In this document: positions 1 to 64,000 of the stretch, piece after piece | Layout of the letters: the number at the start of each line of letters is the position of its first letter | How positions within the stretch are numbered: position 1 is the stretch's first letter | Assembly (NCBI GenBank): GCA_963665095.1 | Contig: OY762069.1 | Span: 192,001 to 256,000 of the forward strand | DNA from: an uncultured Desulfobacter sp. | Lineage (GTDB): Bacteria; Desulfobacterota; Desulfobacteria; Desulfobacterales; Desulfobacteraceae | Length of the DNA: 64,000 nucleotides | Direction of reading: 5' to 3' | Position numbers and translations under genes: made by a program | Notes under the pieces: generated by a model | Seen by the model: only the letters and a program-made list of their open reading frames with translations | Told to the model about the DNA's origin: nothing | Database searches by the model: none

Positions 1-1344
1 ACCCAGGTGGATGAAGCCGTGGGTATCAAGGTGCTTAAACGTTTTGTTGCTGACCATGAGCAGGAGATGAGTACGGAGTGGTTCTCCTCCCACACCATTC
101 CAAAGAAAAAAGATCCCGACCTTAAAGTGGCGGTGATCGGTACGGGTCCTGCCGGGATATCTGCGGCATATCACCTGCTGCTGAAAGGGTATCCCGTGGA
201 TGTTTACGAGGCCAAGTCCGTGCCCGGCGGCATGGCTGCCACAGGCATTCCTGAATACCGCCTGCCCAAGGCTGTGCTGGCCAAGGAGATCGGCATTATC
301 CAGGCGTTGGGCGGCAATCTGTACTACAACAAGAAGATGGGAAAGGACTTTACCCTGTCCCAGCTGTTTGCCAGGGGATATAAAGCTGTATTTCTCGGCG
401 TCGGCGCCCATAAAGGCCGTATCATGAGAGCCATGGGCGAAGATACGACCCTTGAGGGCTACAGCTTTGGGGTGGATTTCCTTTTACGCATCAACCACGA
501 GTATATTGACAAGGGTATCCCCATGACCCTTGGTGAAAAAATGGTGGTGGTGGGCGGCGGCAACGTGGCCATGGACTGTGTCCGGTCAGCCCTTCGCATG
601 GGCGTCAAAGAGGTGCATCTGGTCTACCGCCGGAGCCGGGATGAGATGCCGGCAGACCCGGATGAGATCGAAGCCGCTGAAAAGGAAGGGGTGATTTTCC
701 ACATGCTGGTCAATCCGGTACGGGTGATTGCTGAAAAAGGGAAAATCAAAGCCGTGGAACTGGTGGAGATGGCCTTAGGCGAACCGGACAGCTCCGGCCG
801 CCGAGGGGTGACCCCCATTGAAGGCTCCCAGTTTATCCTGGAAACCGACCATCTGATTCCGGCCATAGGCCAGGAGGTGGAGGCCGGCTTTGTGTCACCG
901 GAACAGGACCATGTGGATTTTAATCCCTGGGGTACCATCCAGGTGGATACCAACTCTTTGATGACCACCCGTAAAGGCGTGTTTGCCGGCGGGGACTGTG
1001 TCACAGGACCTGCCACCCTGGTCCAGGCCATGGCCCAGGGCGAAAAAGCTGCCAGAGCCATGGACGATTATCTCACCTGTGGCCGGGTCCGCTTTTTTCC
1101 TGCTGACCGGATGAGTGAACTGGTGGCATCGGTTCAACCCATGATCGCCTCAGGCGTTCGGATTCCCGTTCGCCATGAATACCGGGTCAAGATTCCTGAA
1201 CTTAACCCGGAAGTCCGCAAAAAAATTTTTGAGGAGGTGGAAAAGCCCATCTCGGTGGATGAGGCGTACCATGAGGCCCACCGGTGCATGCGGTGTTACA
1301 GGGTCTATTCAGTCATCACAGAACAGGAAGGAGGCAGACCATGA
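1..1344 (+). CDS. GltD/NfnB-like FAD/NAD(P)-dependent oxidoreductase (5' part lies upstream of the window), probable hydrogenase partner subunit
   Basis: Two Rossmann motifs (VAVIGTGPAG, VVVGGGNVAMD), GIPEYRLP, FAGGD and C-terminal EAHRCMRC. The frame is open from base 1 and the stop overlaps the next ATG (ATGA). Confidence 0.85.
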   Translation, partial: TQVDEAVGIKVLKRFVADHEQEMSTEWFSSHTIPKKKDPDLKVAVIGTGPAGISAAYHLLLKGYPVDVYEAKSVPGGMAATGIPEYRLPKAVLAKEIGIIQALGGNLYYNKKMGKDFTLSQLFARGYKAVFLGVGAHKGRIMRAMGEDTTLEGYSFGVDFLLRINHEYIDKGIPMTLGEKMVVVGGGNVAMDCVRSALRMGVKEVHLVYRRSRDEMPADPDEIEAAEKEGVIFHMLVNPVRVIAEKGKIKAVELVEMALGEPDSSGRRGVTPIEGSQFILETDHLIPAIGQEVEAGFVSPEQDHVDFNPWGTIQVDTNSLMTTRKGVFAGGDCVTGPATLVQAMAQGEKAARAMDDYLTCGRVRFFPADRMSELVASVQPMIASGVRIPVRHEYRVKIPELNPEVRKKIFEEVEKPISVDEAYHEAHRCMRCYRVYSVITEQEGGRP

Positions 1345-3140
1345 TCGGATACATCAACGGCAAAGAGGTCACCTTTGAACCGGATGAAACCATATTAACC
1401 GTGGCCCGTCGAAACGGCCATTTCATTCCTACTCTGTGCGAGATGGCGGATCTTGATCATACACCGGGCACCTGCCGGGTCTGCCTGGTGGAGATGCGCC
1501 TGGCCCATCAGACAGGCTATCAGGTGGTGACCTCCTGTACCACTCCCATGGCGGAAAATGCTGAAGTGCTGACCCGGACCCCCCGGGTGCGGCAGATGCA
1601 GCGCCTGCAGGTGGAACTGCTTCTGGCAGACCACAACCAGGACTGTGCCTCCTGTATCCGCCACGGCAACTGTGAACTCCAGGATGTGGCCCAGTTTGTG
1701 GGGCTGCAGCAGACAAGGTATCACTATCCCCATTTTTATGAGCAGCGCACCCGGGATTTTTCCTCACCGGCTGTGGTCCGGGATATGAGCAAATGCATTC
1801 GCTGTTTCCGGTGTGTCAGTGTCTGCCGGGAGATTCAGGGCGTGGATGCCCTGGTGATCACAGAAAAGGGCCTTGAGACTGAAATCAGTGTGAGAGACGG
1901 GCTCCCTTTGGGCAGTTCCGCCTGTGTGAGCTGCGGTCAGTGCATTCTGGTCTGTCCGGTGGGGGCTTTGGCTGAAAAGAACGACATCGAAACCGTACAG
2001 GACTTTTTGTATGACCCCGCCATCATCACGGTGTTCCAGTTTGCCCCGGCCATACGAACGGCTTTAGGTGAGGAATTTGGCCTTTCCCCGGGAACGAATG
2101 TGGAAGGTCGTCTGATTACAGCACTCAAGGATTTAGGTGCTGATGTGGTGCTGGACACCAACTTTGCAGCGGATCTGGTGATCATGGAAGAGGGCAGTGA
2201 ACTTCTGGACCGCCTGGAAAAAAAGCGCAGCCTTCCCATGTTCACCTCCTGCTGTCCGGCCTGGGTCTCCTATGTGGAGAAAAATTATCCGGATCTCACA
2301 CCACACATCTCCACCACCCGTTCTCCTCAGCAGTGTTTTGGGGCCATTGCCAAGACCTTTCTGGCTGAAAAAGCAGGCTGGTCTCCCGAGAAAATGCGGG
2401 TGGTCTCCATTATGCCCTGTACCGCCAAGAAAGGGGAGGCCCAGCGGCCGGAGTTCAGTAAAAACGGCCGGCCGGATGTGGATGCGGTCCTTACCACCCG
2501 CGAGCTTGCACGGCTGCTCCGGCGGGAAGGTATTGCCCTGGATTCCCTGGAAGAGGGCACCTTTGACAACCCCTGGATGGGGGCCTGGTCCGGCGCAGCC
2601 GTTATTTTCGGCAGTACCGGCGGGGTGATGGAGGCGGCCGTACGAACGGTCCATAAGGTGGTAACCGGCAAGGAACTTGGGACGGTCTCCTTTTCCCAGG
2701 TCCGGGGAAACGACCGTGTCCGGGATGCCCTGGTGGACCTGGGTAAACCCAAGGGGGCTGTCAAGGTGGCTGTGGTGCATACCCTGAAAGCGGCCGACCA
2801 GATTCTTAAAGACCTGGCTGCAGGACGCTGTGATTACCATTTTGTGGAGGTGATGGCCTGTCCGGGCGGCTGTGCCGGCGGCGGGGGGCAGCCGAGAAGT
2901 AAACATGCCTTCCAGGCGGAAGCGCCCATGCGGCGGGACGGATTGTACCAGATTGATGAGGCGTCAGCAGTTCGCCAGTCCCACAACAATCCTCAGATTA
3001 CCAAGCTATACAAGGAGTTTCTGGGGGCGCCTTTGGGGCATAAATCCCATGAACTGCTCCACACACGGTATCAGAACCGCAGTCGTAAAGTGTCCCGTAC
3101 CATGAGCGAAATCTGGAAAGAGATTGAAGAAAGGGCATAA
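1341..3140 (+). CDS. hydA: [FeFe]-hydrogenase catalytic subunit (group A; 2Fe-2S, His-ligated 4Fe-4S, 2x4Fe-4S, H-cluster)
   Basis: H-cluster motifs FTSCCPAW, IMPCTAKKGE and EVMACPGGCAGGGGQP; ferredoxin motifs CIRCFRC and CVSCGQC; HNQDCASC. GGAGG RBS before ATG 1341. Confidence 0.95.
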   Translation: MIGYINGKEVTFEPDETILTVARRNGHFIPTLCEMADLDHTPGTCRVCLVEMRLAHQTGYQVVTSCTTPMAENAEVLTRTPRVRQMQRLQVELLLADHNQDCASCIRHGNCELQDVAQFVGLQQTRYHYPHFYEQRTRDFSSPAVVRDMSKCIRCFRCVSVCREIQGVDALVITEKGLETEISVRDGLPLGSSACVSCGQCILVCPVGALAEKNDIETVQDFLYDPAIITVFQFAPAIRTALGEEFGLSPGTNVEGRLITALKDLGADVVLDTNFAADLVIMEEGSELLDRLEKKRSLPMFTSCCPAWVSYVEKNYPDLTPHISTTRSPQQCFGAIAKTFLAEKAGWSPEKMRVVSIMPCTAKKGEAQRPEFSKNGRPDVDAVLTTRELARLLRREGIALDSLEEGTFDNPWMGAWSGAAVIFGSTGGVMEAAVRTVHKVVTGKELGTVSFSQVRGNDRVRDALVDLGKPKGAVKVAVVHTLKAADQILKDLAAGRCDYHFVEVMACPGGCAGGGGQPRSKHAFQAEAPMRRDGLYQIDEASAVRQSHNNPQITKLYKEFLGAPLGHKSHELLHTRYQNRSRKVSRTMSEIWKEIEERA

Positions 3141-4045
3141 TGAGGATCAGGCTTCCATATATTGGTGCCGTCCTTTTATGGCTGAATGCTGTTGTTTTGT
3201 CCGGCACTCTGGCCTCTGAATGGCTAAGGGTGCCGGACACCCCGGCCTCGGTTCCCCTGATTCTGGCAGCCATGGAGATGCCTGAACTTGACGTCAGAAC
3301 CTTTTCCGGGCACGCCCAGGTTCATGCACTGTTTGCCAAGGGGGATGTCCGGCTTATGGCAACAGGACTGTCCGCTGGAATCCGTCTGTTTCAAAACGGG
3401 GTGCCTGTCCGGATGGTAAACGCCTATGTTTCTGGTATGACGTGGGTGGTGGCGGACCGGCGGGTTAGCAATTTGTCCGATCTTGAGGACACAGGGCTGA
3501 TCCTGCCCTTTGAGGGGTCGCCCATTGATGAGGTTACCCGTTTTTTTGTGAAAGCCCATGGCCTTGGCTGGAATGACCGAATTCCAGTCCAGTATATGAT
3601 GTTCCAGGGCAGTCTGCGTCTATTAACCCTTGGCAGAATTCGGGCTGCCGCGCTGCCCGAACCCTGGGCCACCATGGCGGAGCAGCGACCCGGTCTTTAC
3701 CGGGGAATCAGTTACAAAGCACTTTGGCATAAATACAGCGGCCAGTCCTGTGGTTATCCCCAGGTGGGGGTGTTTGTTCGCACGGATGCGGCAGCAGCCC
3801 ATCCTGCCCTTGTGTCCGGGTTGAACCAGGCCCTGGAACAGGCCCTGATAATGATGACACAGAACCCGGACAGGGCAGTTCTGCTGGCGGCTCCATACCT
3901 GCATTTTGAACCGGAACTGATTCGGGCCTCCCTTGACCGGATGGCCTTTGAACTGATTCACGGGCCGGTGCTTAAAGACCGGGTCACCACCTATTACCGG
4001 ATCATTGGAAAGCCCCTGGATGAGGCCTTTGAACACTTTTTTTAA
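3140..4045 (+). CDS. ABC transporter substrate-binding protein, NitT/TauT (SsuA/THI5-like) family
   Basis: N-terminal signal peptide, AAALPEPW and YPQVG motifs; TAATG overlap with the hydA stop. Confidence 0.7.
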   Translation: MRIRLPYIGAVLLWLNAVVLSGTLASEWLRVPDTPASVPLILAAMEMPELDVRTFSGHAQVHALFAKGDVRLMATGLSAGIRLFQNGVPVRMVNAYVSGMTWVVADRRVSNLSDLEDTGLILPFEGSPIDEVTRFFVKAHGLGWNDRIPVQYMMFQGSLRLLTLGRIRAAALPEPWATMAEQRPGLYRGISYKALWHKYSGQSCGYPQVGVFVRTDAAAAHPALVSGLNQALEQALIMMTQNPDRAVLLAAPYLHFEPELIRASLDRMAFELIHGPVLKDRVTTYYRIIGKPLDEAFEHFF

Positions 4046-4106
4046 ACCTGTGGCCACAGGACTTACTGCTCTGGTACTTTTTTTTGTAATCTGGGCCGGG
4101 GCTTGA
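4020..4106 (+). pseudogene. Probable N-terminal remnant of an ABC permease (28 codons)
   Basis: MRPLNTFFKPVATGLTALVLFFVIWAGA* overlaps the SBP stop and resembles the first TM helix of NitT/TauT permeases. It ends 11 nt before the convergent gene. Confidence 0.45.
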
Positions 4107-4117
4107 TGATGAAGTTT

Positions 4118-5701
4118 TCAGGGTCGGGTCAGGCTGTCGGAGTGAAGGGTAAAGGCTTTAATCATCTGCCTTCTGAATTTTTCGATATACACCAGAGTAT
4201 TTTCATCCGGGTCTGAGGCGTTGTTATCCCAGTCCACATAAATCATGGATAAAATTTTACCGTCCACAAATACAGGGAAAATTGCAAATCCCTTGACATG
4301 AAATGGCACTGCTGTCTTATCAAGGTACCAGGAGGGAATCTGCTGCCTGTAAGCCTCTTTTTTAATATCCTTGACAATAATATCGGCTTTCCGGGTAATG
4401 GCGTTATTAAAAATGCCGGATGCCGGCCCCATTTCAAACCCGACAGATTTACCGAATCCATCCAGCCGTTCCTCCCCCCGGACAAACCGGGGCGTCATGG
4501 TGTTGGTCTCCTTGTTTCGGATAGTGATGATAACCTGGTTAAAGTAGAAGTACTGGTCCATGGTATCAATGAGCCGGGTAAAAATTTTATGGATACTTTG
4601 TGCTTCATCCAGGGCATCTTCCACACGGCTGAGGCCCTGGTCAAGTTCGTTCCTGTTTTTAATGCCAGGATCGTTGCTGGTGGTGTCAGCTAACTTGGGA
4701 TCAATACCCAGAATTTCAGCATGGTGGATAACACTGTCCATGGCTGTTAGGGTCAGGTCCAGGGCCTGTCTTGCATCGTAATCAGACAGGTTGCTGTACT
4801 TGTCCACAAGGTCTCCTGCTGCACCAAGGGATTCAGCATTATTTTTCGGTGCAGGGATATTACACAGCTCATAGATAAAGGCGCACAAATATCGGGCCTT
4901 ATCTTTGGGGGCGATGGACAGATGCTGGCCGGCTGTTATCTTTACCGGCCGCATGGCCTGGACGATTTTTTTGGGCAGATTCAGTTTCAGCGCCACCATT
5001 TGGCCCAATTCAGAATAGGTCAGCCCCAGAATCGTTTTGGCTGCCTCCTCTCTTGGCAGCTGATTTTCTTCCATGGCGACCTCCACCCGGATGTAGGTAT
5101 CCGGATCCAGAATCGCCACCAGATACTCCCCTAGTTCATACAGCATGGCTGAAATGGGGAAGGCATCTGACGCTTTGTGCCCCTTATCCCTTTCAATCTG
5201 CCTGGCAACAGCACTGCGGTGAAGGCTTCTGAGCAGTTTATCCTTTAGAAGCCGGGAATTGGCCGTTGACTTCATCATCTCAAAAATCTTAAGTCCGGCT
5301 GCCAGCTGACGGATTTCATCGGCACCCAGTATAATCATGGCCTCGGAGATGGTTGAAATGCCTTTTTCTGAAAAATGGCGGTAAATGGAGGAGTTTACAA
5401 CTTTAAGCACCTGGGCGGTCAACCCCAGGTCTTTGAGGATGACCCGGGCAATATCCCCAGCAGATGAGTAGTCCATATAAAGTATCTGGTTTACGTTGTT
5501 GACCTGTTGAGAAAAGGTTAAAAACGCATCCCGGCCCTGCATTCTTTTTAAAATGCCACTGAGATAAACCCTGAAATCGTCCGGGTCCGAAGGGATACTT
5601 TCCTGGAGGTCTTCAATTGTTCCTTCATTTTTTCCAACCAGTGCGCCGATACAGATGACGTCGAGATCAATACCGGTGTGGGAGGAATCCGTGTCGCCCA
5701 T
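4118..5701 (-). CDS. HDOD-domain signal transduction protein with a C-terminal GAF-like domain
   Basis: ILKDLGLTAQVLKVVNS...ISTISEAMIILG and LYELGEYL are HDOD-like. C-terminal FAIFPVFVDGKILSMIYVD is GAF-like. Confidence 0.75.
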   Translation of the reverse strand: MGDTDSSHTGIDLDVICIGALVGKNEGTIEDLQESIPSDPDDFRVYLSGILKRMQGRDAFLTFSQQVNNVNQILYMDYSSAGDIARVILKDLGLTAQVLKVVNSSIYRHFSEKGISTISEAMIILGADEIRQLAAGLKIFEMMKSTANSRLLKDKLLRSLHRSAVARQIERDKGHKASDAFPISAMLYELGEYLVAILDPDTYIRVEVAMEENQLPREEAAKTILGLTYSELGQMVALKLNLPKKIVQAMRPVKITAGQHLSIAPKDKARYLCAFIYELCNIPAPKNNAESLGAAGDLVDKYSNLSDYDARQALDLTLTAMDSVIHHAEILGIDPKLADTTSNDPGIKNRNELDQGLSRVEDALDEAQSIHKIFTRLIDTMDQYFYFNQVIITIRNKETNTMTPRFVRGEERLDGFGKSVGFEMGPASGIFNNAITRKADIIVKDIKKEAYRQQIPSWYLDKTAVPFHVKGFAIFPVFVDGKILSMIYVDWDNNASDPDENTLVYIEKFRRQMIKAFTLHSDSLTRP

Positions 5702-5826
5702 TCATACTCCGTTTTAAAACTTAACTTGAAAATAACAGTGGATCGTTTAGGATAATATAATCCTAATATTAGACATTTAAAGCGCCATTTTCAAATGATT
5801 TAACCCCTCAGATCTGGAGACAGGCC

Positions 5827-7830
5827 ATGGATGACCTGCAATCTGTCACAGAAAGCCCCCTGGCTGCCAAGTTCATGAAAATGAAAGCGGCCTTCTCCAA
5901 CTATAATGTTGTGAGAATGCGTGAGGCGTTGCGTTATCTTTCAGGTCCCAAGCTTACGCTTTTTATTAATATTCCTTTTTTTATCCATATTAACCGGCCG
6001 CAATTTCCCGGATATGTACCTGAGGGGCCTGAGGCCTGCGGTATTTATAATTTTAAGAATTCAGGCTTTTTCAAGGCGGTACGCGGCAGGGAAGGGGTCT
6101 TTCCGGATATGCTTGCAGGAGAAACCGAGATGGAAAATCCTTGCGTGCTCGGACTTTACCATATCGGATCTTTAGGAACTTTCACCCAGTCGGCCCAGTC
6201 TGATTTTGATTACTGGGTCATCATTGACAGGACGGGTTTTACAGAGCAGCGGTATTACAACCTTGAAAAAAAGCTGAATCACATCGTTAAATATTCCAGG
6301 GAACACTTTGATCAGGAGGTCACTTTTTTTATCATGGACCAGGCCGATATCCGGAAAGACTGTTATGCCGGATTTGACGCGCCTGAAACCATGATTGCCC
6401 CGAAGCTGTTTCTTAAAGAGGAGTTTTACCGGACATTTTTAATGATTGCAGGCAAGATTCCACTATGGACCATTCTGCCTTCAGACATGCAGCAGAACAC
6501 CTACGATCGACTGGTTGAACGCCTGTTTCTGCAGCCTGACCTCTTTTTTTTATTAAAAGGCTTTCTTGATCTTGGAAAGGTGGAAAAACCTTCCCTGAAA
6601 GACATTTACCAGGGGGTCCGCTGGCATATCTGCAAATCAAGAGAGGATCCGGTCAAGGCCCTGATTAAGGCCACCATGATCCTTTCTCATATAGCGGGTG
6701 AAAAAGAACACGCCATGCTGCTGTGTGATGAACTGAAGTTAAGATTTGGCAATGCCGGCATTGATGACTGCGAAAGTGACCCTTATAAAATCGTTTTTGA
6801 CAGGGTCCTGGACTATCATCAGATTCATGGCAGACAAGGCCTCAAGCTGATTAAAAACGCCATATTTTTCAGGCTTTGCGGTTACCCCAGGGTCAGGATC
6901 CCTGAACCGGGATCACCCAAAAGACAGTTAATAGACAGATATATCCGGACCTGGAACATCCCGGCATCCCAGGTCAAAAAACTGATGTCCTATCCCGACT
7001 GGCCTGAAAAGGAAAAGCAGCTCCTTGACACAACCTTGCTCCAGCGCCTGGCCAAAATGTACGAGCAGATCTATGCCAAAGGGAAAGGCCTTGAAAAGGA
7101 TCTGCCTGTGGCGGAACAAAGGAATATGACAATCCTCAACAACAAGGTCAAAGAGCGCCTGAATACAGATCCCGGTAAAATTCCGGCAAGTTCAAATTTT
7201 CTGACCCGATGTTTCTTTGCCTTCCTTTTGATTAAGGATAAATCAGTTGAAAAATGGATATTGAGCGGCACCCTGTCAGGTGAACTTGAGGAAAGTGTCC
7301 TTCGCCGGTCTGAAACGTTTCTGGGACTGATGGGATGGATCATGGAAAACCGGCTTTATCGGAGGAATAAAACCCAGATCAAACTTGAAACCACGCTTAA
7401 TCTCTATGAAAGCCGGGATCAGGCGGTATCCGCAGATGCCCTTTACCTGGTCATGCAGCCGGTTAAACCTTTGCATGACAGCTGCTTTGAACATCCTGCC
7501 CAATGGACAAAGATCGTGATTTTACTGGTGTGCCCGGACCCGTTCAGCGGGGTGGCGCAAATTGAACTGTTAGCCCTTAATTCCTGGGGGGAGATGTTTA
7601 TAGATCAATTGAGGCTTGACACCGAGTGGACCCTGAGTGGTAGATATGAGAAAATAGCCGATAAAATCAACCAGTACTCCGGGGAAGAGGTCCGTCTGTT
7701 TTTTTTTCAGATGGCGCAAATCCGGGATGAAAATATTGTGTACGAAATCAAGCAGTTTCTGGCCAGCCGTTTTCTGATGTACCGGCCAGGGGCACCTAAA
7801 AAGAATCGTCCCATGCTGGACAAATTATAG
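5827..7830 (+). CDS. cyaA: Class I adenylate cyclase
   Basis: Catalytic signature GLYHIGSLGTFTQSAQSDFDYWV and LKEEFYRT; GGAG RBS. Confidence 0.85.
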   Translation: MDDLQSVTESPLAAKFMKMKAAFSNYNVVRMREALRYLSGPKLTLFINIPFFIHINRPQFPGYVPEGPEACGIYNFKNSGFFKAVRGREGVFPDMLAGETEMENPCVLGLYHIGSLGTFTQSAQSDFDYWVIIDRTGFTEQRYYNLEKKLNHIVKYSREHFDQEVTFFIMDQADIRKDCYAGFDAPETMIAPKLFLKEEFYRTFLMIAGKIPLWTILPSDMQQNTYDRLVERLFLQPDLFFLLKGFLDLGKVEKPSLKDIYQGVRWHICKSREDPVKALIKATMILSHIAGEKEHAMLLCDELKLRFGNAGIDDCESDPYKIVFDRVLDYHQIHGRQGLKLIKNAIFFRLCGYPRVRIPEPGSPKRQLIDRYIRTWNIPASQVKKLMSYPDWPEKEKQLLDTTLLQRLAKMYEQIYAKGKGLEKDLPVAEQRNMTILNNKVKERLNTDPGKIPASSNFLTRCFFAFLLIKDKSVEKWILSGTLSGELEESVLRRSETFLGLMGWIMENRLYRRNKTQIKLETTLNLYESRDQAVSADALYLVMQPVKPLHDSCFEHPAQWTKIVILLVCPDPFSGVAQIELLALNSWGEMFIDQLRLDTEWTLSGRYEKIADKINQYSGEEVRLFFFQMAQIRDENIVYEIKQFLASRFLMYRPGAPKKNRPMLDKL

Positions 7831-7838
7831 GAATATAT

Positions 7839-8849
7839 ATGACCCGGCCGCAAATTCTTACCATTATCGAAGATTCTCGGGAGCAGGACAGGCTTTTAGC
7901 TGCCCTGAAAAAGATCGGTTACGCTCATATTGTGACTGCGGACAGTGCAGACAACGGATGGGCGTTATTAAAGGATTCTGAGATTGGATGTGTGATTGCC
8001 GCCTATAACATGAGCGATATGTCGGGGCTGGCTCTGTTGAAAATCCTGAGAAAAGAAGACGCCATGGGAGATCTGCCGTTTTTTTTAACAGACAGTGCAT
8101 TTACCAAGATTAAGGTGATCAAGGCGGGGCAGGCAGGGGTGACCGGTCTTTTCGTCATTCCCTATGATTCTAAGGCGATGAAAATGAGGCTGGCTGCGGC
8201 CTTGGGGAAACTTCAGGATCCTGTCATTCACCAGGTTGAGCTGAATGTTGAAAAAGGTCTTGAACTTATTGAAAAAAAAGAATATGCCGAGGCCCTGGCC
8301 TTGTTTCAGGCCCTGGTTGACCAGAAAGAAAACCCGGAATATTATTACAATATAGGCTACATCAAGACAGCCCAAAGCAAACATTCCGAAGCCATAGATG
8401 CCTTTTCAAAGGCAACACGTTTAGACCGGCTTTTCGTCAAGGCATATAAAGCCATGGCAATGGTATACAGGGCCATGGGGGTTGCGCAAAAGGCTGAAGA
8501 GTGCACCCAGATCGCTGCAGAAATATATATGGACACCGATAAGCTGGGAAAAGCCGAGGACCTGCTCAATGAGCTTCTGGCATCCGGAACCGAATCCCTG
8601 AACGTGTTTAACACCCTGGGCGTGCTTTACCGGAAAAAGGGCGACACAAAAGAGGCCATGAAACAGTACAAAAAGGCATTGAAAGTCCATCCGGACGAAC
8701 CCTACATCTACTACAACATCGGCCGCCTTTATCTGGATGCTAAAAATACCACCAAAGCCAAGGCCTATTTCCAGGCCGCCCTTGACCGCGACCATCAGTT
8801 TAACGAGGCCAAACAGGTGATAAAAGCCATAGACCTGGGAATGATCTGA
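7839..8849 (+). CDS. Atypical receiver domain plus TPR-repeat protein
   Basis: N-terminal CheY-like segment (ILTIIED...NMSDMSGLALL) followed by TPR repeats (YYYNIG, NTLGVLYRKKG, YYNIGRLY). Confidence 0.8.
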   Translation: MTRPQILTIIEDSREQDRLLAALKKIGYAHIVTADSADNGWALLKDSEIGCVIAAYNMSDMSGLALLKILRKEDAMGDLPFFLTDSAFTKIKVIKAGQAGVTGLFVIPYDSKAMKMRLAAALGKLQDPVIHQVELNVEKGLELIEKKEYAEALALFQALVDQKENPEYYYNIGYIKTAQSKHSEAIDAFSKATRLDRLFVKAYKAMAMVYRAMGVAQKAEECTQIAAEIYMDTDKLGKAEDLLNELLASGTESLNVFNTLGVLYRKKGDTKEAMKQYKKALKVHPDEPYIYYNIGRLYLDAKNTTKAKAYFQAALDRDHQFNEAKQVIKAIDLGMI

Positions 8850-8883
8850 CGGTTTTTTGCATTCGCCCATGCCGTATATGAAG

Positions 8884-8921
8884 AACAGAGGCGCCGGAGC
8901 TATGTCCGGCGCCTCTGTTTT
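8884..8921 (+). terminator. Intrinsic terminator between convergent genes (possibly bidirectional)
   Basis: 15-bp perfect stem AACAGAGGCGCCGGA / TCCGGCGCCTCTGTT followed by T residues. Confidence 0.8.
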
Positions 8922-8967
8922 GTGGTTGGAATTTTCTGACCCCCCAAATTCAAACCAACGCGCTATT

Positions 8968-9123
8968 TAGTGCCTGAACGAAAAACCCGTGTTTGGTGTT
9001 TGGACGCAAAGTTGCCCAGATGCAAGGCGCAAGCAAAGCTGCAACCGGAGCGTACTCCAGTACGTGAGGATTGCAGCTTTGTGCAGCAACGCCGCAGGTG
9101 GGTGACTTTTCGTTCAAACACTA
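8968..9123. repeat. Palindromic MITE-like repeat, copy 1
   Basis: Imperfect terminal inverted repeats (TAGTGCCTGAACGAAAA / TTTTCGTTCAAACACTA), nested internal stems, and direct repeat CTATTTAG at 8963-8970 and 9121-9128. Homologous to 22746-22879. Confidence 0.75.
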
Positions 9124-9124
9124 T

Positions 9125-11026
9125 TTAGGCCCTTTTCCCATACCCAATCTGTCCTAAAGAATCTTCAATTTCATCAAGGATGGTGTAGTCATCAATGGTT
9201 GCAGGGACCTTGTACTCTTTTTTATCCGCAATGGATCTCATGGTGCCGCGCAGGATTTTGCCGGACCGGGTTTTGGGCAGCCGTTTGACAACCATGGCTG
9301 TTTTAAACGCGGCCACAGGCCCGATTTCACTTCGAACCAGTGCAACCACCTCTTTCACCACTTCTTCCGGGTCTCTGTCCACACCGGCATTTAAAACCAT
9401 CATACCTAAGGGGATCTGGCCCTTGAGTTTGTCTTCAACACCCATGACCGCACATTCTGCCACGTCCTTGTGTGATGCAATGACCTCTTCCATGGCGCCT
9501 GTGGAAAGTCTGTGCCCGGCCACATTGATGATGTCGTCGGTTCTGGCCATAACATAGACATATCCGTCCTCATCAATGAATCCCGCGTCAGCGGTTTCAT
9601 AGTAGCCCGGGAATTCATTCAGGTAAGAATCCTTGTAACGCTGGTCGTTCTGCCACAGGGTGGGCAGGGTACCCGGCGGCAGGGGCAGTTTTGCCACAAT
9701 GGCGCCGATTTCACCGGACGCCACCGGATGGCCGTCACTTCCCAGGACTGCCAGGTTCCAGCCAGGGGCTGCCTTGGTGGGGGATCCGGGTTTAACTTTG
9801 AATGGATGAATCCCCATACAGTTGGCGGCAATGGCCCAGCCTGTCTCTGTCTGCCACCAGTGATCAATGACCGGTACATTCAACGCATTTTCCGCCCAGG
9901 TAAGGGTGTCCGGATCCAGTCTTTCACCGGCCAGGAACAGGTATTTGAAGCAGGAGAGATCAAAATCTTTCATCATTACAGCTTTAGGATCTTCCCGTTT
10001 TATGGCTCTGAAAGCTGTTGGCGCCGTAAACAGCGATTTCACCTTGTGCTGGGAGATAATCCGCCAGAACACGGAAGCATCCGGGGTGCCCACAGGTTTT
10101 CCTTCAAAAAGAATGGATGTACATCCCTTGAAAAGAGGTGCGTATACAATGTAGGAGTGGCCCACCACCCATCCGATATCAGAGGCGGCCCAGTAAACAT
10201 CTCCCTGGTCAACCCCGTAAATGGCACTCATGGTATACTTCAGGGCAACCAGGTGTCCGCCGTTATCCCTGACCACCCCTTTGGGCTGGCCTGTGGTGCC
10301 GGAGGTATAAAGAATATAAAGCGGGTCTGTGGCCAGCACCGGTACACAATCCTGGGCAGTGGCCTTTGCCATTTCATTTTCCCAGTCAAAATCCCTGTCC
10401 GGCACCATGGATGCCGTGGCCTGGGGGCGCTGAAAAATGATGCAGGATTCCGGCTTGGCATCACTAAGGTCAATGGCTTTGTCAAGAAGCGGTTTGTAGT
10501 CTATGACTTTTTTGATTTCAATACCGCAGGATGCCGACACAATGACTTTGGGTTTGGCATCATTGATCCGGGTGGCAAGCTCGTTGGCGGCAAACCCGCC
10601 AAAGACCACGGAGTGGACAGCACCGATTCTGGCGCAGGCCAGCATGGCAAAAACCGCTTCCGGGATCATGGGCATGTAGATAATGACCCTGTCTCCTTTT
10701 GTGACACCCTTTGAGGCCAGAACCCCTGCAAACCGGGATACCTGATCTTTAAGATCTGTATAGGTGTATTCCCGGATGGTATCTGTTACCGGGCTGTCAT
10801 AGATAATGGCAGCCTGATCCCCTCGACCGTTTTCCACATGGAGGTCCACGGCATTGTAACAGCTGTTGGTCTCACCACCGCTGAACCACCTGTAAAACGG
10901 TTTGTTGGAGTCATCCAGCACTTTATCCCATTTTTTGTACCAAAAGCAGTCCTCGGCAATGGCGCCCCAGAATTCTTCGGGATTATTAATGGAACGTTCA
11001 TAGGCCTCATCATACAAATTAGACAT
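9125..11026 (-). CDS. prpE: Propionyl-/acetyl-CoA synthetase (AMP-forming, PrpE/Acs family)
   Basis: YTSGTTGQPKG, DHWWQTETG, PKTRSGKILR and the Acs-type N-terminal PEEFW motif. GGAGG spacing favours ATG 11026 over 11032. Confidence 0.85.
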   Translation of the reverse strand: MSNLYDEAYERSINNPEEFWGAIAEDCFWYKKWDKVLDDSNKPFYRWFSGGETNSCYNAVDLHVENGRGDQAAIIYDSPVTDTIREYTYTDLKDQVSRFAGVLASKGVTKGDRVIIYMPMIPEAVFAMLACARIGAVHSVVFGGFAANELATRINDAKPKVIVSASCGIEIKKVIDYKPLLDKAIDLSDAKPESCIIFQRPQATASMVPDRDFDWENEMAKATAQDCVPVLATDPLYILYTSGTTGQPKGVVRDNGGHLVALKYTMSAIYGVDQGDVYWAASDIGWVVGHSYIVYAPLFKGCTSILFEGKPVGTPDASVFWRIISQHKVKSLFTAPTAFRAIKREDPKAVMMKDFDLSCFKYLFLAGERLDPDTLTWAENALNVPVIDHWWQTETGWAIAANCMGIHPFKVKPGSPTKAAPGWNLAVLGSDGHPVASGEIGAIVAKLPLPPGTLPTLWQNDQRYKDSYLNEFPGYYETADAGFIDEDGYVYVMARTDDIINVAGHRLSTGAMEEVIASHKDVAECAVMGVEDKLKGQIPLGMMVLNAGVDRDPEEVVKEVVALVRSEIGPVAAFKTAMVVKRLPKTRSGKILRGTMRSIADKKEYKVPATIDDYTILDEIEDSLGQIGYGKRA

Positions 11027-11198
11027 AGACATACCTCCTGATATTAAAAAGGATAAATAAAATTATGTTTGAACCCTGTTCATTGGCTGAGGGATTGTAC
11101 CTAGGAATATCCGTTGCGGATAAAGAGCTATGTTCTTTTGTATCCCAATACACGTGGCTTTTAGCCCTTTGGGTTTCAGTAATAATTTTTCTGCTCAT
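11019..11198 (-). CDS. Putative small protein (59 aa), not in the ORF track
   Basis: AGGAG-7nt-ATG; the ORF ends overlapping the prpE start and lies downstream of a sigma54-type promoter. Confidence 0.3.
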   Translation of the reverse strand: MSRKIITETQRAKSHVYWDTKEHSSLSATDIPRYNPSANEQGSNIILFILFNIRRYVYV

Positions 11199-11310
11199 TG
11201 AACGTCTCCTGCAGATTTTGGATAAGCAAATGTGTCACTCTTCAACGTAAAATTTGGAACAATCAGGTATTTTTCTAAATACTAGAGCAATTATCACTAG
11301 AGCTATCGTA

Positions 11311-11326
11311 AGCAATCATCGTACCG
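11311..11326 (-). promoter_or_regulatory. Sigma54 (-24/-12) promoter for prpE
   Basis: The minus strand reads CGGTACGATGATTGCT (GG-N10-GC). Confidence 0.65.
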
Positions 11327-11391
11327 GCGAGCTATTTTAAGATAACTATTTTATTTTATTGATAAAATCAATAAAGTGTTTCAAGGCAGAT

Positions 11392-11497
11392 TACAACAAA
11401 GGTTGTATTGTTTTTGTATCAATGATTTAACCTTCCAGTAAAATCAATGTGTTTTGAAATGAAAACAAAAAAAATTGTGCATACAATAAAAATTGTA
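11392..11497. promoter_or_regulatory. Putative upstream activator sites, TACAAY-N4-RTTGTA palindromes
   Basis: TACAACAAAGGTTGTA (11392-11407) and TACAATAAAAATTGTA (11482-11497), upstream of the sigma54 site in AT-rich DNA. Confidence 0.5.
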
Positions 11498-11559
11498 GGT
11501 TTTCCGGGGCGACATCCGGAAGACTGTGAGGCGATCTGAAAATGAAAAACGGCAAAGGG

Positions 11560-12786
11560 TTATGGCAATATTAAATTCGCAAAATCCTGGGCCAGCACCT
11601 GGACGCCCCGGAACCCCATAAAGGGGGTCCAGGCAAAACGTTTGACCATGCCCAGATTGGGGTTTGATACCTGCAGCCCGGGAATTTGCCCCTTAAAATG
11701 CCTGAGGGTTACGGCGTCCGCAAGCAGGTAATCCGGGGCTGCGTTTGCGATAAATTCGTATTTTAGAGAGTCGTTTTTGAAGAAATTGAATGCCGATGGC
11801 ATGTATTCAGGTATCGGGTGGGTCAATACCAGGGCTGACACATGAAAGCCCAGTTCATCCCTGATAAAAGGGGCCAAACCTTTTAACAGATCATATGGAC
11901 CGCATATAACAAAGGACAAGGTCCTGTGCCCTGCGATCCGTTTCTGGTAATCCAGGCGCTGCCTGAATTCACTGATGGTTTTGGCTTCCTTTTCCAGAAA
12001 AACGGCTGACGGGGATCGGCCGGTTATTTCAGCCACAGATTCTATCCAAGAAAGCGTTCCTGCGATGCCATAGGGCGCTTTGTAATAATAGGGCTGGCCA
12101 AAGCGGTTTTTTAGAATCTTGGCACAGGGAATACCCTCGTTGCGCAGCACAATATTGAAGGCGGCCTTGCCTGCAATAGAGAGCTCTTCCATAGAGGTGT
12201 CCGCAGTGAAAATCGCTGCGGCGGTATACCCGAAAGCACCGGCCATTAACCGCTCGATTTCCCGGATATCAGCCAGATAGTTACAGCAGTCCATTCCCGG
12301 GCCGATGATGTTATAAGTTGTCATTTCAACGGAAGGCGCCTGCCTGACCACGGTTTTTGCAACCATGGACAAGGCCCGCCTTACGCCTTGGGTATGTTCT
12401 GAGGAAAGACTTATCCCGCTGAAAGGGATCACCCGGGTCGGCGTTTCCCTGCTCAGTGCCAGACAGATCCCGTCCATGTCCATGCCGGTGATCTCCGATA
12501 CCGCAGAGGGAATAATAAAGAGATGGGAGGGATGACGGTTGTCAATAAGTTCACGGACTGCTGTCTCCAGTCGCCCGGGATCTCCGAAAACCACTTCGTT
12601 TTCCGTCAGACCCGTAGTATAAAGATCAGCCCTCATGGGGGCATTGTAGGTACCATGCTGGGCAGCCGCGTAATGGGTGGAGCCTTCGGGGCCGAATTCC
12701 AGGACGCAGGCACCCCTGATCGTGCCCAGTGTCCATAGAATACCCATCCGTTCCGAAGCATAGGGAAGATCCTCAAATAAAATCAT
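11560..12786 (-). CDS. Nitrogenase component 1-like protein, beta-type (NflK/BchB-like)
   Basis: Oxidored_nitro-like motifs TTGLTENEVVFG, SEITGMD, DIREIERL, APYGIAGT and PFMGFRG. The usual cluster Cys residues are absent. Confidence 0.8.
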   Translation of the reverse strand: MILFEDLPYASERMGILWTLGTIRGACVLEFGPEGSTHYAAAQHGTYNAPMRADLYTTGLTENEVVFGDPGRLETAVRELIDNRHPSHLFIIPSAVSEITGMDMDGICLALSRETPTRVIPFSGISLSSEHTQGVRRALSMVAKTVVRQAPSVEMTTYNIIGPGMDCCNYLADIREIERLMAGAFGYTAAAIFTADTSMEELSIAGKAAFNIVLRNEGIPCAKILKNRFGQPYYYKAPYGIAGTLSWIESVAEITGRSPSAVFLEKEAKTISEFRQRLDYQKRIAGHRTLSFVICGPYDLLKGLAPFIRDELGFHVSALVLTHPIPEYMPSAFNFFKNDSLKYEFIANAAPDYLLADAVTLRHFKGQIPGLQVSNPNLGMVKRFAWTPFMGFRGVQVLAQDFANLILP

Positions 12787-14051
12787 GATGCAGTTTCCTT
12801 TTCCAATTGCGCCAAAAGGGTGTCATAGAATGTTTCGGGATAATCGGTCCCGATCCGGGGGAAAAGGCCGGTGATGGAAATGAGTTGAGGTCCGTTTCTG
12901 TCTCTGGCGGTATCCCATCCCATGCCGACGTGAAAATCTGCGTGAAGCTGTGCTGAAAAGGCGTTAAGGGCTGCTGTATTTGCATTTTTAGCTACCATGG
13001 GATCCTGGCCCATTTCCAGAAGCGCCTGCCTGGCCCGGGCGTCATGTTCATAAATATTGCGGGCAAGGATCAGTTTAATTCTTCCACCTGCCCGGGCAAT
13101 CAGGCAGGCGGAGGCAAAGGGGGAACCCGCCGTGTTGCCGATAATGAATTCTTTTCCCTGGCAAAGCGGTTTCAACCGGCTTAACAGGTGTTTTATTCTT
13201 TTTTTAGCCGCTTCAAGGTCGGCGGTGTAGTCGTGCGCCGTGATGCCGGAAAGGACGGCATAAGCGCTTTCGATACAATCCCAGTCAGAGGACGGTGACA
13301 GGTCGGCAAAGGGAATGCCAAAATCGGCTTCAAGCCGCCGGGCAAACCCCAGGGCAGTCTTTTCGGCGACAATGGCGAAGGATGACGAAGGAATCCGGTG
13401 AATGGCTTCAAGATCTGTGTTGTGTGGGAATTGCGCTGCCAAAGTGAATCCGTCCCGGATCAGCCTTTGGATGATCCGGTTGTCCGCAGTCCCTTGAAAT
13501 CTTGGGCCGAGAATGGAAAAATTTTTCGGTATTTTTGCCACCGGGGACAAAAGATGGGTGACTGAAGCCATTGCCTGTTCAACACCGTCAAGGTAATCGG
13601 CTGTTTTAAAATTCTCCGTTTTTACCACGGAAACCGGGGTGCAGCACCGGGTACTTGCCACAATGCCACGGATATCATCGCCGGTCAGTTCAATGACACA
13701 GGAGGTAACCACCACGATCAGCTGTGTGTCAGGGTCCTGATCCAGCCGTCTGATGATTTGTTTAAGCCCTTCCTCGCATCCATTGATTACGTCAGATTCA
13801 TCCAGTACGGCGCACCGGATTTTGGCGCCAGGTTTTCCGGGATCTGAAAAATTGTTCATGGTTTTGTAAGTGTAGAATCCACAGTCAGCCGTTCCAATCA
13901 CCAGCATGGTGACACCCCGGATATTTCCAAGGGTGAAGTGAACCCCGAAAAGAGGGCAATGCCCCCCAGGATATATGCAGGCCTGGAGCTCATGGATATC
14001 GGTACTGTCCGTGACCTGTGACAACAGCTTAGGATTCAAGGCGGACCTCAT
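12783..14051 (-). CDS. Nitrogenase component 1-like protein, alpha-type (NflD/BchN-like)
   Basis: Three cluster Cys ([26 protein letters not shown]) and LDESDVING. No FeMo-co ligand motifs recognised. Confidence 0.85.
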
Positions 14052-14790
14052 TTTTCATGATCCGGGCGGCCAGGGCAGTGAAGACCTTTGCGGCATCCGA
14101 TTCCGGGTTCCCCTCAACCACGGTTTTGTTTTCCTGTTCCCATCGGTTGATTTCCGCGTCCCTGGGAATTTTCGCCAGCAGGGGAACGTTTAGGGTGTCG
14201 CAAAGCTGTGTAACCAGGGCATCCTCGTTTGAAACGTTTCGTGTATTCTGGATAACGCCGCAAAGTCTTGCATAGTTTCTGTCCTTAAACCGGTCAATGG
14301 CCATGGCAATATTCCGGGCCGCGTAAAGTGCCATTTTTTCACCTGAGGTAACAATGATGACTTCCCTTGCATACCCGTCCCGGATGGGCATGGCAAATCC
14401 ACCGCATACAACGTCACCCAGGACGTCGTAGAGCACGTAATCCGGGGCAAGCTGCTTAAAAGCCCCTTTTTTTTCCAGGAAGTCAAAGGCTGTGATGATG
14501 CCCCGGCCGGCACAGCCAACCCCGGGGGACGGCCCCCCGCATTCCGCGCAGAAAATGCCATTAAACCCGGTTACCACCACCTGGCTGAGCAAGGGGGGTG
14601 TTGGAGACCTGACATGCTCCAGGACAGGTAAAACAGGCCTGCCACCCGTCAGGTTAATGGTGGAATCCGCCTTGGGGTCGCACCCGATCTGAAATACTTT
14701 TTCCCCTTGAAAGGAGATGGCTGCCGCCAGGTTGGCGCAAACCGTTGATTTCCCAATGCCGCCTTTTCCATAAATGGCAATTTTTCTCAT
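14029..14790 (-). CDS. nflH: Nitrogenase iron protein-like ATPase (NifH/BchL/CfbC family, group IV)
   Basis: [32 protein letters not shown] and [14 protein letters not shown]; 253 aa. Confidence 0.92.
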
Positions 14791-15554
14791 ATAGCGTCCT
14801 TCAGGATCAGAATTTTTTGATCCTTTTGCATGATAAATTCGGTTTCAATTCCAAAAACCTCCCTGATACTGGATTCTGTCATGACATGTTCCGGAACCCC
14901 CATGCTCCTGACGCATCCTTTGTCCATTAAAAGGATGCGGTCGCAGTATTTTAAGGCCATGTTCAGATCGTGGATGGCAATCACGGCCGAATAATTGTGC
15001 CGGGTTACCATTTGCCGGACCAGTTTCAGGGTTTCGAACTGGTACCGGATATCCAGATTGCTGGTGGGTTCGTCGAACAGCATGATCGGGGTTTGGGAGG
15101 CGATCACCCGGGCAATGACAACCTTTTGCTGTTCCCCGCCGCTTAAAGCTGAAACATTTCTCATGGCCATGGATTCCATGTGAAGGCCCTCCAGGGCCGT
15201 TATCGCCTTCTTTGCGTGCCGTGCGGCCTCTGCCCGGTTTCGTGGTTTCCCCATCCCCGCCATAACCACCTCAATTACCTTGCAGGGAAATGCGGCTGAA
15301 TGCTTCTGGGGCACATAGCCGATAAGTCTGGCAATATCCCTGACCGGGTAGTTTTTTATGTCTTTTCCCCTGAGCAGGACCCGGCCCCTGACCGGGGACA
15401 GGATTCGGTTCAGGCACCGGATCAACGTGGATTTGCCGGCGCCGTTGGGACCGATAAGTCCTACAAGTTCACCCGCAGCCAGGGTAAAGCTAATATCTTT
15501 AAGTACGGGCCTGCCCCGATAGTAGGAAAATGATATATCCTGAACCTGAATCAT
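14787..15554 (-). CDS. Cobalamin/Fe-siderophore ABC transporter ATP-binding protein (BtuD-like)
   Basis: [25 protein letters not shown] and HDLN. Confidence 0.9.
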
Positions 15555-16633
15555 TGTTCCCCCCGACCAAGTTTTCTGACAATAATCAGCAGGAAAAGGG
15601 GAACACCCATATATGCAGTAATGATTCCCACCGGGATTTCCACCGGCGAGATGATATTGGCGGATAGAAGGTCTGCCCCGGCTAGAAGCAATCCGCCAGA
15701 AAGGCCTGCCATGGGAATCAGGTACTTGTTGTCGGATCCGATGACCATCCGGCAGATGTGCGGCGCCACAAGACCTATGAATCCGATGGTTCCCACGAAA
15801 CAGACAATGGTAGATGTTAAAAATACGCTGAGCAGCAGGGTGACAATCCGAATCCTCTTAACCGGGACACCAAGACTTGTGGCTGTTTCATCCCCATACC
15901 CCAGGATGTTCATCTGCCAGGACTGGCTGAAAATTAAAACCGATGTTACGGCCAGGACCAGGGATGTAACCCTTATTTTCATCCAGTCCGCGGTACCCAG
16001 GGAGCCGACCATCCAAAACACCACTTGCTTGACAGCCTCGTCTTCGGCAAAGTATTGCAAAAGCGTAGTGGTGGCAGAAAAAAGAAACATCAGGGCAATA
16101 CCCGTCAGAATCATGAACACCGGCGTGGCGTTTTTCCCTGCGCTGATGCCGATAATCAGCAGAGCGCATAACATGGCACCGGCAAAGGCGTTTACAATGA
16201 TGCCCCAGGTTCCGGGAATAAGGGAGATATTCAGAACAATGGCCAGGGTTGCACCAAAGGATGCGCCTGAAGAGATGCCAAGGGTATAGGGCGATGCCAT
16301 GGGGTTCCGCAGGACTCCCTGCATCACGGCACCAGCAATGCCAAGTCCGCAGCCTGATACCAGGCCCAAAAGGATTCGCGGCAACCGGATATTGATAATG
16401 ATATGCTCGGTCAATGGCGACAGACCTGAAGGCCTTTGAAAAATTTTTCCTGCAATGGCCCTGCAAATCTGGGGGACCGGGATGTCAAAGACACCCACGG
16501 CCGTTCCCAGGCAGGTGAACAGGGCAATGACAATAACCAGCCCCCACAGGAAAAGCTGCTTTGCAGCCAGGGAGGACTGGTATTGTTTGAAAATCCTGTA
16601 TCTGTCGTTATCCAGGGTCATGGAATCAATCAT
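15551..16633 (-). CDS. FecCD/BtuC-family ABC permease
   Basis: IRLPR, RNPMASPYTLGISSGA, IGFIGLVAPH and IPVGII. Start moved to ATG 16633, which has a GGGAG RBS. Confidence 0.9.
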   Translation of the reverse strand: MIDSMTLDNDRYRIFKQYQSSLAAKQLFLWGLVIVIALFTCLGTAVGVFDIPVPQICRAIAGKIFQRPSGLSPLTEHIIINIRLPRILLGLVSGCGLGIAGAVMQGVLRNPMASPYTLGISSGASFGATLAIVLNISLIPGTWGIIVNAFAGAMLCALLIIGISAGKNATPVFMILTGIALMFLFSATTTLLQYFAEDEAVKQVVFWMVGSLGTADWMKIRVTSLVLAVTSVLIFSQSWQMNILGYGDETATSLGVPVKRIRIVTLLLSVFLTSTIVCFVGTIGFIGLVAPHICRMVIGSDNKYLIPMAGLSGGLLLAGADLLSANIISPVEIPVGIITAYMGVPLFLLIIVRKLGRGEQ

Positions 16634-17897
16634 CTCCCTGCCAGGTCCTGAATACAGGGTGGTTCGTGATTTCCCAGGTATACAGGCCCGGGGTGCCGTA
16701 GAAAAATTCAAGCATATGGTTCGCCTTTTTTTCCACATCAATATTCCGGAATTGTTCCGGGTACAATATTTTGGCGATATACCAGGTTTCTGCTGCGCTG
16801 AAAGCGGAATCATATCCGATCCGGCCGTTTCGCAGGAAAACTGCCTGTCCTGTTTTAATGGCTTTAAGCAAGGACAGGGTCGGATCCTTTTTTATTTCGT
16901 CGATCATGCCGGCCAGGTGGGGCCAGTATTGGATGAAAATTACGTCCGGATCCCATTTAAGAACCTGTTCCAACTGGATTTCCCCGAAAAAAGGGGCATT
17001 GGCAGCTGACGGCATGGTACCACCTGCCAGCAGAATGGGGCTGTAAATCCTGGCCCCTCGGTTGATCTTCCCGGAGCAGTACCAGGCACTGCGTTTTTCT
17101 GCTTTTGACAGCGCGCTTATCCGGGATTTAAGCATCCCGAACTCATTCTCACAAAAGTTGATGATGTTAAGTGCCCTGTCCTGTTTGCCGAATATATATC
17201 CCAGGGTCAGCCAGTTTTCATAGGGTCCGTTCTCAATAGCGTAATCCCGGCCGTTAAGGTTGTCCCTGGGCTGGAATACCGGTGCGCCCGAAGCGGTTTC
17301 AAGCACTTCTGCCTGGTCGGCCTTAACCTGTCCTGCAAGGATCAGATCCGGATGAAGGGCGGCCAGTACTTCTTTGTTCGGTGCGCCGGAAGTACCGACA
17401 TTGATCCGGTCCGAAAGCTTTGGGCAGGCCTTGAGAAAGGCAAACTGCCCCGCATATTTGGATCCTTTGGCCGTATAGGCGTCTATACCTGCGATTATAT
17501 CTTGGACACCAAGCTGGACCAGAGTTCTGGTGCCCCAGGGGGCCAGGGTGACCAACCGGGTAACCGGCAGCCGGATGGTAACCGTTGCCCCTGATCTGTC
17601 AACAAGGCTTATACTTCGGGCCGTGCCGTCCATCAGGGCCTGAATGCTGGCCAAGTCGTTTTTGTCTACAACTCCGTCCCGATTGGCGTCCGCATAGGGA
17701 GTCACAGGCGCGGTCCCTTTGATAACCGCATAGACGTAATTTATGTCTGCCGAATCAATGGTCCAGTTCATGTCTGCGTTGCCATAAATATCCAGCATAA
17801 AACCAAACCTGTCGGCCGCTGCTGAAGGCTGTGCAGCCATGGCAACCTGTGCCGGTATCCATGAAAGCCATAATACCAGGAAAATAAGATAGTTCAT
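16626..17897 (-). CDS. BtuF-like substrate-binding protein with an N-terminal dockerin-like (EF-hand pair) module
   Basis: Signal peptide; GNADMNWTIDSAD...ADANRDGVVDKND; then a class III SBP body (PNKEVLAALHPDLI, AKILYPEQF). Confidence 0.8.
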   Translation of the reverse strand: MNYLIFLVLWLSWIPAQVAMAAQPSAAADRFGFMLDIYGNADMNWTIDSADINYVYAVIKGTAPVTPYADANRDGVVDKNDLASIQALMDGTARSISLVDRSGATVTIRLPVTRLVTLAPWGTRTLVQLGVQDIIAGIDAYTAKGSKYAGQFAFLKACPKLSDRINVGTSGAPNKEVLAALHPDLILAGQVKADQAEVLETASGAPVFQPRDNLNGRDYAIENGPYENWLTLGYIFGKQDRALNIINFCENEFGMLKSRISALSKAEKRSAWYCSGKINRGARIYSPILLAGGTMPSAANAPFFGEIQLEQVLKWDPDVIFIQYWPHLAGMIDEIKKDPTLSLLKAIKTGQAVFLRNGRIGYDSAFSAAETWYIAKILYPEQFRNIDVEKKANHMLEFFYGTPGLYTWEITNHPVFRTWQGDD

Positions 17898-17914
17898 TGG
17901 CGTTATCCCTGGAA

Positions 17915-19708
17915 TTAAAAGGTATGCTCGTAGGTCAGTAAAAACCCGCGTTCCTCAAGTATGGAACTGCCCCCTGCATTGATGGCGTCATCCCTGTCTA
18001 ACAGGTTGTTCACATTGAGACGAATGCTGTCTTTGTCTGTGATATCATAAGCGGCATTCAGGCTTACGTCCCAAAGGGGGTCTGTGTCATCGACCCTGTC
18101 AGATGCGTGGTGGACCATAAGATTGACCATGCCCTTGCTGAACCGGTATCCCAGGTTCAGTTGCATCCCGAACCGGAACTCGGTATCTTCCCAGTCGTCG
18201 CTGCTTACAGTTTTCTGTTCCGGCTTGCCGTAGTAAAGCCCCGCACCGCCAATCAGGCCCGTGGCCGTATCATGGCGGAAAGCCAGTTCTACCCCTGTAT
18301 TTCTGAACTTGTTGGCATTCAGGTAAATGGTTTTACCTTCCGATGTTTTGCCGCTGTAAATACGGTTGTCGATATCCATATGAAAGAGGGCCAATTTAAG
18401 GCTGTCAAACCGGGTAAACAATGTTTTCCATCCCATTTCATAGGTCCATCCGATTTCGGATTCCAGATCCCCATTAGGTTCCTGGGTGGCGGAATACCCG
18501 TACCGTTGTGACAATGTAGGTTCCCGTAAGGATCTATTGATATTCAGGTACAGGTTGCTGCTGTCTCCGAGGGCCTGCAGGATCTGAAACTGGGGGCAGA
18601 AGACATTGTCTGATGCGTTGCTGAGCACCTCCCTGGCCCCGGCCAGAAATTTTGTGGAAGCAAACAGGTCTGTTTCCGTCAAAAAGAAGAGCGCTCCCTT
18701 GTTCCGGGTATTTTTGACCCACGCGTCGTTGTTGATCCGTTTGGATAATTCGTGGTCGAAGTTGCCGCCCGCAGTCAGGGAAAATTTTTCAAAAACCCAC
18801 TTGTCCTGGATATCTGCGCCATAAATTCGGCCTCGCTGTTTCCCGGTGGGGTTTGTATATGTCCACTCCCGGTTTTGTCCGTAGACCATTATCTTGAGGT
18901 TTTCATGTTTATAGCTGGCCTGGCCGATATCGTATACGGTTTCATTTTCCCATGGTGCGCCTGCGGAAAGACCTGTGGACGCACTGTACTTGGAGCTTGT
19001 GGTTTCTCGCTGACTGTGCAGGAACATAAAGTTGAAATGCTTGTTCAGCTCGTAGTTCAGGGTGAGGTTATCCCGTTTCAGGTCATCACCATAATAGTTG
19101 GTTCTTGACGTATAAATGAGCCCTCGCTGCTGTTCCTGGAAATGCTCGTAGGCCAGGGAAAGCCCTTTGGCGGATAAAAAAGCGCTACCCTGTCGTTTCC
19201 CGTTGTTTCCTGCCCCAACCGAAATCGTGCTGGGCCCGTCTTTTTTAGTGATAATATTTACTACACCTGTTGTGGCGTCGCTGCCGTACAGAACAGCAGA
19301 TCCGCCTTTGACAAGCTCCACACGTTCGATGCCTGATGTGGCAAAGCTGCCCAATTGAAAATATCCGTCGTTGGCAAGGGGAATGCCGTTGACCAGGATG
19401 GTCAGGTATCCGGTGATACCCCTGAACCCGGGGAGTCCGTTTCCGGACGGGGACCTTGAAATCGAAAAGTCCGGGACTGTACTGATAACATCCAAAAGAG
19501 TTTTGGCCCCCATGTTCTTGATGTCTTCACTGGTAAAAACCTGGGTTGAGGCCGGAATTTCTATATCTTTCTTCTCGCCACGGGTTGCAGTGACGATCAT
19601 TGGATCAAGTTCTGACGTATCATCTTCCTGGGCTTGGATATTGCCTGAAACCAAAATGAGGATGATCATTGACAAAAAGATTGTAAGAGTTTTTTTAAAT
19701 CGAGTCAT
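17915..19708 (-). CDS. TonB-dependent outer-membrane receptor (BtuB-like)
   Basis: Signal peptide, TonB box DPMIVTATR, plug motif IERVELVKGGSAVLYGSDA, VNNLLD and C-terminal F. First gene after a cobalamin riboswitch. Confidence 0.9.
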   Translation of the reverse strand: MTRFKKTLTIFLSMIILILVSGNIQAQEDDTSELDPMIVTATRGEKKDIEIPASTQVFTSEDIKNMGAKTLLDVISTVPDFSISRSPSGNGLPGFRGITGYLTILVNGIPLANDGYFQLGSFATSGIERVELVKGGSAVLYGSDATTGVVNIITKKDGPSTISVGAGNNGKRQGSAFLSAKGLSLAYEHFQEQQRGLIYTSRTNYYGDDLKRDNLTLNYELNKHFNFMFLHSQRETTSSKYSASTGLSAGAPWENETVYDIGQASYKHENLKIMVYGQNREWTYTNPTGKQRGRIYGADIQDKWVFEKFSLTAGGNFDHELSKRINNDAWVKNTRNKGALFFLTETDLFASTKFLAGAREVLSNASDNVFCPQFQILQALGDSSNLYLNINRSLREPTLSQRYGYSATQEPNGDLESEIGWTYEMGWKTLFTRFDSLKLALFHMDIDNRIYSGKTSEGKTIYLNANKFRNTGVELAFRHDTATGLIGGAGLYYGKPEQKTVSSDDWEDTEFRFGMQLNLGYRFSKGMVNLMVHHASDRVDDTDPLWDVSLNAAYDITDKDSIRLNVNNLLDRDDAINAGGSSILEERGFLLTYEHTF

Positions 19709-19758
19709 GTTGCGGTTCCCTTTTCATATAGTTGTGAGTTTAAATCATTCGCCCAAAT

Positions 19759-19797
19759 AAAAAACCCCGGCTCATTATATAAATGAGTCCGGGGATT
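19759..19797 (-). terminator. Riboswitch expression-platform terminator (attenuator)
   Basis: Minus strand CCCCGGACTCATT-TATAT-AATGAGCCGGGG followed by a T run, between the aptamer and the first ORF. Confidence 0.75.
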
Positions 19798-19854
19798 CCC
19801 TTTTTTTCCACGAAACACAGCTTACCCCTTTCCCGGCTTCGAGGGATAGGGTTA

Positions 19855-20060
19855 TCTTTTTTCAGGCAGGTCTTCTGACTTCCGGATCAATCTACTTGTT
19901 GCGTCTTCCCAGCGGTTTTATCGAAAAAGCCTGTTCCGGTTTTTTTTAAACCACCAGTGACATCCTGCTACAACTTTCGTCCCCGGTTACAGCGGCGGGC
20001 CCGTTCCGGCATTAAACCGGATTCCCTATTAAGCTCATTAAGAGCACCTAAAAAAAATTA
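19855..20060 (-). ncRNA. Cobalamin (AdoCbl) riboswitch 1
   Basis: Minus strand AGGTG...AATAGGGAATCCGGT...CCGGAACGGGCCCGCCGCTGTAA...GTCACTG...GGGAAGAC...AGTCAGAAGACCTGCCT (B12 box). Confidence 0.95.
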
Positions 20061-20122
20061 ACAACTCAATATCTAATCGCCCTTTGGGTGTCAATATGAA
20101 TATTAATTAAGTAAAAATTTTG

Positions 20123-21402
20123 GTAACTATTCAGTTCAATGAACATCAAGATTACTTAATGGGATACAATCTTTTTTCTTTTTGACAAGCAAAGAATCAC
20201 TCAGCTATAAAATCCGGCAGTTTGCCTTGGAACAATAAGCGTAACGCTTCGGTTGCTCTCATTCCATGCTTTTTGCAAGTTGATAGGTAACTGCAAACAC
20301 GACAGAAGATTGCGGCCCCCTCTGTAGAGCGAAAGCAGCCTGATATTTTCTGCTGAACTTTTGTCATCCTGATATCATTTTCGCCCTGGTTATTGCTAAA
20401 CGGAACCTGTTGTTCATCCATAAAGCAAAGAATCTCCGTTTCATAGTCTATTAGCCGTTCCAGCCTGACTGATCTGCAATAGGAGGTCTCTCATGTCCCT
20501 GGCCCATGATTGTTTGTCCTGTTCCCAGGCTCTTTCCAGTTCTCTGAGGTGATGAGCATTACACAGGGCATGATGGCAGTCTAATTTGAAATATGGTTTC
20601 CAATGATCATGGCAAAGAACCCCCTTGAAATTCGGAATCTTTACCTGATCCTGAAAATCTTCTTCAATCCGTTTATACGGAACCAATTGGTACTGTGACA
20701 TATAGACTGAATGGACTTTCACATTAAGGCCATATTGCACCGGGCGGGTGACTCCTTCAGGGAATGGAGCCGTGAACTTTTTCCCATTGGCATCTTCAAG
20801 AATTTGTGCCCTGTATTCGGTTACTATCCGTGAAATATCAATATCGACAACCTGTCTGGATTCAAACCCTGCATCTTTGTACATCCCTTCCGGCAGAGTT
20901 TTTCTGTCCAAAGGGATATCTTCAATAAAATCCGGGGAATCAAATTGTTGCAGAGTAGTGCCGGTATGTCCTTTTTGTCCTCCAACTTTGCGGTCTCCCG
21001 TTGGTTTCTTTTTCTTGTTCCGGTTAGGGTCTGTTGAAGGAGGTTTGCTGCTGTTACGACTGTTGAGGCCCAGTTGATTCATCATAAGAATGATTAATAC
21101 CAGCAACATCTCTATGGTGCTTTTCAAAGCAGGGGAAACGCCAGGGTCATTTGAATGAAGATATTATAACACAGGTTTTTGAGGTAATTTTTTTCGAACA
21201 TAAAGGCGTTTTTACGCATTTTTAAATTTTGGATATGGCTGGCCATTCATCTGTCGGCTAAAAACCAGTGGATCTGATGATATCCGTTATAACCCTCCCC
21301 AATGAAGGGTTTTGTATATGAAACCGAAAATTCAAATTTTTCGCCAAAACCCCTGTCAAGGAGAAAATGACATCAAATGCATTTTTTTTGCTGAATAGTT
21401 AC
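20123..21402 (-). mobile_element. Internally deleted, non-autonomous IS66-family element
   Basis: Perfect 12-bp TIRs GTAACTATTCAG (20123-20134) / CTGAATAGTTAC (21391-21402) enclosing TnpC fragments. Confidence 0.85.
20197..21127 (-). pseudogene. IS66 transposase (TnpC) pseudogene
   Basis: Motifs NSRNSSKPPSTD, GGQKGHTG, CNAHHLREL and NNQGENDIRMTKVQQKISGCFRS are split over two frames. The central DET catalytic region is missing. Confidence 0.85.
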
Positions 21403-21809
21403 TTTATCTGCTGGTATTCGGCATGGGCCGGGCCTGCGTGGGCATTGCAGGAGGCCTGATGCCCTCCTATCTGGCAGTCCACCCGGAAGTGGGCACCCTT
21501 TTCGGGCTCATTGCCTTTGTCATTGTTGCCATGGCCGGCCTCACCGCCACAGAGGTGAAAACCGCCGTGGACCTGATTTTAAGGATCAGGGAAAACGGGG
21601 TCACCCTCCTGGTGGTGGAGCATATCATGGAGGCCATCATGCCCATTGCCGACAAGGTGGTAGTGCTGGACGGCGGGAAAAAGATCGCAGACGGCCCGCC
21701 CAATGAGATCATCGAGGACGAACAGGTGATCAAGGCCTATTTTGGAGAAAAATACAGCAAACGGTTGAAACAGGAGAGGAAAAATGGTCAGTCCCCTGCT
21801 CAAGGTTGA
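21403..21809 (+). pseudogene. In-frame chimera of a LivH-type permease fragment and a LivG ATPase C-terminus
   Basis: FGMGRACVGIAGGL...LIAFVIVA (LivH-like) joined to MAGLTATE...LLVVEHIM...ADKVVVLDGG...KAYFG (LivG-like). No Walker A. Begins at the IS end. Confidence 0.75.
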
Positions 21810-22500
21810 TGATATTCACTGCGGATATGACGGCGTGCCAGTGATTCACGGCATCTCCATTGAGGTCTATCCCGGAGAACTTGTGGCCATTGTAGGCACC
21901 AACGGCGCCGGGAAAACCACGCTGATGAAAACCATTGCAGGGCTCATCCGGCCCTCCCGGGGCACCCTGTCTTTCAAAGGCGCAGACATCACGTCCCTGC
22001 CGGCCCATAAGACCGTCCGGCGGGGCATCAGCTATGTCCCCGAAGGCCGGCGTCTGTTTTCCAAACTCTCTGTGCGGGAAAACCTGGAAATGGGATCCTG
22101 CATTGTCAAAGACCGGGGCGAAATTGCTGCCCGCCTGGATGAGATGTTTTCCCTGTTCCCCATCCTCAAGACCCGTGCCGATCAGATGGCCGAAACCATG
22201 AGCGGCGGCGAACAGCAGATGCTGGCCATTGCCAGGGGCCTGATGTCAAAGCCTGAGCTTTTGATGCTGGATGAGATGTCCTTAGGATTGATGCCCTCAT
22301 TGGTGGAAAAGATGATGGAAACCATCCAGGCGGTTCACGAGGCAGGAGTCACGGTGCTCTTAGTCGAGCAGATGGTTCAGGATGCTCTGGAGGTGGCCCA
22401 GCGCGGGTATGTGATTCAGACCGGGAAGGTTGTACTCTCCGGCATGTCTGAAGATCTTCTGGCCTCAGAAGAAGTCCGTCAGGCCTACATGGGAATGTAG
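21784..22500 (+). CDS. livF: Branched-chain amino acid ABC transporter ATP-binding protein
   Basis: GTNGAGKTT, VPEGRRLF, MSGGEQQMLAIARGLM and QAYMG. Confidence 0.9.
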   Translation: MVSPLLKVDDIHCGYDGVPVIHGISIEVYPGELVAIVGTNGAGKTTLMKTIAGLIRPSRGTLSFKGADITSLPAHKTVRRGISYVPEGRRLFSKLSVRENLEMGSCIVKDRGEIAARLDEMFSLFPILKTRADQMAETMSGGEQQMLAIARGLMSKPELLMLDEMSLGLMPSLVEKMMETIQAVHEAGVTVLLVEQMVQDALEVAQRGYVIQTGKVVLSGMSEDLLASEEVRQAYMGM

Positions 22501-22579
22501 GTTTAAATGAAGCAATCTGCTTCATCAATGTCCAATTCCTTTACACCCTGGAAAATCAAGCCAATAGCCATGGTTGGGA

Positions 22580-22614
22580 TTTTAGCGGAAATCCAAAGCA
22601 AAAATCCGCTAAAA
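22580..22614. promoter_or_regulatory. Inverted repeat, putative activator site upstream of the pta sigma54 promoter
   Basis: TTTTAGCGGA-N15-TCCGCTAAAA, about 60 bp upstream of the -24 box. Confidence 0.5.
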
Positions 22615-22675
22615 CCCCAATGAAAATAAGCCCTTCTCCCTCGAAACACCCACAAGAAAATATGGGTGCCGCCAA

Positions 22676-22691
22676 TGGCACCCAATTTGCT
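22676..22691 (+). promoter_or_regulatory. Sigma54 (-24/-12) promoter for pta
   Basis: TGGCACCCAATTTGCT, near consensus. Confidence 0.8.
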
Positions 22692-22745
22692 CTGGGAACA
22701 TCTTTAATTGCCGGCCCAATTGTTGCCGGTATTGGATAACAACAA

Positions 22746-22879
22746 CGTCTGACACGAAACCCGGGTTTGGACGAGAAGTTGTCCGGATGCAAGGCGCAAG
22801 AGAGGTTGCAACCTTCAGGTTGTGAGGATTGCAGCCTCTCGCAGCAACGCCGCAGGCGGGCGGGTTTTCGTTCAAACCC
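22746..22879. repeat. Palindromic MITE-like repeat, copy 2 (in the pta leader)
   Basis: Shares TTTGGACG, GATGCAAGGCGCAAG, GTGAGGATTGCAGC, GCAGCAACGCCGCAGG and TTTTCGTTCAAAC with 8968-9123. Confidence 0.75.
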
Positions 22880-22898
22880 CAAAGAGGAAGGCTTTTTT

Positions 22899-25019
22899 AT
22901 GGCTAACAGTCTGTACATTACCCCCACTGAAACCCGAAGCGGAAAATCTCTCATCGTTCTCGGCATCATGCAGCTGCTGCTCAAAGATATCCGGATTGTG
23001 GGATTTTTCAGACCCATTATCAATCCCCCCGCAAAGGGCGCAAGGGATCATGATATTGATCTGGTCCTTTCTAATTTTTACATTGGGATGCAATATGAAG
23101 AAACATATGCCTACACCCTGGAAGAGGCCAAGCAGATGGTCAACTCCGGCCGCCAGGCTGAGATGATGGAAACCATTTTGAACAAGTATAAAGCACTGGA
23201 GGAAAAATGCCGGTTTGTCCTGTGTGAGGGGACTGACTTTGCCGCAGGCTCCGAGGCCTTTGAATTTGATATCAATGCCGATATCATTGCAGATATCGGG
23301 TGTCCTGCCCTGGTGGTCTCCAATGGATATGAAAAAGATGAAGACCAGGTGGTCAGTTCCTGCCAGCTGGCTGTGGAGAGTCTTATCCACCGGGGTGTGG
23401 ATGTGCTGGCTCTGATGGTCAACCGGGTGACGGCTGACGCTTTGGAGAATCTTAAAACAGATCTTGAGCTGGCCCTGTCCCGGCCTGAAGTGCTGGTATA
23501 TACCATTCCTGAGACCCCGGCCTTAAGCCGGCCCTCTGTCAGGGATCTGCTTCAGCCGGTGGATGCCCAGGTGCTTTATGGCCGGAATGCCCTGGAAAAC
23601 CAGATATCCGAGTGTGTCATTGCCGCCATGCTGGCGCCCAATTTCCTGGATCATATTAAAAAGGACTGTTTGGTTGTCACTGCCGGGGACCGGTCCAGTA
23701 TTGTGATCACCTGTCTGGCCTCACGGCAGTCCCTGGCATATCCGGATATTGCAGGTATCCTTGTTACCGGCGGTATTCCCATACCTGATTCCATGATGCG
23801 GCTTATCCAGGGATGGAAAGAGCTGCCCGTGCCGATTCTTCAAACCCGGATGGACACCCATTCGGCTGTCAAAGCAGTTGACAATGTTTACGGCCGGATT
23901 TCACCGGATGATCCCCGGCGCATTGCTTTGGGGCTGGGGGTTTTTGAAGCCTGTGTAAACGCCCACGCCTTCAGGCAGCGCCTTTCTGCCAGAAAATCCA
24001 TCCGGATCACCCCGCAGATGTTTGAATACAGTCTCATTGAAAAAGCCAAGAAAAACCGCCAGCATATTGTGCTGCCCGAGGGTACCAGTGAACGGGTGCT
24101 TAAGGCTGCCGATATCCTTTTACGGCGCTCGTTTTGTGATATTACCCTTTTGGGCAAAACCGAGGCGGTTCAGCGCCGCATCAAGGAGCTGGGGCTGAAT
24201 CTGCCGGATGCCAGAATTGTTCAGCCGGATGAAAGTCCCCTGCTGGATGATTATGCCAATACCTATTTTGAATTGAGAAAACACAAAGGCGTCACCCTGG
24301 ACATGGCCCGGGATACCCTGGCCGACCCGTCTTACTTCGGCACCATGATGGTACATAAAGGCGATGCCGACGGCATGGTGTCCGGTTCAGTGAACACTAC
24401 GGCCCACACCATCCTGCCGGCGTTCCAGATTATTAAAACCCAGCCTGGGTCCACCATAGTCTCTTCTGTATTCCTCATGTGCCTGAAAGATAGGGTGCTG
24501 GTGTTTGGTGACTGTGCTGTGAACCCCAACCCCACTGCGTCTCAGCTGTCGGAAATTGCAGTGGCATCGGCACGCACTGCCGCCATTTTCGGCATTGAAC
24601 CCCGGGTGGCCATGCTCTCTTATTCCACAGGATCTTCCGGCTCCGGCGCCGATGTGGACAAGGTGATCCAGGCCACAGCCATGGCACGGGAGGCAGCCCC
24701 TGACCTCCCCATTGAAGGCCCCATCCAGTACGATGCCGCCATTGATCCGGCTGTTGCCATGACCAAGCTGCCGGGCTCCAAGGTGGCTGGCAGGGCCACG
24801 GTATTTATTTTCCCGGATCTGAATACCGGAAACAATACCTACAAGGCCGTGCAGCGGGCCTCTGACAAGGCCGTGGCCATTGGTCCGGTTCTCCAGGGTC
24901 TGAACCGGCCCATTAACGATTTAAGCCGGGGATGCACTGTCCCGGATATTGTCAACACCGTTGCCATCACCGCCATCCAGGCCCAGGCCGGAAAGGTGGC
25001 GCGGGAGACTAATATTTAA
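22899..25019 (+). CDS. pta: Phosphate acetyltransferase (long form with BioD-like and DRTGG domains)
   Basis: HIVLPEG, DGMVSG, FGDCAVNPNP, GPIQYDAA and NDLSRGC. The true start is ATG 22899; the track's upstream extension is repeat DNA. Confidence 0.95.
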   Translation: MANSLYITPTETRSGKSLIVLGIMQLLLKDIRIVGFFRPIINPPAKGARDHDIDLVLSNFYIGMQYEETYAYTLEEAKQMVNSGRQAEMMETILNKYKALEEKCRFVLCEGTDFAAGSEAFEFDINADIIADIGCPALVVSNGYEKDEDQVVSSCQLAVESLIHRGVDVLALMVNRVTADALENLKTDLELALSRPEVLVYTIPETPALSRPSVRDLLQPVDAQVLYGRNALENQISECVIAAMLAPNFLDHIKKDCLVVTAGDRSSIVITCLASRQSLAYPDIAGILVTGGIPIPDSMMRLIQGWKELPVPILQTRMDTHSAVKAVDNVYGRISPDDPRRIALGLGVFEACVNAHAFRQRLSARKSIRITPQMFEYSLIEKAKKNRQHIVLPEGTSERVLKAADILLRRSFCDITLLGKTEAVQRRIKELGLNLPDARIVQPDESPLLDDYANTYFELRKHKGVTLDMARDTLADPSYFGTMMVHKGDADGMVSGSVNTTAHTILPAFQIIKTQPGSTIVSSVFLMCLKDRVLVFGDCAVNPNPTASQLSEIAVASARTAAIFGIEPRVAMLSYSTGSSGSGADVDKVIQATAMAREAAPDLPIEGPIQYDAAIDPAVAMTKLPGSKVAGRATVFIFPDLNTGNNTYKAVQRASDKAVAIGPVLQGLNRPINDLSRGCTVPDIVNTVAITAIQAQAGKVARETNI

Positions 25020-25027
25020 AATCAACT

Positions 25028-25063
25028 CCCGGCCGGTTGCAGGCATACCTGCAACCGGCCGGG
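25028..25063. terminator. GC-rich hairpin after pta
   Basis: 16-bp perfect stem CCCGGCCGGTTGCAGG-CATA-CCTGCAACCGGCCGGG; no clear U tract. Confidence 0.55.
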
Positions 25064-25398
25064 CCGCCCCTTGCCTTGCCAACACATAAGACCTCTTGTC
25101 TTTTTGAATTGCTGCCTCTCCCTTCCGCGAAAAAGTAAAAGCAATAAGAGATATTTCGGAATCAGGAGGGCAAATATCCGTCGTTATATAAGTTGTAATC
25201 AATAAGATTCCCCTGTCTTCGAACCGACTGTTTTGCAAGGTCATCCAAAAATTTCAAATTAAATAAATTTCTATTGACAAGAATCAGATTCATATTCTAT
25301 TAAGCATTAATATTGTTAATAAATATTAATTCTATTAACATTAATTCAATTAATATTTATGTAATTAATTCTTATTTCATACCTATAAGGGGGGGACA

Positions 25399-26454
25399 AT
25401 GGCGAAAATCAGATTCGATCTTGTTATTTGTTTGGTGCTTGTTTTTTCATTTGCCTGTGGCCTTGGCAATGCGTTGGGGGCGGACAAGGTGTATGAATGG
25501 AAATTTGTTCTGGACTGGCCTGAGACTGATATCAGTAATCAAAAAGTCGCCCCGAAGTTTGCAAAATGGCTGGAAGCTGAATCCAACGGCCGTTTGAAGC
25601 TCAAGATATACGGAGGGGGACAACTGGTGCCGGCCGTTCAGTCCTTTGACAATCTGCGTGCCGGGACCTTTCAACTGCTGGCCACATGTGGCGCCTATCA
25701 TGGCGGGAAAGTGCCGGTTGCCAACGCCGCTTTCGTGCTGCCCATGGGGCCAAGAGGGGCGGATGATTACTGGCGTTTGTATTTTGAATACGGGCTTAAG
25801 GACCTTCTATCCGAGGCCTATAAGGAACATGGTGTCGAGTTCTTGACCATAACGCCATGGAGCGGCTTGAATGTTCTGTCAAAAAAGCCGCTCCGTACTC
25901 TGGCCGATTTCAAGGGCATTAAAATCAGAACAGCTGGCATTCAGGCCGCGTTATGGAAGAGCGTTGGTGCAAGTGCCGTATTTATTCCCAGCGGGGAGAT
26001 ATATCTCTCCTTACAGCAGGGTGTTGTGGATGCTGCAACCTGGTCCAATCCTGCCATTGACGGCTTGAAACTGTCTGAAGTGACAAAATATATGGTCTGC
26101 GGTTACCCAACGCCCCCGGGAAGCTCACTGAGTGCCGGCAGCGGCGTTCTGATTGCAAATGCCAAGGCATTTGGGAAGTTGCCCCAGGATTTACAGAAGG
26201 TGGTCCAGGATTGTGCGCTGAAATACGGGTTATTAACATCGGCGGTATATCGGGACTTTGACAACGAGTTTTTCAGCGGTGGCGACAAAAAAAGAGGCAT
26301 GGAGGCAATCTCATTGTCCAAGGAAGAGACTGATAAACTCAGAGGTATTGCCATGGAGGAGATCTGGCCCAAAGTTTCCGGGAAAGACAAGCGAAGCGCC
26401 CAATATGTTGACAGTGTAAAACAGCTTTTTAAAGATGAAGGGGTCATAAAATAG
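25399..26454 (+). CDS. dctP: TRAP transporter substrate-binding protein
   Basis: Signal peptide, SNGRLKLKIYGGGQL, DFKGIKIR and EIYLSLQQGVVDA. Confidence 0.9.
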   Translation: MAKIRFDLVICLVLVFSFACGLGNALGADKVYEWKFVLDWPETDISNQKVAPKFAKWLEAESNGRLKLKIYGGGQLVPAVQSFDNLRAGTFQLLATCGAYHGGKVPVANAAFVLPMGPRGADDYWRLYFEYGLKDLLSEAYKEHGVEFLTITPWSGLNVLSKKPLRTLADFKGIKIRTAGIQAALWKSVGASAVFIPSGEIYLSLQQGVVDAATWSNPAIDGLKLSEVTKYMVCGYPTPPGSSLSAGSGVLIANAKAFGKLPQDLQKVVQDCALKYGLLTSAVYRDFDNEFFSGGDKKRGMEAISLSKEETDKLRGIAMEEIWPKVSGKDKRSAQYVDSVKQLFKDEGVIK

Positions 26455-26567
26455 TCAGGGCGGGTTTCAAGTTTCCTCAAACTGTAAATCTGGAAGATCA
26501 GGCTTCGGGGATGGGGCCCGCGAAATAACGTCCCGTCCCCGCTTCCTGGCATAGCGAGCGAATTAGG

Positions 26568-27095
26568 ATGAATAAACTACATTGGTGTTTTGAATTGGTT
26601 AATAAAACGAATAGAAGGATCGGCATTGCCGTAAGCTATTCAATTCCCCTGTTAGGCCTGCTGCTCGTATTTGAAATCATCATGAGGTATGTATTTAACC
26701 GGCCCACCACATGGGTACACGATATCAGCCAGTTTCTTTTCGGCATCGGATATATGCTGGGAGCCGGGTATACACTGCTGATAGACGGCCATGCCAATAT
26801 GGATATGCTGTACAACCGATTCGGAGAAAAGGGCAGGGCGCTTCTGAACACACTATCAGGCGTGCTCTTTCTGTTTTTCATGAGCATTTTAATATGGAAA
26901 TGCGGCATTATGGCATGGGACTCTTTAAAGTACAAAGAGGTTCTGACGCAAAGCTCTTTTGAGCCTCCCATTTATCCCATGAAAATCATTTTATTCATCG
27001 GATGTCTGCTGCTCGGACTGCAGGGCGTGGTAAAGCTGCTGGAGAATATTCTGGTGCTGTTTGGCATGGAATTGGATTTAAAAACAAAGGATTAA
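26568..27095 (+). CDS. dctQ: TRAP transporter small permease
   Basis: Four TM segments, RYVFNRPTTW and GHANMD. Confidence 0.9.
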   Translation: MNKLHWCFELVNKTNRRIGIAVSYSIPLLGLLLVFEIIMRYVFNRPTTWVHDISQFLFGIGYMLGAGYTLLIDGHANMDMLYNRFGEKGRALLNTLSGVLFLFFMSILIWKCGIMAWDSLKYKEVLTQSSFEPPIYPMKIILFIGCLLLGLQGVVKLLENILVLFGMELDLKTKD

Positions 27096-27101
27096 AAGGA
27101 T

Positions 27102-28415
27102 ATGGGGACCGGAACGATTACCTTATTGTTGTTTTCCTCTTTGCTGATACTGTTGCTCACCGGGATGCCTCTGGCCTTCTGCCTCTCTGTGGTATCCGTT
27201 GTATTCACAATATTCCTCTGGGGGCCTGAGGCACTATTTCAAATTGCATCAACCACATTCGGATATACATTGAATATTATTCTCATTGCCATTCCGCTGT
27301 TTGTTTTCATGGCAAATATTCTTCAGGTTTCCGATATCGCAGATGATCTGTATGACACCTTTTACCGCTGGACCAGCCGGCTGAATGGCGGACTTGCCAT
27401 GGGCACGGTGGGGATCTGCGGCATATTTGCGGCCATGTCCGGGTTAAGCGGTGCAGCAACGGTCAGTATGGGGCTGATAGCGATTCCGTCCATGCTCAAA
27501 CGCGGTTACGATAAAAATCTTGCTGTGGGGTGTGTGGCAGCAGGCGGTGCGCTCGGGATACTGATACCGCCAAGCGTAGTCATGATCATTTATGCTGTGT
27601 TCTGCGGCGTCTCTGTTGGCAAGCTGTTTGTGGCAGGCGTGCTTCCTGGCATTCTTCTGGCCGGCCTGTTTGTGGTGTATATTCTGGTGCGCTGCCAGAT
27701 TAATCCGGAGATGGGCCCTCCGGTGCCCGAGGGTGAGCGAGCCACCTTTATTGAAAAACTCCAGTCGTTAAAATCTATTATTTTACCGTCACTTCTGATC
27801 CTGTCGGTGATCGGAAGTATTTTCTTTGGCCTTGCCACCCCCACGGAAGCCGCTGCTGTCGGCGCAATAGGCAGCCTTTTGTGCGCGTTGTCAAAAAGAA
27901 AACTGTCATGGGACAAACTCAGACAGGCCTGTGAAAAAACTCTTATTTTATCTACGATGATTATGTGGATTGTAATTGGAGCCTCTTGTTTCGCCAGTGT
28001 GTACACAGCACTGGGTGCACCTGATTTCCTCAATGACATCATCATGACCGCCGGCCTGGGGAAGTGGACAATTCTTATCATCCTGCAGCTTACCTACTTC
28101 ATTCTGGGCATGCTCATGGATCCCACCGGCATTGTGATGATAACCACCCCTGTTTATATACCGATTATCAAGGCGCTGGGCTTTGATCCAATCTGGTTTG
28201 GCATTTTATTTATCATCAACATGGAGATGGGTTATATTACGCCTCCCTTTGGCTATAACCTTTTTTACATCAGATCCATTGTGCCGCGCCATGTCATCAG
28301 TATGAAACAAATTTATTTGTCTGTATTTCCCTTTATTGTCCTTCAGGCCATCTGTTTAATACTGCTGATTCTGTTTCCCCAGATTGCCCTGTGGCTTCCG
28401 TCAATTATGGGCTAA
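27102..28415 (+). CDS. dctM: TRAP transporter large permease
   Basis: AIPLFVF, GALGILIPPS, ATPTEAAA and ITPPFG. Confidence 0.92.
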   Translation: MGTGTITLLLFSSLLILLLTGMPLAFCLSVVSVVFTIFLWGPEALFQIASTTFGYTLNIILIAIPLFVFMANILQVSDIADDLYDTFYRWTSRLNGGLAMGTVGICGIFAAMSGLSGAATVSMGLIAIPSMLKRGYDKNLAVGCVAAGGALGILIPPSVVMIIYAVFCGVSVGKLFVAGVLPGILLAGLFVVYILVRCQINPEMGPPVPEGERATFIEKLQSLKSIILPSLLILSVIGSIFFGLATPTEAAAVGAIGSLLCALSKRKLSWDKLRQACEKTLILSTMIMWIVIGASCFASVYTALGAPDFLNDIIMTAGLGKWTILIILQLTYFILGMLMDPTGIVMITTPVYIPIIKALGFDPIWFGILFIINMEMGYITPPFGYNLFYIRSIVPRHVISMKQIYLSVFPFIVLQAICLILLILFPQIALWLPSIMG

Positions 28416-28463
28416 AGGGCCGGCAATGAACTGATTTATTAAAACAAGGAGTCTTTTAAGCCA

Positions 28464-30110
28464 ATGATTACTGATACCAAGATAATAGAAAAGGCCGGCT
28501 CTGCCTATGAATATCCTTTGTTGATCAAGCAGTTGCTCCATACCTCAGTTGTACATGCCCGGGATAATGAGATTGTCTACCGCGGGACCATGCGCTTTAC
28601 CTATGACCAGTTGATGGAACGGATGAAACGCCTGGCTTCCGGGCTTGGGAAGATCGGCGTAACCCCGGGCGATGTTGTGGCATTTTTAGACTGGGATTCC
28701 TATCGGTACCTTGAAGGGTATTTTGCCATTCCCGGGGTCGGTGCTGTATTGCATACGGTGAACGTCCGCCTGAGCCCTGAGCAGATTCTGTTTACCATGG
28801 ACCATGCCAGTGATGCTGTGGTTTTCGTACACCAGGATTTCGTGCCCATAGTTGAATCCATCGCCCACAAACTGCCTTTGGTGAAAAAGTGGATTCTTAT
28901 CAGGGAACCTGACCAGCCGGCCCCTGACACGAAAATGGATTTTTACATGGAATATGAGGCGTTACTGGCCCTTGGGGAGCCTGACCATGAATTCCCCGAG
29001 TTTGATGAAAATTCCATGGCCACCTTAAGTTATACCACAGGCACCACAGGTGATCCCAAAGGGGTATATTTCAGTCACCGCCAGATCGTGCTTCATACCC
29101 TGGGCGGCATTATATCCTATGCCGCTGTGAAACCCACCGGGGGATTACACGCAGGAGATATCTATATGCCCATGACCCCCATGTTTCATGTCCATGCCTG
29201 GGGATTTCCTTACCAGGCCACCATGCTGGGGCTCAAGCAGGTCTATCCGGGCCGTTACGAGCCGGATCTGCTTGTGCATCTCCAGCAAACCGAAGGGGTG
29301 ACCTTCAGCCATTGCGTGCCAACGATCATGAACATGGTGCTGGACAGCCCCGCTGCTGCCGGGGTTGATTTTACAGGCTGGAAGGTGTGCATTGGCGGTT
29401 CAGCCCTTACACGGGGGCTGGCCGGCCGCGCCATGAATGCAGGCATAGATATTTATCCCGGCTACGGGATGAGCGAAACCTGTCCAGTCGTCTCCATCAG
29501 CAAACTGGGCAGCAGGGTGCGCAACATGGACCGTGAGGCCCAGCTGGATTATCGGTGCTTAACCGGCATGCCGGCCCCTCTGGTGGACGTCAGGATCATG
29601 GATCACAGCATGACCCCCCTGCCCATGGACGGAAAGAGTATTGGGGAAATTTGTATCCGCGCCCCCTGGCTTACCCAGGGATATTTAAATTCCCCGCAAA
29701 AAAGTGAAGAACTGTGGGAAGGCGGATATCTGCACACCGGGGATGTGGCTGTGCAGAATCCGGATGGTTTTTTTCAAATCACAGACCGCATGAAAGATGT
29801 CATTAAAACAGGCGGGGAATGGGTCAGTACCATTGAACTGGAGGATCTGATCAGTGGTCATCCATCCGTGGCTGAAGTGGCTGTGGTGGGTATCCCCGAT
29901 GATAAGTGGGGCGAGCGTCCCATGGCGCTGGTGGTGCCGGCCGAGGGTCACAGCTGCGATGCCGGGGATATCAGGCAGTATTTAATGCAGTTTGTGGATA
30001 AGGGCGCGATTAATAAATGGAGTATTCCACAGCGGGTCGAAATTACCCGCGAAATACCTAAAACTTCCGTGGGGAAAATAGATAAAAAGCGCATTCGAAG
30101 TACGCTTTAA
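28464..30110 (+). CDS. Medium/long-chain fatty-acid--CoA ligase (AMP-forming)
   Basis: YTTGTTGDPKG, PMFHVHAWG, YGMSET, HTGD and PKTSVGK. Confidence 0.9.
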   Translation: MITDTKIIEKAGSAYEYPLLIKQLLHTSVVHARDNEIVYRGTMRFTYDQLMERMKRLASGLGKIGVTPGDVVAFLDWDSYRYLEGYFAIPGVGAVLHTVNVRLSPEQILFTMDHASDAVVFVHQDFVPIVESIAHKLPLVKKWILIREPDQPAPDTKMDFYMEYEALLALGEPDHEFPEFDENSMATLSYTTGTTGDPKGVYFSHRQIVLHTLGGIISYAAVKPTGGLHAGDIYMPMTPMFHVHAWGFPYQATMLGLKQVYPGRYEPDLLVHLQQTEGVTFSHCVPTIMNMVLDSPAAAGVDFTGWKVCIGGSALTRGLAGRAMNAGIDIYPGYGMSETCPVVSISKLGSRVRNMDREAQLDYRCLTGMPAPLVDVRIMDHSMTPLPMDGKSIGEICIRAPWLTQGYLNSPQKSEELWEGGYLHTGDVAVQNPDGFFQITDRMKDVIKTGGEWVSTIELEDLISGHPSVAEVAVVGIPDDKWGERPMALVVPAEGHSCDAGDIRQYLMQFVDKGAINKWSIPQRVEITREIPKTSVGKIDKKRIRSTL

Positions 30111-30145
30111 CCTTTTATAAATTACGGCAATGGAGGCTTTCCAGA

Positions 30146-30682
30146 ATGGAGCAACCTGTAAAAACCATTTTATTCCTATCTGATCTTACCGTGAACATGA
30201 AGCAGGTCTTCCAGCATGCAGGGGCTCTGGCTGCTGCCCAGCATGCGGAAATTATTATCCTCCATGTAATGGAAGAAGATCCGGCAATTGAGAAAAGAGT
30301 CCGCATGGTCTTTGACGAAACAATTTACAGCAACCTGAAGTCAGAGCATAAAAGCGGTGCCCGCAATATACTCATCGGGAAAAATGTAGAGGCCCAGAAA
30401 ATAAGACATGCAATGACAGGCTTTTTCGGCGGGGAGGATAGTGGCCAGGCAAAGCAGGCAGATTCCCTGATCAAAAAGATACTTGTTGCCGAAGGCCGCT
30501 CCGTGGCCAGTGAGATCATTGAGACCAGCCTGGCCGAGAACTGTGATATGATCGTGATGGGGTGCAGACCGCAGAGCCTTCTGGCTGAAGTGATCGGGGA
30601 TAAGCTGGTCCGAAAGGTTCTGAAACGCGCCAGCATCCCGGTGCTTGTTGTCCCCATCAAAGAGCAGGCAGCACAGCCGTAG
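30146..30682 (+). CDS. Universal stress protein
   Basis: KTILFLSD, IIILHV, CDMIVMG and IPVLVVP. Confidence 0.85.
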   Translation: MEQPVKTILFLSDLTVNMKQVFQHAGALAAAQHAEIIILHVMEEDPAIEKRVRMVFDETIYSNLKSEHKSGARNILIGKNVEAQKIRHAMTGFFGGEDSGQAKQADSLIKKILVAEGRSVASEIIETSLAENCDMIVMGCRPQSLLAEVIGDKLVRKVLKRASIPVLVVPIKEQAAQP

Positions 30683-30798
30683 ACAGCCTGACTGTTATGG
30701 CCTAAAAAAAGAAAATATCCTGATACATATTGCCGGGGTGGGGCGCATGTGGTATTTCCCTCCAGATTTAGATTAACTGATTTTCCATGGAGGAAGAC

Positions 30799-31287
30799 GT
30801 GAATACACAGACTTGCCCCTGCGGCAGCAGTAACGCCTTTGCTGAATGCTGTGAACCCGTTATCACAGGCACCGAACCCGCCCGGACCGCAGAGCAGCTG
30901 ATGCGGGCGCGCTATACCGCTTACACCAGTGCGGCGGTTGACTTTATCTTTGAGTCCACCCATCCGGACTACCGGGACGGATACGACCATGCCGGCACCA
31001 AATCATGGGCCCAGGACTCTGAATGGATAGGGCTTGAAATTGTTTCAACGGAAAAGGGCGGCCCCGAGGACCAGGACGGCACGGTTGAGTTTATTGCCAA
31101 TTACCGGAATAACGGTATTGTCCAAAAGCACCATGAACTTGGCCACTTTTCAAAGGAAGAGGATACCTGGCTTTTTACCACCGGCGATATGGTAAAGCCA
31201 AAACCGGCGATTTCCACCAAGGTTGGCCGGAACGAACCCTGTCCCTGCGGCAGCGGAAAGAAATATAAGAAATGCTGCGGAAAATAA
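30799..31287 (+). CDS. ychJ: YchJ family protein with SEC-C motifs
   Basis: [22 protein letters not shown] and [22 protein letters not shown] start after GGAGGA (ATG 30787 is an alternative). Confidence 0.88.
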
Positions 31288-31344
31288 CCGTTGTCTGAAA
31301 CAGCGATCCGAACGTATTTACTATATCAGAAAAAAATACCTGCC

Positions 31345-33477
31345 TTAATTCGTTATGATGGTAGCATCTACGGCCACGGGCATACCGTTTTTGATGATAA
31401 TCGGATTGATATCGATCTCCTGAATGGCCGGAACGTTATTCGCAAGCTGTCCCAAAGAGACGATGATCTTAGCCAGAGCCTCACGGTCCACCGGGGCAGC
31501 ACCTCTGAAGCCGTTTAAAAGCGACTGGCTTTTCAGGCGAAAGGTCATGTCCATGGCCTCCTGAAGTGTCAGGGGGGCCATGGAAAAGGCCACATCCTGT
31601 ATCGCTTCAGCAAAAACGCCGCCAACACCGCACATGACACAGGGACCAAAATAGGGATCCCGCATCACCCCGAGGATCAGCTCCAGGTCCTTTTCCACCT
31701 GTTTCTGCATCAGGATCCGGGTATGTTCCGGTGCACCTGTCTTTAAAGCGTTAAAAATCTGTCCGGCCTGGTCTTTGGACCGGATATCCAGGCGCACAAG
31801 CCCCATTTCAGTTTTATGTACCTCGCCGGGAACAAGGCCTTTCATCACCACGGGCCAGCCGAGCTGTTCGCCTGTTTCTGCAGCGTCGGCTTCCGATGTA
31901 ACCACCTTTTCCGCCACCACAGGGACTCCAGCCAGACCAAGAATTTTTTTGGAAATGTGTTCGTCTGCCACGCCGTTGATACGGTCGATGAGATCAAGAC
32001 ATGTGTCATCTATCGGCGGCGGTGTGAAGTCGGTTATATTTTTTGCCTGCTCCAGGGTTCTGGCCCGGGCAAACACAGCGCCGACACTTTCCACGGCCCG
32101 GCCCATCTCCCTGTATACCGGTACGCCATGGCTTTGCAGGTGCATATGGGCCTTGCGTGCAGGGTCCATTAAACCGATAATCCAGGAGAAAAGGAACTTT
32201 CCCTTTTCCCTGATGCCGGGTGCCACCTCTTCAATCCCCCACATTTCTGCTGCATTTGCGCCGTCTGAACCCGCCGTGTCATCAGTTCCCCAGTCTTCTG
32301 CGGTTCCGGCGTAATAGGTGCTCACGGAGACCGCATCCACACCCGGATCATCCCGCACCGCCTCCAGGGCGGTGACATAGGCTTTTCTGGTGCCGTGCTG
32401 CTCCACTGCCGGCCACAGGTCTATGGGGTTGGCCACGGGCATCCAGGCCGGATAGATGGCCTCCAGTTTTTCCCGGGTGGCTTGGGAAATTTCAGCCAGC
32501 TCAAGGCCATGCTGCTCCAGAAAATCAGCGGCAATAATACCTGCCCCGCCGCTGAAGGTCAGGATGGCCACCCGTCCCTTTGTCCTGCCCCGCATGTCCG
32601 GTGCATAGGAAAATGCCCGGCACAGGTCCAGCATCTGTTTGAAATCTTTGGCCTCGGTCACGCCGTACTGGGCCAGAATGCCGCTGATAAGTGCCCCGTC
32701 CTGGGCCATGGAGGCTGTATGGCTGGCTGCGGCTTTTGCCCCGGCCTTGCTCTTGCCTCCCTTTAACACCACAATGGGTTTGGAGGAAGTTTTGCAGAGC
32801 CCGGCAAACCGCCTGCCATTGGGAATGGATTCGAGATACATGCCAATGGTGCTGGTGTCCGGGTCTGAAATCAAATATTCAAGGATGTCGCATTCATCCA
32901 CGTCGCACTTGTTGCCGATGGAGCAGACCTTGGAAACACCCATGGTCCCGTGGCTGATGGCGTCTGACAGAAAGGCGCCGGCCAGCATACCGCTTTGCAC
33001 GATGAGACTGACGGTTCCGGGGATGCGGTCCACGCTCCATATGGTGCTGGCGGTGAAAGAGAATATAGTCTTGTTGGTCAGGTCCACCATGCCCAGACAG
33101 TTTGGCCCCCACAGCCGGATGCCGGCATCTGCCGCAGCTTTGCTCACCTCTTCCTGCAGTTTTTTCCCCTCCACACCTGTTTCGGCAAAACCGGCTGACT
33201 GAATCATGACCCGTTGAATGCCCTTGAGGCCGCAGTCTGCAATGGCCTGGGGAACAAACCGGGCTGGCACAAAAACAATGGCTAAATCCACATCACCAGG
33301 AATATCTTTGACATTGGGATAGCATGTTACCTCTTGAATTTCCTTATAGTTGGGGTTGATGGGATAGACAGAACCTTTGAACCCCTTGAGCAGGTTGAGC
33401 AGGATGGACAGCCCCCCCTTGGGTTTGGGTGTGGCGCCGATAACCGCTACCGATCTGGGCTTAAAAAATTTTTCCAT
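31345..33477 (-). CDS. Acyl-CoA synthetase (ADP-forming), fused CoA-binding/ligase/ATP-grasp
   Basis: PRSVAVIGA, GPNCLG, QSG, phospho-His ASHT, HKTEMG and EIDINP; no GNAT domain. Confidence 0.88.
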   Translation of the reverse strand: MEKFFKPRSVAVIGATPKPKGGLSILLNLLKGFKGSVYPINPNYKEIQEVTCYPNVKDIPGDVDLAIVFVPARFVPQAIADCGLKGIQRVMIQSAGFAETGVEGKKLQEEVSKAAADAGIRLWGPNCLGMVDLTNKTIFSFTASTIWSVDRIPGTVSLIVQSGMLAGAFLSDAISHGTMGVSKVCSIGNKCDVDECDILEYLISDPDTSTIGMYLESIPNGRRFAGLCKTSSKPIVVLKGGKSKAGAKAAASHTASMAQDGALISGILAQYGVTEAKDFKQMLDLCRAFSYAPDMRGRTKGRVAILTFSGGAGIIAADFLEQHGLELAEISQATREKLEAIYPAWMPVANPIDLWPAVEQHGTRKAYVTALEAVRDDPGVDAVSVSTYYAGTAEDWGTDDTAGSDGANAAEMWGIEEVAPGIREKGKFLFSWIIGLMDPARKAHMHLQSHGVPVYREMGRAVESVGAVFARARTLEQAKNITDFTPPPIDDTCLDLIDRINGVADEHISKKILGLAGVPVVAEKVVTSEADAAETGEQLGWPVVMKGLVPGEVHKTEMGLVRLDIRSKDQAGQIFNALKTGAPEHTRILMQKQVEKDLELILGVMRDPYFGPCVMCGVGGVFAEAIQDVAFSMAPLTLQEAMDMTFRLKSQSLLNGFRGAAPVDREALAKIIVSLGQLANNVPAIQEIDINPIIIKNGMPVAVDATIITN

Positions 33478-33751
33478 AATGTGCCTTTGCGTTTGGGTAA
33501 TGGATTAAAACGGGAAACTTACAGGTTTGAAAATCGGTCCTGGTAAACCGGATTATACAAATCCCGGAATGCAGGCTGGGGTAAAGGGGAAAAACAGGTT
33601 GACCCGTACCGGAAATCAAAAGCCGGGGAGATATTTTTGCCGGCCCCCCCGGACATGACCCTGCACCGTGGTGTTATTAAAATGGAAAGATGGGTTTTGT
33701 CAATATGCCTTGATCTGCAGGCGCTTTCTGTAATCCGCCTTAACCGCTATG

Positions 33752-33969
33752 TTTTGAACCAGGTTTTCAACAGGTTCTGTTTTGTTCTGAACATGTTTAT
33801 CAACGTTTATCTACCACTCTTTGGTAAGTTTTGAACATGTTTTAAACCAATTTTTGAATCTGTTATCAACCTAGGGCACTTTAAATTGACATTTTTTGAA
33901 CACACTTATGAACATTCGGATAACCAAGGTTTTGACTTTTTACGCGTGCATCAATTCTATTGTTGATAA
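33752..33969. repeat. Array of about 12 phased 9-mers TTWTSAAC(A/C), resembling DnaA boxes
   Basis: Copies start at 33752, 33764, 33785, 33797, 33807, 33829, 33840, 33852, 33863, 33894 and 33906, with an inverted TTATCAACA at 33961-33969. Confidence 0.6.
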
Positions 33970-34044
33970 CAAATAGAAACTGTCCACGATCCCTGGCTTT
34001 TATTTTAAAGTTTCCCATTGACATAATATAGAAAAGTCTACTAT

Positions 34045-34230
34045 GAAAGGCCATTCAGGTACTCGAAGGAGTGAAATACTTTAACGAGTTGAAAAGGGAA
34101 CCCTGTGGAAATCAGGGACGGGCCCCGCCGCTGTAATCGGGAACAAACGCTGCAAAAATGCCACTGTGAAATTTCATGGGAAGGCGCAGTAAGTAGGATG
34201 AACCGAGAGTCAGAAGACCTGCCTGGATAA
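34045..34230 (+). ncRNA. Cobalamin (AdoCbl) riboswitch 2
   Basis: CAGGT...AAAAGGGAACCCTGTGGAAATCAGGGACGGGCCCCGCCGCTGTAA...GCCACTG...GGGAAGGC...AGTCAGAAGACCTGCCT. Confidence 0.95.
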
Positions 34231-34291
34231 CATGGGATGCCGTACGTGGTAATGCGGAGCCCGCATGATCTTAAGGACGGAAAAAAGGGAC

Positions 34292-34331
34292 AGCCCTGGA
34301 TCGTTTGTATAAACGATTCAGGGCTTTTTTT
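34292..34331 (+). terminator. Riboswitch expression-platform terminator (attenuator)
   Basis: AGCCCTGGATCGTTT-GTAT-AAACGATTCAGGGCT followed by a T run. Confidence 0.8.
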
Positions 34332-34361
34332 GTTTGTAACGTGTAAACACGAGATCTGATA

Positions 34362-35117
34362 ATGAATATTCGCTGGTTGATACATACAAGCTTTGAGGGT
34401 GCCGTATTGATGTACACCCTGGCAGTGATCTTACACTTTTTCTCCGGCAAATCCAGGGGTGCGGTTCCCTGCCTGGTTCTGGGTCTTATGTTCAACGGCC
34501 TGTCCCTTGTTTTAAGATACTGGTCTTTCATCCCCCTTATGCCCCTGTTCCAGGGGCCGTTTTTTCTTCCCTTTGCCGTGGGCGTCATGGGGCTCAAATC
34601 TTATGTATCAGAAGCGCGCCGGCCCTTTTTCCTCTGGCTGGTCGCATCCCTGGCCTGGGTCTGCTATCTTTTCCCCAATGATTTCTACCTGCCCTACCTG
34701 CAGTTCAAGACCCCTTTTGCCCACGGCCTTTTTCTTTTCAGTATCATCGGGAAAGCCCTGTTTATCCTGGCAGGGGAAACAGGGCTTTCCCTGTTTTTAT
34801 GGCGGGAAAAATCCGGCCGGCCCAAAGAGATGGCCACCCGCCTTTTGTGGGGATTTTTTTTCTATACCCTGTCTGTCTTTTCCGGTGCGGTCTGGTCATG
34901 GCTGGGCTGGGGGTGCGCCCTGGTCTGGGACGACCCTGTGATTGCCGTTTCCATGGCGACCTGGCTCCTTTACGCCCTGCTGCTGCACCTCCACCTCACC
35001 CGGTTTTCAGCTCCGGCTGCCAAGGCGCTGATCCTCACGGCTGGGGCCGGCTGGATCATCTGTGCCGGTGTGATACCCGAACTTGGACCCTTCAGGACAC
35101 CGGGATGGCTGTCATGA
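34362..35117 (+). CDS. Divergent cytochrome c assembly protein (CcsA/ResC-like, WWD domain)
   Basis: Polytopic membrane protein with GAVWSWLGWGCALVWDDP...TWLLYALLLH. The start may be 34410. Confidence 0.75.
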   Translation: MNIRWLIHTSFEGAVLMYTLAVILHFFSGKSRGAVPCLVLGLMFNGLSLVLRYWSFIPLMPLFQGPFFLPFAVGVMGLKSYVSEARRPFFLWLVASLAWVCYLFPNDFYLPYLQFKTPFAHGLFLFSIIGKALFILAGETGLSLFLWREKSGRPKEMATRLLWGFFFYTLSVFSGAVWSWLGWGCALVWDDPVIAVSMATWLLYALLLHLHLTRFSAPAAKALILTAGAGWIICAGVIPELGPFRTPGWLS

Positions 35118-35962
35118 AGCTTGTTTCCCGGATCTGGCAGCTGGCCGGAAATATTTACCTGACCATGGGAATCATTGGATGCATGGTTGCGGACCTGGTT
35201 TGGGGATATGGAAAGCTCAAGGTTCACCAGGACATGTTTATCCCCATTAATGACAGGGGATTTACGGCATGGGCCGCTACCTGGGGCAGCGAGTCTCTTG
35301 CCATCACCCTCTGGCTTTTCATCCTGGTCGGGCTGATGGCACTTTTATCCATAAACACCTTTGTCTGTACTACAGACCGGGTCTTCACGCTGGTCCGTTT
35401 CCGGTACCGGTTTAAATCCTGGTGGCGTTTTTGCCTCAGATTGGGACCCCATGTCATGCACTATGCCATGCTCATCATGTTTCTGGGATACCTGGTATCC
35501 TACCTGTTCTCCGGGACCCATCTGGGAAAAATTCTTCTGCCGGAAAAAAGCATCTTCGTTAACGGGGTTAAAATCACCCTGAAGCAGATGGATATAAAAT
35601 ACTACGAGGGAACCCGGATGCCTCATCTCCAGGGACGGGTCATTGATGTCAAAGCAGCGATTCTGTTTGAAGATGCCCGGGGCAAATCGTTTCAAACCAT
35701 TGCCCATAACCGGCCGGCCATTTTCAGGGGCTTAAGCGTCCATTTAAGGGACTTCAGTCCCAAATACAAAGGCATGGGCATGGGCGGACCGCCCCGCCAA
35801 TATATCAATGTAACGGTAAAACAAGATCCCGGCATGAAATTTTATTTCGCCGGCATGGGCCTCTTTATTCTGGGTCTGTTCATGTATACCGGAGAAAAAC
35901 TGTTTGTTACCAAACCGGCTGCCGCTGCAAAGCGGGCCGTGCCGGTTGAGGAGGTGCAATGA
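35114..35962 (+). CDS. Short ResB/CcsB-like membrane protein
   Basis: TM segments, INTFVCT, GPHVMHYAMLIMFLG, NRP and KQDPGM..YFAG. ATGA overlap with the upstream gene fixes the start at 35114. Confidence 0.7.
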   Translation: MKLVSRIWQLAGNIYLTMGIIGCMVADLVWGYGKLKVHQDMFIPINDRGFTAWAATWGSESLAITLWLFILVGLMALLSINTFVCTTDRVFTLVRFRYRFKSWWRFCLRLGPHVMHYAMLIMFLGYLVSYLFSGTHLGKILLPEKSIFVNGVKITLKQMDIKYYEGTRMPHLQGRVIDVKAAILFEDARGKSFQTIAHNRPAIFRGLSVHLRDFSPKYKGMGMGGPPRQYINVTVKQDPGMKFYFAGMGLFILGLFMYTGEKLFVTKPAAAAKRAVPVEEVQ

Positions 35963-37104
35963 AGCGACATCCCGTATTCACACGGTTTGTTTTATATTAC
36001 TGTCTTGTTGTGCTCGCCGGAACCTTGGGATGTTCCCGGAATCAACAGGCAGAAGATCAGCCTGCCAAAGGAAAAGATATTGCTGAGACGACCTTTATGA
36101 GCATTGGCAGCTTTTCCGTCTCCAGCCTTTCCAACGGGACGACCCGGGTCAGGGACGGGTCAGGAAGAGAGCTGCTCCTGGTTCCAAGGCAGATGCAGGT
36201 CCCCGAGGGCACAGATCCGTCCCAGGTGGTGCGGACCCCGGTACGAAGGGTCGTGGCATACGGCTATTTTGACATCGCCATCCTCAAGGCACTGGGTGTC
36301 CTGGAAGACAGTCTGGTGGGGGTGATGGTACCCAGGGAAAAATGGATCATTCCCGAAGTGGTTAAGGGGATGGAAAGCGGCCGGATCGCCTACCTCGGTG
36401 ACTACAGTGGAATAGATATTGAACGGCTTCATCAGATCCAGCCGGACCTGGTTTTGACCTGGGATATGTCCATCATTCCCATTGCCGATGAGATGAAGGT
36501 GCCCTGCGCCATTACTACCACGCCTGTGGCCATGTGCCTGTCTGCCCGGATGAAGTTTGTCCGGTTCCTGGCCCCGTTTTTCAACAGGGAGGCAAAAGCT
36601 GAGCTCTTTTTTGACAGGATTTCCAACGCCCTGGAGCAGATCCGCATGGACACGGCAAAATCAGGATACAAACCCAAGGTCATGTGGGGGGATATCTATG
36701 AAAAAAGGGTGCTGGTGGAACCGGGCAATGCCTGGGTCGGAGAACTGGTGGAACTGGCCTTAAGCGATTACCAGTTCGAAGATGTATTCGGTACAAGCTG
36801 CATTGAAATCTCCCTGGAGCGATTTCTGGATTCCGGCCGGGACGCAGACATCTTTTTTACCTACCGGAATCCTGACAGCGGGGCCACCTCAAAGGAGGCC
36901 CTGGCCCGGGGCAACCCGCTGCTGGCAGGAATCAAGCCCATAAAAAGCGGCCGGGTCTACTCTCCGTTGCCCCACTATTATCAGTCCGGGGACAGGCTGG
37001 ACGAAATCCTTACGGATATTGCCGCCATCCTCCATCCGGAGAGCTACCCCGGTTATAAGATTCAATTTTTCAGAGAACTGCCGGACAAAGACCCCGCCTC
37101 ATAG
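35959..37104 (+). CDS. Cobalamin/iron-type ABC substrate-binding lipoprotein
   Basis: Lipobox TLGC, RTPVRRVV, DIERL..IQPDLV and DIAAILHPE. Confidence 0.85.
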   Translation: MKRHPVFTRFVLYYCLVVLAGTLGCSRNQQAEDQPAKGKDIAETTFMSIGSFSVSSLSNGTTRVRDGSGRELLLVPRQMQVPEGTDPSQVVRTPVRRVVAYGYFDIAILKALGVLEDSLVGVMVPREKWIIPEVVKGMESGRIAYLGDYSGIDIERLHQIQPDLVLTWDMSIIPIADEMKVPCAITTTPVAMCLSARMKFVRFLAPFFNREAKAELFFDRISNALEQIRMDTAKSGYKPKVMWGDIYEKRVLVEPGNAWVGELVELALSDYQFEDVFGTSCIEISLERFLDSGRDADIFFTYRNPDSGATSKEALARGNPLLAGIKPIKSGRVYSPLPHYYQSGDRLDEILTDIAAILHPESYPGYKIQFFRELPDKDPAS

Positions 37105-37130
37105 CGGTGCAAGATTTAAGGAGTAAACCC

Positions 37131-38192
37131 ATGACAACAACCCTTGCCCCTTCTGCCGATTTTACAGGGCACCGCAGGCTGATGCTGCGGCGGCGGACCA
37201 TCAGCTTTATTGTTTTCGGACTGGTGCTTGCCATGATCATGGCTGCCAATATCATGAACGGTTCTGTCAACATCAGACTGCCTGAGCTTTTATCCATCCT
37301 CGGGGGAGGCGATGCCGACAGTGTCAACGGATTCATCATATGGAAGATCCGGCTTCCCCGCGCCATTGCAGCCGCCTTAGGGGGCGGCTACCTGGCTGTG
37401 GCAGGACTCCTGCTCCAGGTATACTTCCGCAACCCCATTGTCGGCCCCTTTATTCTGGGCATCTCCTCCGGTGCCACCCTCACTGTTTCCCTGGTCATGC
37501 TGACCTCTTTGACCCTAGGCATGACGGTACTCAATCCTTACATGGCTACCCTGGCTGCCTTTGTGGGGGCATACGGGGTCATGCTCATTGTGGTGGGTAT
37601 TGCCGGGAAGGTGAAAAACGCGGTCACCCTGCTCATCGTGGGACTGATGATGGGGTACCTCTGCGGCTCGGTCACCGCCATCCTGACGGCCTTTGCGGAA
37701 AAGGAGAAGATCAAGGGCTTCGTACTCTGGCAGCTGGGCAGCTTTTCCGGCTTCCGGTGGACGGAAATTGAAATCCTCATTATTGCCGGCGGCCTCATCT
37801 GTGTCCTGGTCTACGCTCTGTCCAAGCCGCTGAATGCGTTTCTGCTGGGAGAGGACTACGCTGCCACCATGGGGGTCAACATAAGGCTTTTCCGCCTTTT
37901 GATCCTTTTGTCCTCCTGCGCCCTGGCCGGGATGATCACCTCCATGGCAGGTCCTGTGGCCTTTGTAGGGCTGGCCGTTCCCCATATGGTGCGCCTGGCC
38001 TTCGGCACCTCGGACAACAAGACCCTGATCCCGGGCTGTATCATGGTGGGCGCCGTTGTCACCAGCCTCTGCGATTTTATTGCACGGATGATTTTTTCTC
38101 CGGTGGAGCTGCCGATTTCCGCCATTACCGCCATGTTCGGCGCTCCCATTGTCATCAGTCTGCTCATGAAGCGAAAGGTAGGACTGTCATGA
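37131..38192 (+). CDS. FecCD/BtuC-family ABC permease
   Basis: IRLPRA, FRNPIVGPFILGISSGA, GPVAFVGLAVPH and ELPIS; AAGGAG RBS before ATG 37131. Confidence 0.9.
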   Translation: MTTTLAPSADFTGHRRLMLRRRTISFIVFGLVLAMIMAANIMNGSVNIRLPELLSILGGGDADSVNGFIIWKIRLPRAIAAALGGGYLAVAGLLLQVYFRNPIVGPFILGISSGATLTVSLVMLTSLTLGMTVLNPYMATLAAFVGAYGVMLIVVGIAGKVKNAVTLLIVGLMMGYLCGSVTAILTAFAEKEKIKGFVLWQLGSFSGFRWTEIEILIIAGGLICVLVYALSKPLNAFLLGEDYAATMGVNIRLFRLLILLSSCALAGMITSMAGPVAFVGLAVPHMVRLAFGTSDNKTLIPGCIMVGAVVTSLCDFIARMIFSPVELPISAITAMFGAPIVISLLMKRKVGLS

Positions 38193-39418
38193 AAAATACC
38201 CCTGTTCTGGCCACCGAGGATCTTACGGTGGGGTACCCGAAAAAGGATGTCCTCACATCCGTAAACCTGTCATTTTGCGCGGGCGAGTTCATCTCCCTTC
38301 TGGGTCCGAACGGTGTGGGAAAAAGCACCCTGCTCCGCACCCTATCCAAGCTTTTACCAAAGAGGAAAGGAGAGATATCTGTCCGGGGAAAGGCCCTTGA
38401 AAATTATACGGCGGACGCCCTGGCCAAGACCATGTCGGTCGTTCTTACCCACAAGTCCGTGCCCCCCCTGTGCCGGGTCTACGACTTTGTGGCAACCGGG
38501 CGCTACCCGCACACCAGCTGGACCGGGCATCTGACACAAAAGGATGATCAGGTCATCATGGATGCCGTGGCCATGGTCCATGCCCAGGATCTGATCCTCA
38601 GGGACATGATGACCCTGAGTGACGGGGAACGTCAGAAGGTCCTCATTGCAAGGGCACTGGCCCAGGAACCGGATATTATCCTCCTGGACGAGCCCACCAT
38701 GCACCTGGATCTCAAACACCGCATGGAAGTGATGTCCATCCTCAAGGAGATGTGCCGGACCAAGGGGATCTGCGTGGTGGCCTCCCTCCACGATATCGAA
38801 GTGGCCTCAAGAGTCTCGGACCGGGTGGTCCTGATCCGTAAAGGATGCATTAAAGGATTTGGTCCCCCCGAGGACGTTTTGGAAGAGGATACGGTTTCCG
38901 GGCTTTACGATTTTTCAGATGCCGGGTTCAGCCGGGTTCTGGGCAGCATTGAATTCAGAAGCCGGACCTCAAGGGACCGGGTCTTTGTTATCGGCGGCAT
39001 GGGCAGCGCCTCGGTTCTTTACCGATTGCTTTCCAAAAACGGTTACCAGGTGGCCACTGGTGTGCTGCTGAAAAACGACGTGGACTATCATGTGGCATCA
39101 TCTCTGAAACTCGATGCCCTGGCCCAGGACACCCTGGAAGCGGTGCTGCCTTCCAGTGTGGACAGGGCACTTGAAATGCTGAAAGGCTGCTGTGCTGTTG
39201 TGGATGCCGGCTTTGAGGCTGTCCCCCTCAACTGTGAAAATTTAAGATTGATCTCTGCGGCCAGGGCGCTTGGCAAGCCGGTATTCCGTCTCAACGGAAC
39301 CTGTCCCTGCACAAATGGCCACGCCTCGGACCGGCCTGAGGTGCCCGTGGAAATGACGGCAAATACCGAATCGGCTCTGGTGCAGTTAATCGAACGGGAA
39401 ATGGCACAGGCGTCATGA
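38189..39418 (+). CDS. BtuD-like ABC ATPase with a C-terminal extension
   Basis: GPNGVGKST, LSDGERQK and DEPTMHLD, plus about 150 extra aa starting RVFVIGGMGS. Confidence 0.88.
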   Translation: MKNTPVLATEDLTVGYPKKDVLTSVNLSFCAGEFISLLGPNGVGKSTLLRTLSKLLPKRKGEISVRGKALENYTADALAKTMSVVLTHKSVPPLCRVYDFVATGRYPHTSWTGHLTQKDDQVIMDAVAMVHAQDLILRDMMTLSDGERQKVLIARALAQEPDIILLDEPTMHLDLKHRMEVMSILKEMCRTKGICVVASLHDIEVASRVSDRVVLIRKGCIKGFGPPEDVLEEDTVSGLYDFSDAGFSRVLGSIEFRSRTSRDRVFVIGGMGSASVLYRLLSKNGYQVATGVLLKNDVDYHVASSLKLDALAQDTLEAVLPSSVDRALEMLKGCCAVVDAGFEAVPLNCENLRLISAARALGKPVFRLNGTCPCTNGHASDRPEVPVEMTANTESALVQLIEREMAQAS

Positions 39419-40506
39419 TCCCTGCCTACCTGATTCTCATGCTCACGGACAGATGCAACCTGTCCTGCCAATACTGCTACCTGGGCCAAAACAAAAAATC
39501 CATGCACAACGGCAAGGAGATATCCTCCCATCTCATTGACAAGGCCCTGTCCCTGTGGTTTGCCAACAAAAACAGATGGCGGATTCAGATCACCGGCGGG
39601 GAGCCGTTCCTGGCCAGAGAGCTCCTTGAATACACGGCAAAAAAGATAAGAGACGTATCTTTCAAGTCCCCTGTCTCAGTCCAGACCAACGCTACCCTCC
39701 TGAACCACAGGGATGCGGATCTGATCAAACGGTATCATCTGGAAATCGGGGTCAGTCTTGATGGGGATCCCGACATTCAAAACAGGGTCCGGGGAAAGGC
39801 GGCCGACACATTCAGGGGGATACGCTGCCTGGAAGAGGCAAAGATCCCCTTTAACGTAACCTGTGTGGTCTCTTCGGCCAATGCGGACCGGCTCCACCGC
39901 CTGGTCCTGGCTCTGGGCGGATTCTCCATGGCCCGGGGCATCGGATTCGACCTTCTGGTCTGCAAAGGCCGGGCCATGACTTCAGGTATCAGTCCGGCCT
40001 CGCCACAGGCGCTGACAACAGGGATCCGGAAACTCAAACAGGCCCTTACCATGGTTAATGCGGGGCGCAGCACCCCACTTGTACTCCGGGAGTTGGAAAA
40101 AATCAAATCGGCCCGCCGCGGCATCCGGCCGTCAGCATTCTGCCATGCCGCCAGTGGCAAGAGCCTTCTGGTCTCTCCGGGCGGAGAGCTTTACCCCTGC
40201 TCCCAGACCGCCTTTGACCCGGCCTTTTACCTGGGAACCCTGGAAAATAACCAAACGCAATCCAAGGCGGCTGCCGGAAGCGGAAAGCGGCCTCAGTGGC
40301 CCACTTTAGAAGAAAGAGCAAAAAATTTGTGTCCCTCCTGCAGCCTGAACGCCTGCTGCCAGGGGGAATGCCCCAGCCGTCTGTACTACGGCAACACAGG
40401 GGAAACGCCACTGGCCTGTACCCTGTATCAGGCCCTGGCGGACAATGAATCCAACAGGACGAGAACACGGGCTGCGGCCCGGCAATATCGAAAGGAACCC
40501 ATCTGA
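39415..40506 (+). CDS. Radical SAM/SPASM-domain protein
   Basis: CNLSCQYC, TGGEP, QTN and VSLDG; C-terminal C...GELYPC...CPSC...CQGECP...C. Confidence 0.9.
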   Translation: MIPAYLILMLTDRCNLSCQYCYLGQNKKSMHNGKEISSHLIDKALSLWFANKNRWRIQITGGEPFLARELLEYTAKKIRDVSFKSPVSVQTNATLLNHRDADLIKRYHLEIGVSLDGDPDIQNRVRGKAADTFRGIRCLEEAKIPFNVTCVVSSANADRLHRLVLALGGFSMARGIGFDLLVCKGRAMTSGISPASPQALTTGIRKLKQALTMVNAGRSTPLVLRELEKIKSARRGIRPSAFCHAASGKSLLVSPGGELYPCSQTAFDPAFYLGTLENNQTQSKAAAGSGKRPQWPTLEERAKNLCPSCSLNACCQGECPSRLYYGNTGETPLACTLYQALADNESNRTRTRAAARQYRKEPI

Positions 40507-43500
40507 TGGAAAAAGCGTTTTCAATGGCCTATTTCACGGCAGTTGGTATGGAAATTCCGTCCCTGAGCCAGGGAATCGAACAGTTTACAGAAGGTGGCGG
40601 GCAGATTCAGGTTCATGCCAAAACCTCAACCCAGCTGTTTGACGAAAAGCAGATCAAGGGATTTTGCAACAGGTGCCTGGAATCGGATATTATCATTATC
40701 GGCCTCCACGGCGGCCGGGAATCCTTTCCCGGATACAAGATTCTGGGAGAACAGTTGGCGGCGCATAAAAAGGAAGGCGGCACCCTTCCCTGGATCCATA
40801 TTCAGCCCTCAGGCTCAGACGAGGACTCCATTGAATGGGCACAGGAGTGGTCCACGCACTTTGGCACACCGGTCTGGGATAAGGTTTCCCAATACCTTGA
40901 CAACGGGGGTACCATTAATTTCTTCCGCCTCATCTGCTTTCTTGAGTCTGAAATTTTCGACCTTAAAAAAACGATCCCTCCGGCTGTGCCGGTTCCTTTT
41001 GATGGCATTTACCACCCAGATATCCAGGGGATTCCGGAAATTGAAGACTATCTCAAAACGTATATCAAACCCGGCCGCATCACCGTTGGGCTGTGGTTCA
41101 GCCAAATTTACTGGTTGAACAACGATGTGGATTACATCGATGCCATGATTCGGTCGGCCGAACGTCTGGGCGCAAACGTGATCCCTGTTTTCCACATGCG
41201 GTACAAGGACGCATCCAGGGGAAACCCCGGGGCCGAGTATGTGGCCCGCACCTTTTTCATGAAGGACGGCAAACCCATCATCGATGTGCTGCTCAGCCCA
41301 ATGATGTTTTCTTTGACCCTCATGGACCCCTCCTGCAAGGAACTCTTTGCCCGGCTCAACGTCCCGGTCATTCAGGCCATGGTGACCATGCAGCCCTATC
41401 AGAGCTGGAAGGAAGAGGTCCAGGGGATGAGTACCATGGAAGTGGGCCTTTGTGCTGCCCAGCCCGAGTTTGACGGCAATCTGATCTGCGGGCCCGTGGC
41501 CAGCCGGGAACAGGATAAAACCGACCCGCTGACAGGCGCACTTCTTGCCCGGTACGCCGCCATCCCGGAACGGACCGAACGGGTGGTGAACCTGGCTGTT
41601 AACTGGGCGAAGCTTGCCAAAAAGGAAAATGCCGAAAAAAAAGTGGCCATTATTTTTCACCACTATCCCCCGCGAAACGACCGCATCGGTTGCGCTGCCG
41701 GCCTGGACAGCTTTGTCAGTGTCAAACTCCTGCTGGAACGGATGAAGGAGGCAGGATACGTGGTGAACACCCTTTATGAGGACGGGGATGCCCTGGCCCG
41801 GGAGATGCTGTCCAAGATGACCTGTGACCAGCGCTGGCTTCTGCCCGAACAGATGCACGAGCGGGCCGCCGCCCTGGCCGGCCCGGACGAATACCACCCC
41901 TGGCACGAGGGCCTGCCCCAACCCATCCGGGATAAACAGAACGGGGACTGGGGAAAGATGCCCGGCGACCTGTTCGTCCATGATAACGAGATGATTTTTC
42001 CCGGCACCATGAACGGCAACGTCTTTATTACCATCCAGCCCCCCAGGGGATACTTTGAAAATATCGATAAGATCTACCATGACATGTATCTGTCCCCGCC
42101 CCATCATTACCTGGCCTATTACCGCTATATCAAACATTCGTTCAAGGCCGATGCCGTGATTCACGTGGGGACCCACGGCTCTTTGGAATGGCTGCCGGGC
42201 AAGGCCCTGGGTCTGTCCGAAGAATGCTATCCGGATCTGTCCATCATGGACCTTCCCAATATCTACCCCTATGTCATCAACGACCCAAGCGAAGGGACCC
42301 AGGCCAAACGAAGAAGTTATTGCTGCATCATCGACTATATGACCCCGGTCTTTACCAATGCGGACCTCTACGAAAGCCTGGCGGATGTGGAAAACCACGT
42401 GAAATCCTACTTTGACGCCAAAAGCGCCGATCCTGCCAAGATAGAGATCCTGCAGCCCATGATCTGGGAGGCCGTGGTGGAGGCCAACCTGAACGATGAC
42501 CTGGACATGACCCGGGAAGAGGCGTTTCAGGACTTTGACGGATTTCTGGAAAAACTCCACGACTACCTGGGGGAGCTGGGCGACACCATGATCAACGACG
42601 GACTCCATACCCTGGGCCAGGTCCCCCAGGGTGAACAACTGGTGGAGCTTCTGGTCCAGCTCACCCGGATCGCCAACGGCAGTGTACCCTCCCTGCGGGA
42701 GGCCGTGGTCCTGTCCCTGGGCCATGACTATGACCATCTGCTGGAAAACAGAGGGAAAATGGTGGATAAGGCAAGGGGAATGACCGGTTCCATGCTGATC
42801 CAGCAGGCCCACAGTCTGGCATTAAATCTGGTCAGTGCCATGTCGGAAACCGGTTATGACGGTGACCCGGATAAAATCGCCGCCGCTGCCAGGCAAATCA
42901 TCACCGCGCCTCATCCCGACACCCTTGAAGTACTCTCCTATCTTGCAGACTCTGTGGTCCCCAATCTGAGGAAAACCACAGAGGAGCTGGATGCGGTCAT
43001 GACCGCACTGGACGGGGGCTTTGTCAGGCCCGGCCCGTCAGGATCACCCACCCGGGGCCAGGCAGACATCCTTCCCACGGGCCGCAATTTTTATTCTGTA
43101 GACCCCCAGAAGATCCCCACTCCCGCGGCCTGGGAGGTAGGCATGCGTCTGGGGGACGCCCTGTTGCAAAGGTACATTGATGAAACCGGTGGTTACCCCA
43201 GGAGCGTGGGGATGCTGGTTTACGGCAATCCCACCATGAAAACCGGCGGAGACGATATCGCTGAAATTTTTTATCTGATGGGCGTCAAACCCGTCTGGCA
43301 CCCGAGCAACGGGATTGTCAAGGGGGTTGAAATCATCCCCCTGGAAGAACTTGGACGGCCCCGGATTGACGTTCTGCCAAGAATTTCAGGCTTTTTCAGG
43401 GATTCATTCCCCCTGCTTGTGGAACGGATTGACGATGCTTTCCGCATGGTGGCCTCCCTGAACGAACCCATGGAAACCAATATGATCCGGCGTCATGTCT

Positions 43501-44288
43501 ACAAAGATATGGAGACCTATAAACTGGAAGGTATGAACGAGGAAGAAGCGTTCAGGGAAGCCTCCTTCAGGGTGTTCGGCTGCCCGCCGGGCACCTATGG
43601 CGCGGGTGTGGCCGAACTTGTGGAATCCAAGAACTGGGAAACCCAGGAGGACCTGGGCAACAACTACATCCGCTACTCCAGCCATGCCTACGGCCAGGGC
43701 AGTTACGGACGGCAGAAGCCCAATACCTTCCGGACCCTGTTGTCCCGCATGGACGTCACTGTGAAAAACGAGGATTCCCGGGAATACGATATGATGTCCT
43801 GTACCGACTACTACAACTATTACGGCGGCCTCATCGTGGCCGGCAAAACCGTTACCGGCAAATACCCCCTCTCCCTTATGGGTGACTCGTCCGATCCCAA
43901 AAGAGTAAAGATGCGTACCACTGCCGAGGAGGCCAAGCATATTCTGCGGTCCCGTCTCACCAACCCTAAATGGATAAAGGGAATGATGCGTCACGGATAC
44001 AAGGGCGCCGGCGACATCTCCCACATGATGGACGTGGCCCTGGGCTGGGATGCCACGGCCGAGGTCATGGAAGACTGGATGTATGCGCAGATGGCCCGGG
44101 CCTATATCATGGACCCGGAGGTCAAGGAATGGATGGAAGAGGTCAACCCCTATGCCCGCCAGAATATCCTGGACAAACTCCTGGAAGCCATATCCAGGGG
44201 CATGTGGCATGCGGACAAGGAAATGGAAGATGAACTCAGACAGGAGTATCTTGAAATTGAAGGTGAAATTGAAGCACTTACAGAATAA
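40506..44288 (+). CDS. cobN: CobN/BchH-type chelatase large subunit 1
   Basis: QPEFDG, YPPRND, HVGTHGSLEWLPGK, EGTQAKRR, GLHTLG, LPTGRNFY, NPKWI and HGYKGA. Confidence 0.92.
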   Translation: MEKAFSMAYFTAVGMEIPSLSQGIEQFTEGGGQIQVHAKTSTQLFDEKQIKGFCNRCLESDIIIIGLHGGRESFPGYKILGEQLAAHKKEGGTLPWIHIQPSGSDEDSIEWAQEWSTHFGTPVWDKVSQYLDNGGTINFFRLICFLESEIFDLKKTIPPAVPVPFDGIYHPDIQGIPEIEDYLKTYIKPGRITVGLWFSQIYWLNNDVDYIDAMIRSAERLGANVIPVFHMRYKDASRGNPGAEYVARTFFMKDGKPIIDVLLSPMMFSLTLMDPSCKELFARLNVPVIQAMVTMQPYQSWKEEVQGMSTMEVGLCAAQPEFDGNLICGPVASREQDKTDPLTGALLARYAAIPERTERVVNLAVNWAKLAKKENAEKKVAIIFHHYPPRNDRIGCAAGLDSFVSVKLLLERMKEAGYVVNTLYEDGDALAREMLSKMTCDQRWLLPEQMHERAAALAGPDEYHPWHEGLPQPIRDKQNGDWGKMPGDLFVHDNEMIFPGTMNGNVFITIQPPRGYFENIDKIYHDMYLSPPHHYLAYYRYIKHSFKADAVIHVGTHGSLEWLPGKALGLSEECYPDLSIMDLPNIYPYVINDPSEGTQAKRRSYCCIIDYMTPVFTNADLYESLADVENHVKSYFDAKSADPAKIEILQPMIWEAVVEANLNDDLDMTREEAFQDFDGFLEKLHDYLGELGDTMINDGLHTLGQVPQGEQLVELLVQLTRIANGSVPSLREAVVLSLGHDYDHLLENRGKMVDKARGMTGSMLIQQAHSLALNLVSAMSETGYDGDPDKIAAAARQIITAPHPDTLEVLSYLADSVVPNLRKTTEELDAVMTALDGGFVRPGPSGSPTRGQADILPTGRNFYSVDPQKIPTPAAWEVGMRLGDALLQRYIDETGGYPRSVGMLVYGNPTMKTGGDDIAEIFYLMGVKPVWHPSNGIVKGVEIIPLEELGRPRIDVLPRISGFFRDSFPLLVERIDDAFRMVASLNEPMETNMIRRHVYKDMETYKLEGMNEEEAFREASFRVFGCPPGTYGAGVAELVESKNWETQEDLGNNYIRYSSHAYGQGSYGRQKPNTFRTLLSRMDVTVKNEDSREYDMMSCTDYYNYYGGLIVAGKTVTGKYPLSLMGDSSDPKRVKMRTTAEEAKHILRSRLTNPKWIKGMMRHGYKGAGDISHMMDVALGWDATAEVMEDWMYAQMARAYIMDPEVKEWMEEVNPYARQNILDKLLEAISRGMWHADKEMEDELRQEYLEIEGEIEALTE

Positions 44289-46362
44289 CCTGAAAGACCA
44301 AAGTCAGGCAAACCGCCTCTTTCCCTTTTCAGCCGTTATCGGCCAGGAGAACCTTAAGCTGGCGTTGATACTCAACGCTGTAAACCCCGGAATCGGCGGT
44401 GTGCTGATCCGGGGGGAAAAGGGCACGGCAAAATCAACCATTGTCCGGGCGCTTTCGGACCTGCTGCCGGAAATCACCGTCCGCTCAGGATGTGGATTCA
44501 ACTGCAGCCCGGATGATCCGCAGCAATGCCCGGGATGCGGGAGGACAAACGGGAGCGGCAGCCTTGTCACACGGCGTAAAAAAGTGGTCACCCTGCCCCT
44601 GAACGCCACCGAAGACCGGGTGGCAGGCGGCCTGGATTTTGAGCAGGTGTTAAAACAGGGTAAAAGGGTGCTGCAGCCAGGTCTTCTGGCAAAAGCCCAC
44701 CAGGGTATTCTCTATGTGGATGAGATCAACCTTCTGGATGACCATATCGTGGATATCATCCTGGATGCATCTGCCTCAGGGGAAAACCGGGTGGAGCGTG
44801 AAGGGATCTCCCTGTCCCATCCTTCCCGGTTTCTCCTGGTGGGCACCATGAATCCCGAGGAAGGGGATCTGCGGCCCCAGCTGCTGGACCGGTTCGGATT
44901 CTGCGTGGAAGTGGCAGGGGAAACCGACCCTGAACAGCGGGTGGCCCTGATGGTCCAGCGGGACGCCTTTGACCTGGATCCGGCAGGGTTCCGAAAAGAA
45001 CATGAATCCGGCACCCGGGAACTGTCCCAAAGCATTCAGCGGGCAGAGGCGCTTCTACCCACCGTCCGGATGCCCAAACACCTGCGTACCTTTATCGCGG
45101 AACTCTGCGCCGGCCATCATGTGGCCGGCCACCGGGCAGACCTGGTCCTTGAGCAGGGGGCGCTTGCCCATGCCGCATTAAAGGGCCGTACCGAAGTCAT
45201 CCTGGACGACATCCAGGCGGTATCTCTTTTTGCTCTGCTCCACAGGAAACAGGAGGAGAGCGATCCCCCGCCTCCGCCGCAGGAGCCGCCTGAAGATCAG
45301 GATCAGGACCCGCCCGAAAACCAAGAGGAAGAGGACCAGGAAGAAGAGAATCAGGAAGAAGAAGACCAGCAGGAAGAGGCGCCCCCTGAAAACGAGGAGG
45401 AGGCAGCAGAACCGCCGCCCCGGGAAGAGGACAAAAGCCCTGAAGACGAGGCCGAGCCTGAAGATCCAGACCAGGATGAAGACAGGGACATTCCTCCACC
45501 CCCCGAGGACAGTGACGCCCAGACCCTCTTTGAGATCGGGGACCCCTTTAAAGTCAAAAAAATTGAAACTTGCAAGGACCGCACCTTAAGAAGGGGCTCA
45601 GGCCGGCGTTCACGGACCCGGGTGAGCCAGAAGCAGGGCCGGTACGTGAAAAGCACCATGAACCTGGGCCGGAATGATATCGCCTTTGACGCCACCTTAC
45701 GGGCGGCCGCCCCTTTCCAGAAGAACAGGGATATTCCCGAGGGGCTCTGCCTGGCCCTGACCCCGGCGGATGTCCGGGAAAAGATCCGCGAGAAAAAAAT
45801 GGGGAACTTCCTGCTCTTTTTAGTGGATGCCAGCGGCTCCATGGGGGCCAAAGGAAGGATGACAGCATCCAAGGGGGCCATTTTGTCCCTGTTGCTGGAT
45901 GCCTACCAGAAACGGGACAAAGTGGCCATGATCTCCTTTAGAAAAACCGAGGCCGTGGTAAACCTGCCTGTCACCTCCAGTATCGAGCTTGCGGCCCAGC
46001 ACCTTGCACAGATGCCTGTGGGCGGCAGGACCCCCTTGTCCGCCGGTCTGGACAAGGCCTACGGGATGATCAAAAGCGTCCAGTATCGCGATCCGGCCTC
46101 CCGGCCCATTGTGATTATCATTACCGACGGCAAGAGCAACCTGGCTTTGGGAGAAGGCAGACCCGTGGACGAGGCCCTCATGATGGCAAGCCGAATGGGA
46201 GAGGATGAGCGGGTGACCTATATCGTTGTGGACACCGAGCCCCAGGGTCCTGTCATGTTCGGCCTGGCCAGGAATCTGGCCGCCGCCGCCAGTGCCCGGT
46301 ACTATAAAATTGATGACCTGAAAAGCGACACCCTGGTCAGTCTGGTAAAGGAAAACCAGTAA
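44251..46362 (+). CDS. bchD: Chelatase subunit D (AAA+, acidic/Pro linker, vWA); start approximate
   Basis: FPFSAVIGQ, GEKGTAKST, YVDEINLL, LLDRFG, an acidic Pro-rich linker, MIDAS DASGSM, GGRTPL and ITDG. Confidence 0.88.
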   Translation: MKLKVKLKHLQNNLKDQSQANRLFPFSAVIGQENLKLALILNAVNPGIGGVLIRGEKGTAKSTIVRALSDLLPEITVRSGCGFNCSPDDPQQCPGCGRTNGSGSLVTRRKKVVTLPLNATEDRVAGGLDFEQVLKQGKRVLQPGLLAKAHQGILYVDEINLLDDHIVDIILDASASGENRVEREGISLSHPSRFLLVGTMNPEEGDLRPQLLDRFGFCVEVAGETDPEQRVALMVQRDAFDLDPAGFRKEHESGTRELSQSIQRAEALLPTVRMPKHLRTFIAELCAGHHVAGHRADLVLEQGALAHAALKGRTEVILDDIQAVSLFALLHRKQEESDPPPPPQEPPEDQDQDPPENQEEEDQEEENQEEEDQQEEAPPENEEEAAEPPPREEDKSPEDEAEPEDPDQDEDRDIPPPPEDSDAQTLFEIGDPFKVKKIETCKDRTLRRGSGRRSRTRVSQKQGRYVKSTMNLGRNDIAFDATLRAAAPFQKNRDIPEGLCLALTPADVREKIREKKMGNFLLFLVDASGSMGAKGRMTASKGAILSLLLDAYQKRDKVAMISFRKTEAVVNLPVTSSIELAAQHLAQMPVGGRTPLSAGLDKAYGMIKSVQYRDPASRPIVIIITDGKSNLALGEGRPVDEALMMASRMGEDERVTYIVVDTEPQGPVMFGLARNLAAAASARYYKIDDLKSDTLVSLVKENQ
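45322..45378 (+). repeat. Imperfect 15-bp tandem repeat in the ChlD linker (QEEED/QEEEN)
   Basis: CAAGAGGAAGAGGAC CAGGAAGAAGAGAAT CAGGAAGAAGAAGAC CAGCAGGAAGAG. Confidence 0.6.
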
Positions 46363-46403
46363 GGCTCAGGGCAACTAATATAAACAGAAGGAGTATTAAA
46401 ACA

Positions 46404-47474
46404 ATGACCCAACACTTTCCCTTCACCGCCATCGTGGGCCAGGATGATATGAAACTGGCCCTGATTCTCAATATTATTAATCCCACCCTGTCAGGGGTTC
46501 TGATCCGTGGGGAAAAGGGGACGGCCAAATCCACGGCTGTCCGGGCTCTGGCCGAAATCCTGCCCATGATCGACCATGTCAAGGACTGTCCCTTCAGGCT
46601 GGCCCTTTCCGAAGCCGGTGCCGTCTGTAAAGACTGCATGGCCACAACGTGTCCCAACCAGGGAGAAAAAGATCCTGGGACAGTAAACGGTGGTCGCATG
46701 GAAACCGAACAGAGCGGCATCCGGGTCATTGAACTGCCCGTGGGTGCCACCGAGGACCGGGTGGTGGGGACCATGGACCTGGAGCATGCATTGAAAAAGG
46801 GAGAAAAGCGGATTGAGCCAGGCCTTCTGGCCGCAGCTCACCGTGGGATTCTCTACGTGGACGAGGTCAACCTGCTGGACGATCATGTGGTGGATGTGCT
46901 CCTGGACTCCGCCGCCATGGGGGTCAACACCATTGAGCGGGAGGGCGTCTCCTTTTCCCACCCGGCAAGGTTTACCCTGGTGGGCACCATGAACCCGGAG
47001 GAAGGTGAGCTGCGGCCGCAACTGCTGGACCGCTTCGGCCTTTGCGTAAATATCGGAGGCATCCGGGATGTGAAAGCGCGGGTAAAGGTGATGGAGTACC
47101 GGGCAAAATTTGATGAGGATCCCGAAATTTTCAACCGGGAGTGGGAAGCTGCAAGCCGGGATCTTTCCGGCAGGATTGAGAAGGCCACCAGCCTTTACCC
47201 CAAGGTTTCCATTGCAAGGGAACTGCTCTTTGAGATCGCCTCTTTTTGCCTGGACGTGGGCGTGGACGGCCACAGGGGAGACATCATCATGCTGAAAACT
47301 GCCAAAACCCTTGCTGCCTGGGAGGGAAGAACTCAAGTCGAAGCCAATGACATCGAAATTGCGGCCAGGCTGGTTCTTCCCCATAGAATCCGCAGAAAAC
47401 CCCTCCAGGAAATTGCCCAGGATATCGGTGCGGTCCGGGAAACCAACCGGGCCAAACGGGATGAAAAGGTGTAA
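46404..47474 (+). CDS. bchI: Chelatase AAA+ subunit I
   Basis: FPFTAIVGQ, GEKGTAKST, GATEDRVVG, YVDEVNLL, LLDRFG and VDGHRGD. Confidence 0.92.
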   Translation: MTQHFPFTAIVGQDDMKLALILNIINPTLSGVLIRGEKGTAKSTAVRALAEILPMIDHVKDCPFRLALSEAGAVCKDCMATTCPNQGEKDPGTVNGGRMETEQSGIRVIELPVGATEDRVVGTMDLEHALKKGEKRIEPGLLAAAHRGILYVDEVNLLDDHVVDVLLDSAAMGVNTIEREGVSFSHPARFTLVGTMNPEEGELRPQLLDRFGLCVNIGGIRDVKARVKVMEYRAKFDEDPEIFNREWEAASRDLSGRIEKATSLYPKVSIARELLFEIASFCLDVGVDGHRGDIIMLKTAKTLAAWEGRTQVEANDIEIAARLVLPHRIRRKPLQEIAQDIGAVRETNRAKRDEKV

Positions 47475-47477
47475 TTT

Positions 47478-48500
47478 ATGGCATCCATCTCCATTGAAAA
47501 TTTAACCAAGACCTACCGCAAGGTCCGGGCCCTGGATCAGGTCAGCCTGACCGTGAGACAGGGGGAACTCTTTGCCTATCTGGGTCCCAACGGTGCCGGA
47601 AAGACCACCACCATAAGGATTCTTACAGGCATGACCCGGTTTGATACGGGGGAATGCCGTATCAACGGGTTTGATATCCAAAAGGATGAGGCCCGGGCCA
47701 AGGAGCAGTACGGTCTGGTCTCCCAGGTCGTCAACCTGGACCAGGAACTGACGGTAAAGGAAAACCTGCTGATCCACGGCCTGATGTACGGCATGACGCT
47801 GTCCGCCATCAACTGCAAGACCCGTGAGCTTCTGGAATACGTGGAGATGTCCGACCGGCTGAAAGACCCGGTCAGGACACTGTCCGGGGGGCTGAAACGG
47901 CGCCTGATGATCGCAAGGGCTCTGCTCCACGAGCCCTCCATCCTCTTCATGGATGAGCCCACCGTGGGCCTGGATGCTGCTATCCGGCGCCGGATCTGGG
48001 CTTTGATCCGCAAGATTCAGGCCGCCGGAACCACCATTTTTCTTACGACCCATTATATTGAGGAGGCCGAGTTTCTGGCAGGCCGGGTGGCTTTCCTGGA
48101 CAAGGGGCGCATCGTTACCCTGGACACCCCGGCCAGCCTCATGGAAGCCATCGGGGCCTGGGCCATCGACTGCCTCACCCCTTCCGGGATGGAAACTGTG
48201 TACTTCAGGGACCGGAAAGCGGCAGAAGCCTTCAATCATGACAATTCCCAGCAGTATACCCTGCGCCGGGTCAACCTGGAGGATGCCTTTCTGGCCATAA
48301 CGGGAAAAAAGACCCAGGCAGGCCCTGGAGGTACGGAAGGCCACGGTCACGCCAGTGCTCACGGAGGCCATGGCGGGCACAGCCACGCCTCCGGCAGTCA
48401 CGGACACTCCCAAAGCACCAGCCACGGGCATACCAGCCACGGACACTCCCACGGAAGCCATGGCAGCGGCCATACCCAACAGGGCACACGCGGCCATTGA
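47478..48500 (+). CDS. ABC-2 (DrrA/NodI-type) ATPase with a His-rich C-terminal tail
   Basis: GPNGAGKTT, LSGG, DEPTVGLD and TTHYIEEA; 16 His in the last 53 aa. Confidence 0.9.
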   Translation: MASISIENLTKTYRKVRALDQVSLTVRQGELFAYLGPNGAGKTTTIRILTGMTRFDTGECRINGFDIQKDEARAKEQYGLVSQVVNLDQELTVKENLLIHGLMYGMTLSAINCKTRELLEYVEMSDRLKDPVRTLSGGLKRRLMIARALLHEPSILFMDEPTVGLDAAIRRRIWALIRKIQAAGTTIFLTTHYIEEAEFLAGRVAFLDKGRIVTLDTPASLMEAIGAWAIDCLTPSGMETVYFRDRKAAEAFNHDNSQQYTLRRVNLEDAFLAITGKKTQAGPGGTEGHGHASAHGGHGGHSHASGSHGHSQSTSHGHTSHGHSHGSHGSGHTQQGTRGH

Positions 48501-48514
48501 AAGGAAATATCATT

Positions 48515-49252
48515 ATGTTACGCAGTATTATTGCCGTTTATTTGCGGGAAATGCTGATTTTAAAACAAAGATTGAACCGGCAGATTCCCTCCTGGTCGGT
48601 ATCCCCCCTGCTCTACCTCATCGCCTTTGGGTATGCCGCCGGCTATTCGGTGCAGGTGGAGGGCCACACCTACATGGCCTTTCTCATTCCGGGCCTTATG
48701 GCCATGAACAGCATGACCCAGGCCTTTGCCATTGCAGGCGACGTCAATATTGCCCGGTTCTACTGGCATACCTTTGAAGAGTTTCAGGCCGCCCCTGTAT
48801 CCAAGACCGCCTATGTGACGGGCGAGGTCCTGGCCGGAATGACCCGGGCCCTGTTATCGGTGCTGGTGATCATGCTCATGGCCCTGGTATTCCGGGTGGA
48901 CATCCACTATAACGTTGCATTTCTCATCGGAATCCTGCTCAACAGTTTTGTTTTCGCCTCCCTGGCCGTGGGCCTGGCCATGGTGGTCAAGTCCCATGCA
49001 GACCAGTCCCTGCTCACCTCCTTTGTGATCACGCCCATGGCCTTTTTGGGGGGTACCTTCTTTCCGGTGGACCGGCTGCCGGCCTGGGCCGGGACTTTGC
49101 TTTCCCTTCTGCCCCTGACCCATGCCTCAAAGGCCATCCGGGATGCCTGTCTGAACAGCAGGGCGGACATGGGATCCTGGCTGATTCTGCTGATAACCGG
49201 CATTGCCTTTTTCATCATGAGCGTGGCCCTGGTGGAGAAAGCCAAAGACTGA
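48515..49252 (+). CDS. ABC-2 type permease
   Basis: YMAFLIPG, FLGGTFFP and LPLTHA; six TM segments. Confidence 0.88.
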   Translation: MLRSIIAVYLREMLILKQRLNRQIPSWSVSPLLYLIAFGYAAGYSVQVEGHTYMAFLIPGLMAMNSMTQAFAIAGDVNIARFYWHTFEEFQAAPVSKTAYVTGEVLAGMTRALLSVLVIMLMALVFRVDIHYNVAFLIGILLNSFVFASLAVGLAMVVKSHADQSLLTSFVITPMAFLGGTFFPVDRLPAWAGTLLSLLPLTHASKAIRDACLNSRADMGSWLILLITGIAFFIMSVALVEKAKD

Positions 49253-49264
49253 GGAAAAACGATC

Positions 49265-50914
49265 ATGACAGAGACATTAAAGACCGCACTCATCCACCTC
49301 AACGTCAGGTATAAAGACGTGCCAGGAAACGCGGAACGTCTTCTGGCCCTCAACCATGAGGCCGCCCGGAATGGGCACCGGATCATCGTCAATACAGAAA
49401 TGGGCCTGTCCGGATACAGCTTTTCTTCAGTTGAAGAGATTCGGCCCCATACCCTGACCCTCTTTTCAGAACCGGTCAGGGCTTTGTCCGATATTGCCCG
49501 GGAGTTTAAGGTCTATATCATCCTGGGCCTGGCCCTGGAAGACCCTTCTACCTCCATCCTCACCAACTCAGCCATCGTATTGGGTCCGGACGGGAAGCCC
49601 CTGCTGACCTATGACAAGATCAATGCTGAAGCCCGGTGGGCCTGTCCCGGAGACCCCTGCCAGGACAATGTTTTTTCCACCCCCTGGGGACAGGTTGGGG
49701 TCGTGATCTGCGCAGACTCCTACCACGGTCTCTTGATGCGGCAAACTGCCCTGAGAGGGGCGGAACTTATCCTGGTTTCCGCCAACTGGCCCCTGGTCGG
49801 GCTGGATCCGAGGGAGATCTGGTGCATGAGGGCCCGGGAAAACGGCGTATATATTGCCGCCTGCAACCGGGCCGGTACGGATCTGACCATGGAGTGCCAT
49901 ACCGCCCCTTCAGGGCTCTTTTCCCCGGACGGCATCCCGGTCGTCTGCAAGACCCATCAGGACTCCACGGTTATGAGCGTTGAAATTCCTTTGCATGACG
50001 GAAAAATTGCATCCAGAAGAAAAGAGATCATGGCCCGGCGCACGCCCAGTCGCTACACGCCCATTTATCTGGAAACCCGCTATGCCACAAACGACGCCCA
50101 GGTCCTGACTGACTGGCACGGCCTGAACCCGCCGGGCCTTGTTTGCGTGACCGCCTTTACCGCGTTGCCCGGCAACCCGGGTACCAGGCTCACCTGTGAG
50201 GCTGTACGCCGTGTCATATCCTTATACACAGACCGACTGATCCGTGATCCCGGGAATTTGGGCAGTTCCGAATCGACCCTGATGGTCTTCCCGGTAATCG
50301 ATGGGGAGGCATCACAGATCGACCGGCTGCTTCAATGGCTGGAACATGAGATTCCCGATACCGGACTGGCTCTGTGTCTGGGACGGATCAGTGATTCCGG
50401 TCTTCAGGAGATCATTTTTACAGGCCCGGGACAGGACCCGGCGCATCCTTTAGGAAATATAGTGCTGCGCCACAGCCGGGACACCAAGGGTACCGGGCCG
50501 GGCCCTGAGGGCGTGACCATTGTGGACAGCGGTAACTTTAGACTTGGGCTGTGCCTGCCGGAAGCCCTGCTCCATCCGGAAACCGGCATTGCCCACGCCA
50601 AACTGGGATGCGATCTTCTGGTCTCCAGCGTGGACAGCCTGGATCCCCTTGACCGGCTGGTCATGGCCGGCCGGTGCACAGACACCCTTGCCGTGGCCGT
50701 GGCCGGGACGGACACCTCGTTTATATGCGCTCCGCCCAAGAGCCATGAACGGTTTGCCGAAGCCCTGGTCCACAGAGCATCCCAAGGCTCTGACATGGCC
50801 GCCTGCCAGGCAAAGATGACACTGGATACCGGAGAAATCCGTAAAAAAAACCACCAGAACCGAATCGATTATCACACCCTTTTGGCCGGTTTCCGGCCCG
50901 AAGAATCCTCATGA
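49265..50914 (+). CDS. Carbon-nitrogen hydrolase (nitrilase family) with a second degenerate domain
   Basis: E-K-C triad contexts NTEMGLSGY, YDKIN and ICADSY, plus RARENG. The C-terminal half has LGLCLPE...LGCDLLV. Confidence 0.8.
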   Translation: MTETLKTALIHLNVRYKDVPGNAERLLALNHEAARNGHRIIVNTEMGLSGYSFSSVEEIRPHTLTLFSEPVRALSDIAREFKVYIILGLALEDPSTSILTNSAIVLGPDGKPLLTYDKINAEARWACPGDPCQDNVFSTPWGQVGVVICADSYHGLLMRQTALRGAELILVSANWPLVGLDPREIWCMRARENGVYIAACNRAGTDLTMECHTAPSGLFSPDGIPVVCKTHQDSTVMSVEIPLHDGKIASRRKEIMARRTPSRYTPIYLETRYATNDAQVLTDWHGLNPPGLVCVTAFTALPGNPGTRLTCEAVRRVISLYTDRLIRDPGNLGSSESTLMVFPVIDGEASQIDRLLQWLEHEIPDTGLALCLGRISDSGLQEIIFTGPGQDPAHPLGNIVLRHSRDTKGTGPGPEGVTIVDSGNFRLGLCLPEALLHPETGIAHAKLGCDLLVSSVDSLDPLDRLVMAGRCTDTLAVAVAGTDTSFICAPPKSHERFAEALVHRASQGSDMAACQAKMTLDTGEIRKKNHQNRIDYHTLLAGFRPEESS

Positions 50915-50957
50915 TACTGCCCCCTGGCCACATACAGGGGGCAAAGGAGTCCTTAAG

Positions 50958-53900
50958 ATGAAAATCTGCTTTGTTTACGGCCATATGTTTAATGTTCATT
51001 CCTGGTCTCTGGCCTGCGATACCCTCCGGGCCGACGGCATTGAGGTATCTTTGTTTTCGCAGGTCGGATCCGCAGACACGCTTGCCGCCCACATGGAAGA
51101 GGCCGGAGTTGACCTGTTTATCGGCCAGCTGTTCAGGGAGCTGCCCGGTTACGATTTGATTCTGGAATACGCTATGAAAGCCGGCGCAAGGGCCTGCATC
51201 GGCTGGGACATCCCTTCGGATTTTTCCACCTTTACCCATGATCAGCTGGCAGTGCTCAGCACCTATCTTAAAGCCCCCCATGCCGGCAATTACCGCAACG
51301 GGATCCTGTATCTCGCCGCTCTGTGCGGTGCAGATGTCAAGGCCGCGCCGGCCGTACCTGTTCAAACCCACGGGATCTACCACCCCGGGGCATCAGAGCT
51401 GTTTGACACATCCCGGGCGTACCTTGCCTGGGTCCGTGACACCCAACCGGCGGCAGCAGGACCCGTGGTGGGGGTGCTGGCCTATTTCGGCCAGCTGGCT
51501 GAAAAAAATCACGATGATATTGACGCGGTCATCCAGGAACTTTCACGCCAGGGCATGATACCTTTGTGTGTGGTATCCGAAGGTCCCCAGGACGCTTCCC
51601 TTCCCCTGGAACAGCGGTATCCCTGGCTGCACTATCTCACCCAACTTGAAAAAAATGAAAAGCCCGCAGCCCTGATCAGTCTCATGACCGGAAGACTTCT
51701 GGCCACGGCATCGGACATCCCGGTGCTGACTGAGCTTGACATTCCGGTATTCCAGGCCGTCCGGCTCTATCAGCAGACCCCTGAAGACTGGGAAAGGGAC
51801 GTTGACGGCAGCGGGGCAGGGGGATTTTCCACAATTTATGCCATGTCCCAGCCGGAAATGGCCGGGGCGATCGAGCCCACCATGGCTGCCGCCACCCTGC
51901 CGGATGAGCATCCGGACTCGGCAATCAACTTTCGGCGGTACGTCCCGGTGGCGGAGCGCATCGCCCATCTGTGTCGCAGAATCAGAAAATGGGCGGCCCT
52001 GGCCCAAATGCCCAACCATGACAAACGGATCACCATTGTTCTCAACAACAATCCCTGCAAGGGGGTGGAGGCCACCCTGGGGCTTGCCGCAGGCCTTGAC
52101 ACCTTTGAAAGCCTGGCCCGGACCATTGCCGCGCTGAATGCTGCCGGCTATGATGTGGGGGACGCGCCCGGGGATGGCCAGGCCCTGCTGGACGCCTTCA
52201 TGGATAAAAAGGCCTTCTCCGAATTCCGGTGGACCACAGTGGATGAAACGGTAAAAAAAGGCGGGGTCCTGCACTTTATGGACGAAACCGCTTACCGACG
52301 CCACTTTGACGCCCTTCCCCGAACCGCCAGACAGCGGGTGGAAAAAGACTGGGAGCCCTTTCCAGGCCAGGGCATGGTCTATGAACGGGAGGGAAAACAG
52401 GTCCTTGTGATTGCAGGGCTCTCCTTCGGGAATCTGACCCTTGTTATCCAGCCCAAGCGGGGATGCTATGGCGCCAAGTGTAACGGCGAGGTGTGCCGTA
52501 TTCTGCATGACCCGAACCTTGCCCCTCCCCATCACTGGCTGGCCACCTATTTTTATATCCAGGACCATTCAGATGCCGTTGTCCATTTCGGCACCCACGG
52601 GGCAGTGGAATTCCTGCCTGGAAAACCCTCGGCTTTGAGCCGCGCCTGCTTTCCGGAAATCTCCCTGGGGGATTTGCCCAATATCTACCCCTATGCCCTT
52701 GATGTGCCGGCGGAAGGGGCCATGGCCAAGCGCAGGGGAAGGGCTGTCACCGTCACCCATCTGACCCCGGTGCTCCGGCCTGCCCAGGTGCCGCCTGAAA
52801 TGGTGCGCCTCCAGACGCTTCTCAAGGAGTACATGACTGCAAAGGAAAACCGGTCTGCCCGCCGCATTGAAATCCTGGAACAAGAGATGATCCCCCTGGT
52901 CCGGGACCTGCACCTGGGTGCCCCGGATACGGCCCTTGACATCAGTCTGTTGTCCCGGCAGATCTCCCAGTACAAACGGACCCTGTCCCCTCTGGGAATG
53001 CATGTGCTGGGCATGGCCCCGGATGCGGCAGGCACGGCCGCCATGATGGCAGTCATGCTGATGAAGGAAACTGATGACAAGCCAAGCCTTGGAGAACTTG
53101 CCGGTCTGTTTCAGCCGGGAAACCCGGCAGAAGGCCTTGAAGAGGATAGTTCAACAACAGAAGATGCGTTTGACAGGGCGGCCCGGGTGATCCAGGATCT
53201 CATCGCCACAGGTGCAGAAGCCGCAACCGGCCAGGAAATCGTGACGGACAGTCTTGCTCCTTCTTTCAAAGACTGGTGTAAAAAAACGGGCAGCCATATT
53301 GCCCAAAGCTCCCGGGAAATTTTCCAAATCCTGCGGGCCCTGGAGGGCCGGTACATTGAACCCGGGGTATGCGGTTCCATGGCCCTTGGCAATACCCGGG
53401 TACTGCCCTCGGGCAGAAATCTTTTCCCCACTGATGTCCAGGCCCTGCCCACAAAGGCCGCCTGGCAGGTGGGGCAGGAGCTTTGTGACAACCTGCTGAA
53501 AAAATACATGGCAGATGAAGGAAGGTTCCCGGAAAGCGTGGGCATCAACCTGTGGAGCCTTGATGCGTTTAAGTCTGACGGGGAAATTTTCTGTCAGATC
53601 CTGTATCTCATGGGCACACGCCCGGTCTGGAGAAACGGGGGAAAGGTGACGGGCATTGAAGCCATACCACTGCCAGACCTTAAACTGACCATTGACGACA
53701 CCCTGTATCAGCCCCGGCCAAGGGTGGATGTGGTGATCCAGACCTCAGGGATTTTAAGGGACATGGTTCCCCATTTTGCTGACCTTGTAGACGAGGCCGC
53801 TGTCCTGGCATCGGGCCTGGACGAATCCCATGACCTGAACTTTGTCAAAAAGCACACAGACGAAGAGATGGAACGTCTGCGGCGGGAACTTAACGATCAA

Positions 53901-54770
53901 TACCCGGACAAACAGATCGCAAGGATGGCCAGCTTCAGGGTATTTTCCTCTCCCCCCGGCACCTACGGCATCGGCGTGGGCCTGGCCCTGGACGCCTCGG
54001 CCTGGGAAACCGAGGCCGATCTTGTGGAGACCTACGTGAACTGGGGCGGCTATGCATACGGATCTTCCAGGAATGATGACCTGCCCAGGGTGTCGGGCCA
54101 GGCCGCCCACGCCCTGTATGCGAAACGCCTGGAAACCGTGGATGCCACCTATATGCGCCAGTACTGCCCGGAGTACGATCTTCTGGACGGTGGCTGCTAT
54201 GCCGCCTATCTGGGTGGTATGTCCCTGGCATCCAAAACCCTGAGCGGAAAATCTGCGCCCATTTACTGGGGGGATGCCAACGCTGCCGGGGACAACTCCA
54301 TCCGGGACGTAAAGGAGGATATCGAAATGTCGGCCCGGGCCCGCCTGATCAATCCCCGGTGGATCGAAAACCAGAAAAACCACGGATTCAAAGGTGCGGA
54401 AAGCGTCTCCAGCCGGGTGAACAACCTGTTTAAATGGAGTGCAGTGACAAAGAAGGTGGACAAGTGGGTATTTGACGAGGTGGTGGAGACCTATATTCAC
54501 AACCCTGAAAATTTTGAGTGGCTCAAAAGTCAGAATCCCTATGCCCTGGAAGAGCTGACCCGCCGACTCCTGGAAGCCCAGGCCAGGGGACTCTGGGATG
54601 CCGACCCAGAGGATCTGGATGCCATCAAAAACGTGGCCCTGGATATCGAAGGAGACATGGAAGAGCGCATCGGAGATGTGGATGAGGAGTACCAGGGCAG
54701 TGCCGTGGATATCCTTACTGCATCGGATGTGGAAAAATGGAAACGCGAGTGGCGCTTGACAAAAGAGTAA
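50958..54770 (+). CDS. cobN: CobN/BchH-type chelatase large subunit 2 (Cys-rich subtype)
   Basis: QPEMAG, PKRGCYGAKCNGEVCRILHD, HFGTHGAVEFLPGK, LPSGRNL and NPRWI. Confidence 0.9.
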   Translation: MKICFVYGHMFNVHSWSLACDTLRADGIEVSLFSQVGSADTLAAHMEEAGVDLFIGQLFRELPGYDLILEYAMKAGARACIGWDIPSDFSTFTHDQLAVLSTYLKAPHAGNYRNGILYLAALCGADVKAAPAVPVQTHGIYHPGASELFDTSRAYLAWVRDTQPAAAGPVVGVLAYFGQLAEKNHDDIDAVIQELSRQGMIPLCVVSEGPQDASLPLEQRYPWLHYLTQLEKNEKPAALISLMTGRLLATASDIPVLTELDIPVFQAVRLYQQTPEDWERDVDGSGAGGFSTIYAMSQPEMAGAIEPTMAAATLPDEHPDSAINFRRYVPVAERIAHLCRRIRKWAALAQMPNHDKRITIVLNNNPCKGVEATLGLAAGLDTFESLARTIAALNAAGYDVGDAPGDGQALLDAFMDKKAFSEFRWTTVDETVKKGGVLHFMDETAYRRHFDALPRTARQRVEKDWEPFPGQGMVYEREGKQVLVIAGLSFGNLTLVIQPKRGCYGAKCNGEVCRILHDPNLAPPHHWLATYFYIQDHSDAVVHFGTHGAVEFLPGKPSALSRACFPEISLGDLPNIYPYALDVPAEGAMAKRRGRAVTVTHLTPVLRPAQVPPEMVRLQTLLKEYMTAKENRSARRIEILEQEMIPLVRDLHLGAPDTALDISLLSRQISQYKRTLSPLGMHVLGMAPDAAGTAAMMAVMLMKETDDKPSLGELAGLFQPGNPAEGLEEDSSTTEDAFDRAARVIQDLIATGAEAATGQEIVTDSLAPSFKDWCKKTGSHIAQSSREIFQILRALEGRYIEPGVCGSMALGNTRVLPSGRNLFPTDVQALPTKAAWQVGQELCDNLLKKYMADEGRFPESVGINLWSLDAFKSDGEIFCQILYLMGTRPVWRNGGKVTGIEAIPLPDLKLTIDDTLYQPRPRVDVVIQTSGILRDMVPHFADLVDEAAVLASGLDESHDLNFVKKHTDEEMERLRRELNDQYPDKQIARMASFRVFSSPPGTYGIGVGLALDASAWETEADLVETYVNWGGYAYGSSRNDDLPRVSGQAAHALYAKRLETVDATYMRQYCPEYDLLDGGCYAAYLGGMSLASKTLSGKSAPIYWGDANAAGDNSIRDVKEDIEMSARARLINPRWIENQKNHGFKGAESVSSRVNNLFKWSAVTKKVDKWVFDEVVETYIHNPENFEWLKSQNPYALEELTRRLLEAQARGLWDADPEDLDAIKNVALDIEGDMEERIGDVDEEYQGSAVDILTASDVEKWKREWRLTKE

Positions 54771-54809
54771 AAGCCCGTAATCCGCAACCATAAACGGAAG
54801 GAAAACATT

Positions 54810-57800
54810 TTGAAGGTTGCCTTTATTGCATTTCATCATGAAGTATCGTCTGCCCTGGCAGCGGCCAGATCCATCCATGAGGAAACCGGTGAAACACTGG
54901 AAGTCCTCGCACTGACACCTGAAAAATTTCAGGAAACCAGCCATCTGGATCAATTCCTGGAATTTACCCGGGATGCCGCACTGGTTATCATGCACCTGAT
55001 GGGCGGAAAATCAGTCCTCAAAGACCCGGATATCATCCTGTCATCACTCAAGAATCAAAACGTTCCGGTTTTTGCTGCCGGCGTTCCTGCCGACGCCGAA
55101 CTTGCAAACGATTCAACAGTTGATGAAAAAGAGTATCAGACCATTGCCGCATACATTAACAATGGCGGGCCTGAGAACATTAAAAACCTTCTGCTGTTTG
55201 CCGCAAACCGTTTCGCCGGCAAAAGCGTTACAGTCAATCCGCCCATAAAATTCCCCCTTGAAGGCATATACCACCCTAAGCTTGGCTATGTAAAAAACCT
55301 GGCCCATTACATGGAAAAAAAATATCTGCCCGAAAGGCCGACCATCGGCATCCTGTGCGGCCCCAATCCGACCAGGAATACAGGAGAACATTATATCGAC
55401 AGCCTGATCAACGAGCTCGAACACCAGGGGGCAAATGCCTATTCCGTATTCTTAAGCGGGACCGATCCCCAGGGCAAAAATTTAAGATGGGTTGTGGAAA
55501 ACTATTTCATGAAAGACGGCATCCCGGTCGTTGATACGGTGATCAGTCCACACGGACATTCCATTGCCGCCTACCTGCCGTCTGAATCCGTAACCGACCT
55601 GTTCAAGTCCCTTGGCGTACCCCTGCTCAAGGCAATTGCCACTTCCAATACCTTAGAACAGTGGCAGGACAGCCTGCTGGGCCTTGGTTTCAGTGAAGTG
55701 TCCTGGAACGTGGCCATGCCCGAGTTTGACGGTTTTATCATCACCGTGCCGGTTGCGGCCAAACAGATCTCCGGAACAGACCCGGCATCCGGCATTGAAA
55801 AGGAGACTCTCAAACCGATTCCCGAACGTATTGACAAGCTGGCCCGTCTGAGCCTCAAATGGGCAAAACTGAAATATATTCCCAACCCGGAGAGGAAAAT
55901 CGCCGTCATTTTTCACAATTATCCGCCGCGCAACGACAATATCGGATGTGCTGCAGGTCTCGATTCTGCGGTGTCTGCCGTAAACCTGCTCGAAAAAATG
56001 CAGGCCCGGGGATACCAGCTGGACTTTATCCCTGAAAACGGCCAGGACCTGATGGATACAATTATCAATGGATTGACCAATGATCAGCGCTGGTTGAGTA
56101 TTGAGGACCTGGCTGACCGGTCTGTGGATAAAATTCCGGCCGCCCGGTATGCCGAATGGCTGGATGAGGTTCCGGATGATGCCCGCAATAAAATGAAAAC
56201 CCATTGGGGAAAACCACCGGGCGAAAATTTCAACTACAAGGACGCGCTCCTGGTTCCGGGCCTGGTCAACGGTAACGTGTTTATCGGCCTTCAACCCCCC
56301 CGTGCCTGTGAATCAGATGCCGCTGATATTTACCATAATCCCGAAGTTCCCATCCCCTATCATTACCACGGGTACTACCGCTGGATCCGGGATGTCTTCA
56401 AGGCTGACGCCGTGATCCATTTCGGCACCCACGGCACACTGGAATGGCTGCCCGGAAAATCCGTAGGGCTTTCCGGATCCTGTTTCCCGGATGTGGGAAT
56501 CTGCGATCTGCCCAATATTTACCCCTACATTATCCATAACCCCGGCGAGGGTACCGGTGCCAAGAGACGCATCTATGCCTGCCTTGTGGACTATCTGCCT
56601 CCGGTGATGCATAACGCCGACACCTATGAGGACCTTGAAAGTCTCGATGTACAGCTCAAAGAGTACTACCGCGCCAAAAGTACAGATCCCGGAAAAATTG
56701 AAATTCAGAAAAAACTGATCTGGGAAACCATTGCCCGGGCCAATCTTGACAAAGATTTCAATGTGACCCGGGAAGAGGTGTTTAATGAATTTGACCAATT
56801 TTTAGAGCGGCTGCACGGTTATCTGAATGAATTGTCCGATACCCATATCCAGGACGGACTGCATGTGCTGGGTGAGCCGCCGGCAGGGACGCCCCTGGTA
56901 GAATTTTTAGTGGCGTTAACCCGGCTGAAAAACGGCAAAGTTCCCTCCCTTCGTCAGTCCATTGCCCAATTAAAGGGGTATGATTATGATGCACTGCTGG
57001 CCAATCGCGGCAGACTGCGCCCGGATAACAGAACCAACGGGGATGTCATCAGCGAACTGAACTTTCTTTGTCTTGAACTCATGGAAAAATTTCATGCTGC
57101 AGGCTTTAAGACTGATGCCATTGACGATTTGATGTCAAAGGTGCTGAACGGTCCTGACCCCTGGGTTCGGGACTGCTTAACCTGGATTTCCGATTTTCTC
57201 GTTCCGGCCCTGGAAGCGACCACCGATGAATTGACCCATACCCTTGACGCATGCGCCGGCCGTCATGTCCCGCCGGGACCTTCTGGTGCCCCTACCAGGG
57301 GAACGGCCGATATCCTGCCCACGGGAAGAAATTTTTATTCGGTTGATCCCCGCTGTATCCCTTCGCCGGCGGCCTGGAAGGTGGGGGTTGATCTGGGGGA
57401 TACCCTGCTTGCGCGGTACGTGGCGGAAGAAGGCCGATATCCGGAGAGCATCGGAACCGTCCTGTGGGCAACGGACACCATGAGGACCAACGGCGATTGC
57501 GTGGCCGAAAGTCTGTACCTGATGGGAATCCGGCCGGTATGGGAGGGATCCAGCGGCCGCGTGCTGAGGCTTGAGCCCATTCCCTTAAAGGAATTGAAAC
57601 GCCCCCGTATCGATGTAACCATGCGGATCAGTGGCCTGTTCAGGGATAATTTTCCCAATATCGTGCATCTCATCGACGAAGCCGTGGAAATGGTGGCCGC
57701 TCTCAAGGAAGTCCCTGATATGAATTATATCATGAAGCATGTGGAACAGGAGGTTGCCGATCGTACAGCATGTGGGGTTGACGCTGGGACAGCCAGAAAG

Positions 57801-58535
57801 GAGGCCTGCTACAGGATATTCGGCGATAAGCCCGGCGATTACGGCACAGGTGTCGGTGAAGCCATTGAGTCTAAAAACTGGAAGGATCGGACAGATCTCG
57901 GGAATATATACATCACCTGGGGCGGTTACGTGTACAGCCGGGAAAACTTCGGGATGACCGCCCCTGAACTGTTCAAACGGCGGCTGGCCCGGATTGACGC
58001 CACCACGAAAAACATGGACACCCGGGAATATGACGCCCTGCAGATAGACGACACCTATGGATATCATGCCGGCATGGACCTGGCCGTCAAGACTGTCAGG
58101 GGAAAAGCGCCCCGCTCCTATTACGGTGACAGCAGTGACCCTGACAGGGTAAAAATCAGAAGCACGGCAGAGGAGATCAAATACTGCTTCAGGGCGCGTC
58201 TGGTGAACCCCAAATGGATTCAGGGCCTTCAAAAGCACGGCTATCATGGCGCAGCAGAGTTTTCCCGGCAGATGGATTATGTTTTCGGCTGGGATGCGGT
58301 AGCAGATGTCATTGAAGACTGGATGTATGAAACCCTTGCCGAAAAATTCGTTTTGGATCCGGCCATGCAAACATGGCTGAACGACGTCAATCCATATGCA
58401 TTGCAGAACATGACAGAGCGTCTTTTGGAAGCCATCGGGCGCGACCTGTGGCAGGCGTCTGAAGAGATGAAGGACAAATTGCAGGCACTTTACCTTGATA
58501 TGGAGGCGAAACTGGAGGAGGCCGGCGAAAAATGA
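54810..58535 (+). CDS. cobN: CobN/BchH-type chelatase large subunit 3
   Basis: MPEFDG, HNYPPRND, HFGTHGTLEWLPGK, GLHVLG, LPTGRNFY and NPKWI; TTG start. Confidence 0.92.
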   Translation: MKVAFIAFHHEVSSALAAARSIHEETGETLEVLALTPEKFQETSHLDQFLEFTRDAALVIMHLMGGKSVLKDPDIILSSLKNQNVPVFAAGVPADAELANDSTVDEKEYQTIAAYINNGGPENIKNLLLFAANRFAGKSVTVNPPIKFPLEGIYHPKLGYVKNLAHYMEKKYLPERPTIGILCGPNPTRNTGEHYIDSLINELEHQGANAYSVFLSGTDPQGKNLRWVVENYFMKDGIPVVDTVISPHGHSIAAYLPSESVTDLFKSLGVPLLKAIATSNTLEQWQDSLLGLGFSEVSWNVAMPEFDGFIITVPVAAKQISGTDPASGIEKETLKPIPERIDKLARLSLKWAKLKYIPNPERKIAVIFHNYPPRNDNIGCAAGLDSAVSAVNLLEKMQARGYQLDFIPENGQDLMDTIINGLTNDQRWLSIEDLADRSVDKIPAARYAEWLDEVPDDARNKMKTHWGKPPGENFNYKDALLVPGLVNGNVFIGLQPPRACESDAADIYHNPEVPIPYHYHGYYRWIRDVFKADAVIHFGTHGTLEWLPGKSVGLSGSCFPDVGICDLPNIYPYIIHNPGEGTGAKRRIYACLVDYLPPVMHNADTYEDLESLDVQLKEYYRAKSTDPGKIEIQKKLIWETIARANLDKDFNVTREEVFNEFDQFLERLHGYLNELSDTHIQDGLHVLGEPPAGTPLVEFLVALTRLKNGKVPSLRQSIAQLKGYDYDALLANRGRLRPDNRTNGDVISELNFLCLELMEKFHAAGFKTDAIDDLMSKVLNGPDPWVRDCLTWISDFLVPALEATTDELTHTLDACAGRHVPPGPSGAPTRGTADILPTGRNFYSVDPRCIPSPAAWKVGVDLGDTLLARYVAEEGRYPESIGTVLWATDTMRTNGDCVAESLYLMGIRPVWEGSSGRVLRLEPIPLKELKRPRIDVTMRISGLFRDNFPNIVHLIDEAVEMVAALKEVPDMNYIMKHVEQEVADRTACGVDAGTARKEACYRIFGDKPGDYGTGVGEAIESKNWKDRTDLGNIYITWGGYVYSRENFGMTAPELFKRRLARIDATTKNMDTREYDALQIDDTYGYHAGMDLAVKTVRGKAPRSYYGDSSDPDRVKIRSTAEEIKYCFRARLVNPKWIQGLQKHGYHGAAEFSRQMDYVFGWDAVADVIEDWMYETLAEKFVLDPAMQTWLNDVNPYALQNMTERLLEAIGRDLWQASEEMKDKLQALYLDMEAKLEEAGEK

Positions 58536-60277
58536 GGCTGACAAGCCGGATGGGTGCCCTGGTAACGGGGTTTGTGGTTTGGGCGGGGATTCTTTTTTCT
58601 GCAATGGCCGGGGAGGAGTCCGCCACGGTGATCACCCGGGAAAATATCAGGCAGATGAATGTCGGCAGTATCCAGGATGTACTGAACCAGGTGCCCGGAA
58701 TCTCAGCCACGGACAGCTATATCTCCATCAGGGGGTCCTACAAGGTAAAGGTCTTTTTAGACGGCAACAGCATCAATGATCCCACCTCCACCAGTGGTGC
58801 CATCAAATGGGGAACCGTCTCCTTAAACCAGGTGGACCGTATTGAAATCCTGCGGGGAGGGGGTGCATCTTCCTTTGGCAGCAATGCCAGCGGCGGTGTG
58901 GTTCTGATCCAGACCCGGCCCCCGGAACAGGGCCAGAAAAACACGCAGGCCATGGTTGAAGCCTGGGCCGGCAACCTTTCAACCGTCCACGGATATGCCA
59001 GCCTGGACCAGATGGTAGACCGGGGCCCGGGGGTATTCGGTATCCGGGCCGCAGCCGGCGTTGACATCTCGGACGGCTATCTGGTCAACAATGACAAGGA
59101 CAAGCGGCATGTCGAGGTCAAACTCTCCTACAGGCCCCGGGCCGATTCATGTGTCAAAATGGCCGATATCATCATTTCCCGGCTGGAAGAAGAAAAAGGA
59201 TATCCTGGAACCATTGACTATCCCACCCCAAATGCCAGGCACTGGTACGACCTGACCACGGTTGTCTCCAATGCCGCATTCAAGGGATTTAAAAACAAGT
59301 TCACCTATCGCCAGGCAGACAAGGAGGATAAAAATCCGGATTATAACCTTGAAACCTTCCTCAACGTTACAAATACAATTGATGAGCTCACCCACGAACC
59401 GGTTTCCCTTGGTCCGGGGCAACTGAGTGCAGGACTGGGCCTGCAGCGGGATGAGGCTGAAGCCTCATCATTTTCCGACCAGAGCGAGGATCAGTACTGG
59501 TTTTTTGCAACCTATGCCGGCCAGATCAAGACCCTGAATTATACTTTGGGGACACGGGCCTCAAATCATACCGAGTTTGGCACCAGCATCAGCCCCGAGA
59601 TCAAACTCGCCTGGTCCCAGGGGTCTTGGTCCTGGATTTCCAGGGCCGGCCTGGCACACAACACCCCCTCTTTCTATCAACGGTACAACGAGAGCAGTTC
59701 AACAGCCCCCAATCCCGATCTGGACAAGGAAATCGCCCGAAATCTGTCTACGGAAATATCCTATACCTTCAATGCCAGGCTGTCAGCCACCCTGTCCCCC
59801 TACTACAACCGGATTGAAGACAGGATCACCTATATCAGGGACAACACGGCCAAGGGACAGTACCAGAACATAGGAAAGGTCACCTATGCGGGTGTGGATC
59901 TCTCTTTCAGGACGGATCTGCTGGATAACCTGACACTTAACGGGGCCTGGTCCTATCTGGAAGCCAAAAACGAGGAAACCGGCAAATACCTGACCGGGGC
60001 CTCCAGACATCGGATAAAATCCGACCTGAATTATAAACCCCTTTCCGATCTAACCCTGAGGCTGACCGGGAAATATACCGGAAGCGCCTATTGCGTTTCG
60101 GACAACTCCGAAAGTGTGGGTGGTTTTACCGTATGGGATTTCCGTGCCGAATACCGGGTCAAATCGGTTCTATGGTTTGTTGATATCAAAAACATTTTTG
60201 ACAACCGATATATGTACTCTGAAAAAATATGGGGCAGCCCCAGGACCTTTTACGCAGGACTAAGGTGGCAGCTATGA
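58532..60277 (+). CDS. TonB-dependent receptor
   Basis: Signal peptide, QVPGI, ISIRG, DRIEILRG, NPDLDKE, IKNIFD and C-terminal PRTFYAGLRWQL. Confidence 0.88.
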   Translation: MRLTSRMGALVTGFVVWAGILFSAMAGEESATVITRENIRQMNVGSIQDVLNQVPGISATDSYISIRGSYKVKVFLDGNSINDPTSTSGAIKWGTVSLNQVDRIEILRGGGASSFGSNASGGVVLIQTRPPEQGQKNTQAMVEAWAGNLSTVHGYASLDQMVDRGPGVFGIRAAAGVDISDGYLVNNDKDKRHVEVKLSYRPRADSCVKMADIIISRLEEEKGYPGTIDYPTPNARHWYDLTTVVSNAAFKGFKNKFTYRQADKEDKNPDYNLETFLNVTNTIDELTHEPVSLGPGQLSAGLGLQRDEAEASSFSDQSEDQYWFFATYAGQIKTLNYTLGTRASNHTEFGTSISPEIKLAWSQGSWSWISRAGLAHNTPSFYQRYNESSSTAPNPDLDKEIARNLSTEISYTFNARLSATLSPYYNRIEDRITYIRDNTAKGQYQNIGKVTYAGVDLSFRTDLLDNLTLNGAWSYLEAKNEETGKYLTGASRHRIKSDLNYKPLSDLTLRLTGKYTGSAYCVSDNSESVGGFTVWDFRAEYRVKSVLWFVDIKNIFDNRYMYSEKIWGSPRTFYAGLRWQL

Positions 60278-60294
60278 CCAAAGGAGATAAAATC

Positions 60295-61464
60295 ATGCAT
60301 ATCCATACATTTTACAAGGAAGTTGAACTCTATCGGAACGATAAAATCCTCTATGCCAGATTTCTTGTCCCCCACCGGGTGATTTCCACCTGCCAGGTGG
60401 CCGGCGGGATCCGGGAAGACATGGATATCCTGTATAATCACCAGTCCTGCGAACCCTCAGGCCATCATTCCATCACCTCGGATATTATGGCGATGGACCG
60501 GTCCCGTTACCGGGAGTACATCTGTGAACAATACGGTCTTGACCCTGAGAAATGCGCCACCCTGGGGACTGCCGCCAATATGCGCAATGCCGCCGTAAAG
60601 CAGGCACGCTTCAGGGATCTCACCGTAGCAGCCGTGTGCACCGGCGGTGTGGAGGGGAATGCCGGCCGGGCCGGCGATCCCGCGTCCCATTTTGAACATG
60701 ACGGCAAATTTGAAAAGCTTCCGGAAAAACAGCCCAAACCCGTGGGCACCATCAATACCATGATTTTTATCAACAAGGAACTCATCCCCGGGGCCCTGGC
60801 CCGGGCCATTATGATGGCCACTGAAGCGAAAACAGCTGTGCTTCAGGAGCTTCTTGTTCCGTCATTGTATTCGGACGGCCATGCCACCGGCACCGGCACC
60901 GACCAGATCGGCGTGGCCTGCCGCATGGATACAGGCAAACCCCTTACCAGTGCGGGAAAACACGGCAAGCTGGGGGAGCTTATCGGGCTGACGGTCCACG
61001 ATGCCATCAAGGAAACCCTGGCCCAGCAGAACGGCCTTTTCCCCGGAACCCGGCGATCCGTGGCCGTGCTCCTGGCGCGGCTGGGCATGACGGAGCAGGA
61101 TATCCGGGACCAGGTTTCAAGCCACCTTGTTCCGGAGGATGCCGAGCTCTGGCCCAAGGTCGAGGGCGTTGTTCTCGGTGACGCCCTGGTGGTCGCCGCC
61201 GTGGCCGCCCTGGTCCATATCAGGGACCAGATGGTGTGGGAGATTATCCCTGACAACTGCCTGCCTGAAATCCTGGCCTCCTACGGGGCCCAGATTGCCG
61301 CTGCCGTATCCTGCAAGCATAAAAAAATTTTGGAGTACCGCTCCCGTGCTGATTCCCAGGGCCATAGCCTTGAAAATAGCGTATTTACCGGGTTTATCTG
61401 CCGGATGCTGGCGTTAGGGTTCTCAGACAAGTGGCAAGAGAGGGTGACCCCGGAGGGGGATTGA
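60295..61464 (+). CDS. cbiZ: Adenosylcobinamide amidohydrolase family protein
   Basis: TGGVEGNA, GTINT, TEAKT, ATGTGTD and GKHGKLGELIG; AAGGAG RBS before ATG 60295. Confidence 0.88.
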   Translation: MHIHTFYKEVELYRNDKILYARFLVPHRVISTCQVAGGIREDMDILYNHQSCEPSGHHSITSDIMAMDRSRYREYICEQYGLDPEKCATLGTAANMRNAAVKQARFRDLTVAAVCTGGVEGNAGRAGDPASHFEHDGKFEKLPEKQPKPVGTINTMIFINKELIPGALARAIMMATEAKTAVLQELLVPSLYSDGHATGTGTDQIGVACRMDTGKPLTSAGKHGKLGELIGLTVHDAIKETLAQQNGLFPGTRRSVAVLLARLGMTEQDIRDQVSSHLVPEDAELWPKVEGVVLGDALVVAAVAALVHIRDQMVWEIIPDNCLPEILASYGAQIAAAVSCKHKKILEYRSRADSQGHSLENSVFTGFICRMLALGFSDKWQERVTPEGD

Positions 61465-61470
61465 TCCGGA

Positions 61471-62640
61471 TCATTCCGCCGGCATCGGGGTAAAAAAACC
61501 AAGCCTGTGATCCGGGAACAGCTCCGGGTGGATGATGGCGGCAATATCTTCAACAATTTCGTCCATGTGGTCCATGGATTCCCAGTACCAGGGCTGAGTG
61601 ACCCATATTTTTTGGGTCCGGACCGGTTTGATATCCAGGTCTATTTTCGCCACCGCCGTTAACTCGCGGATGGTCCTGGGGCCATGCCCGGCCGAACTCT
61701 CCGTAATATACAGGTCCGCATTTTTTGCCCCGGCATAAAACGCCTCCATGGTAATGGTGCCGTATCCGGCCATGAAACTGATCGGCGTCAGGTCTTTGAA
61801 TACATACTCTCCGCCGCCCATGGCATACATACGGGCCATCAAGGAATCTGCCAAGGGCACATGTACCTTTCCCATGTGAACCACCCCGCCCAATACTTTA
61901 GGCTTATGGCTGGCCTGCTTTGCCCGGGCTTCTATGGCCGCAATCCTCTGTTCCGCTCTGTCAAAAAAGCGGGCCGCCTCTTTCTCCTTATCATAAAAAG
62001 CCGCCACAAACCGGACCCATTCCAATTGGGCCAGGGGATGGTTTTCCCGGAAATAATCCACCACAGCAACAGGTATCTTCATCGCATCCAGCATGGGGAT
62101 CAGGCGCTGATTCCAGTCCCGTCCGAAGACAATGTCGGGTGCCAGCGCCTTGAGCCGTTCATAATCCACGGGATTCCCGTTGCCCAGATGAATAATTTTT
62201 CCGGAAGCCACCCCCTTTTGAATCGTGTCGAAATTGGTAGCAGTCATGCCCATGCCGCCCAGGCAGATTCCCGCAATGGAGTCCAGGGCCCGGATGGGCC
62301 TTAACAAAGCGGCATTGACCGTATTGTTCAATGCCACCCGCCGGACAGGGATTTCAACGGCCCGGGTCTTGTCAAACCCCTTCAGCAAAGGCTTCCCCCT
62401 GGGACATAAAAGCAGCCTGCGTTCCATCCCGTCTGTAACAATTTTATATCCGTCATCCAGGTATTCAATATTAAAATGGGAGGCATGACGATTTTTAAAG
62501 GATGGCTCTTCTCCAAATGCACAGGGGGTGATCAGGGTTACGCCAAGCCATAAAACCGCGGCAAGTGCTGCGAGGCACTTCTTATTACTTTTGAAACCGG
62601 AACAAAGGCGTTTATTGGGAAGTGTAAGCGTGTCAGTCAT
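61471..62640 (-). CDS. Cobalamin/iron-type ABC substrate-binding protein, paralog of 35959-37104
   Basis: IPVRRVA, DYERLKALAPD, E.HPLAQLEW and DIAAIIHPELF. Confidence 0.85.
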   Translation of the reverse strand: MTDTLTLPNKRLCSGFKSNKKCLAALAAVLWLGVTLITPCAFGEEPSFKNRHASHFNIEYLDDGYKIVTDGMERRLLLCPRGKPLLKGFDKTRAVEIPVRRVALNNTVNAALLRPIRALDSIAGICLGGMGMTATNFDTIQKGVASGKIIHLGNGNPVDYERLKALAPDIVFGRDWNQRLIPMLDAMKIPVAVVDYFRENHPLAQLEWVRFVAAFYDKEKEAARFFDRAEQRIAAIEARAKQASHKPKVLGGVVHMGKVHVPLADSLMARMYAMGGGEYVFKDLTPISFMAGYGTITMEAFYAGAKNADLYITESSAGHGPRTIRELTAVAKIDLDIKPVRTQKIWVTQPWYWESMDHMDEIVEDIAAIIHPELFPDHRLGFFTPMPAE

Positions 62641-63994
62641 GGTCGGGCCTCACTGAATAAGGGTAGTGATTCGTCAATCTGCAGTTGAGAATGGCATCGA
62701 TAAAGGTCAGGGCGCCCGCAAATCCCAGATTCGGCCTGTGGACCAGGTTGGTCCGGTTAAAGCCTGGCATGCTGGTCTGGATAAAAAACTTGGGGGAGAA
62801 ATCTGCACGGGAAAGCAGATACTCTTCAAAGGCGGACCCAAAGGTGATCTCCGGCCGCTCATCTTCCAGGGCGGCCAGTGTCCGGCTGCCGTCCGGGTTG
62901 ATCAGAATCCTGGCCTCATGCCCGGCACAGTTTTCCAGCATCTCCATGTCCCTGTCGGACACGGTTTCCCGCCCGCAAATTCCAAGAACTGCCGGCCAGC
63001 AGCCAAGATAATGCCTTAAAAAGCTTGTCAGCCCGGCCACAAAGGCCAGTTCGCCAAACACAGCCACCGGCATCCCGCGCATCCTTTCAGCCCGGGTAGA
63101 GTTGCTCAACGCCAGAAATCCTTCCCTGCGGCAGTGTTTCTCTTCCATGTCCAGAGCCGGGGGGTGTTCCAGTCCGAAAAATGCCAGAACCCCGTCCATC
63201 ATCTGCCTTGCAGGGTCAAAACCGATGGGCATCTTATCTGCGGTGACATAAGCAAGACCGAAATGGGATTTCATGTACCGGGCAATGTCAAGGCCGTACT
63301 CAGGATTCACCACCACATTCAGACTCGCCCGGCTCAGGTTCCGGACCTCATCCAGGGGGGACCCGGCACCGAGAACCGTGTTCACCTCAATACCGGCCAT
63401 CCCCATCAGCCGCCGGATCTCCCTTAGATCATGTTTCCAGCTGTACTGGCTGATGTGCAGACCCAGGATGTTGACACAAGGGTTTGGCGCCTTTTCTGCG
63501 GCGCGGATCTGCTTTTGGACGAGGCAAAGCATTGCCTCTGAATAGCCCCGGGCATTGCTCCTGGCACATCCGGTGGATTCCAGGTAGAGGATCCGTTCTG
63601 ACAGGGCATGGTCCCTGAGGATATTTTCCACATCTTCCCCGATCAGGCCAAGACTGCAGGAGTTGACAATGGTGATGCAGGCGGGGCTGCATTTTTTGTC
63701 CAGCAGGTCCACGGCTTCAATCACTTTGTCCCCGATACCCAGAATCACATCGGTATCGTTAATTTCAGTACAGGGAACCCGTGGATGCCCATGGTCGGCC
63801 AGACGGTTGAACCGTATTGATCCCCGCTGGTCCAGGGGATGGCAGTCATTGATCATACCCTGGGCAAAACCGGTGCAGGAACTGGGGCCGTTGACAAGGA
63901 CCGCCACCCCTTCAACACCGCAAAGGGCAGCCAGTGCCCCGCCCAGAGAACAGGGCAGCCCATGGTTCAGCTGATATTCATGCAAGTCGTTCAA
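62633..63994 (-). CDS. Nitrogenase component 1-like protein (NflD/CfbD-like, three Cys); operon likely continues beyond the window
   Basis: PCSLGG, GPSSCTGF, CTEINDTDVILG, NSCSLGLIGED, DLREIRRL, PIGF and PNLGFAG. Confidence 0.85.
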   Translation of the reverse strand: MNDLHEYQLNHGLPCSLGGALAALCGVEGVAVLVNGPSSCTGFAQGMINDCHPLDQRGSIRFNRLADHGHPRVPCTEINDTDVILGIGDKVIEAVDLLDKKCSPACITIVNSCSLGLIGEDVENILRDHALSERILYLESTGCARSNARGYSEAMLCLVQKQIRAAEKAPNPCVNILGLHISQYSWKHDLREIRRLMGMAGIEVNTVLGAGSPLDEVRNLSRASLNVVVNPEYGLDIARYMKSHFGLAYVTADKMPIGFDPARQMMDGVLAFFGLEHPPALDMEEKHCRREGFLALSNSTRAERMRGMPVAVFGELAFVAGLTSFLRHYLGCWPAVLGICGRETVSDRDMEMLENCAGHEARILINPDGSRTLAALEDERPEITFGSAFEEYLLSRADFSPKFFIQTSMPGFNRTNLVHRPNLGFAGALTFIDAILNCRLTNHYPYSVRPDHD

Positions 63995-64000
63995 GGGACT

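Follow-up and report, generated by a model that had tools for sequence, protein, structure and literature searches.

An operon of 16 genes under a cobalamin riboswitch, in which three CobN-type chelatase subunits stand beside one ChlD-ChlI motor, lies in the 64,000-nucleotide stretch of uncultured Desulfobacter DNA analysed here (the window), and the radical SAM gene that marks its core was found, in a sample of the phylum, among genomes that build the corrin ring and in none of those that only salvage it. Tentatively, with somewhat less than even confidence, we read the operon as an accessory to the cell's own B12 route, in which imported tetrapyrroles would be demetalated, their cobalt passed to CbiK and the spent ring exported. 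The earlier note had proposed a pathway of import, trimming, metal exchange and export; its B12-linked, conserved gene set stands, while the link it drew to the heme enzyme HmuS falls away and plain salvage of finished rings fits poorly.

Architecture and gene content

The 16 co-directional + strand genes span 34362 to 61464 with junctions of -49 to +43 nt (Table 1), behind an aptamer scoring far above the RF00174 gathering score (31.5 bits) and a likely attenuator. From 33400 to 64000 on the + strand, the attenuator hairpin has no long terminator-like companion, the remaining stems having 5-7 pairs, and the totals of such stems are about those of shuffled sequence (26 versus 18.0 ± 4.9; 22 versus 18.9 ± 4.0). 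A search for exact complements of at least 6 nt to the 5' arm of the hairpin yielded no antiterminator. We infer that the 16 genes form a single transcript. The riboswitch, attenuator and tight packing described earlier are thereby confirmed, as are all 16 family labels, which Pfam backs, and the lack of ring methylases among the operon genes (Pfam). CobW is likewise absent from the operon, and the packed genes leave no room between them for a short precursor-peptide gene. Two start codons are uncertain and need correction: chlD may begin at in-frame TTG/GTG codons (44251-44269) that overlap cobN1, or at a CTG (44290), the overlapping starts ruling out a broken gene, and cbiZ, annotated from 60229, more likely begins at 60274 or 60295.

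Table 1. Features of the operon and its flanks (window coordinates; scores in bits)
Feature	Position	Strand	Basis
Cobalamin riboswitch aptamer	34040..34240	+	RF00174, full model, 121.8
Likely attenuator: intrinsic terminator-like hairpin, 15 pairs (34292-34325), then T run	34292..34332	+	
CcsA-like membrane protein, 251 aa	34362..35117	+	PF01578
Short ResB/CcsB-like protein, 282 aa	35114..35962	+	PF05140
Periplasmic binding protein, BtuF/FepB class	35959..37104	+	PF01497
FecCD/BtuC-type permease	37107..38192	+	PF01032
Importer ATPase, BtuD class, 409 aa	38189..39418	+	PF00005
Radical SAM protein, 7-Cys SPASM-type C-terminal part	39415..40506	+	PF04055, conserved Cys
CobN1, cytoplasmic class I chelatase large subunit	40506..44288	+	TIGR02257, 935.7
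ChlD-type subunit, AAA+ plus vWA with DxSxS motif	44269..46362	+	TIGR02442, 800.1
ChlI-type AAA+ ATPase, Walker A and B intact	46404..47474	+	
ABC-2 exporter ATPase, DrrA/NodI-like	47478..48500	+	
ABC-2 exporter permease, H167 invariant	48497..49252	+	PF01061
Nitrilase-superfamily amidohydrolase, 549 aa	49265..50914	+	PF00795
CobN2, divergent large subunit	50958..54770	+	TIGR02257, 650.6
CobN3, large subunit	54810..58535	+	TIGR02257, 997.3
TonB-dependent receptor	58532..60277	+	Plug domain
CbiZ amidohydrolase	60229..61464	+	PF01955, 207.9
Flanking riboswitch operon, nitrogenase-like genes	11560-20066	-	
Flanking riboswitch operon, nitrogenase-like genes, convergent	ending at 61471		

The label BtuFCD given to the importer holds for its class (Pfam) but is otherwise generic, as is BtuB for the receptor, since none of the importer and receptor genes reaches the BtuC, BtuD or BtuB cut-off of NCBIfam. 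The top NCBIfam match of the importer ATPase is a corrinoid ABC ATPase, below cut-off, and that of the receptor is TIGR01779 at 144.3 bits, far under the 599.7 required. In the binding protein, which has no informative solved relative, C183, C193 and C281 are conserved, and C281 is a TGA codon in 2 of the 26 homologs with Cys or TGA at that site; judged from sequence, this partly TGA-encoded cysteine suggests a metal-bearing cargo. The nitrilase retains its Glu-Lys-Cys triad (E45, K118, C149), and the exporter ATPase ends in a His-rich tail that is missing in many orthologs; not being conserved, it is given no weight here.

The CcsA-like protein has invariant H121, H209 and H211 in alignments, a degenerate WWD motif that has lost its middle Trp, and no C-terminal ligand His; its ResB-like partner has invariant C85, H113 and H116. 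Sequence-profile searches of the PDB with both alignments gave nothing real, and only folds revealed relatives: the top Foldseek rows for the CcsA-like protein were CcsBA and CcmF (E 0.005-0.025; TM 0.65-0.68 for two), and the ResB-like protein matched CcsBA (E 2e-6). The complex predicted for the two scored 0.85 against 0.30 for the best control, a value that may derive from likeness to solved CcsBA. Aligned with the canonical ccsA-resB pair encoded elsewhere in the genome, the operon pair has three of the four ligand His of CcsBA, which we take to be two membrane and two periplasmic residues, the C-terminal one being missing. On these models the pair is probably a CcsBA-like channel without one ligand His. 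Membership among the cytochrome c maturation synthases is rejected on the altered WWD motif, the missing fourth His and the lack of a client, as none of the 16 operon proteins contains CXXCH.

For the radical SAM protein, PapB- and anSME-type models match 28/28 family members, the first member lying far below their cut-offs, while AhbC, AhbD and NirJ models match 14/28 weakly and are not the best match, so that kinship with these three is unsupported. The ESM Atlas returned generic names alone for this protein and the nitrilase.

The AAA+ motor and vWA adaptor motifs are intact, with Walker A/B in ChlI and ChlD and DxSxS in ChlD, and ChlD exceeds the TIGR02442 (putative cobaltochelatase) cut-off of 779.5. 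CobN1 and CobN3 lie above, and CobN2 below, the TIGR02257 (CobN) cut-off of 822; the first two also just pass the BchH cut-off, which CobN2 does not reach, and CobN 7c6o is the best PDB match of both CobN1 and CobN3. In the class I cobaltochelatase, His554, Glu593 and Asp1100 are given as the cobalt ligands in the available part of bioRxiv 10.64898/2026.07.21.739949. The catalytic His and Glu are kept in all three subunits and the full set in CobN3 only. CobN1 retains H557 and E596 with Thr for the ligand Asp (C1099-T1100-D1101), and CobN2 has Gly-Gly-Cys at the Ser-Asp-Asp site, with Gly for the ligand. This Asp is replaced in 47/47 CobN1-clade sequences, next to an invariant Cys.

Distribution and the genome's own B12 pathway

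A separate riboswitch-headed operon elsewhere in the genome carries cbiK, cbiA, cbiC, cbiD, cbiE/T, cbiF, cbiG, methylases and cobQ. The full anaerobic cbiK pathway that the earlier note had suggested looking for is thus present, and, on the anaerobic-pathway genes that the search covered, CobN-ChlID as sole de novo chelatase is rejected. Together with the synteny in relatives, where the genes are conserved with one another and with a riboswitch (directly 5' of the homologous operon in 6/7 loci by Rfam scan), this upholds a B12-linked module distinct from an ordinary de novo chelatase, and neither of the earlier note's refuting conditions that were checked came true. Two further riboswitch operons, which that note had missed, flank the operon and contain nitrogenase-like reductase genes.

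The module was followed through 300 genomes of the phylum, with cobS plus cbiG defining ring-makers (n = 135) and cobS without cbiG defining salvage-only genomes (n = 94). Among these cobS-positive genomes the radical SAM marker, scored on only seven candidates per genome, occurs in 16/135 ring-makers and 0/94 salvage-only genomes (naive Fisher p 2.5e-4; kin are not independent; the carriers fall in 11 families). Carriers of a CobN1-clade gene have cbiG in 17 of 18 cases and include none of the salvage-only genomes. Two genomes go against this pattern: a Methanosaeta MAG (G154) carries the module with no cbiG match, and a genome 90% complete (G404) has a CobN1-clade gene with neither cbiG nor cobS. 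All five Negativicutes carriers show 6-8 tetrapyrrole methylase matches, against the expectation of missing ring genes; at family level, cbiD (14/15 carriers versus 119/150) is too common to inform. Plain salvage of finished rings fits poorly because no salvage-only genome of the sample carries the module. Desulfobacula toluolica, a cultured bacterium, is named as the source of one homolog.

The closest partner of the CobN1 clade is the radical SAM gene, present in 43 of 57 CobN1-clade stretches. The ABC-2 exporter occurs in 28 and is a core component across Desulfobacterota, Firmicutes and a methanogen, and the CcsA/ResB pair is absent from the Firmicutes and methanogen versions examined.

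Removal or insertion of the metal

In the reading that we tentatively favour, low cobamide would allow transcription past the terminator, and the TonB receptor and BtuFCD-type importer would take in cobalt-bearing rings unusable as such. These may be corrinoids that are foreign or damaged, or else flat cobalt porphyrinoids, and the CcsBA-like pair might serve as a relay or a channel lined by His. To make the ring fit a CobN, CbiZ and the nitrilase would cut back its amides and nucleotide loop, and the radical SAM enzyme, perhaps with the neighbouring ATP-driven reductases, would damage the ring or reduce the metal, leading to its release. The three CobNs, with their differing metal sites, may handle different cargoes through one common ChlID motor; ATP-driven CobN-ChlID would remove the metal, cobalt would reach CbiK and the ABC-2 pair would expel the leftover ring.

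Confinement to ring-makers argues for removal because, by pathway logic, free cobalt serves ring-makers only, while salvagers, too, could use a finished ring that had been re-metalated. The core exporter has no obvious job in insertion, and cbiK lies in 13/57 CobN1-clade stretches against 1/57 for a cbiM-like cobalt-importer gene. The replacement, throughout the CobN1 clade, of the inserting enzyme's cobalt-binding Asp, the metal-bearing cargo suggested by the Cys/TGA site, and the membership in this family of HmuS, a CobN relative proven to remove metal from an imported tetrapyrrole (PMC12583661, as far as its available text goes), point the same way. Against removal, no enzyme that extracts cobalt from corrins is known, and these rings do not yield the metal readily short of being destroyed (PMC6771967). 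All characterised motor-driven class I chelatases insert metal and HmuS needs no ATP, according to the parts of the sources available; CobN1 and CobN3 are nearest to inserting CobNs, and CobN3 and the CobN copy of genome G213 keep all three cobalt ligands. In addition, Dehalobacter restrictus retains and induces its module despite a truncated cbiH (available text of PMC4285132), G154 and G404 depart from the distribution, and demetalating a usable cobamide would be wasteful beside remodelling by CbiZ.

Late cobalt insertion is a close rival, doubtful but a serious possibility. Here CobN-ChlID would metalate metal-free corrins, either imported or the cell's own cobalt-lacking intermediates, after trimming by CbiZ and the nitrilase, and the exporter would dump surplus metal-free ring. 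The cut-offs passed by CobN1, CobN3 and ChlD, the inserting CobNs as best structural relatives and the intact His/Glu/Asp set of CobN3 speak for insertion, yet CobN1 and CobN2 lack the Asp ligand, the operon has no CobW and a cobalt-importer gene rarely stands nearby. Cobalt-starved purple sulfur bacteria do make cobalt-free corrinoids (PMC6771967), and cobalt insertion into imported cobalamin has been speculated for Chlorobaculum in the available text of PMC8620254. The presence of cobA in 8/57 stretches and of cbiC in 2/57 also speaks for it. Late insertion would, however, leave a cobalt shortage unsolved. Import of metal-free corrins should also help salvage-only genomes, none of which carries the module in the sample, whereas rescue of own intermediates would likewise account for the confinement.

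Quite unlikely, in our judgement, is ordinary cobamide salvage that shares its riboswitch with a block of chelatase, radical SAM and exporter genes of separate function, which might for instance strip wrong metals from the cell's own ring intermediates. Augmented salvage is the published reading of the D. restrictus operon-2, as far as the available text of PMC4285132 goes, and a loose bundle would suit the shuffled gene order among relatives, where radical SAM-cobN units stand under their own riboswitch with no importer (L058, L071). However, the importer is a distinct family travelling with CobN1 (33/57 stretches), TonB receptor-CobN pairs recur, and the genome has other riboswitch-headed BtuF-CbiZ units (L003, L005) suited to plain salvage.

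CcsBA transports heme outward. A shuttle in which a metal-free tetrapyrrole-derived chelator is exported, loads cobalt outside and is re-imported for unloading or proofreading by CobN-ChlID would draw on this, the operon pair keeping both membrane His, on the operon's combination of one inward with two outward-type systems, and on confinement to ring-makers, which have the precursor. This shuttle is very improbable, as such a chelator is not known, CbiZ is a sign of corrinoids that carry a nucleotide loop and the CcsA/ResB pair is missing in the Firmicutes and methanogen versions.

Metal removal may take a more specific form, rather unlikely as it stands, in which B12-making anaerobes mine cobalt from foreign corrinoids with a Cys-site CobN-ChlID and a ring-damaging radical SAM enzyme, passing cobalt to CbiK and exporting the wreck. 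If true, an enzyme would for the first time be known to free cobalt from a corrin, and the cobalt cycle of sulfidic habitats would gain a new route; late insertion would extend known salvage in a useful if modest way. Why strict anaerobes with early cobalt insertion by CbiK keep an 'aerobic' CobN chelatase is a question standing in the literature, as far as the available sources show, and the distribution shifts it from the B12 salvage route to what the module supplies to the cell's own pathway. The operon is a compact test case, as it combines one motor and three large subunits of differing metal-site residues with import and export genes and a fixed radical SAM partner.

Comparison with known systems

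The closest solved relatives of CobN1 and CobN3 are class I cobaltochelatases (CobNST/CobN-ChlID; PDB 7c6o, 9uk9, from partly available descriptions), with which the operon shares a complete AAA+/vWA motor and the catalytic His and Glu of all three CobNs. It differs in lacking aerobic ring genes and CobW, in having three large subunits per motor, and in the missing cobalt-ligand Asp of CobN1 and CobN2. With CcsBA, the System II cytochrome c synthase (PDB 7s9y, 7s9z), the CcsA/ResB-like pair has in common the fold, the predicted pairing and, among the ligand His, the membrane two and the first periplasmic one, but its WWD motif is altered, the second periplasmic His is absent, the ResB domain is much shorter and the operon encodes no CXXCH protein.

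The heme dechelatase HmuS/BtuS is of the same fold family as the operon's CobNs, and is described in the available parts of PMC12583661 and PMC6460266 as membrane-anchored, ATP-independent, accompanied by hmuTUV and equipped with a second His, none of which the operon's CobNs have. Hydrophobic anchor segments are present in the genome's three HmuS-like proteins, encoded in a cluster separate from the operon, and in none of CobN1-3; no hmuT, hmuU or hmuV lies in the operon, HmuT matches 0/57 CobN1-clade stretches, and the second His (His1209, domain V) is Asp in CobN1 and CobN3 and Cys in CobN2. With anchors and second His absent, HmuS-type extraction of heme iron by these CobNs is rejected.

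In Chlorobium/Chlorobaculum, also anaerobes with cbiK, a cobN-bchH-bchI-bchD cluster adjoins a cobalamin TonB receptor and cbiZ, again placing class I chelatase genes beside B12 uptake genes; the available text of PMC8620254, from whose description alone the likeness is drawn, mentions no radical SAM gene, exporter, nitrilase or CcsBA-like pair there.

The novelty implied earlier does not extend to the core gene set, which is that of operon-2 of D. restrictus: riboswitch, FepB/C/D-type importer, CbiZ, CobN, ChlD, ChlI, radical SAM and NodI/J-like ABC pair, with a syntenic locus in Acetobacterium woodii. Corrinoid starvation induced operon-2 346-fold in transcript and 46-fold in mean protein, the proteins including CobN, ChlD, ChlI, radical SAM and ABC ATPase, and the chelatase is given no chemistry in the available text (PMC4285132). 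By Pfam and this published list, all genes of an operon-2-type module are present here, and the G213 locus with operon-2 gene order is 28-56% identical to this operon's proteins. Beyond this core, the Desulfobacter operon has two additional CobNs, a nitrilase, a TonB receptor and the CcsA/ResB-like pair; it carries a single CbiZ where operon-2 has two, and the Asp ligand kept by the G213 copy is missing from its main CobN. In the open-access literature searched, neither a CcsBA-like pair nor this nitrilase is joined to CobN, and confinement of the module to ring-makers is not described, though Rodionov et al. 2003 may cover some of this ground. The present analysis adds the ring-maker confinement in the sample, the divergent CobN metal sites, the CcsBA-like pair and the flanking nitrogenase-like operons.

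Operon layout and conservation

The earlier note had described 16 tightly packed genes behind a cobalamin riboswitch and an attenuator, and this description stands. The riboswitch is recognised by Rfam (121.8 bits) and is followed by a 15-pair hairpin with a T run, the sole long terminator-like stem on the + strand between 33400 and 64000, the remaining terminator- and promoter-like matches in the operon region occurring at about the level of shuffled sequence. Junctions run from -49 to +43 nt, and because the genes are so tightly packed we infer a single transcript. Pfam agrees with every family label previously given to the 16 genes.

Each of the two further riboswitch operons that flank this one combines NifH/D/K-like genes with genes for a TonB receptor and a binding protein. 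The NifH-like protein of the second riboswitch operon best matches the CfbC and NifH models, under their cut-offs; in the convergent operon the double-cubane-like protein scores beneath its family cut-off, and the binding protein has 31% identity to that of the 16-gene operon. Parts of the convergent operon lie within or adjoin the homologous cluster in three other genomes (G066, G132 and G011). NifH/D/K-like genes also adjoin cobN-chlID-radical SAM in gut Negativicutes (loci L081, L082, L085, L087 and L099), and the radical SAM family has numerous members in metagenomes of this type.

Features of the window, of its own genome (G000) and of homologous loci
Feature	Position	Strand	Content
Cobalamin riboswitch	window 34040-34240		
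Hairpin with T run	window 34292-34325	+	downstream of riboswitch
Second riboswitch operon	window 11560-20066	-	riboswitch 111.6 bits; TonB receptor, binding protein, permease, ATPase, NifH/D/K-like
Transposase-like ORF	window 20441-21127	-	immediately upstream of second riboswitch (translation inspected)
Convergent riboswitch operon	window 61471-64000 and L001:1471-16477 (G000:C1:253471-268477)	-	BtuB-like receptor, 318-aa unknown protein, ferredoxin-like membrane protein, double-cubane-like protein, activator ATPase, ABC pair, NifH/D/K-like, binding protein
HmuS/BtuS-like cluster, own genome	L002-L003 (G000:C1:4515064-4547778)		with each HmuS/BtuS-like gene, DUF2162, MotA/ExbB and DUF2149 genes; HmuT/U/V-type neighbours, TonB receptors; two cobalamin riboswitches, BtuF-CbiZ fusion, nitrilase paralog, double-cubane module, second cbiK
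Riboswitch-headed lower-ligand genes, own genome	L013:11213-13653, L012:9308-12923		ThiC-like/Bza-type gene with cobT; ADH-CobT fusion behind glycosyltransferase-family gene
Two further NifH/D/K-like sets and nifH-like fragment, own genome	L007:14766-18116, L014:8252-11543, L006:2805-3197		
Genes resembling nitrogenase cluster, own genome	C1:4.845-4.853 Mb		apart from the L007, L014 and L006 genes
Binding-protein genes with in-frame TGA	L052:2249-3352, L057:2192-3193		TGA at C281 position
CobN-family gene, G011	L020:8919-12665		HmuS second-His motif; start without evident signal peptide; directly behind Cys-Thr-Asp-type CobN

A search of species-representative genomes returned 65 loci, most of them in Desulfobacterota and the rest in Firmicutes, a Methanosaeta MAG and further lineages; the earlier note had proposed a comparison across such groups. 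From all sequence retrieved in the analysis, and with 12 duplicate or off-clade loci removed, 96 non-redundant stretches were retained, 57 of them with a CobN1-clade gene. Counted within each available stretch (6–60 kb, many ended by contig edges), partners in these 57 were the radical SAM protein (43), ChlI (34), binding protein (33), ResB-like (29), exporter permease (28), CcsA-like (27), CbiZ (23), TonB receptor (21), nitrilase (13), CbiK (13) and CobA (8). An Rfam scan placed a riboswitch directly 5' of the homologous operon at 6 of 7 loci. When 300 genomes were sampled evenly across the phylum, 16 carried the radical SAM marker, at 17 loci in all; CobN accompanied it at 15 of these loci, a same-strand riboswitch upstream or within at 12, the CcsA/ResB pair at nine and the nitrilase at eight. 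A second CobN-like group (36–41% identity) occurs in this sample (e.g. G319, G406, G238, G298, G420), also in cbiG-less genomes, often in ~500 aa frames that are possibly split genes.

CobN paralogs and accessory proteins

CobN1 and CobN3 best match inserting CobNs, and CobN2 is divergent. The cobalt-site residues of CobN are given as His554, Glu593 and Asp1100 in a preprint (bioRxiv 10.64898/2026.07.21.739949); numbers counted along alignments to PDB 9uk9, assumed to be the same protein, agree at all three. The His and Glu are kept in all three paralogs and the Asp in CobN3. In the CobN1 clade (support 0.997 in a midpoint-rooted FastTree tree of 80 large subunits, built without a ChlH or HmuS reference) the Asp position holds Thr in 45 and Val in two of all 47 sequences, immediately preceded by an invariant Cys. 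In CobN2 the Asp position is taken by Gly, with Cys as the next residue, and the relatives of CobN2 are rich in Cys across this site. CobNs inside de novo clusters (n = 3) retain Asp-Ser-Asp-Asp. Because their metal-site residues differ, the three paralogs are probably non-redundant. Different paralogs may well operate in different directions of metal transfer; the change at the Asp site alone indicates no direction.

The suggested link to the heme dechelatase HmuS did not hold: CobN1, CobN2 and CobN3 have no membrane anchors, all three lack the HmuS His, and HmuT was near CobN1-clade genes in 0 of 57 stretches. The own genome has three further CobN-family genes, in the separate L002-L003 cluster, whose products are membrane-anchored, the one tested matching HmuS best. 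These lack HmuS His1209, and so may not be heme dechelatases.

Predicted models of the CcsA-like and ResB-like proteins (mean pLDDT 78 and 85) best match CcsBA and CcmF, the CcsA-like matches being weak (E 0.005–0.025). The two are predicted to bind (0.85 against 0.30 for the best control; at least 92% of contacts agree between runs; partner pLDDT at least 80). Of the reference pairs, 116 of the 157 solved ones and 2 of the 215 mismatched ones reach this mark, and the pass may only mirror likeness to solved CcsBA. Of the four His of the genome's canonical pair, the two in the membrane and the first periplasmic one are kept; the second periplasmic one is lost, as is part of the WWD motif. Judged by these residues, the pair would be a tetrapyrrole channel or relay, not a cytochrome synthase.

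The radical SAM protein, whose tail is of SPASM type with 7 Cys, comes from a single-copy family that stands apart from other proteins (E <1e-85, the next matches reaching 1e-28). It is closer to protein-modifying enzymes than to AhbC/AhbD, and hence might mature CobN, as likely as act on a ring. The nitrilase retains its catalytic triad. Position C281 of the binding protein, which we take to be in the ligand cleft of BtuF, is Cys in 24 and TGA in two of 34 homologous hits, the TGA likely encoding selenocysteine.

Ring-makers and possible functions

Ring-makers were marked by cbiG (137 of the 300 genomes) and salvage-only genomes by cobS (229) without cbiG. All 16 marker-positive genomes have both genes; among cobS-positive genomes the module occurs in 16/135 with cbiG against 0/94 without (naive p 2.5e-4, the carriers spanning 11 families of non-independent kin and single markers representing entire pathways). 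A second marker, the CobN1 C-terminal part at ≥50% identity, found 18 genomes: the same 16, G321 (with cbiG) and G404 (90% complete), where neither cbiG nor cobS was detected. Outside the phylum, all five Negativicutes carriers have 6–8 tetrapyrrole methylase matches, and cbiG is present in four of five further carriers, the exception being the Methanosaeta MAG. The truncated cbiH of D. restrictus, itself a carrier, also limits this distribution argument. On the simplest reading, the module supplies something usable by ring-makers alone, namely cobalt or an early ring.

We tentatively favour, at somewhat less than even confidence, removal of metal from imported rings, feeding de novo synthesis. 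Cobalt-bearing rings would be imported and trimmed, an ATP-driven chelatase would free the metal and pass it to CbiK, and the leftover ring would be exported. Metal removal would account for where the module occurs, for its exporter and its cysteine-bearing sites, and for the reductases and the frequent cbiK gene nearby. By analogy, ChuW, of a different radical SAM class, opens the heme ring anaerobically. The weak point of this reading is chemical: cobalt exit from corrin is described as requiring ring destruction (PMC6771967), and it is at that step that we would call on the radical SAM enzyme.

Late cobalt insertion by CobN-ChlID is a close rival, only a little less likely. The entire biochemical precedent is on its side and it fits CobN3. 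One of the genome's 14 cobalamin riboswitches heads an anaerobic de novo operon elsewhere (cbiK, ABC importer, cbiA, cbiC, cbiD, cbiG, four ring methylase matches and cobQ), for which the earlier note had advised looking. This rules out the window CobN-ChlID as sole de novo cobaltochelatase, and the window chelatase is therefore dispensable for ordinary cobalt insertion. Plain salvage with a passenger block is unlikely. The module is a poor fit to finished-ring re-use because the 94 salvage-only genomes of the sample, expected to gain most, had none. A metallophore shuttle is more improbable still.

Published relatives

As listed in its Table S1, D. restrictus operon-2 comprises fepB, cbiZ, fepD, fepC, cbiZ, fepB, cobN, two chelatase subunits, radical SAM and a Nod-factor-exporter-like ABC pair (PMC4285132); a locus with this gene order (G213) has 28–56% identity to the window proteins. 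Corrinoid starvation is reported to induce operon-2 346-fold in RNA and, on average, 46-fold in protein, and the D. restrictus cbiH to be truncated (PMC4285132). High-versus-low differences of -1.2 to -1.7 are tabulated for CobN, both subunits, radical SAM and the ABC ATPase, in rows that give no log base (PMC4285132 Table S4). For Chlorobium, too, a cluster of related type has been published (PMC8620254). The operon is a real, conserved and unusually complete member of a published, chemically unexplained type of B12-controlled module.

Follow-up and report, generated by a model that had tools for sequence, protein, structure and literature searches.

Judged by its sequence, the pair of miniature ccsA and resB genes described here is a real, conserved and non-canonical variant of CcsBA, lying outside the System II cytochrome c synthases by three tested features. 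It co-occurs with a whole module of binding protein, FecCD permease and CobN-type chelatase, not with the binding protein alone. From the sequences compared, what is new is this co-inheritance, together with a site in the binding protein at which Cys alternates with an in-frame TGA.

Results

A mini CcsA/ResB pair behind a cobalamin riboswitch

In the window (the whole stretch of 64,000 nucleotides, from an uncultured Desulfobacter sp.), the pair forms the first two genes after a cobalamin riboswitch, as the preliminary description of this DNA had it: the RF00174 aptamer spans 34040-34240 and the genes start from 34362. The features of the region are:

34040..34240, + strand: cobalamin riboswitch aptamer (RF00174, 121.8 bits)
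34292..34335, + strand: intrinsic-terminator-like hairpin with T run (15 pairs plus T tail)
34362..35117, + strand: mini CcsA-like protein, 251 aa, 8 predicted membrane helices (PF01578, 30.9 bits)
35114..35962, + strand: mini ResB/CcsB-like protein, 282 aa (PF05140, 45.5 bits)
35959..37104, + strand: periplasmic binding protein, lipoprotein-type N-terminus (PF01497)
37128..38192, + strand: FecCD/BtuC-type permease (PF01032, 253.8 bits)
38189..39418, + strand: ABC ATPase of the importer
39415..40506, + strand: radical SAM protein, matching no named family
40506..44288, + strand: CobN-type chelatase subunit (TIGR02257 above cut-off)
44293..47474, + strand: ChlD-like and ChlI-like chelatase motor subunits
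47478..61464, + strand: likely remainder of the operon, with the genes named below

The PF01578 score of the mini CcsA-like protein is barely above the cut-off. The ResB-like protein, earlier put at about 280 aa, would extend to 285 aa if an in-frame ATG at 35105 were taken as its start, and the two ORFs overlap via ATGA. The stem of the terminator-like hairpin spans 34292-34325; the region around it (34235-34375) has a z of -3.39, and this hairpin is likely the off switch of the riboswitch. Further downstream, 47478..61464 encodes an ABC-2 exporter pair, a nitrilase-family protein, two further CobN-like ORFs, a TonB-dependent receptor (58532-60277) and a weak match to a CbiZ/CbiS-like hydrolase; going solely by their short gaps, these genes are likely co-transcribed with the upstream module. 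That the operon holds no c-type cytochrome, as first remarked from the letters, agrees with the finding that none of the 16 same-strand proteins from 34362 to 61464 contains CXXCH or CXXCK; genome-wide, 91 ORFs carry CXXCH. The same genome also has two CbiK-family matches, so the module would seem to be an extra route of salvage.

Some observations concern the surroundings. The apparent operon combines three CobN-like ORFs with a single ChlI/ChlD pair (40506-58535), and its ABC-2 ATPase (47478-48500) has a long tail rich in His, Gly and Ser that is possibly metal-binding. A second cobalamin riboswitch (19848-20066) heads another tetrapyrrole salvage block on the minus strand (11560-20066), comprising a TonB receptor, a binding protein, FecCD, an ATPase and NifH/NifD/NifK-like (CfbC/DPOR-like) genes, and just upstream of this riboswitch lies a presumed transposase-like fragment (20441-21127, minus strand). 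A binding protein and a BchB/NifD-like gene (61471-63994, minus strand) converge on the operon end.

Residues kept and lost

PDB sequence searches with mini CcsA, mini ResB and the family alignment returned no relevant chain, and the His residues were therefore mapped from the mini family to the genome's canonical CcsA (profile alignment, hhalign 99.6%) and from there to Helicobacter hepaticus CcsBA, in the residue numbering of Table 1 of PMC11322641. The motifs singled out earlier (WSWLGWGCALVWDDP, LLLH, GPHVMH and FAHG) are all present, and the alignment to CcsBA that had been suggested as a check recovers three of the four His. Both transmembrane ligands are kept, as proposed: H209 of mini CcsA (34986, in LLLH) corresponds to TM-His1 (H858), and H116 of mini ResB (35459), the second His of GPHVMH, corresponds to TM-His2, with H113 of the same motif being an extra His. 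H121 of mini CcsA (34722, in FAHG) matches P-His1 (H761), again in line with the earlier reading. It retains the Pro-x9-His spacing of P-His1, but its distance from the G-Y-A-x-F motif exceeds that in canonical unfused CcsA by two residues, and because of this register shift relative to the helix motif its geometry is only putative. One automatic alignment set the canonical P-His1 two columns away from H121; we gave preference to the profile alignments and to the Pro-x9-His count (62/72 in branch A and 1/38 in branch B of the clade introduced below, 33/38 among canonical/outside sequences). The missing ligand is P-His2 (H897): where a GLHSY-type C-terminal His had been reported absent, mini CcsA reads GPFRT, and no His occurs beyond residue 211. 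By the clustering of basic residues in alternate loops, the predicted outer face carries H121, the WWD loop and the C-terminus, which has no His.

The WWD-like loop (W178-D191; 34893-34934) is indeed altered. W828 and W833 are kept and the A829 position is Ser; K842/E843 are absent, here and in all 110 clade sequences, and mini CcsA also lacks W837 (V/I/L instead) and V889/N890 (P-E/D instead). According to PMC6299221, W828, A829, W833, K842 and E843 are required for CcsBA synthase activity, K842 and E843 each being so. In PMC10663686, the first-Cys pocket consists of K842, E843, V889 and N890, and the second-Cys pocket of W828, A829, S832, W833 and the LMPVL loop. By this division, the first-Cys pocket of mini CcsA is gone and the second is largely retained (A829 as Ser/Ala, the LMPVL loop as YLPxL). 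Against TIGR03144, mini CcsA scores 31.5 bits vs a cut-off of 187.6. Mini ResB has one periplasmic beta domain (about 134-237), without the large insertions of the 467-aa canonical ResB.

Predicted structures

The AlphaFold models are confident (pLDDT 82 for mini CcsA, 89 for mini ResB). As the best whole-chain fold match of the mini CcsA model we obtained CcmF (6zmq; Z 19.3, rmsd 3.5, 237 residues), followed by CcsBA 753-890 (Z 12.1, rmsd 2.4, 124 residues) and CcmC (Z 10.7, rmsd 2.8, 120 residues); these are the top three, with unrelated bundles beginning at Z 10.2. The mini ResB model matches CcsBA (E 2e-6) and CcmF (E 6.6e-6). A WWD-type loop on a four-helix core, by which the CcsA/CcmC/CcmF superfamily is recognized, is present in the mini CcsA model.

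The likeness to Thermus thermophilus CcmF extends to the WSY..LGWG wording of the loop and to the kept W251 position (W201 in mini CcsA). Unlike CcmF, the mini pair consists of two chains, the second being ResB-type by Pfam with PF16327 (CcmF_C) not among the Pfam matches; the W214 position is F165 in mini CcsA and F/Y in most clade members, and there is no P-His2. A CcmF_C gene was found in none of the 16 carrier genomes searched. A split CcmF, which might be suggested by the order of the genes, the LGWG in the loop and the rank among fold matches, was rejected on account of the ResB-type second gene and the Phe at the W214 place.

A separate clade with two branches

Phylogeny, another of the checks put forward earlier, sets the mini proteins apart. 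The tree comprises 148 sequences no shorter than 225 aa, drawn from the locus proteins, from representatives at 50% identity and from hits of canonical type; this set leaves out 21 close homologues and includes some near-duplicate rows. In the tree, the 110 mini proteins form a single clade with a FastTree support of 1.0. Branch B (38 sequences) has a support of 0.82, and branch A (72 sequences) one of 0.21, for which reason the latter is best read as 'clade minus branch B'.

Across the clade, TM-His1 is found in 110/110 sequences, and TM-His2 in 32/32 branch-A and 6/7 branch-B ResB-like proteins, the exception coming from a locus with fragmented ORFs; the extra His113 is present in all 32 of the branch-A ResB-like proteins. 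P-His1 occurs in 64/72 branch-A and 0/38 branch-B sequences, and 37/38 of the branch-B sequences have W-x-x-R-H. A P-His2-type motif is seen in 1/72 sequences of branch A and 0/38 of branch B, compared to 37/38 outside the clade, a clean loss that is blurred by three branch-A sequences with a His one residue off this place and by 21/38 branch-B sequences with a His near the last-helix end, scattered over several columns. W-x2-3-K-E is found in 28/38 canonical sequences and in neither branch (0/72 and 0/38). W201 is invariant (110/110) but also present in 36/38 canonical sequences and thus does not separate the models discussed below. A mid-membrane Lys/Arg takes the place of the canonical Tyr in 53/72 branch-A sequences. 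Together, both branches retain the inner haem site along with the WWD tryptophans and have lost the attachment apparatus. In branch A, the second-Cys pocket and P-His1 are strongly conserved, which would fit an outer tetrapyrrole site under any model.

Two damaged copies were noted: a truncated mini ccsA (G099:C1:3500501-3501007) in a genome without the remaining module, and a branch-B ccsA broken by TAG (L076/L088, genome G326). Both are probably cases of decay.

Genomic company of the pair

Scanning for loci with the family alignment yielded 39, and with a single sequence none. Relatives are present in Desulfobacula toluolica and Desulfatibacillum. A survey of neighbourhoods, likewise proposed beforehand, has the pair travelling with the binding-protein/FecCD/CobN module. 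At the 31 branch-A loci, the binding protein lies directly after ResB in 29, and FecCD is found in 25, CobN in 18 and a TonB receptor in 17 within the fetched DNA, several loci ending early. A cobalamin riboswitch is located directly upstream in 21 of these loci, via one or two upstream genes in another five (26/31 combined) and at a distance in one; it was not found in the remaining four, three of which end close upstream. Among 151 family genomes, mini CcsA (counted at E < 1e-40) is encoded in 19, one copy being truncated, the binding protein in 19, FecCD in the same 19 as the binding protein, and CobN in 18; mini CcsA and the binding protein are found together in 18 of 19 carriers. The operon is split between ResB and the binding protein in two genomes (G011, G066) and before FecCD in a third (G017), with all parts kept. 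In a sample of 301 phylum genomes, the binding protein occurs in 15, with the mini pair adjacent in 14 and the fifteenth at a contig edge. A divergent member (L082:67-12000, genome G262) has a His near the P-His2 place, and its downstream genes are NifB-like and NifD-like, replacing CobN.

Branch B keeps other company. No B12 riboswitch was found at the 11 branch-B loci scanned (L038-L045, L084, L085, L088). Most branch-B loci adjoin a TonB receptor and signal-peptide-bearing Oxidored_molyb/TP_methylase fusions, and several adjoin an APC permease, ExbBD-TonB, FmdE and proteins that we presume to be TupA-like. The position of the pair beside a molybdopterin-oxidoreductase-type protein presumably resembles the MsrPQ layout. 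An exported tetrapyrrole-methylase domain is odd in itself. A conserved-Cys partner for branch B was considered and rejected, the Cys of D-R-C being Ser in several copies.

Is the pair a synthase after all? Canonical CcsA scores above cut-off in all 30 mini-pair carriers tested, and the own genome holds its copy at a distance of ~1 Mb, in a pair of canonical resB (467 aa) and ccsA (277 aa) that shows WGKYWSWDPKETW and GLHSY. A second CcsA-family gene (L002, G000:C1:5261483-5262088) lies between precorrin-2 dehydrogenase-like and hemA-like ORFs, in what we take to be a HemX-like arrangement. With canonical CcsA in every carrier tested and no CXXCH protein in the operon, it is most improbable that the pair serves as an ordinary cytochrome c synthase. 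In common with System II CcsBA/ResB-ResC (H. hepaticus; 7s9y, 7s9z), it has CcsA and CcsB homology, the four-helix core and the periplasmic beta domain, as well as TM-His1, TM-His2, P-His1 and W828/W833/W839/D840. Unlike CcsBA, it lacks P-His2 and K842/E843, with W837 turned into V/I/L and V889/N890 into P-E/D; its gene order is ccsA-resB vs resB-ccsA, its ResB has 282 aa vs 467 aa, and it stands under a B12 riboswitch and is always an extra copy.

The idea of a dedicated System II synthase that, in the manner of Wolinella NrfI or CcsA1, would serve some unusual c-type cytochrome encoded elsewhere can draw on the evident homology to CcsA (hhalign 99.6%), on the retention of three His out of four and of the chief WWD tryptophans, on the near-miss His of three branch-A sequences and on the 91 CXXCH ORFs of the genome. 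It is hardly credible in view of the complete lack of W-x2-3-K-E, whose Lys and Glu are each required in CcsBA (PMC6299221), the operon without CXXCH/CXXCK substrate, and a B12 control and importer linkage that do not fit. The earlier suggestion that the pair is not a cytochrome c synthase is, as regards a canonical one, well supported by the losses listed above and the 30/30 co-occurrence with canonical CcsA.

The second part of that suggestion, a corrinoid translocator, is less well supported: a FecCD-type importer is present in every family carrier, and the features kept in both branches (the TM-His pair and the WWD tryptophans) fit a resident inner haem at least as well as a corrinoid channel. 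As a specific version of it, CcsBA might run in reverse, such that a porphyrin or corrinoid precursor passes inward from the WWD face via the TM-His site to CobN. The channel-forming core is intact in the comparison with CcsBA 753-890, the mid-membrane Lys/Arg and His113 are frequent or invariant in branch A, the B12 riboswitch heads 26/31 loci directly or through one or two genes, and CobN is co-inherited. Still, we regard such a channel as unlikely. All 19 family genomes with the binding protein have FecCD, so that a second import route is not needed; an energy source for inward movement is not evident; corrinoids far exceed haem in bulk and polarity; and no branch-B locus scanned has the riboswitch.

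An efflux valve through which the haem or free porphyrin from CobN-type (de)chelation would leave appears decidedly improbable. With the outer ligands lost, exported haem could leave, and the CobN-like BtuS and HmuS proteins reportedly remove iron from haem. However, an ABC-2 exporter pair is already part of the operon, the pair stays linked to the binding protein and importer in L082, with no CobN within the 12 kb read, and the first CobN scores above the cobaltochelatase cut-off. Bacteroidota loci for CobN-like BtuS/HmuS are similar in combining a TonB receptor with a CobN-like protein for metalloporphyrin salvage, and differ, as far as titles and descriptions of this iron-from-haem chemistry go, from the present one with its B12 control, ChlI/ChlD motors and mini-CcsBA pair.

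A Cys/TGA site in the binding protein

Neither the Cys/Sec binding protein nor the branch without both outer His had featured in the preliminary description. Cys281 of the binding protein is encoded by TGC at 36799 (36799-36801). Of 28 related loci, 17 have Cys at this site and 11 have an in-frame TGA (L020:12330, L021:3027, L022:3693, L023:3934, L024:12437, L027:2672, L028:2618, L029:3050, L030:12517, L031:10307, L036:9887), with no other residue found; past the TGA, the reading frame continues for 96-109 conserved residues in ten loci, and one runs off the contig. Fourteen phylum-sample loci, overlapping in part with the 28-locus set, have Cys in 12 and TGA in 2 cases at the same site. A hairpin ~12 bases downstream of the TGA is common to the TGA loci. 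By free-folding energies, this SECIS-like hairpin has a median of -8.8 kcal/mol (nine distinct TGA stretches, not independent) vs about -4 for Cys stretches, medians being used as one empty stretch (L078) distorts the mean. selA was found in 3/5 TGA-carrying draft genomes and in the own genome. The protein has exactly one invariant mature-chain Cys/Sec, near the C-terminal lobe; C183, also present, varies in the Sec forms. Where Cys and Sec replace each other, the residue is usually engaged in redox chemistry or metal binding. In the solved binding protein 4ovk, a Trp is aligned with Cys281, at a position presumably lining the cleft, as in BtuF.

In its operon setting, a PF01497 binding protein together with a FecCD permease and its ATPase behind a cobalamin riboswitch, the system is like BtuFCD, which is not known to have a CcsBA-like partner. 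Sec in a transporter binding subunit has precedent in BtuF, SaoB and SaoX, whose motifs are given as CxxU, CUxxT and UxP, respectively, in PMC9312934 and PMC13188914; unlike these, the motif around the present site is G-x-[SAT]-U-[ILM]-E. This motif is absent from the main-text rows consulted of the selenoprotein tables in PMC9312934, PMC13188914, PMC12013277 and PMC8318568, and no NCBIfam model matches the binding protein. Its relatives probably represent a new selenoprotein family, unlisted in those rows.

With a single Cys/Sec on the partner and a first-Cys pocket lost beside a kept second, the pair might instead export haem b and attach it by one thioether or selenoether bond to Cys/Sec281, or hand it over non-covalently, to yield a periplasmic haem protein. 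We find this rather doubtful. No His follows Cys281 (SCIEISLE), and at its presumably cleft-lining position a fixed haem would obstruct a protein inherited together with a permease. P-His1, moreover, is absent in 8/72 branch-A and all branch-B sequences, and P-His2, lost here, is needed for attachment in CcsBA (PMC11322641). Sec-containing c-type cytochrome families, which would offer precedent for such a product, are listed in PMC9312934 and PMC13188914.

Discussion

What might the mini pair do? The reading that we tentatively favour, while giving it somewhat less than an even chance, is that the pair holds a stable inner haem b and acts as a CcmF-like conduit, reducing a cobalt tetrapyrrole bound to the Cys/Sec protein. 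Mini CcsA and mini ResB would assemble like CcsB-CcsA, and, the outer site being incomplete, one haem b would stay between the two inner His. When B12 is scarce, the cargo, a corrinoid precursor or another cobalt tetrapyrrole, would enter the periplasm through TonB receptors, and the binding protein would grip its metal there through Cys/Sec. As gene order alone suggests, the loaded binding protein may dock at the WWD face, where H121 could serve as a second, optional ligand. Co(III)-S/Se bonds exchange slowly until reduced, and a one-electron reduction would loosen the metal-S/Se bond, comparable to the reduction and release of CcmE haem proposed for CcmF. FecCD would then import the cargo for CobN/ChlID and other enzymes.

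This haem b conduit is favoured because the inner site is kept and the attachment apparatus lost, and because both halves of the idea have a counterpart in characterized proteins: CcsBA variants that lack P-His still contain between half and all of their haem, which has been read as retention at the TM site (PMC11322641), and in CcmF, a stable TM haem is proposed to reduce a periplasmically delivered metalloporphyrin, ejecting the protein adduct (PMC10663686). The conduit also agrees with the importer already present in the module, with the invariable Cys or TGA of the partner and with the presumably MsrPQ-like layout in branch B. Other points weigh against it, among them co-inheritance with the module as a whole and not with the binding protein alone. 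The CcmF tryptophan pair is, by alignment, only half present (W201, but F165 at the W214 place) and not diagnostic; the mid-membrane Lys/Arg could equally serve a channel for more acidic cargo; and one kept Cys pocket beside a one-Cys partner would fit one-bond haem attachment.

On a broader view, the clade may constitute a fourth branch of the CcsA/CcmC/CcmF superfamily that has left cytochrome c making and acts on a carrier Cys/Sec, be it by reductive release or by one-bond haem attachment, serving B12-controlled salvage in branch A and, in branch B, redeployed without outer His next to uptake genes of the tungsten/molybdenum type; we consider the chances of this being so as evenly balanced. 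To our knowledge, the characterized members of the CcsA family all make c-type cytochromes. In the open-access literature, we found no account of a CcsA/ResB pair linked with a cobalamin riboswitch, CobN and TonB-dependent genes, and the available portion of a work on deltaproteobacterial B12 regulons (PMC545781) does not mention the mini pair.

The clade represents a natural deletion series, in which the inner His are kept and one or both outer His and the first-Cys pocket are lost, and hence haem holding, movement and attachment should be separable in a 530-residue system. The relatives of the binding protein form a probable new selenoprotein family, whose TGA genes annotation pipelines would split into two ORFs. 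In the sulfate reducers that carry it, the pair suggests a so far undescribed step, located in the periplasm, in the salvage of cobalt tetrapyrroles.
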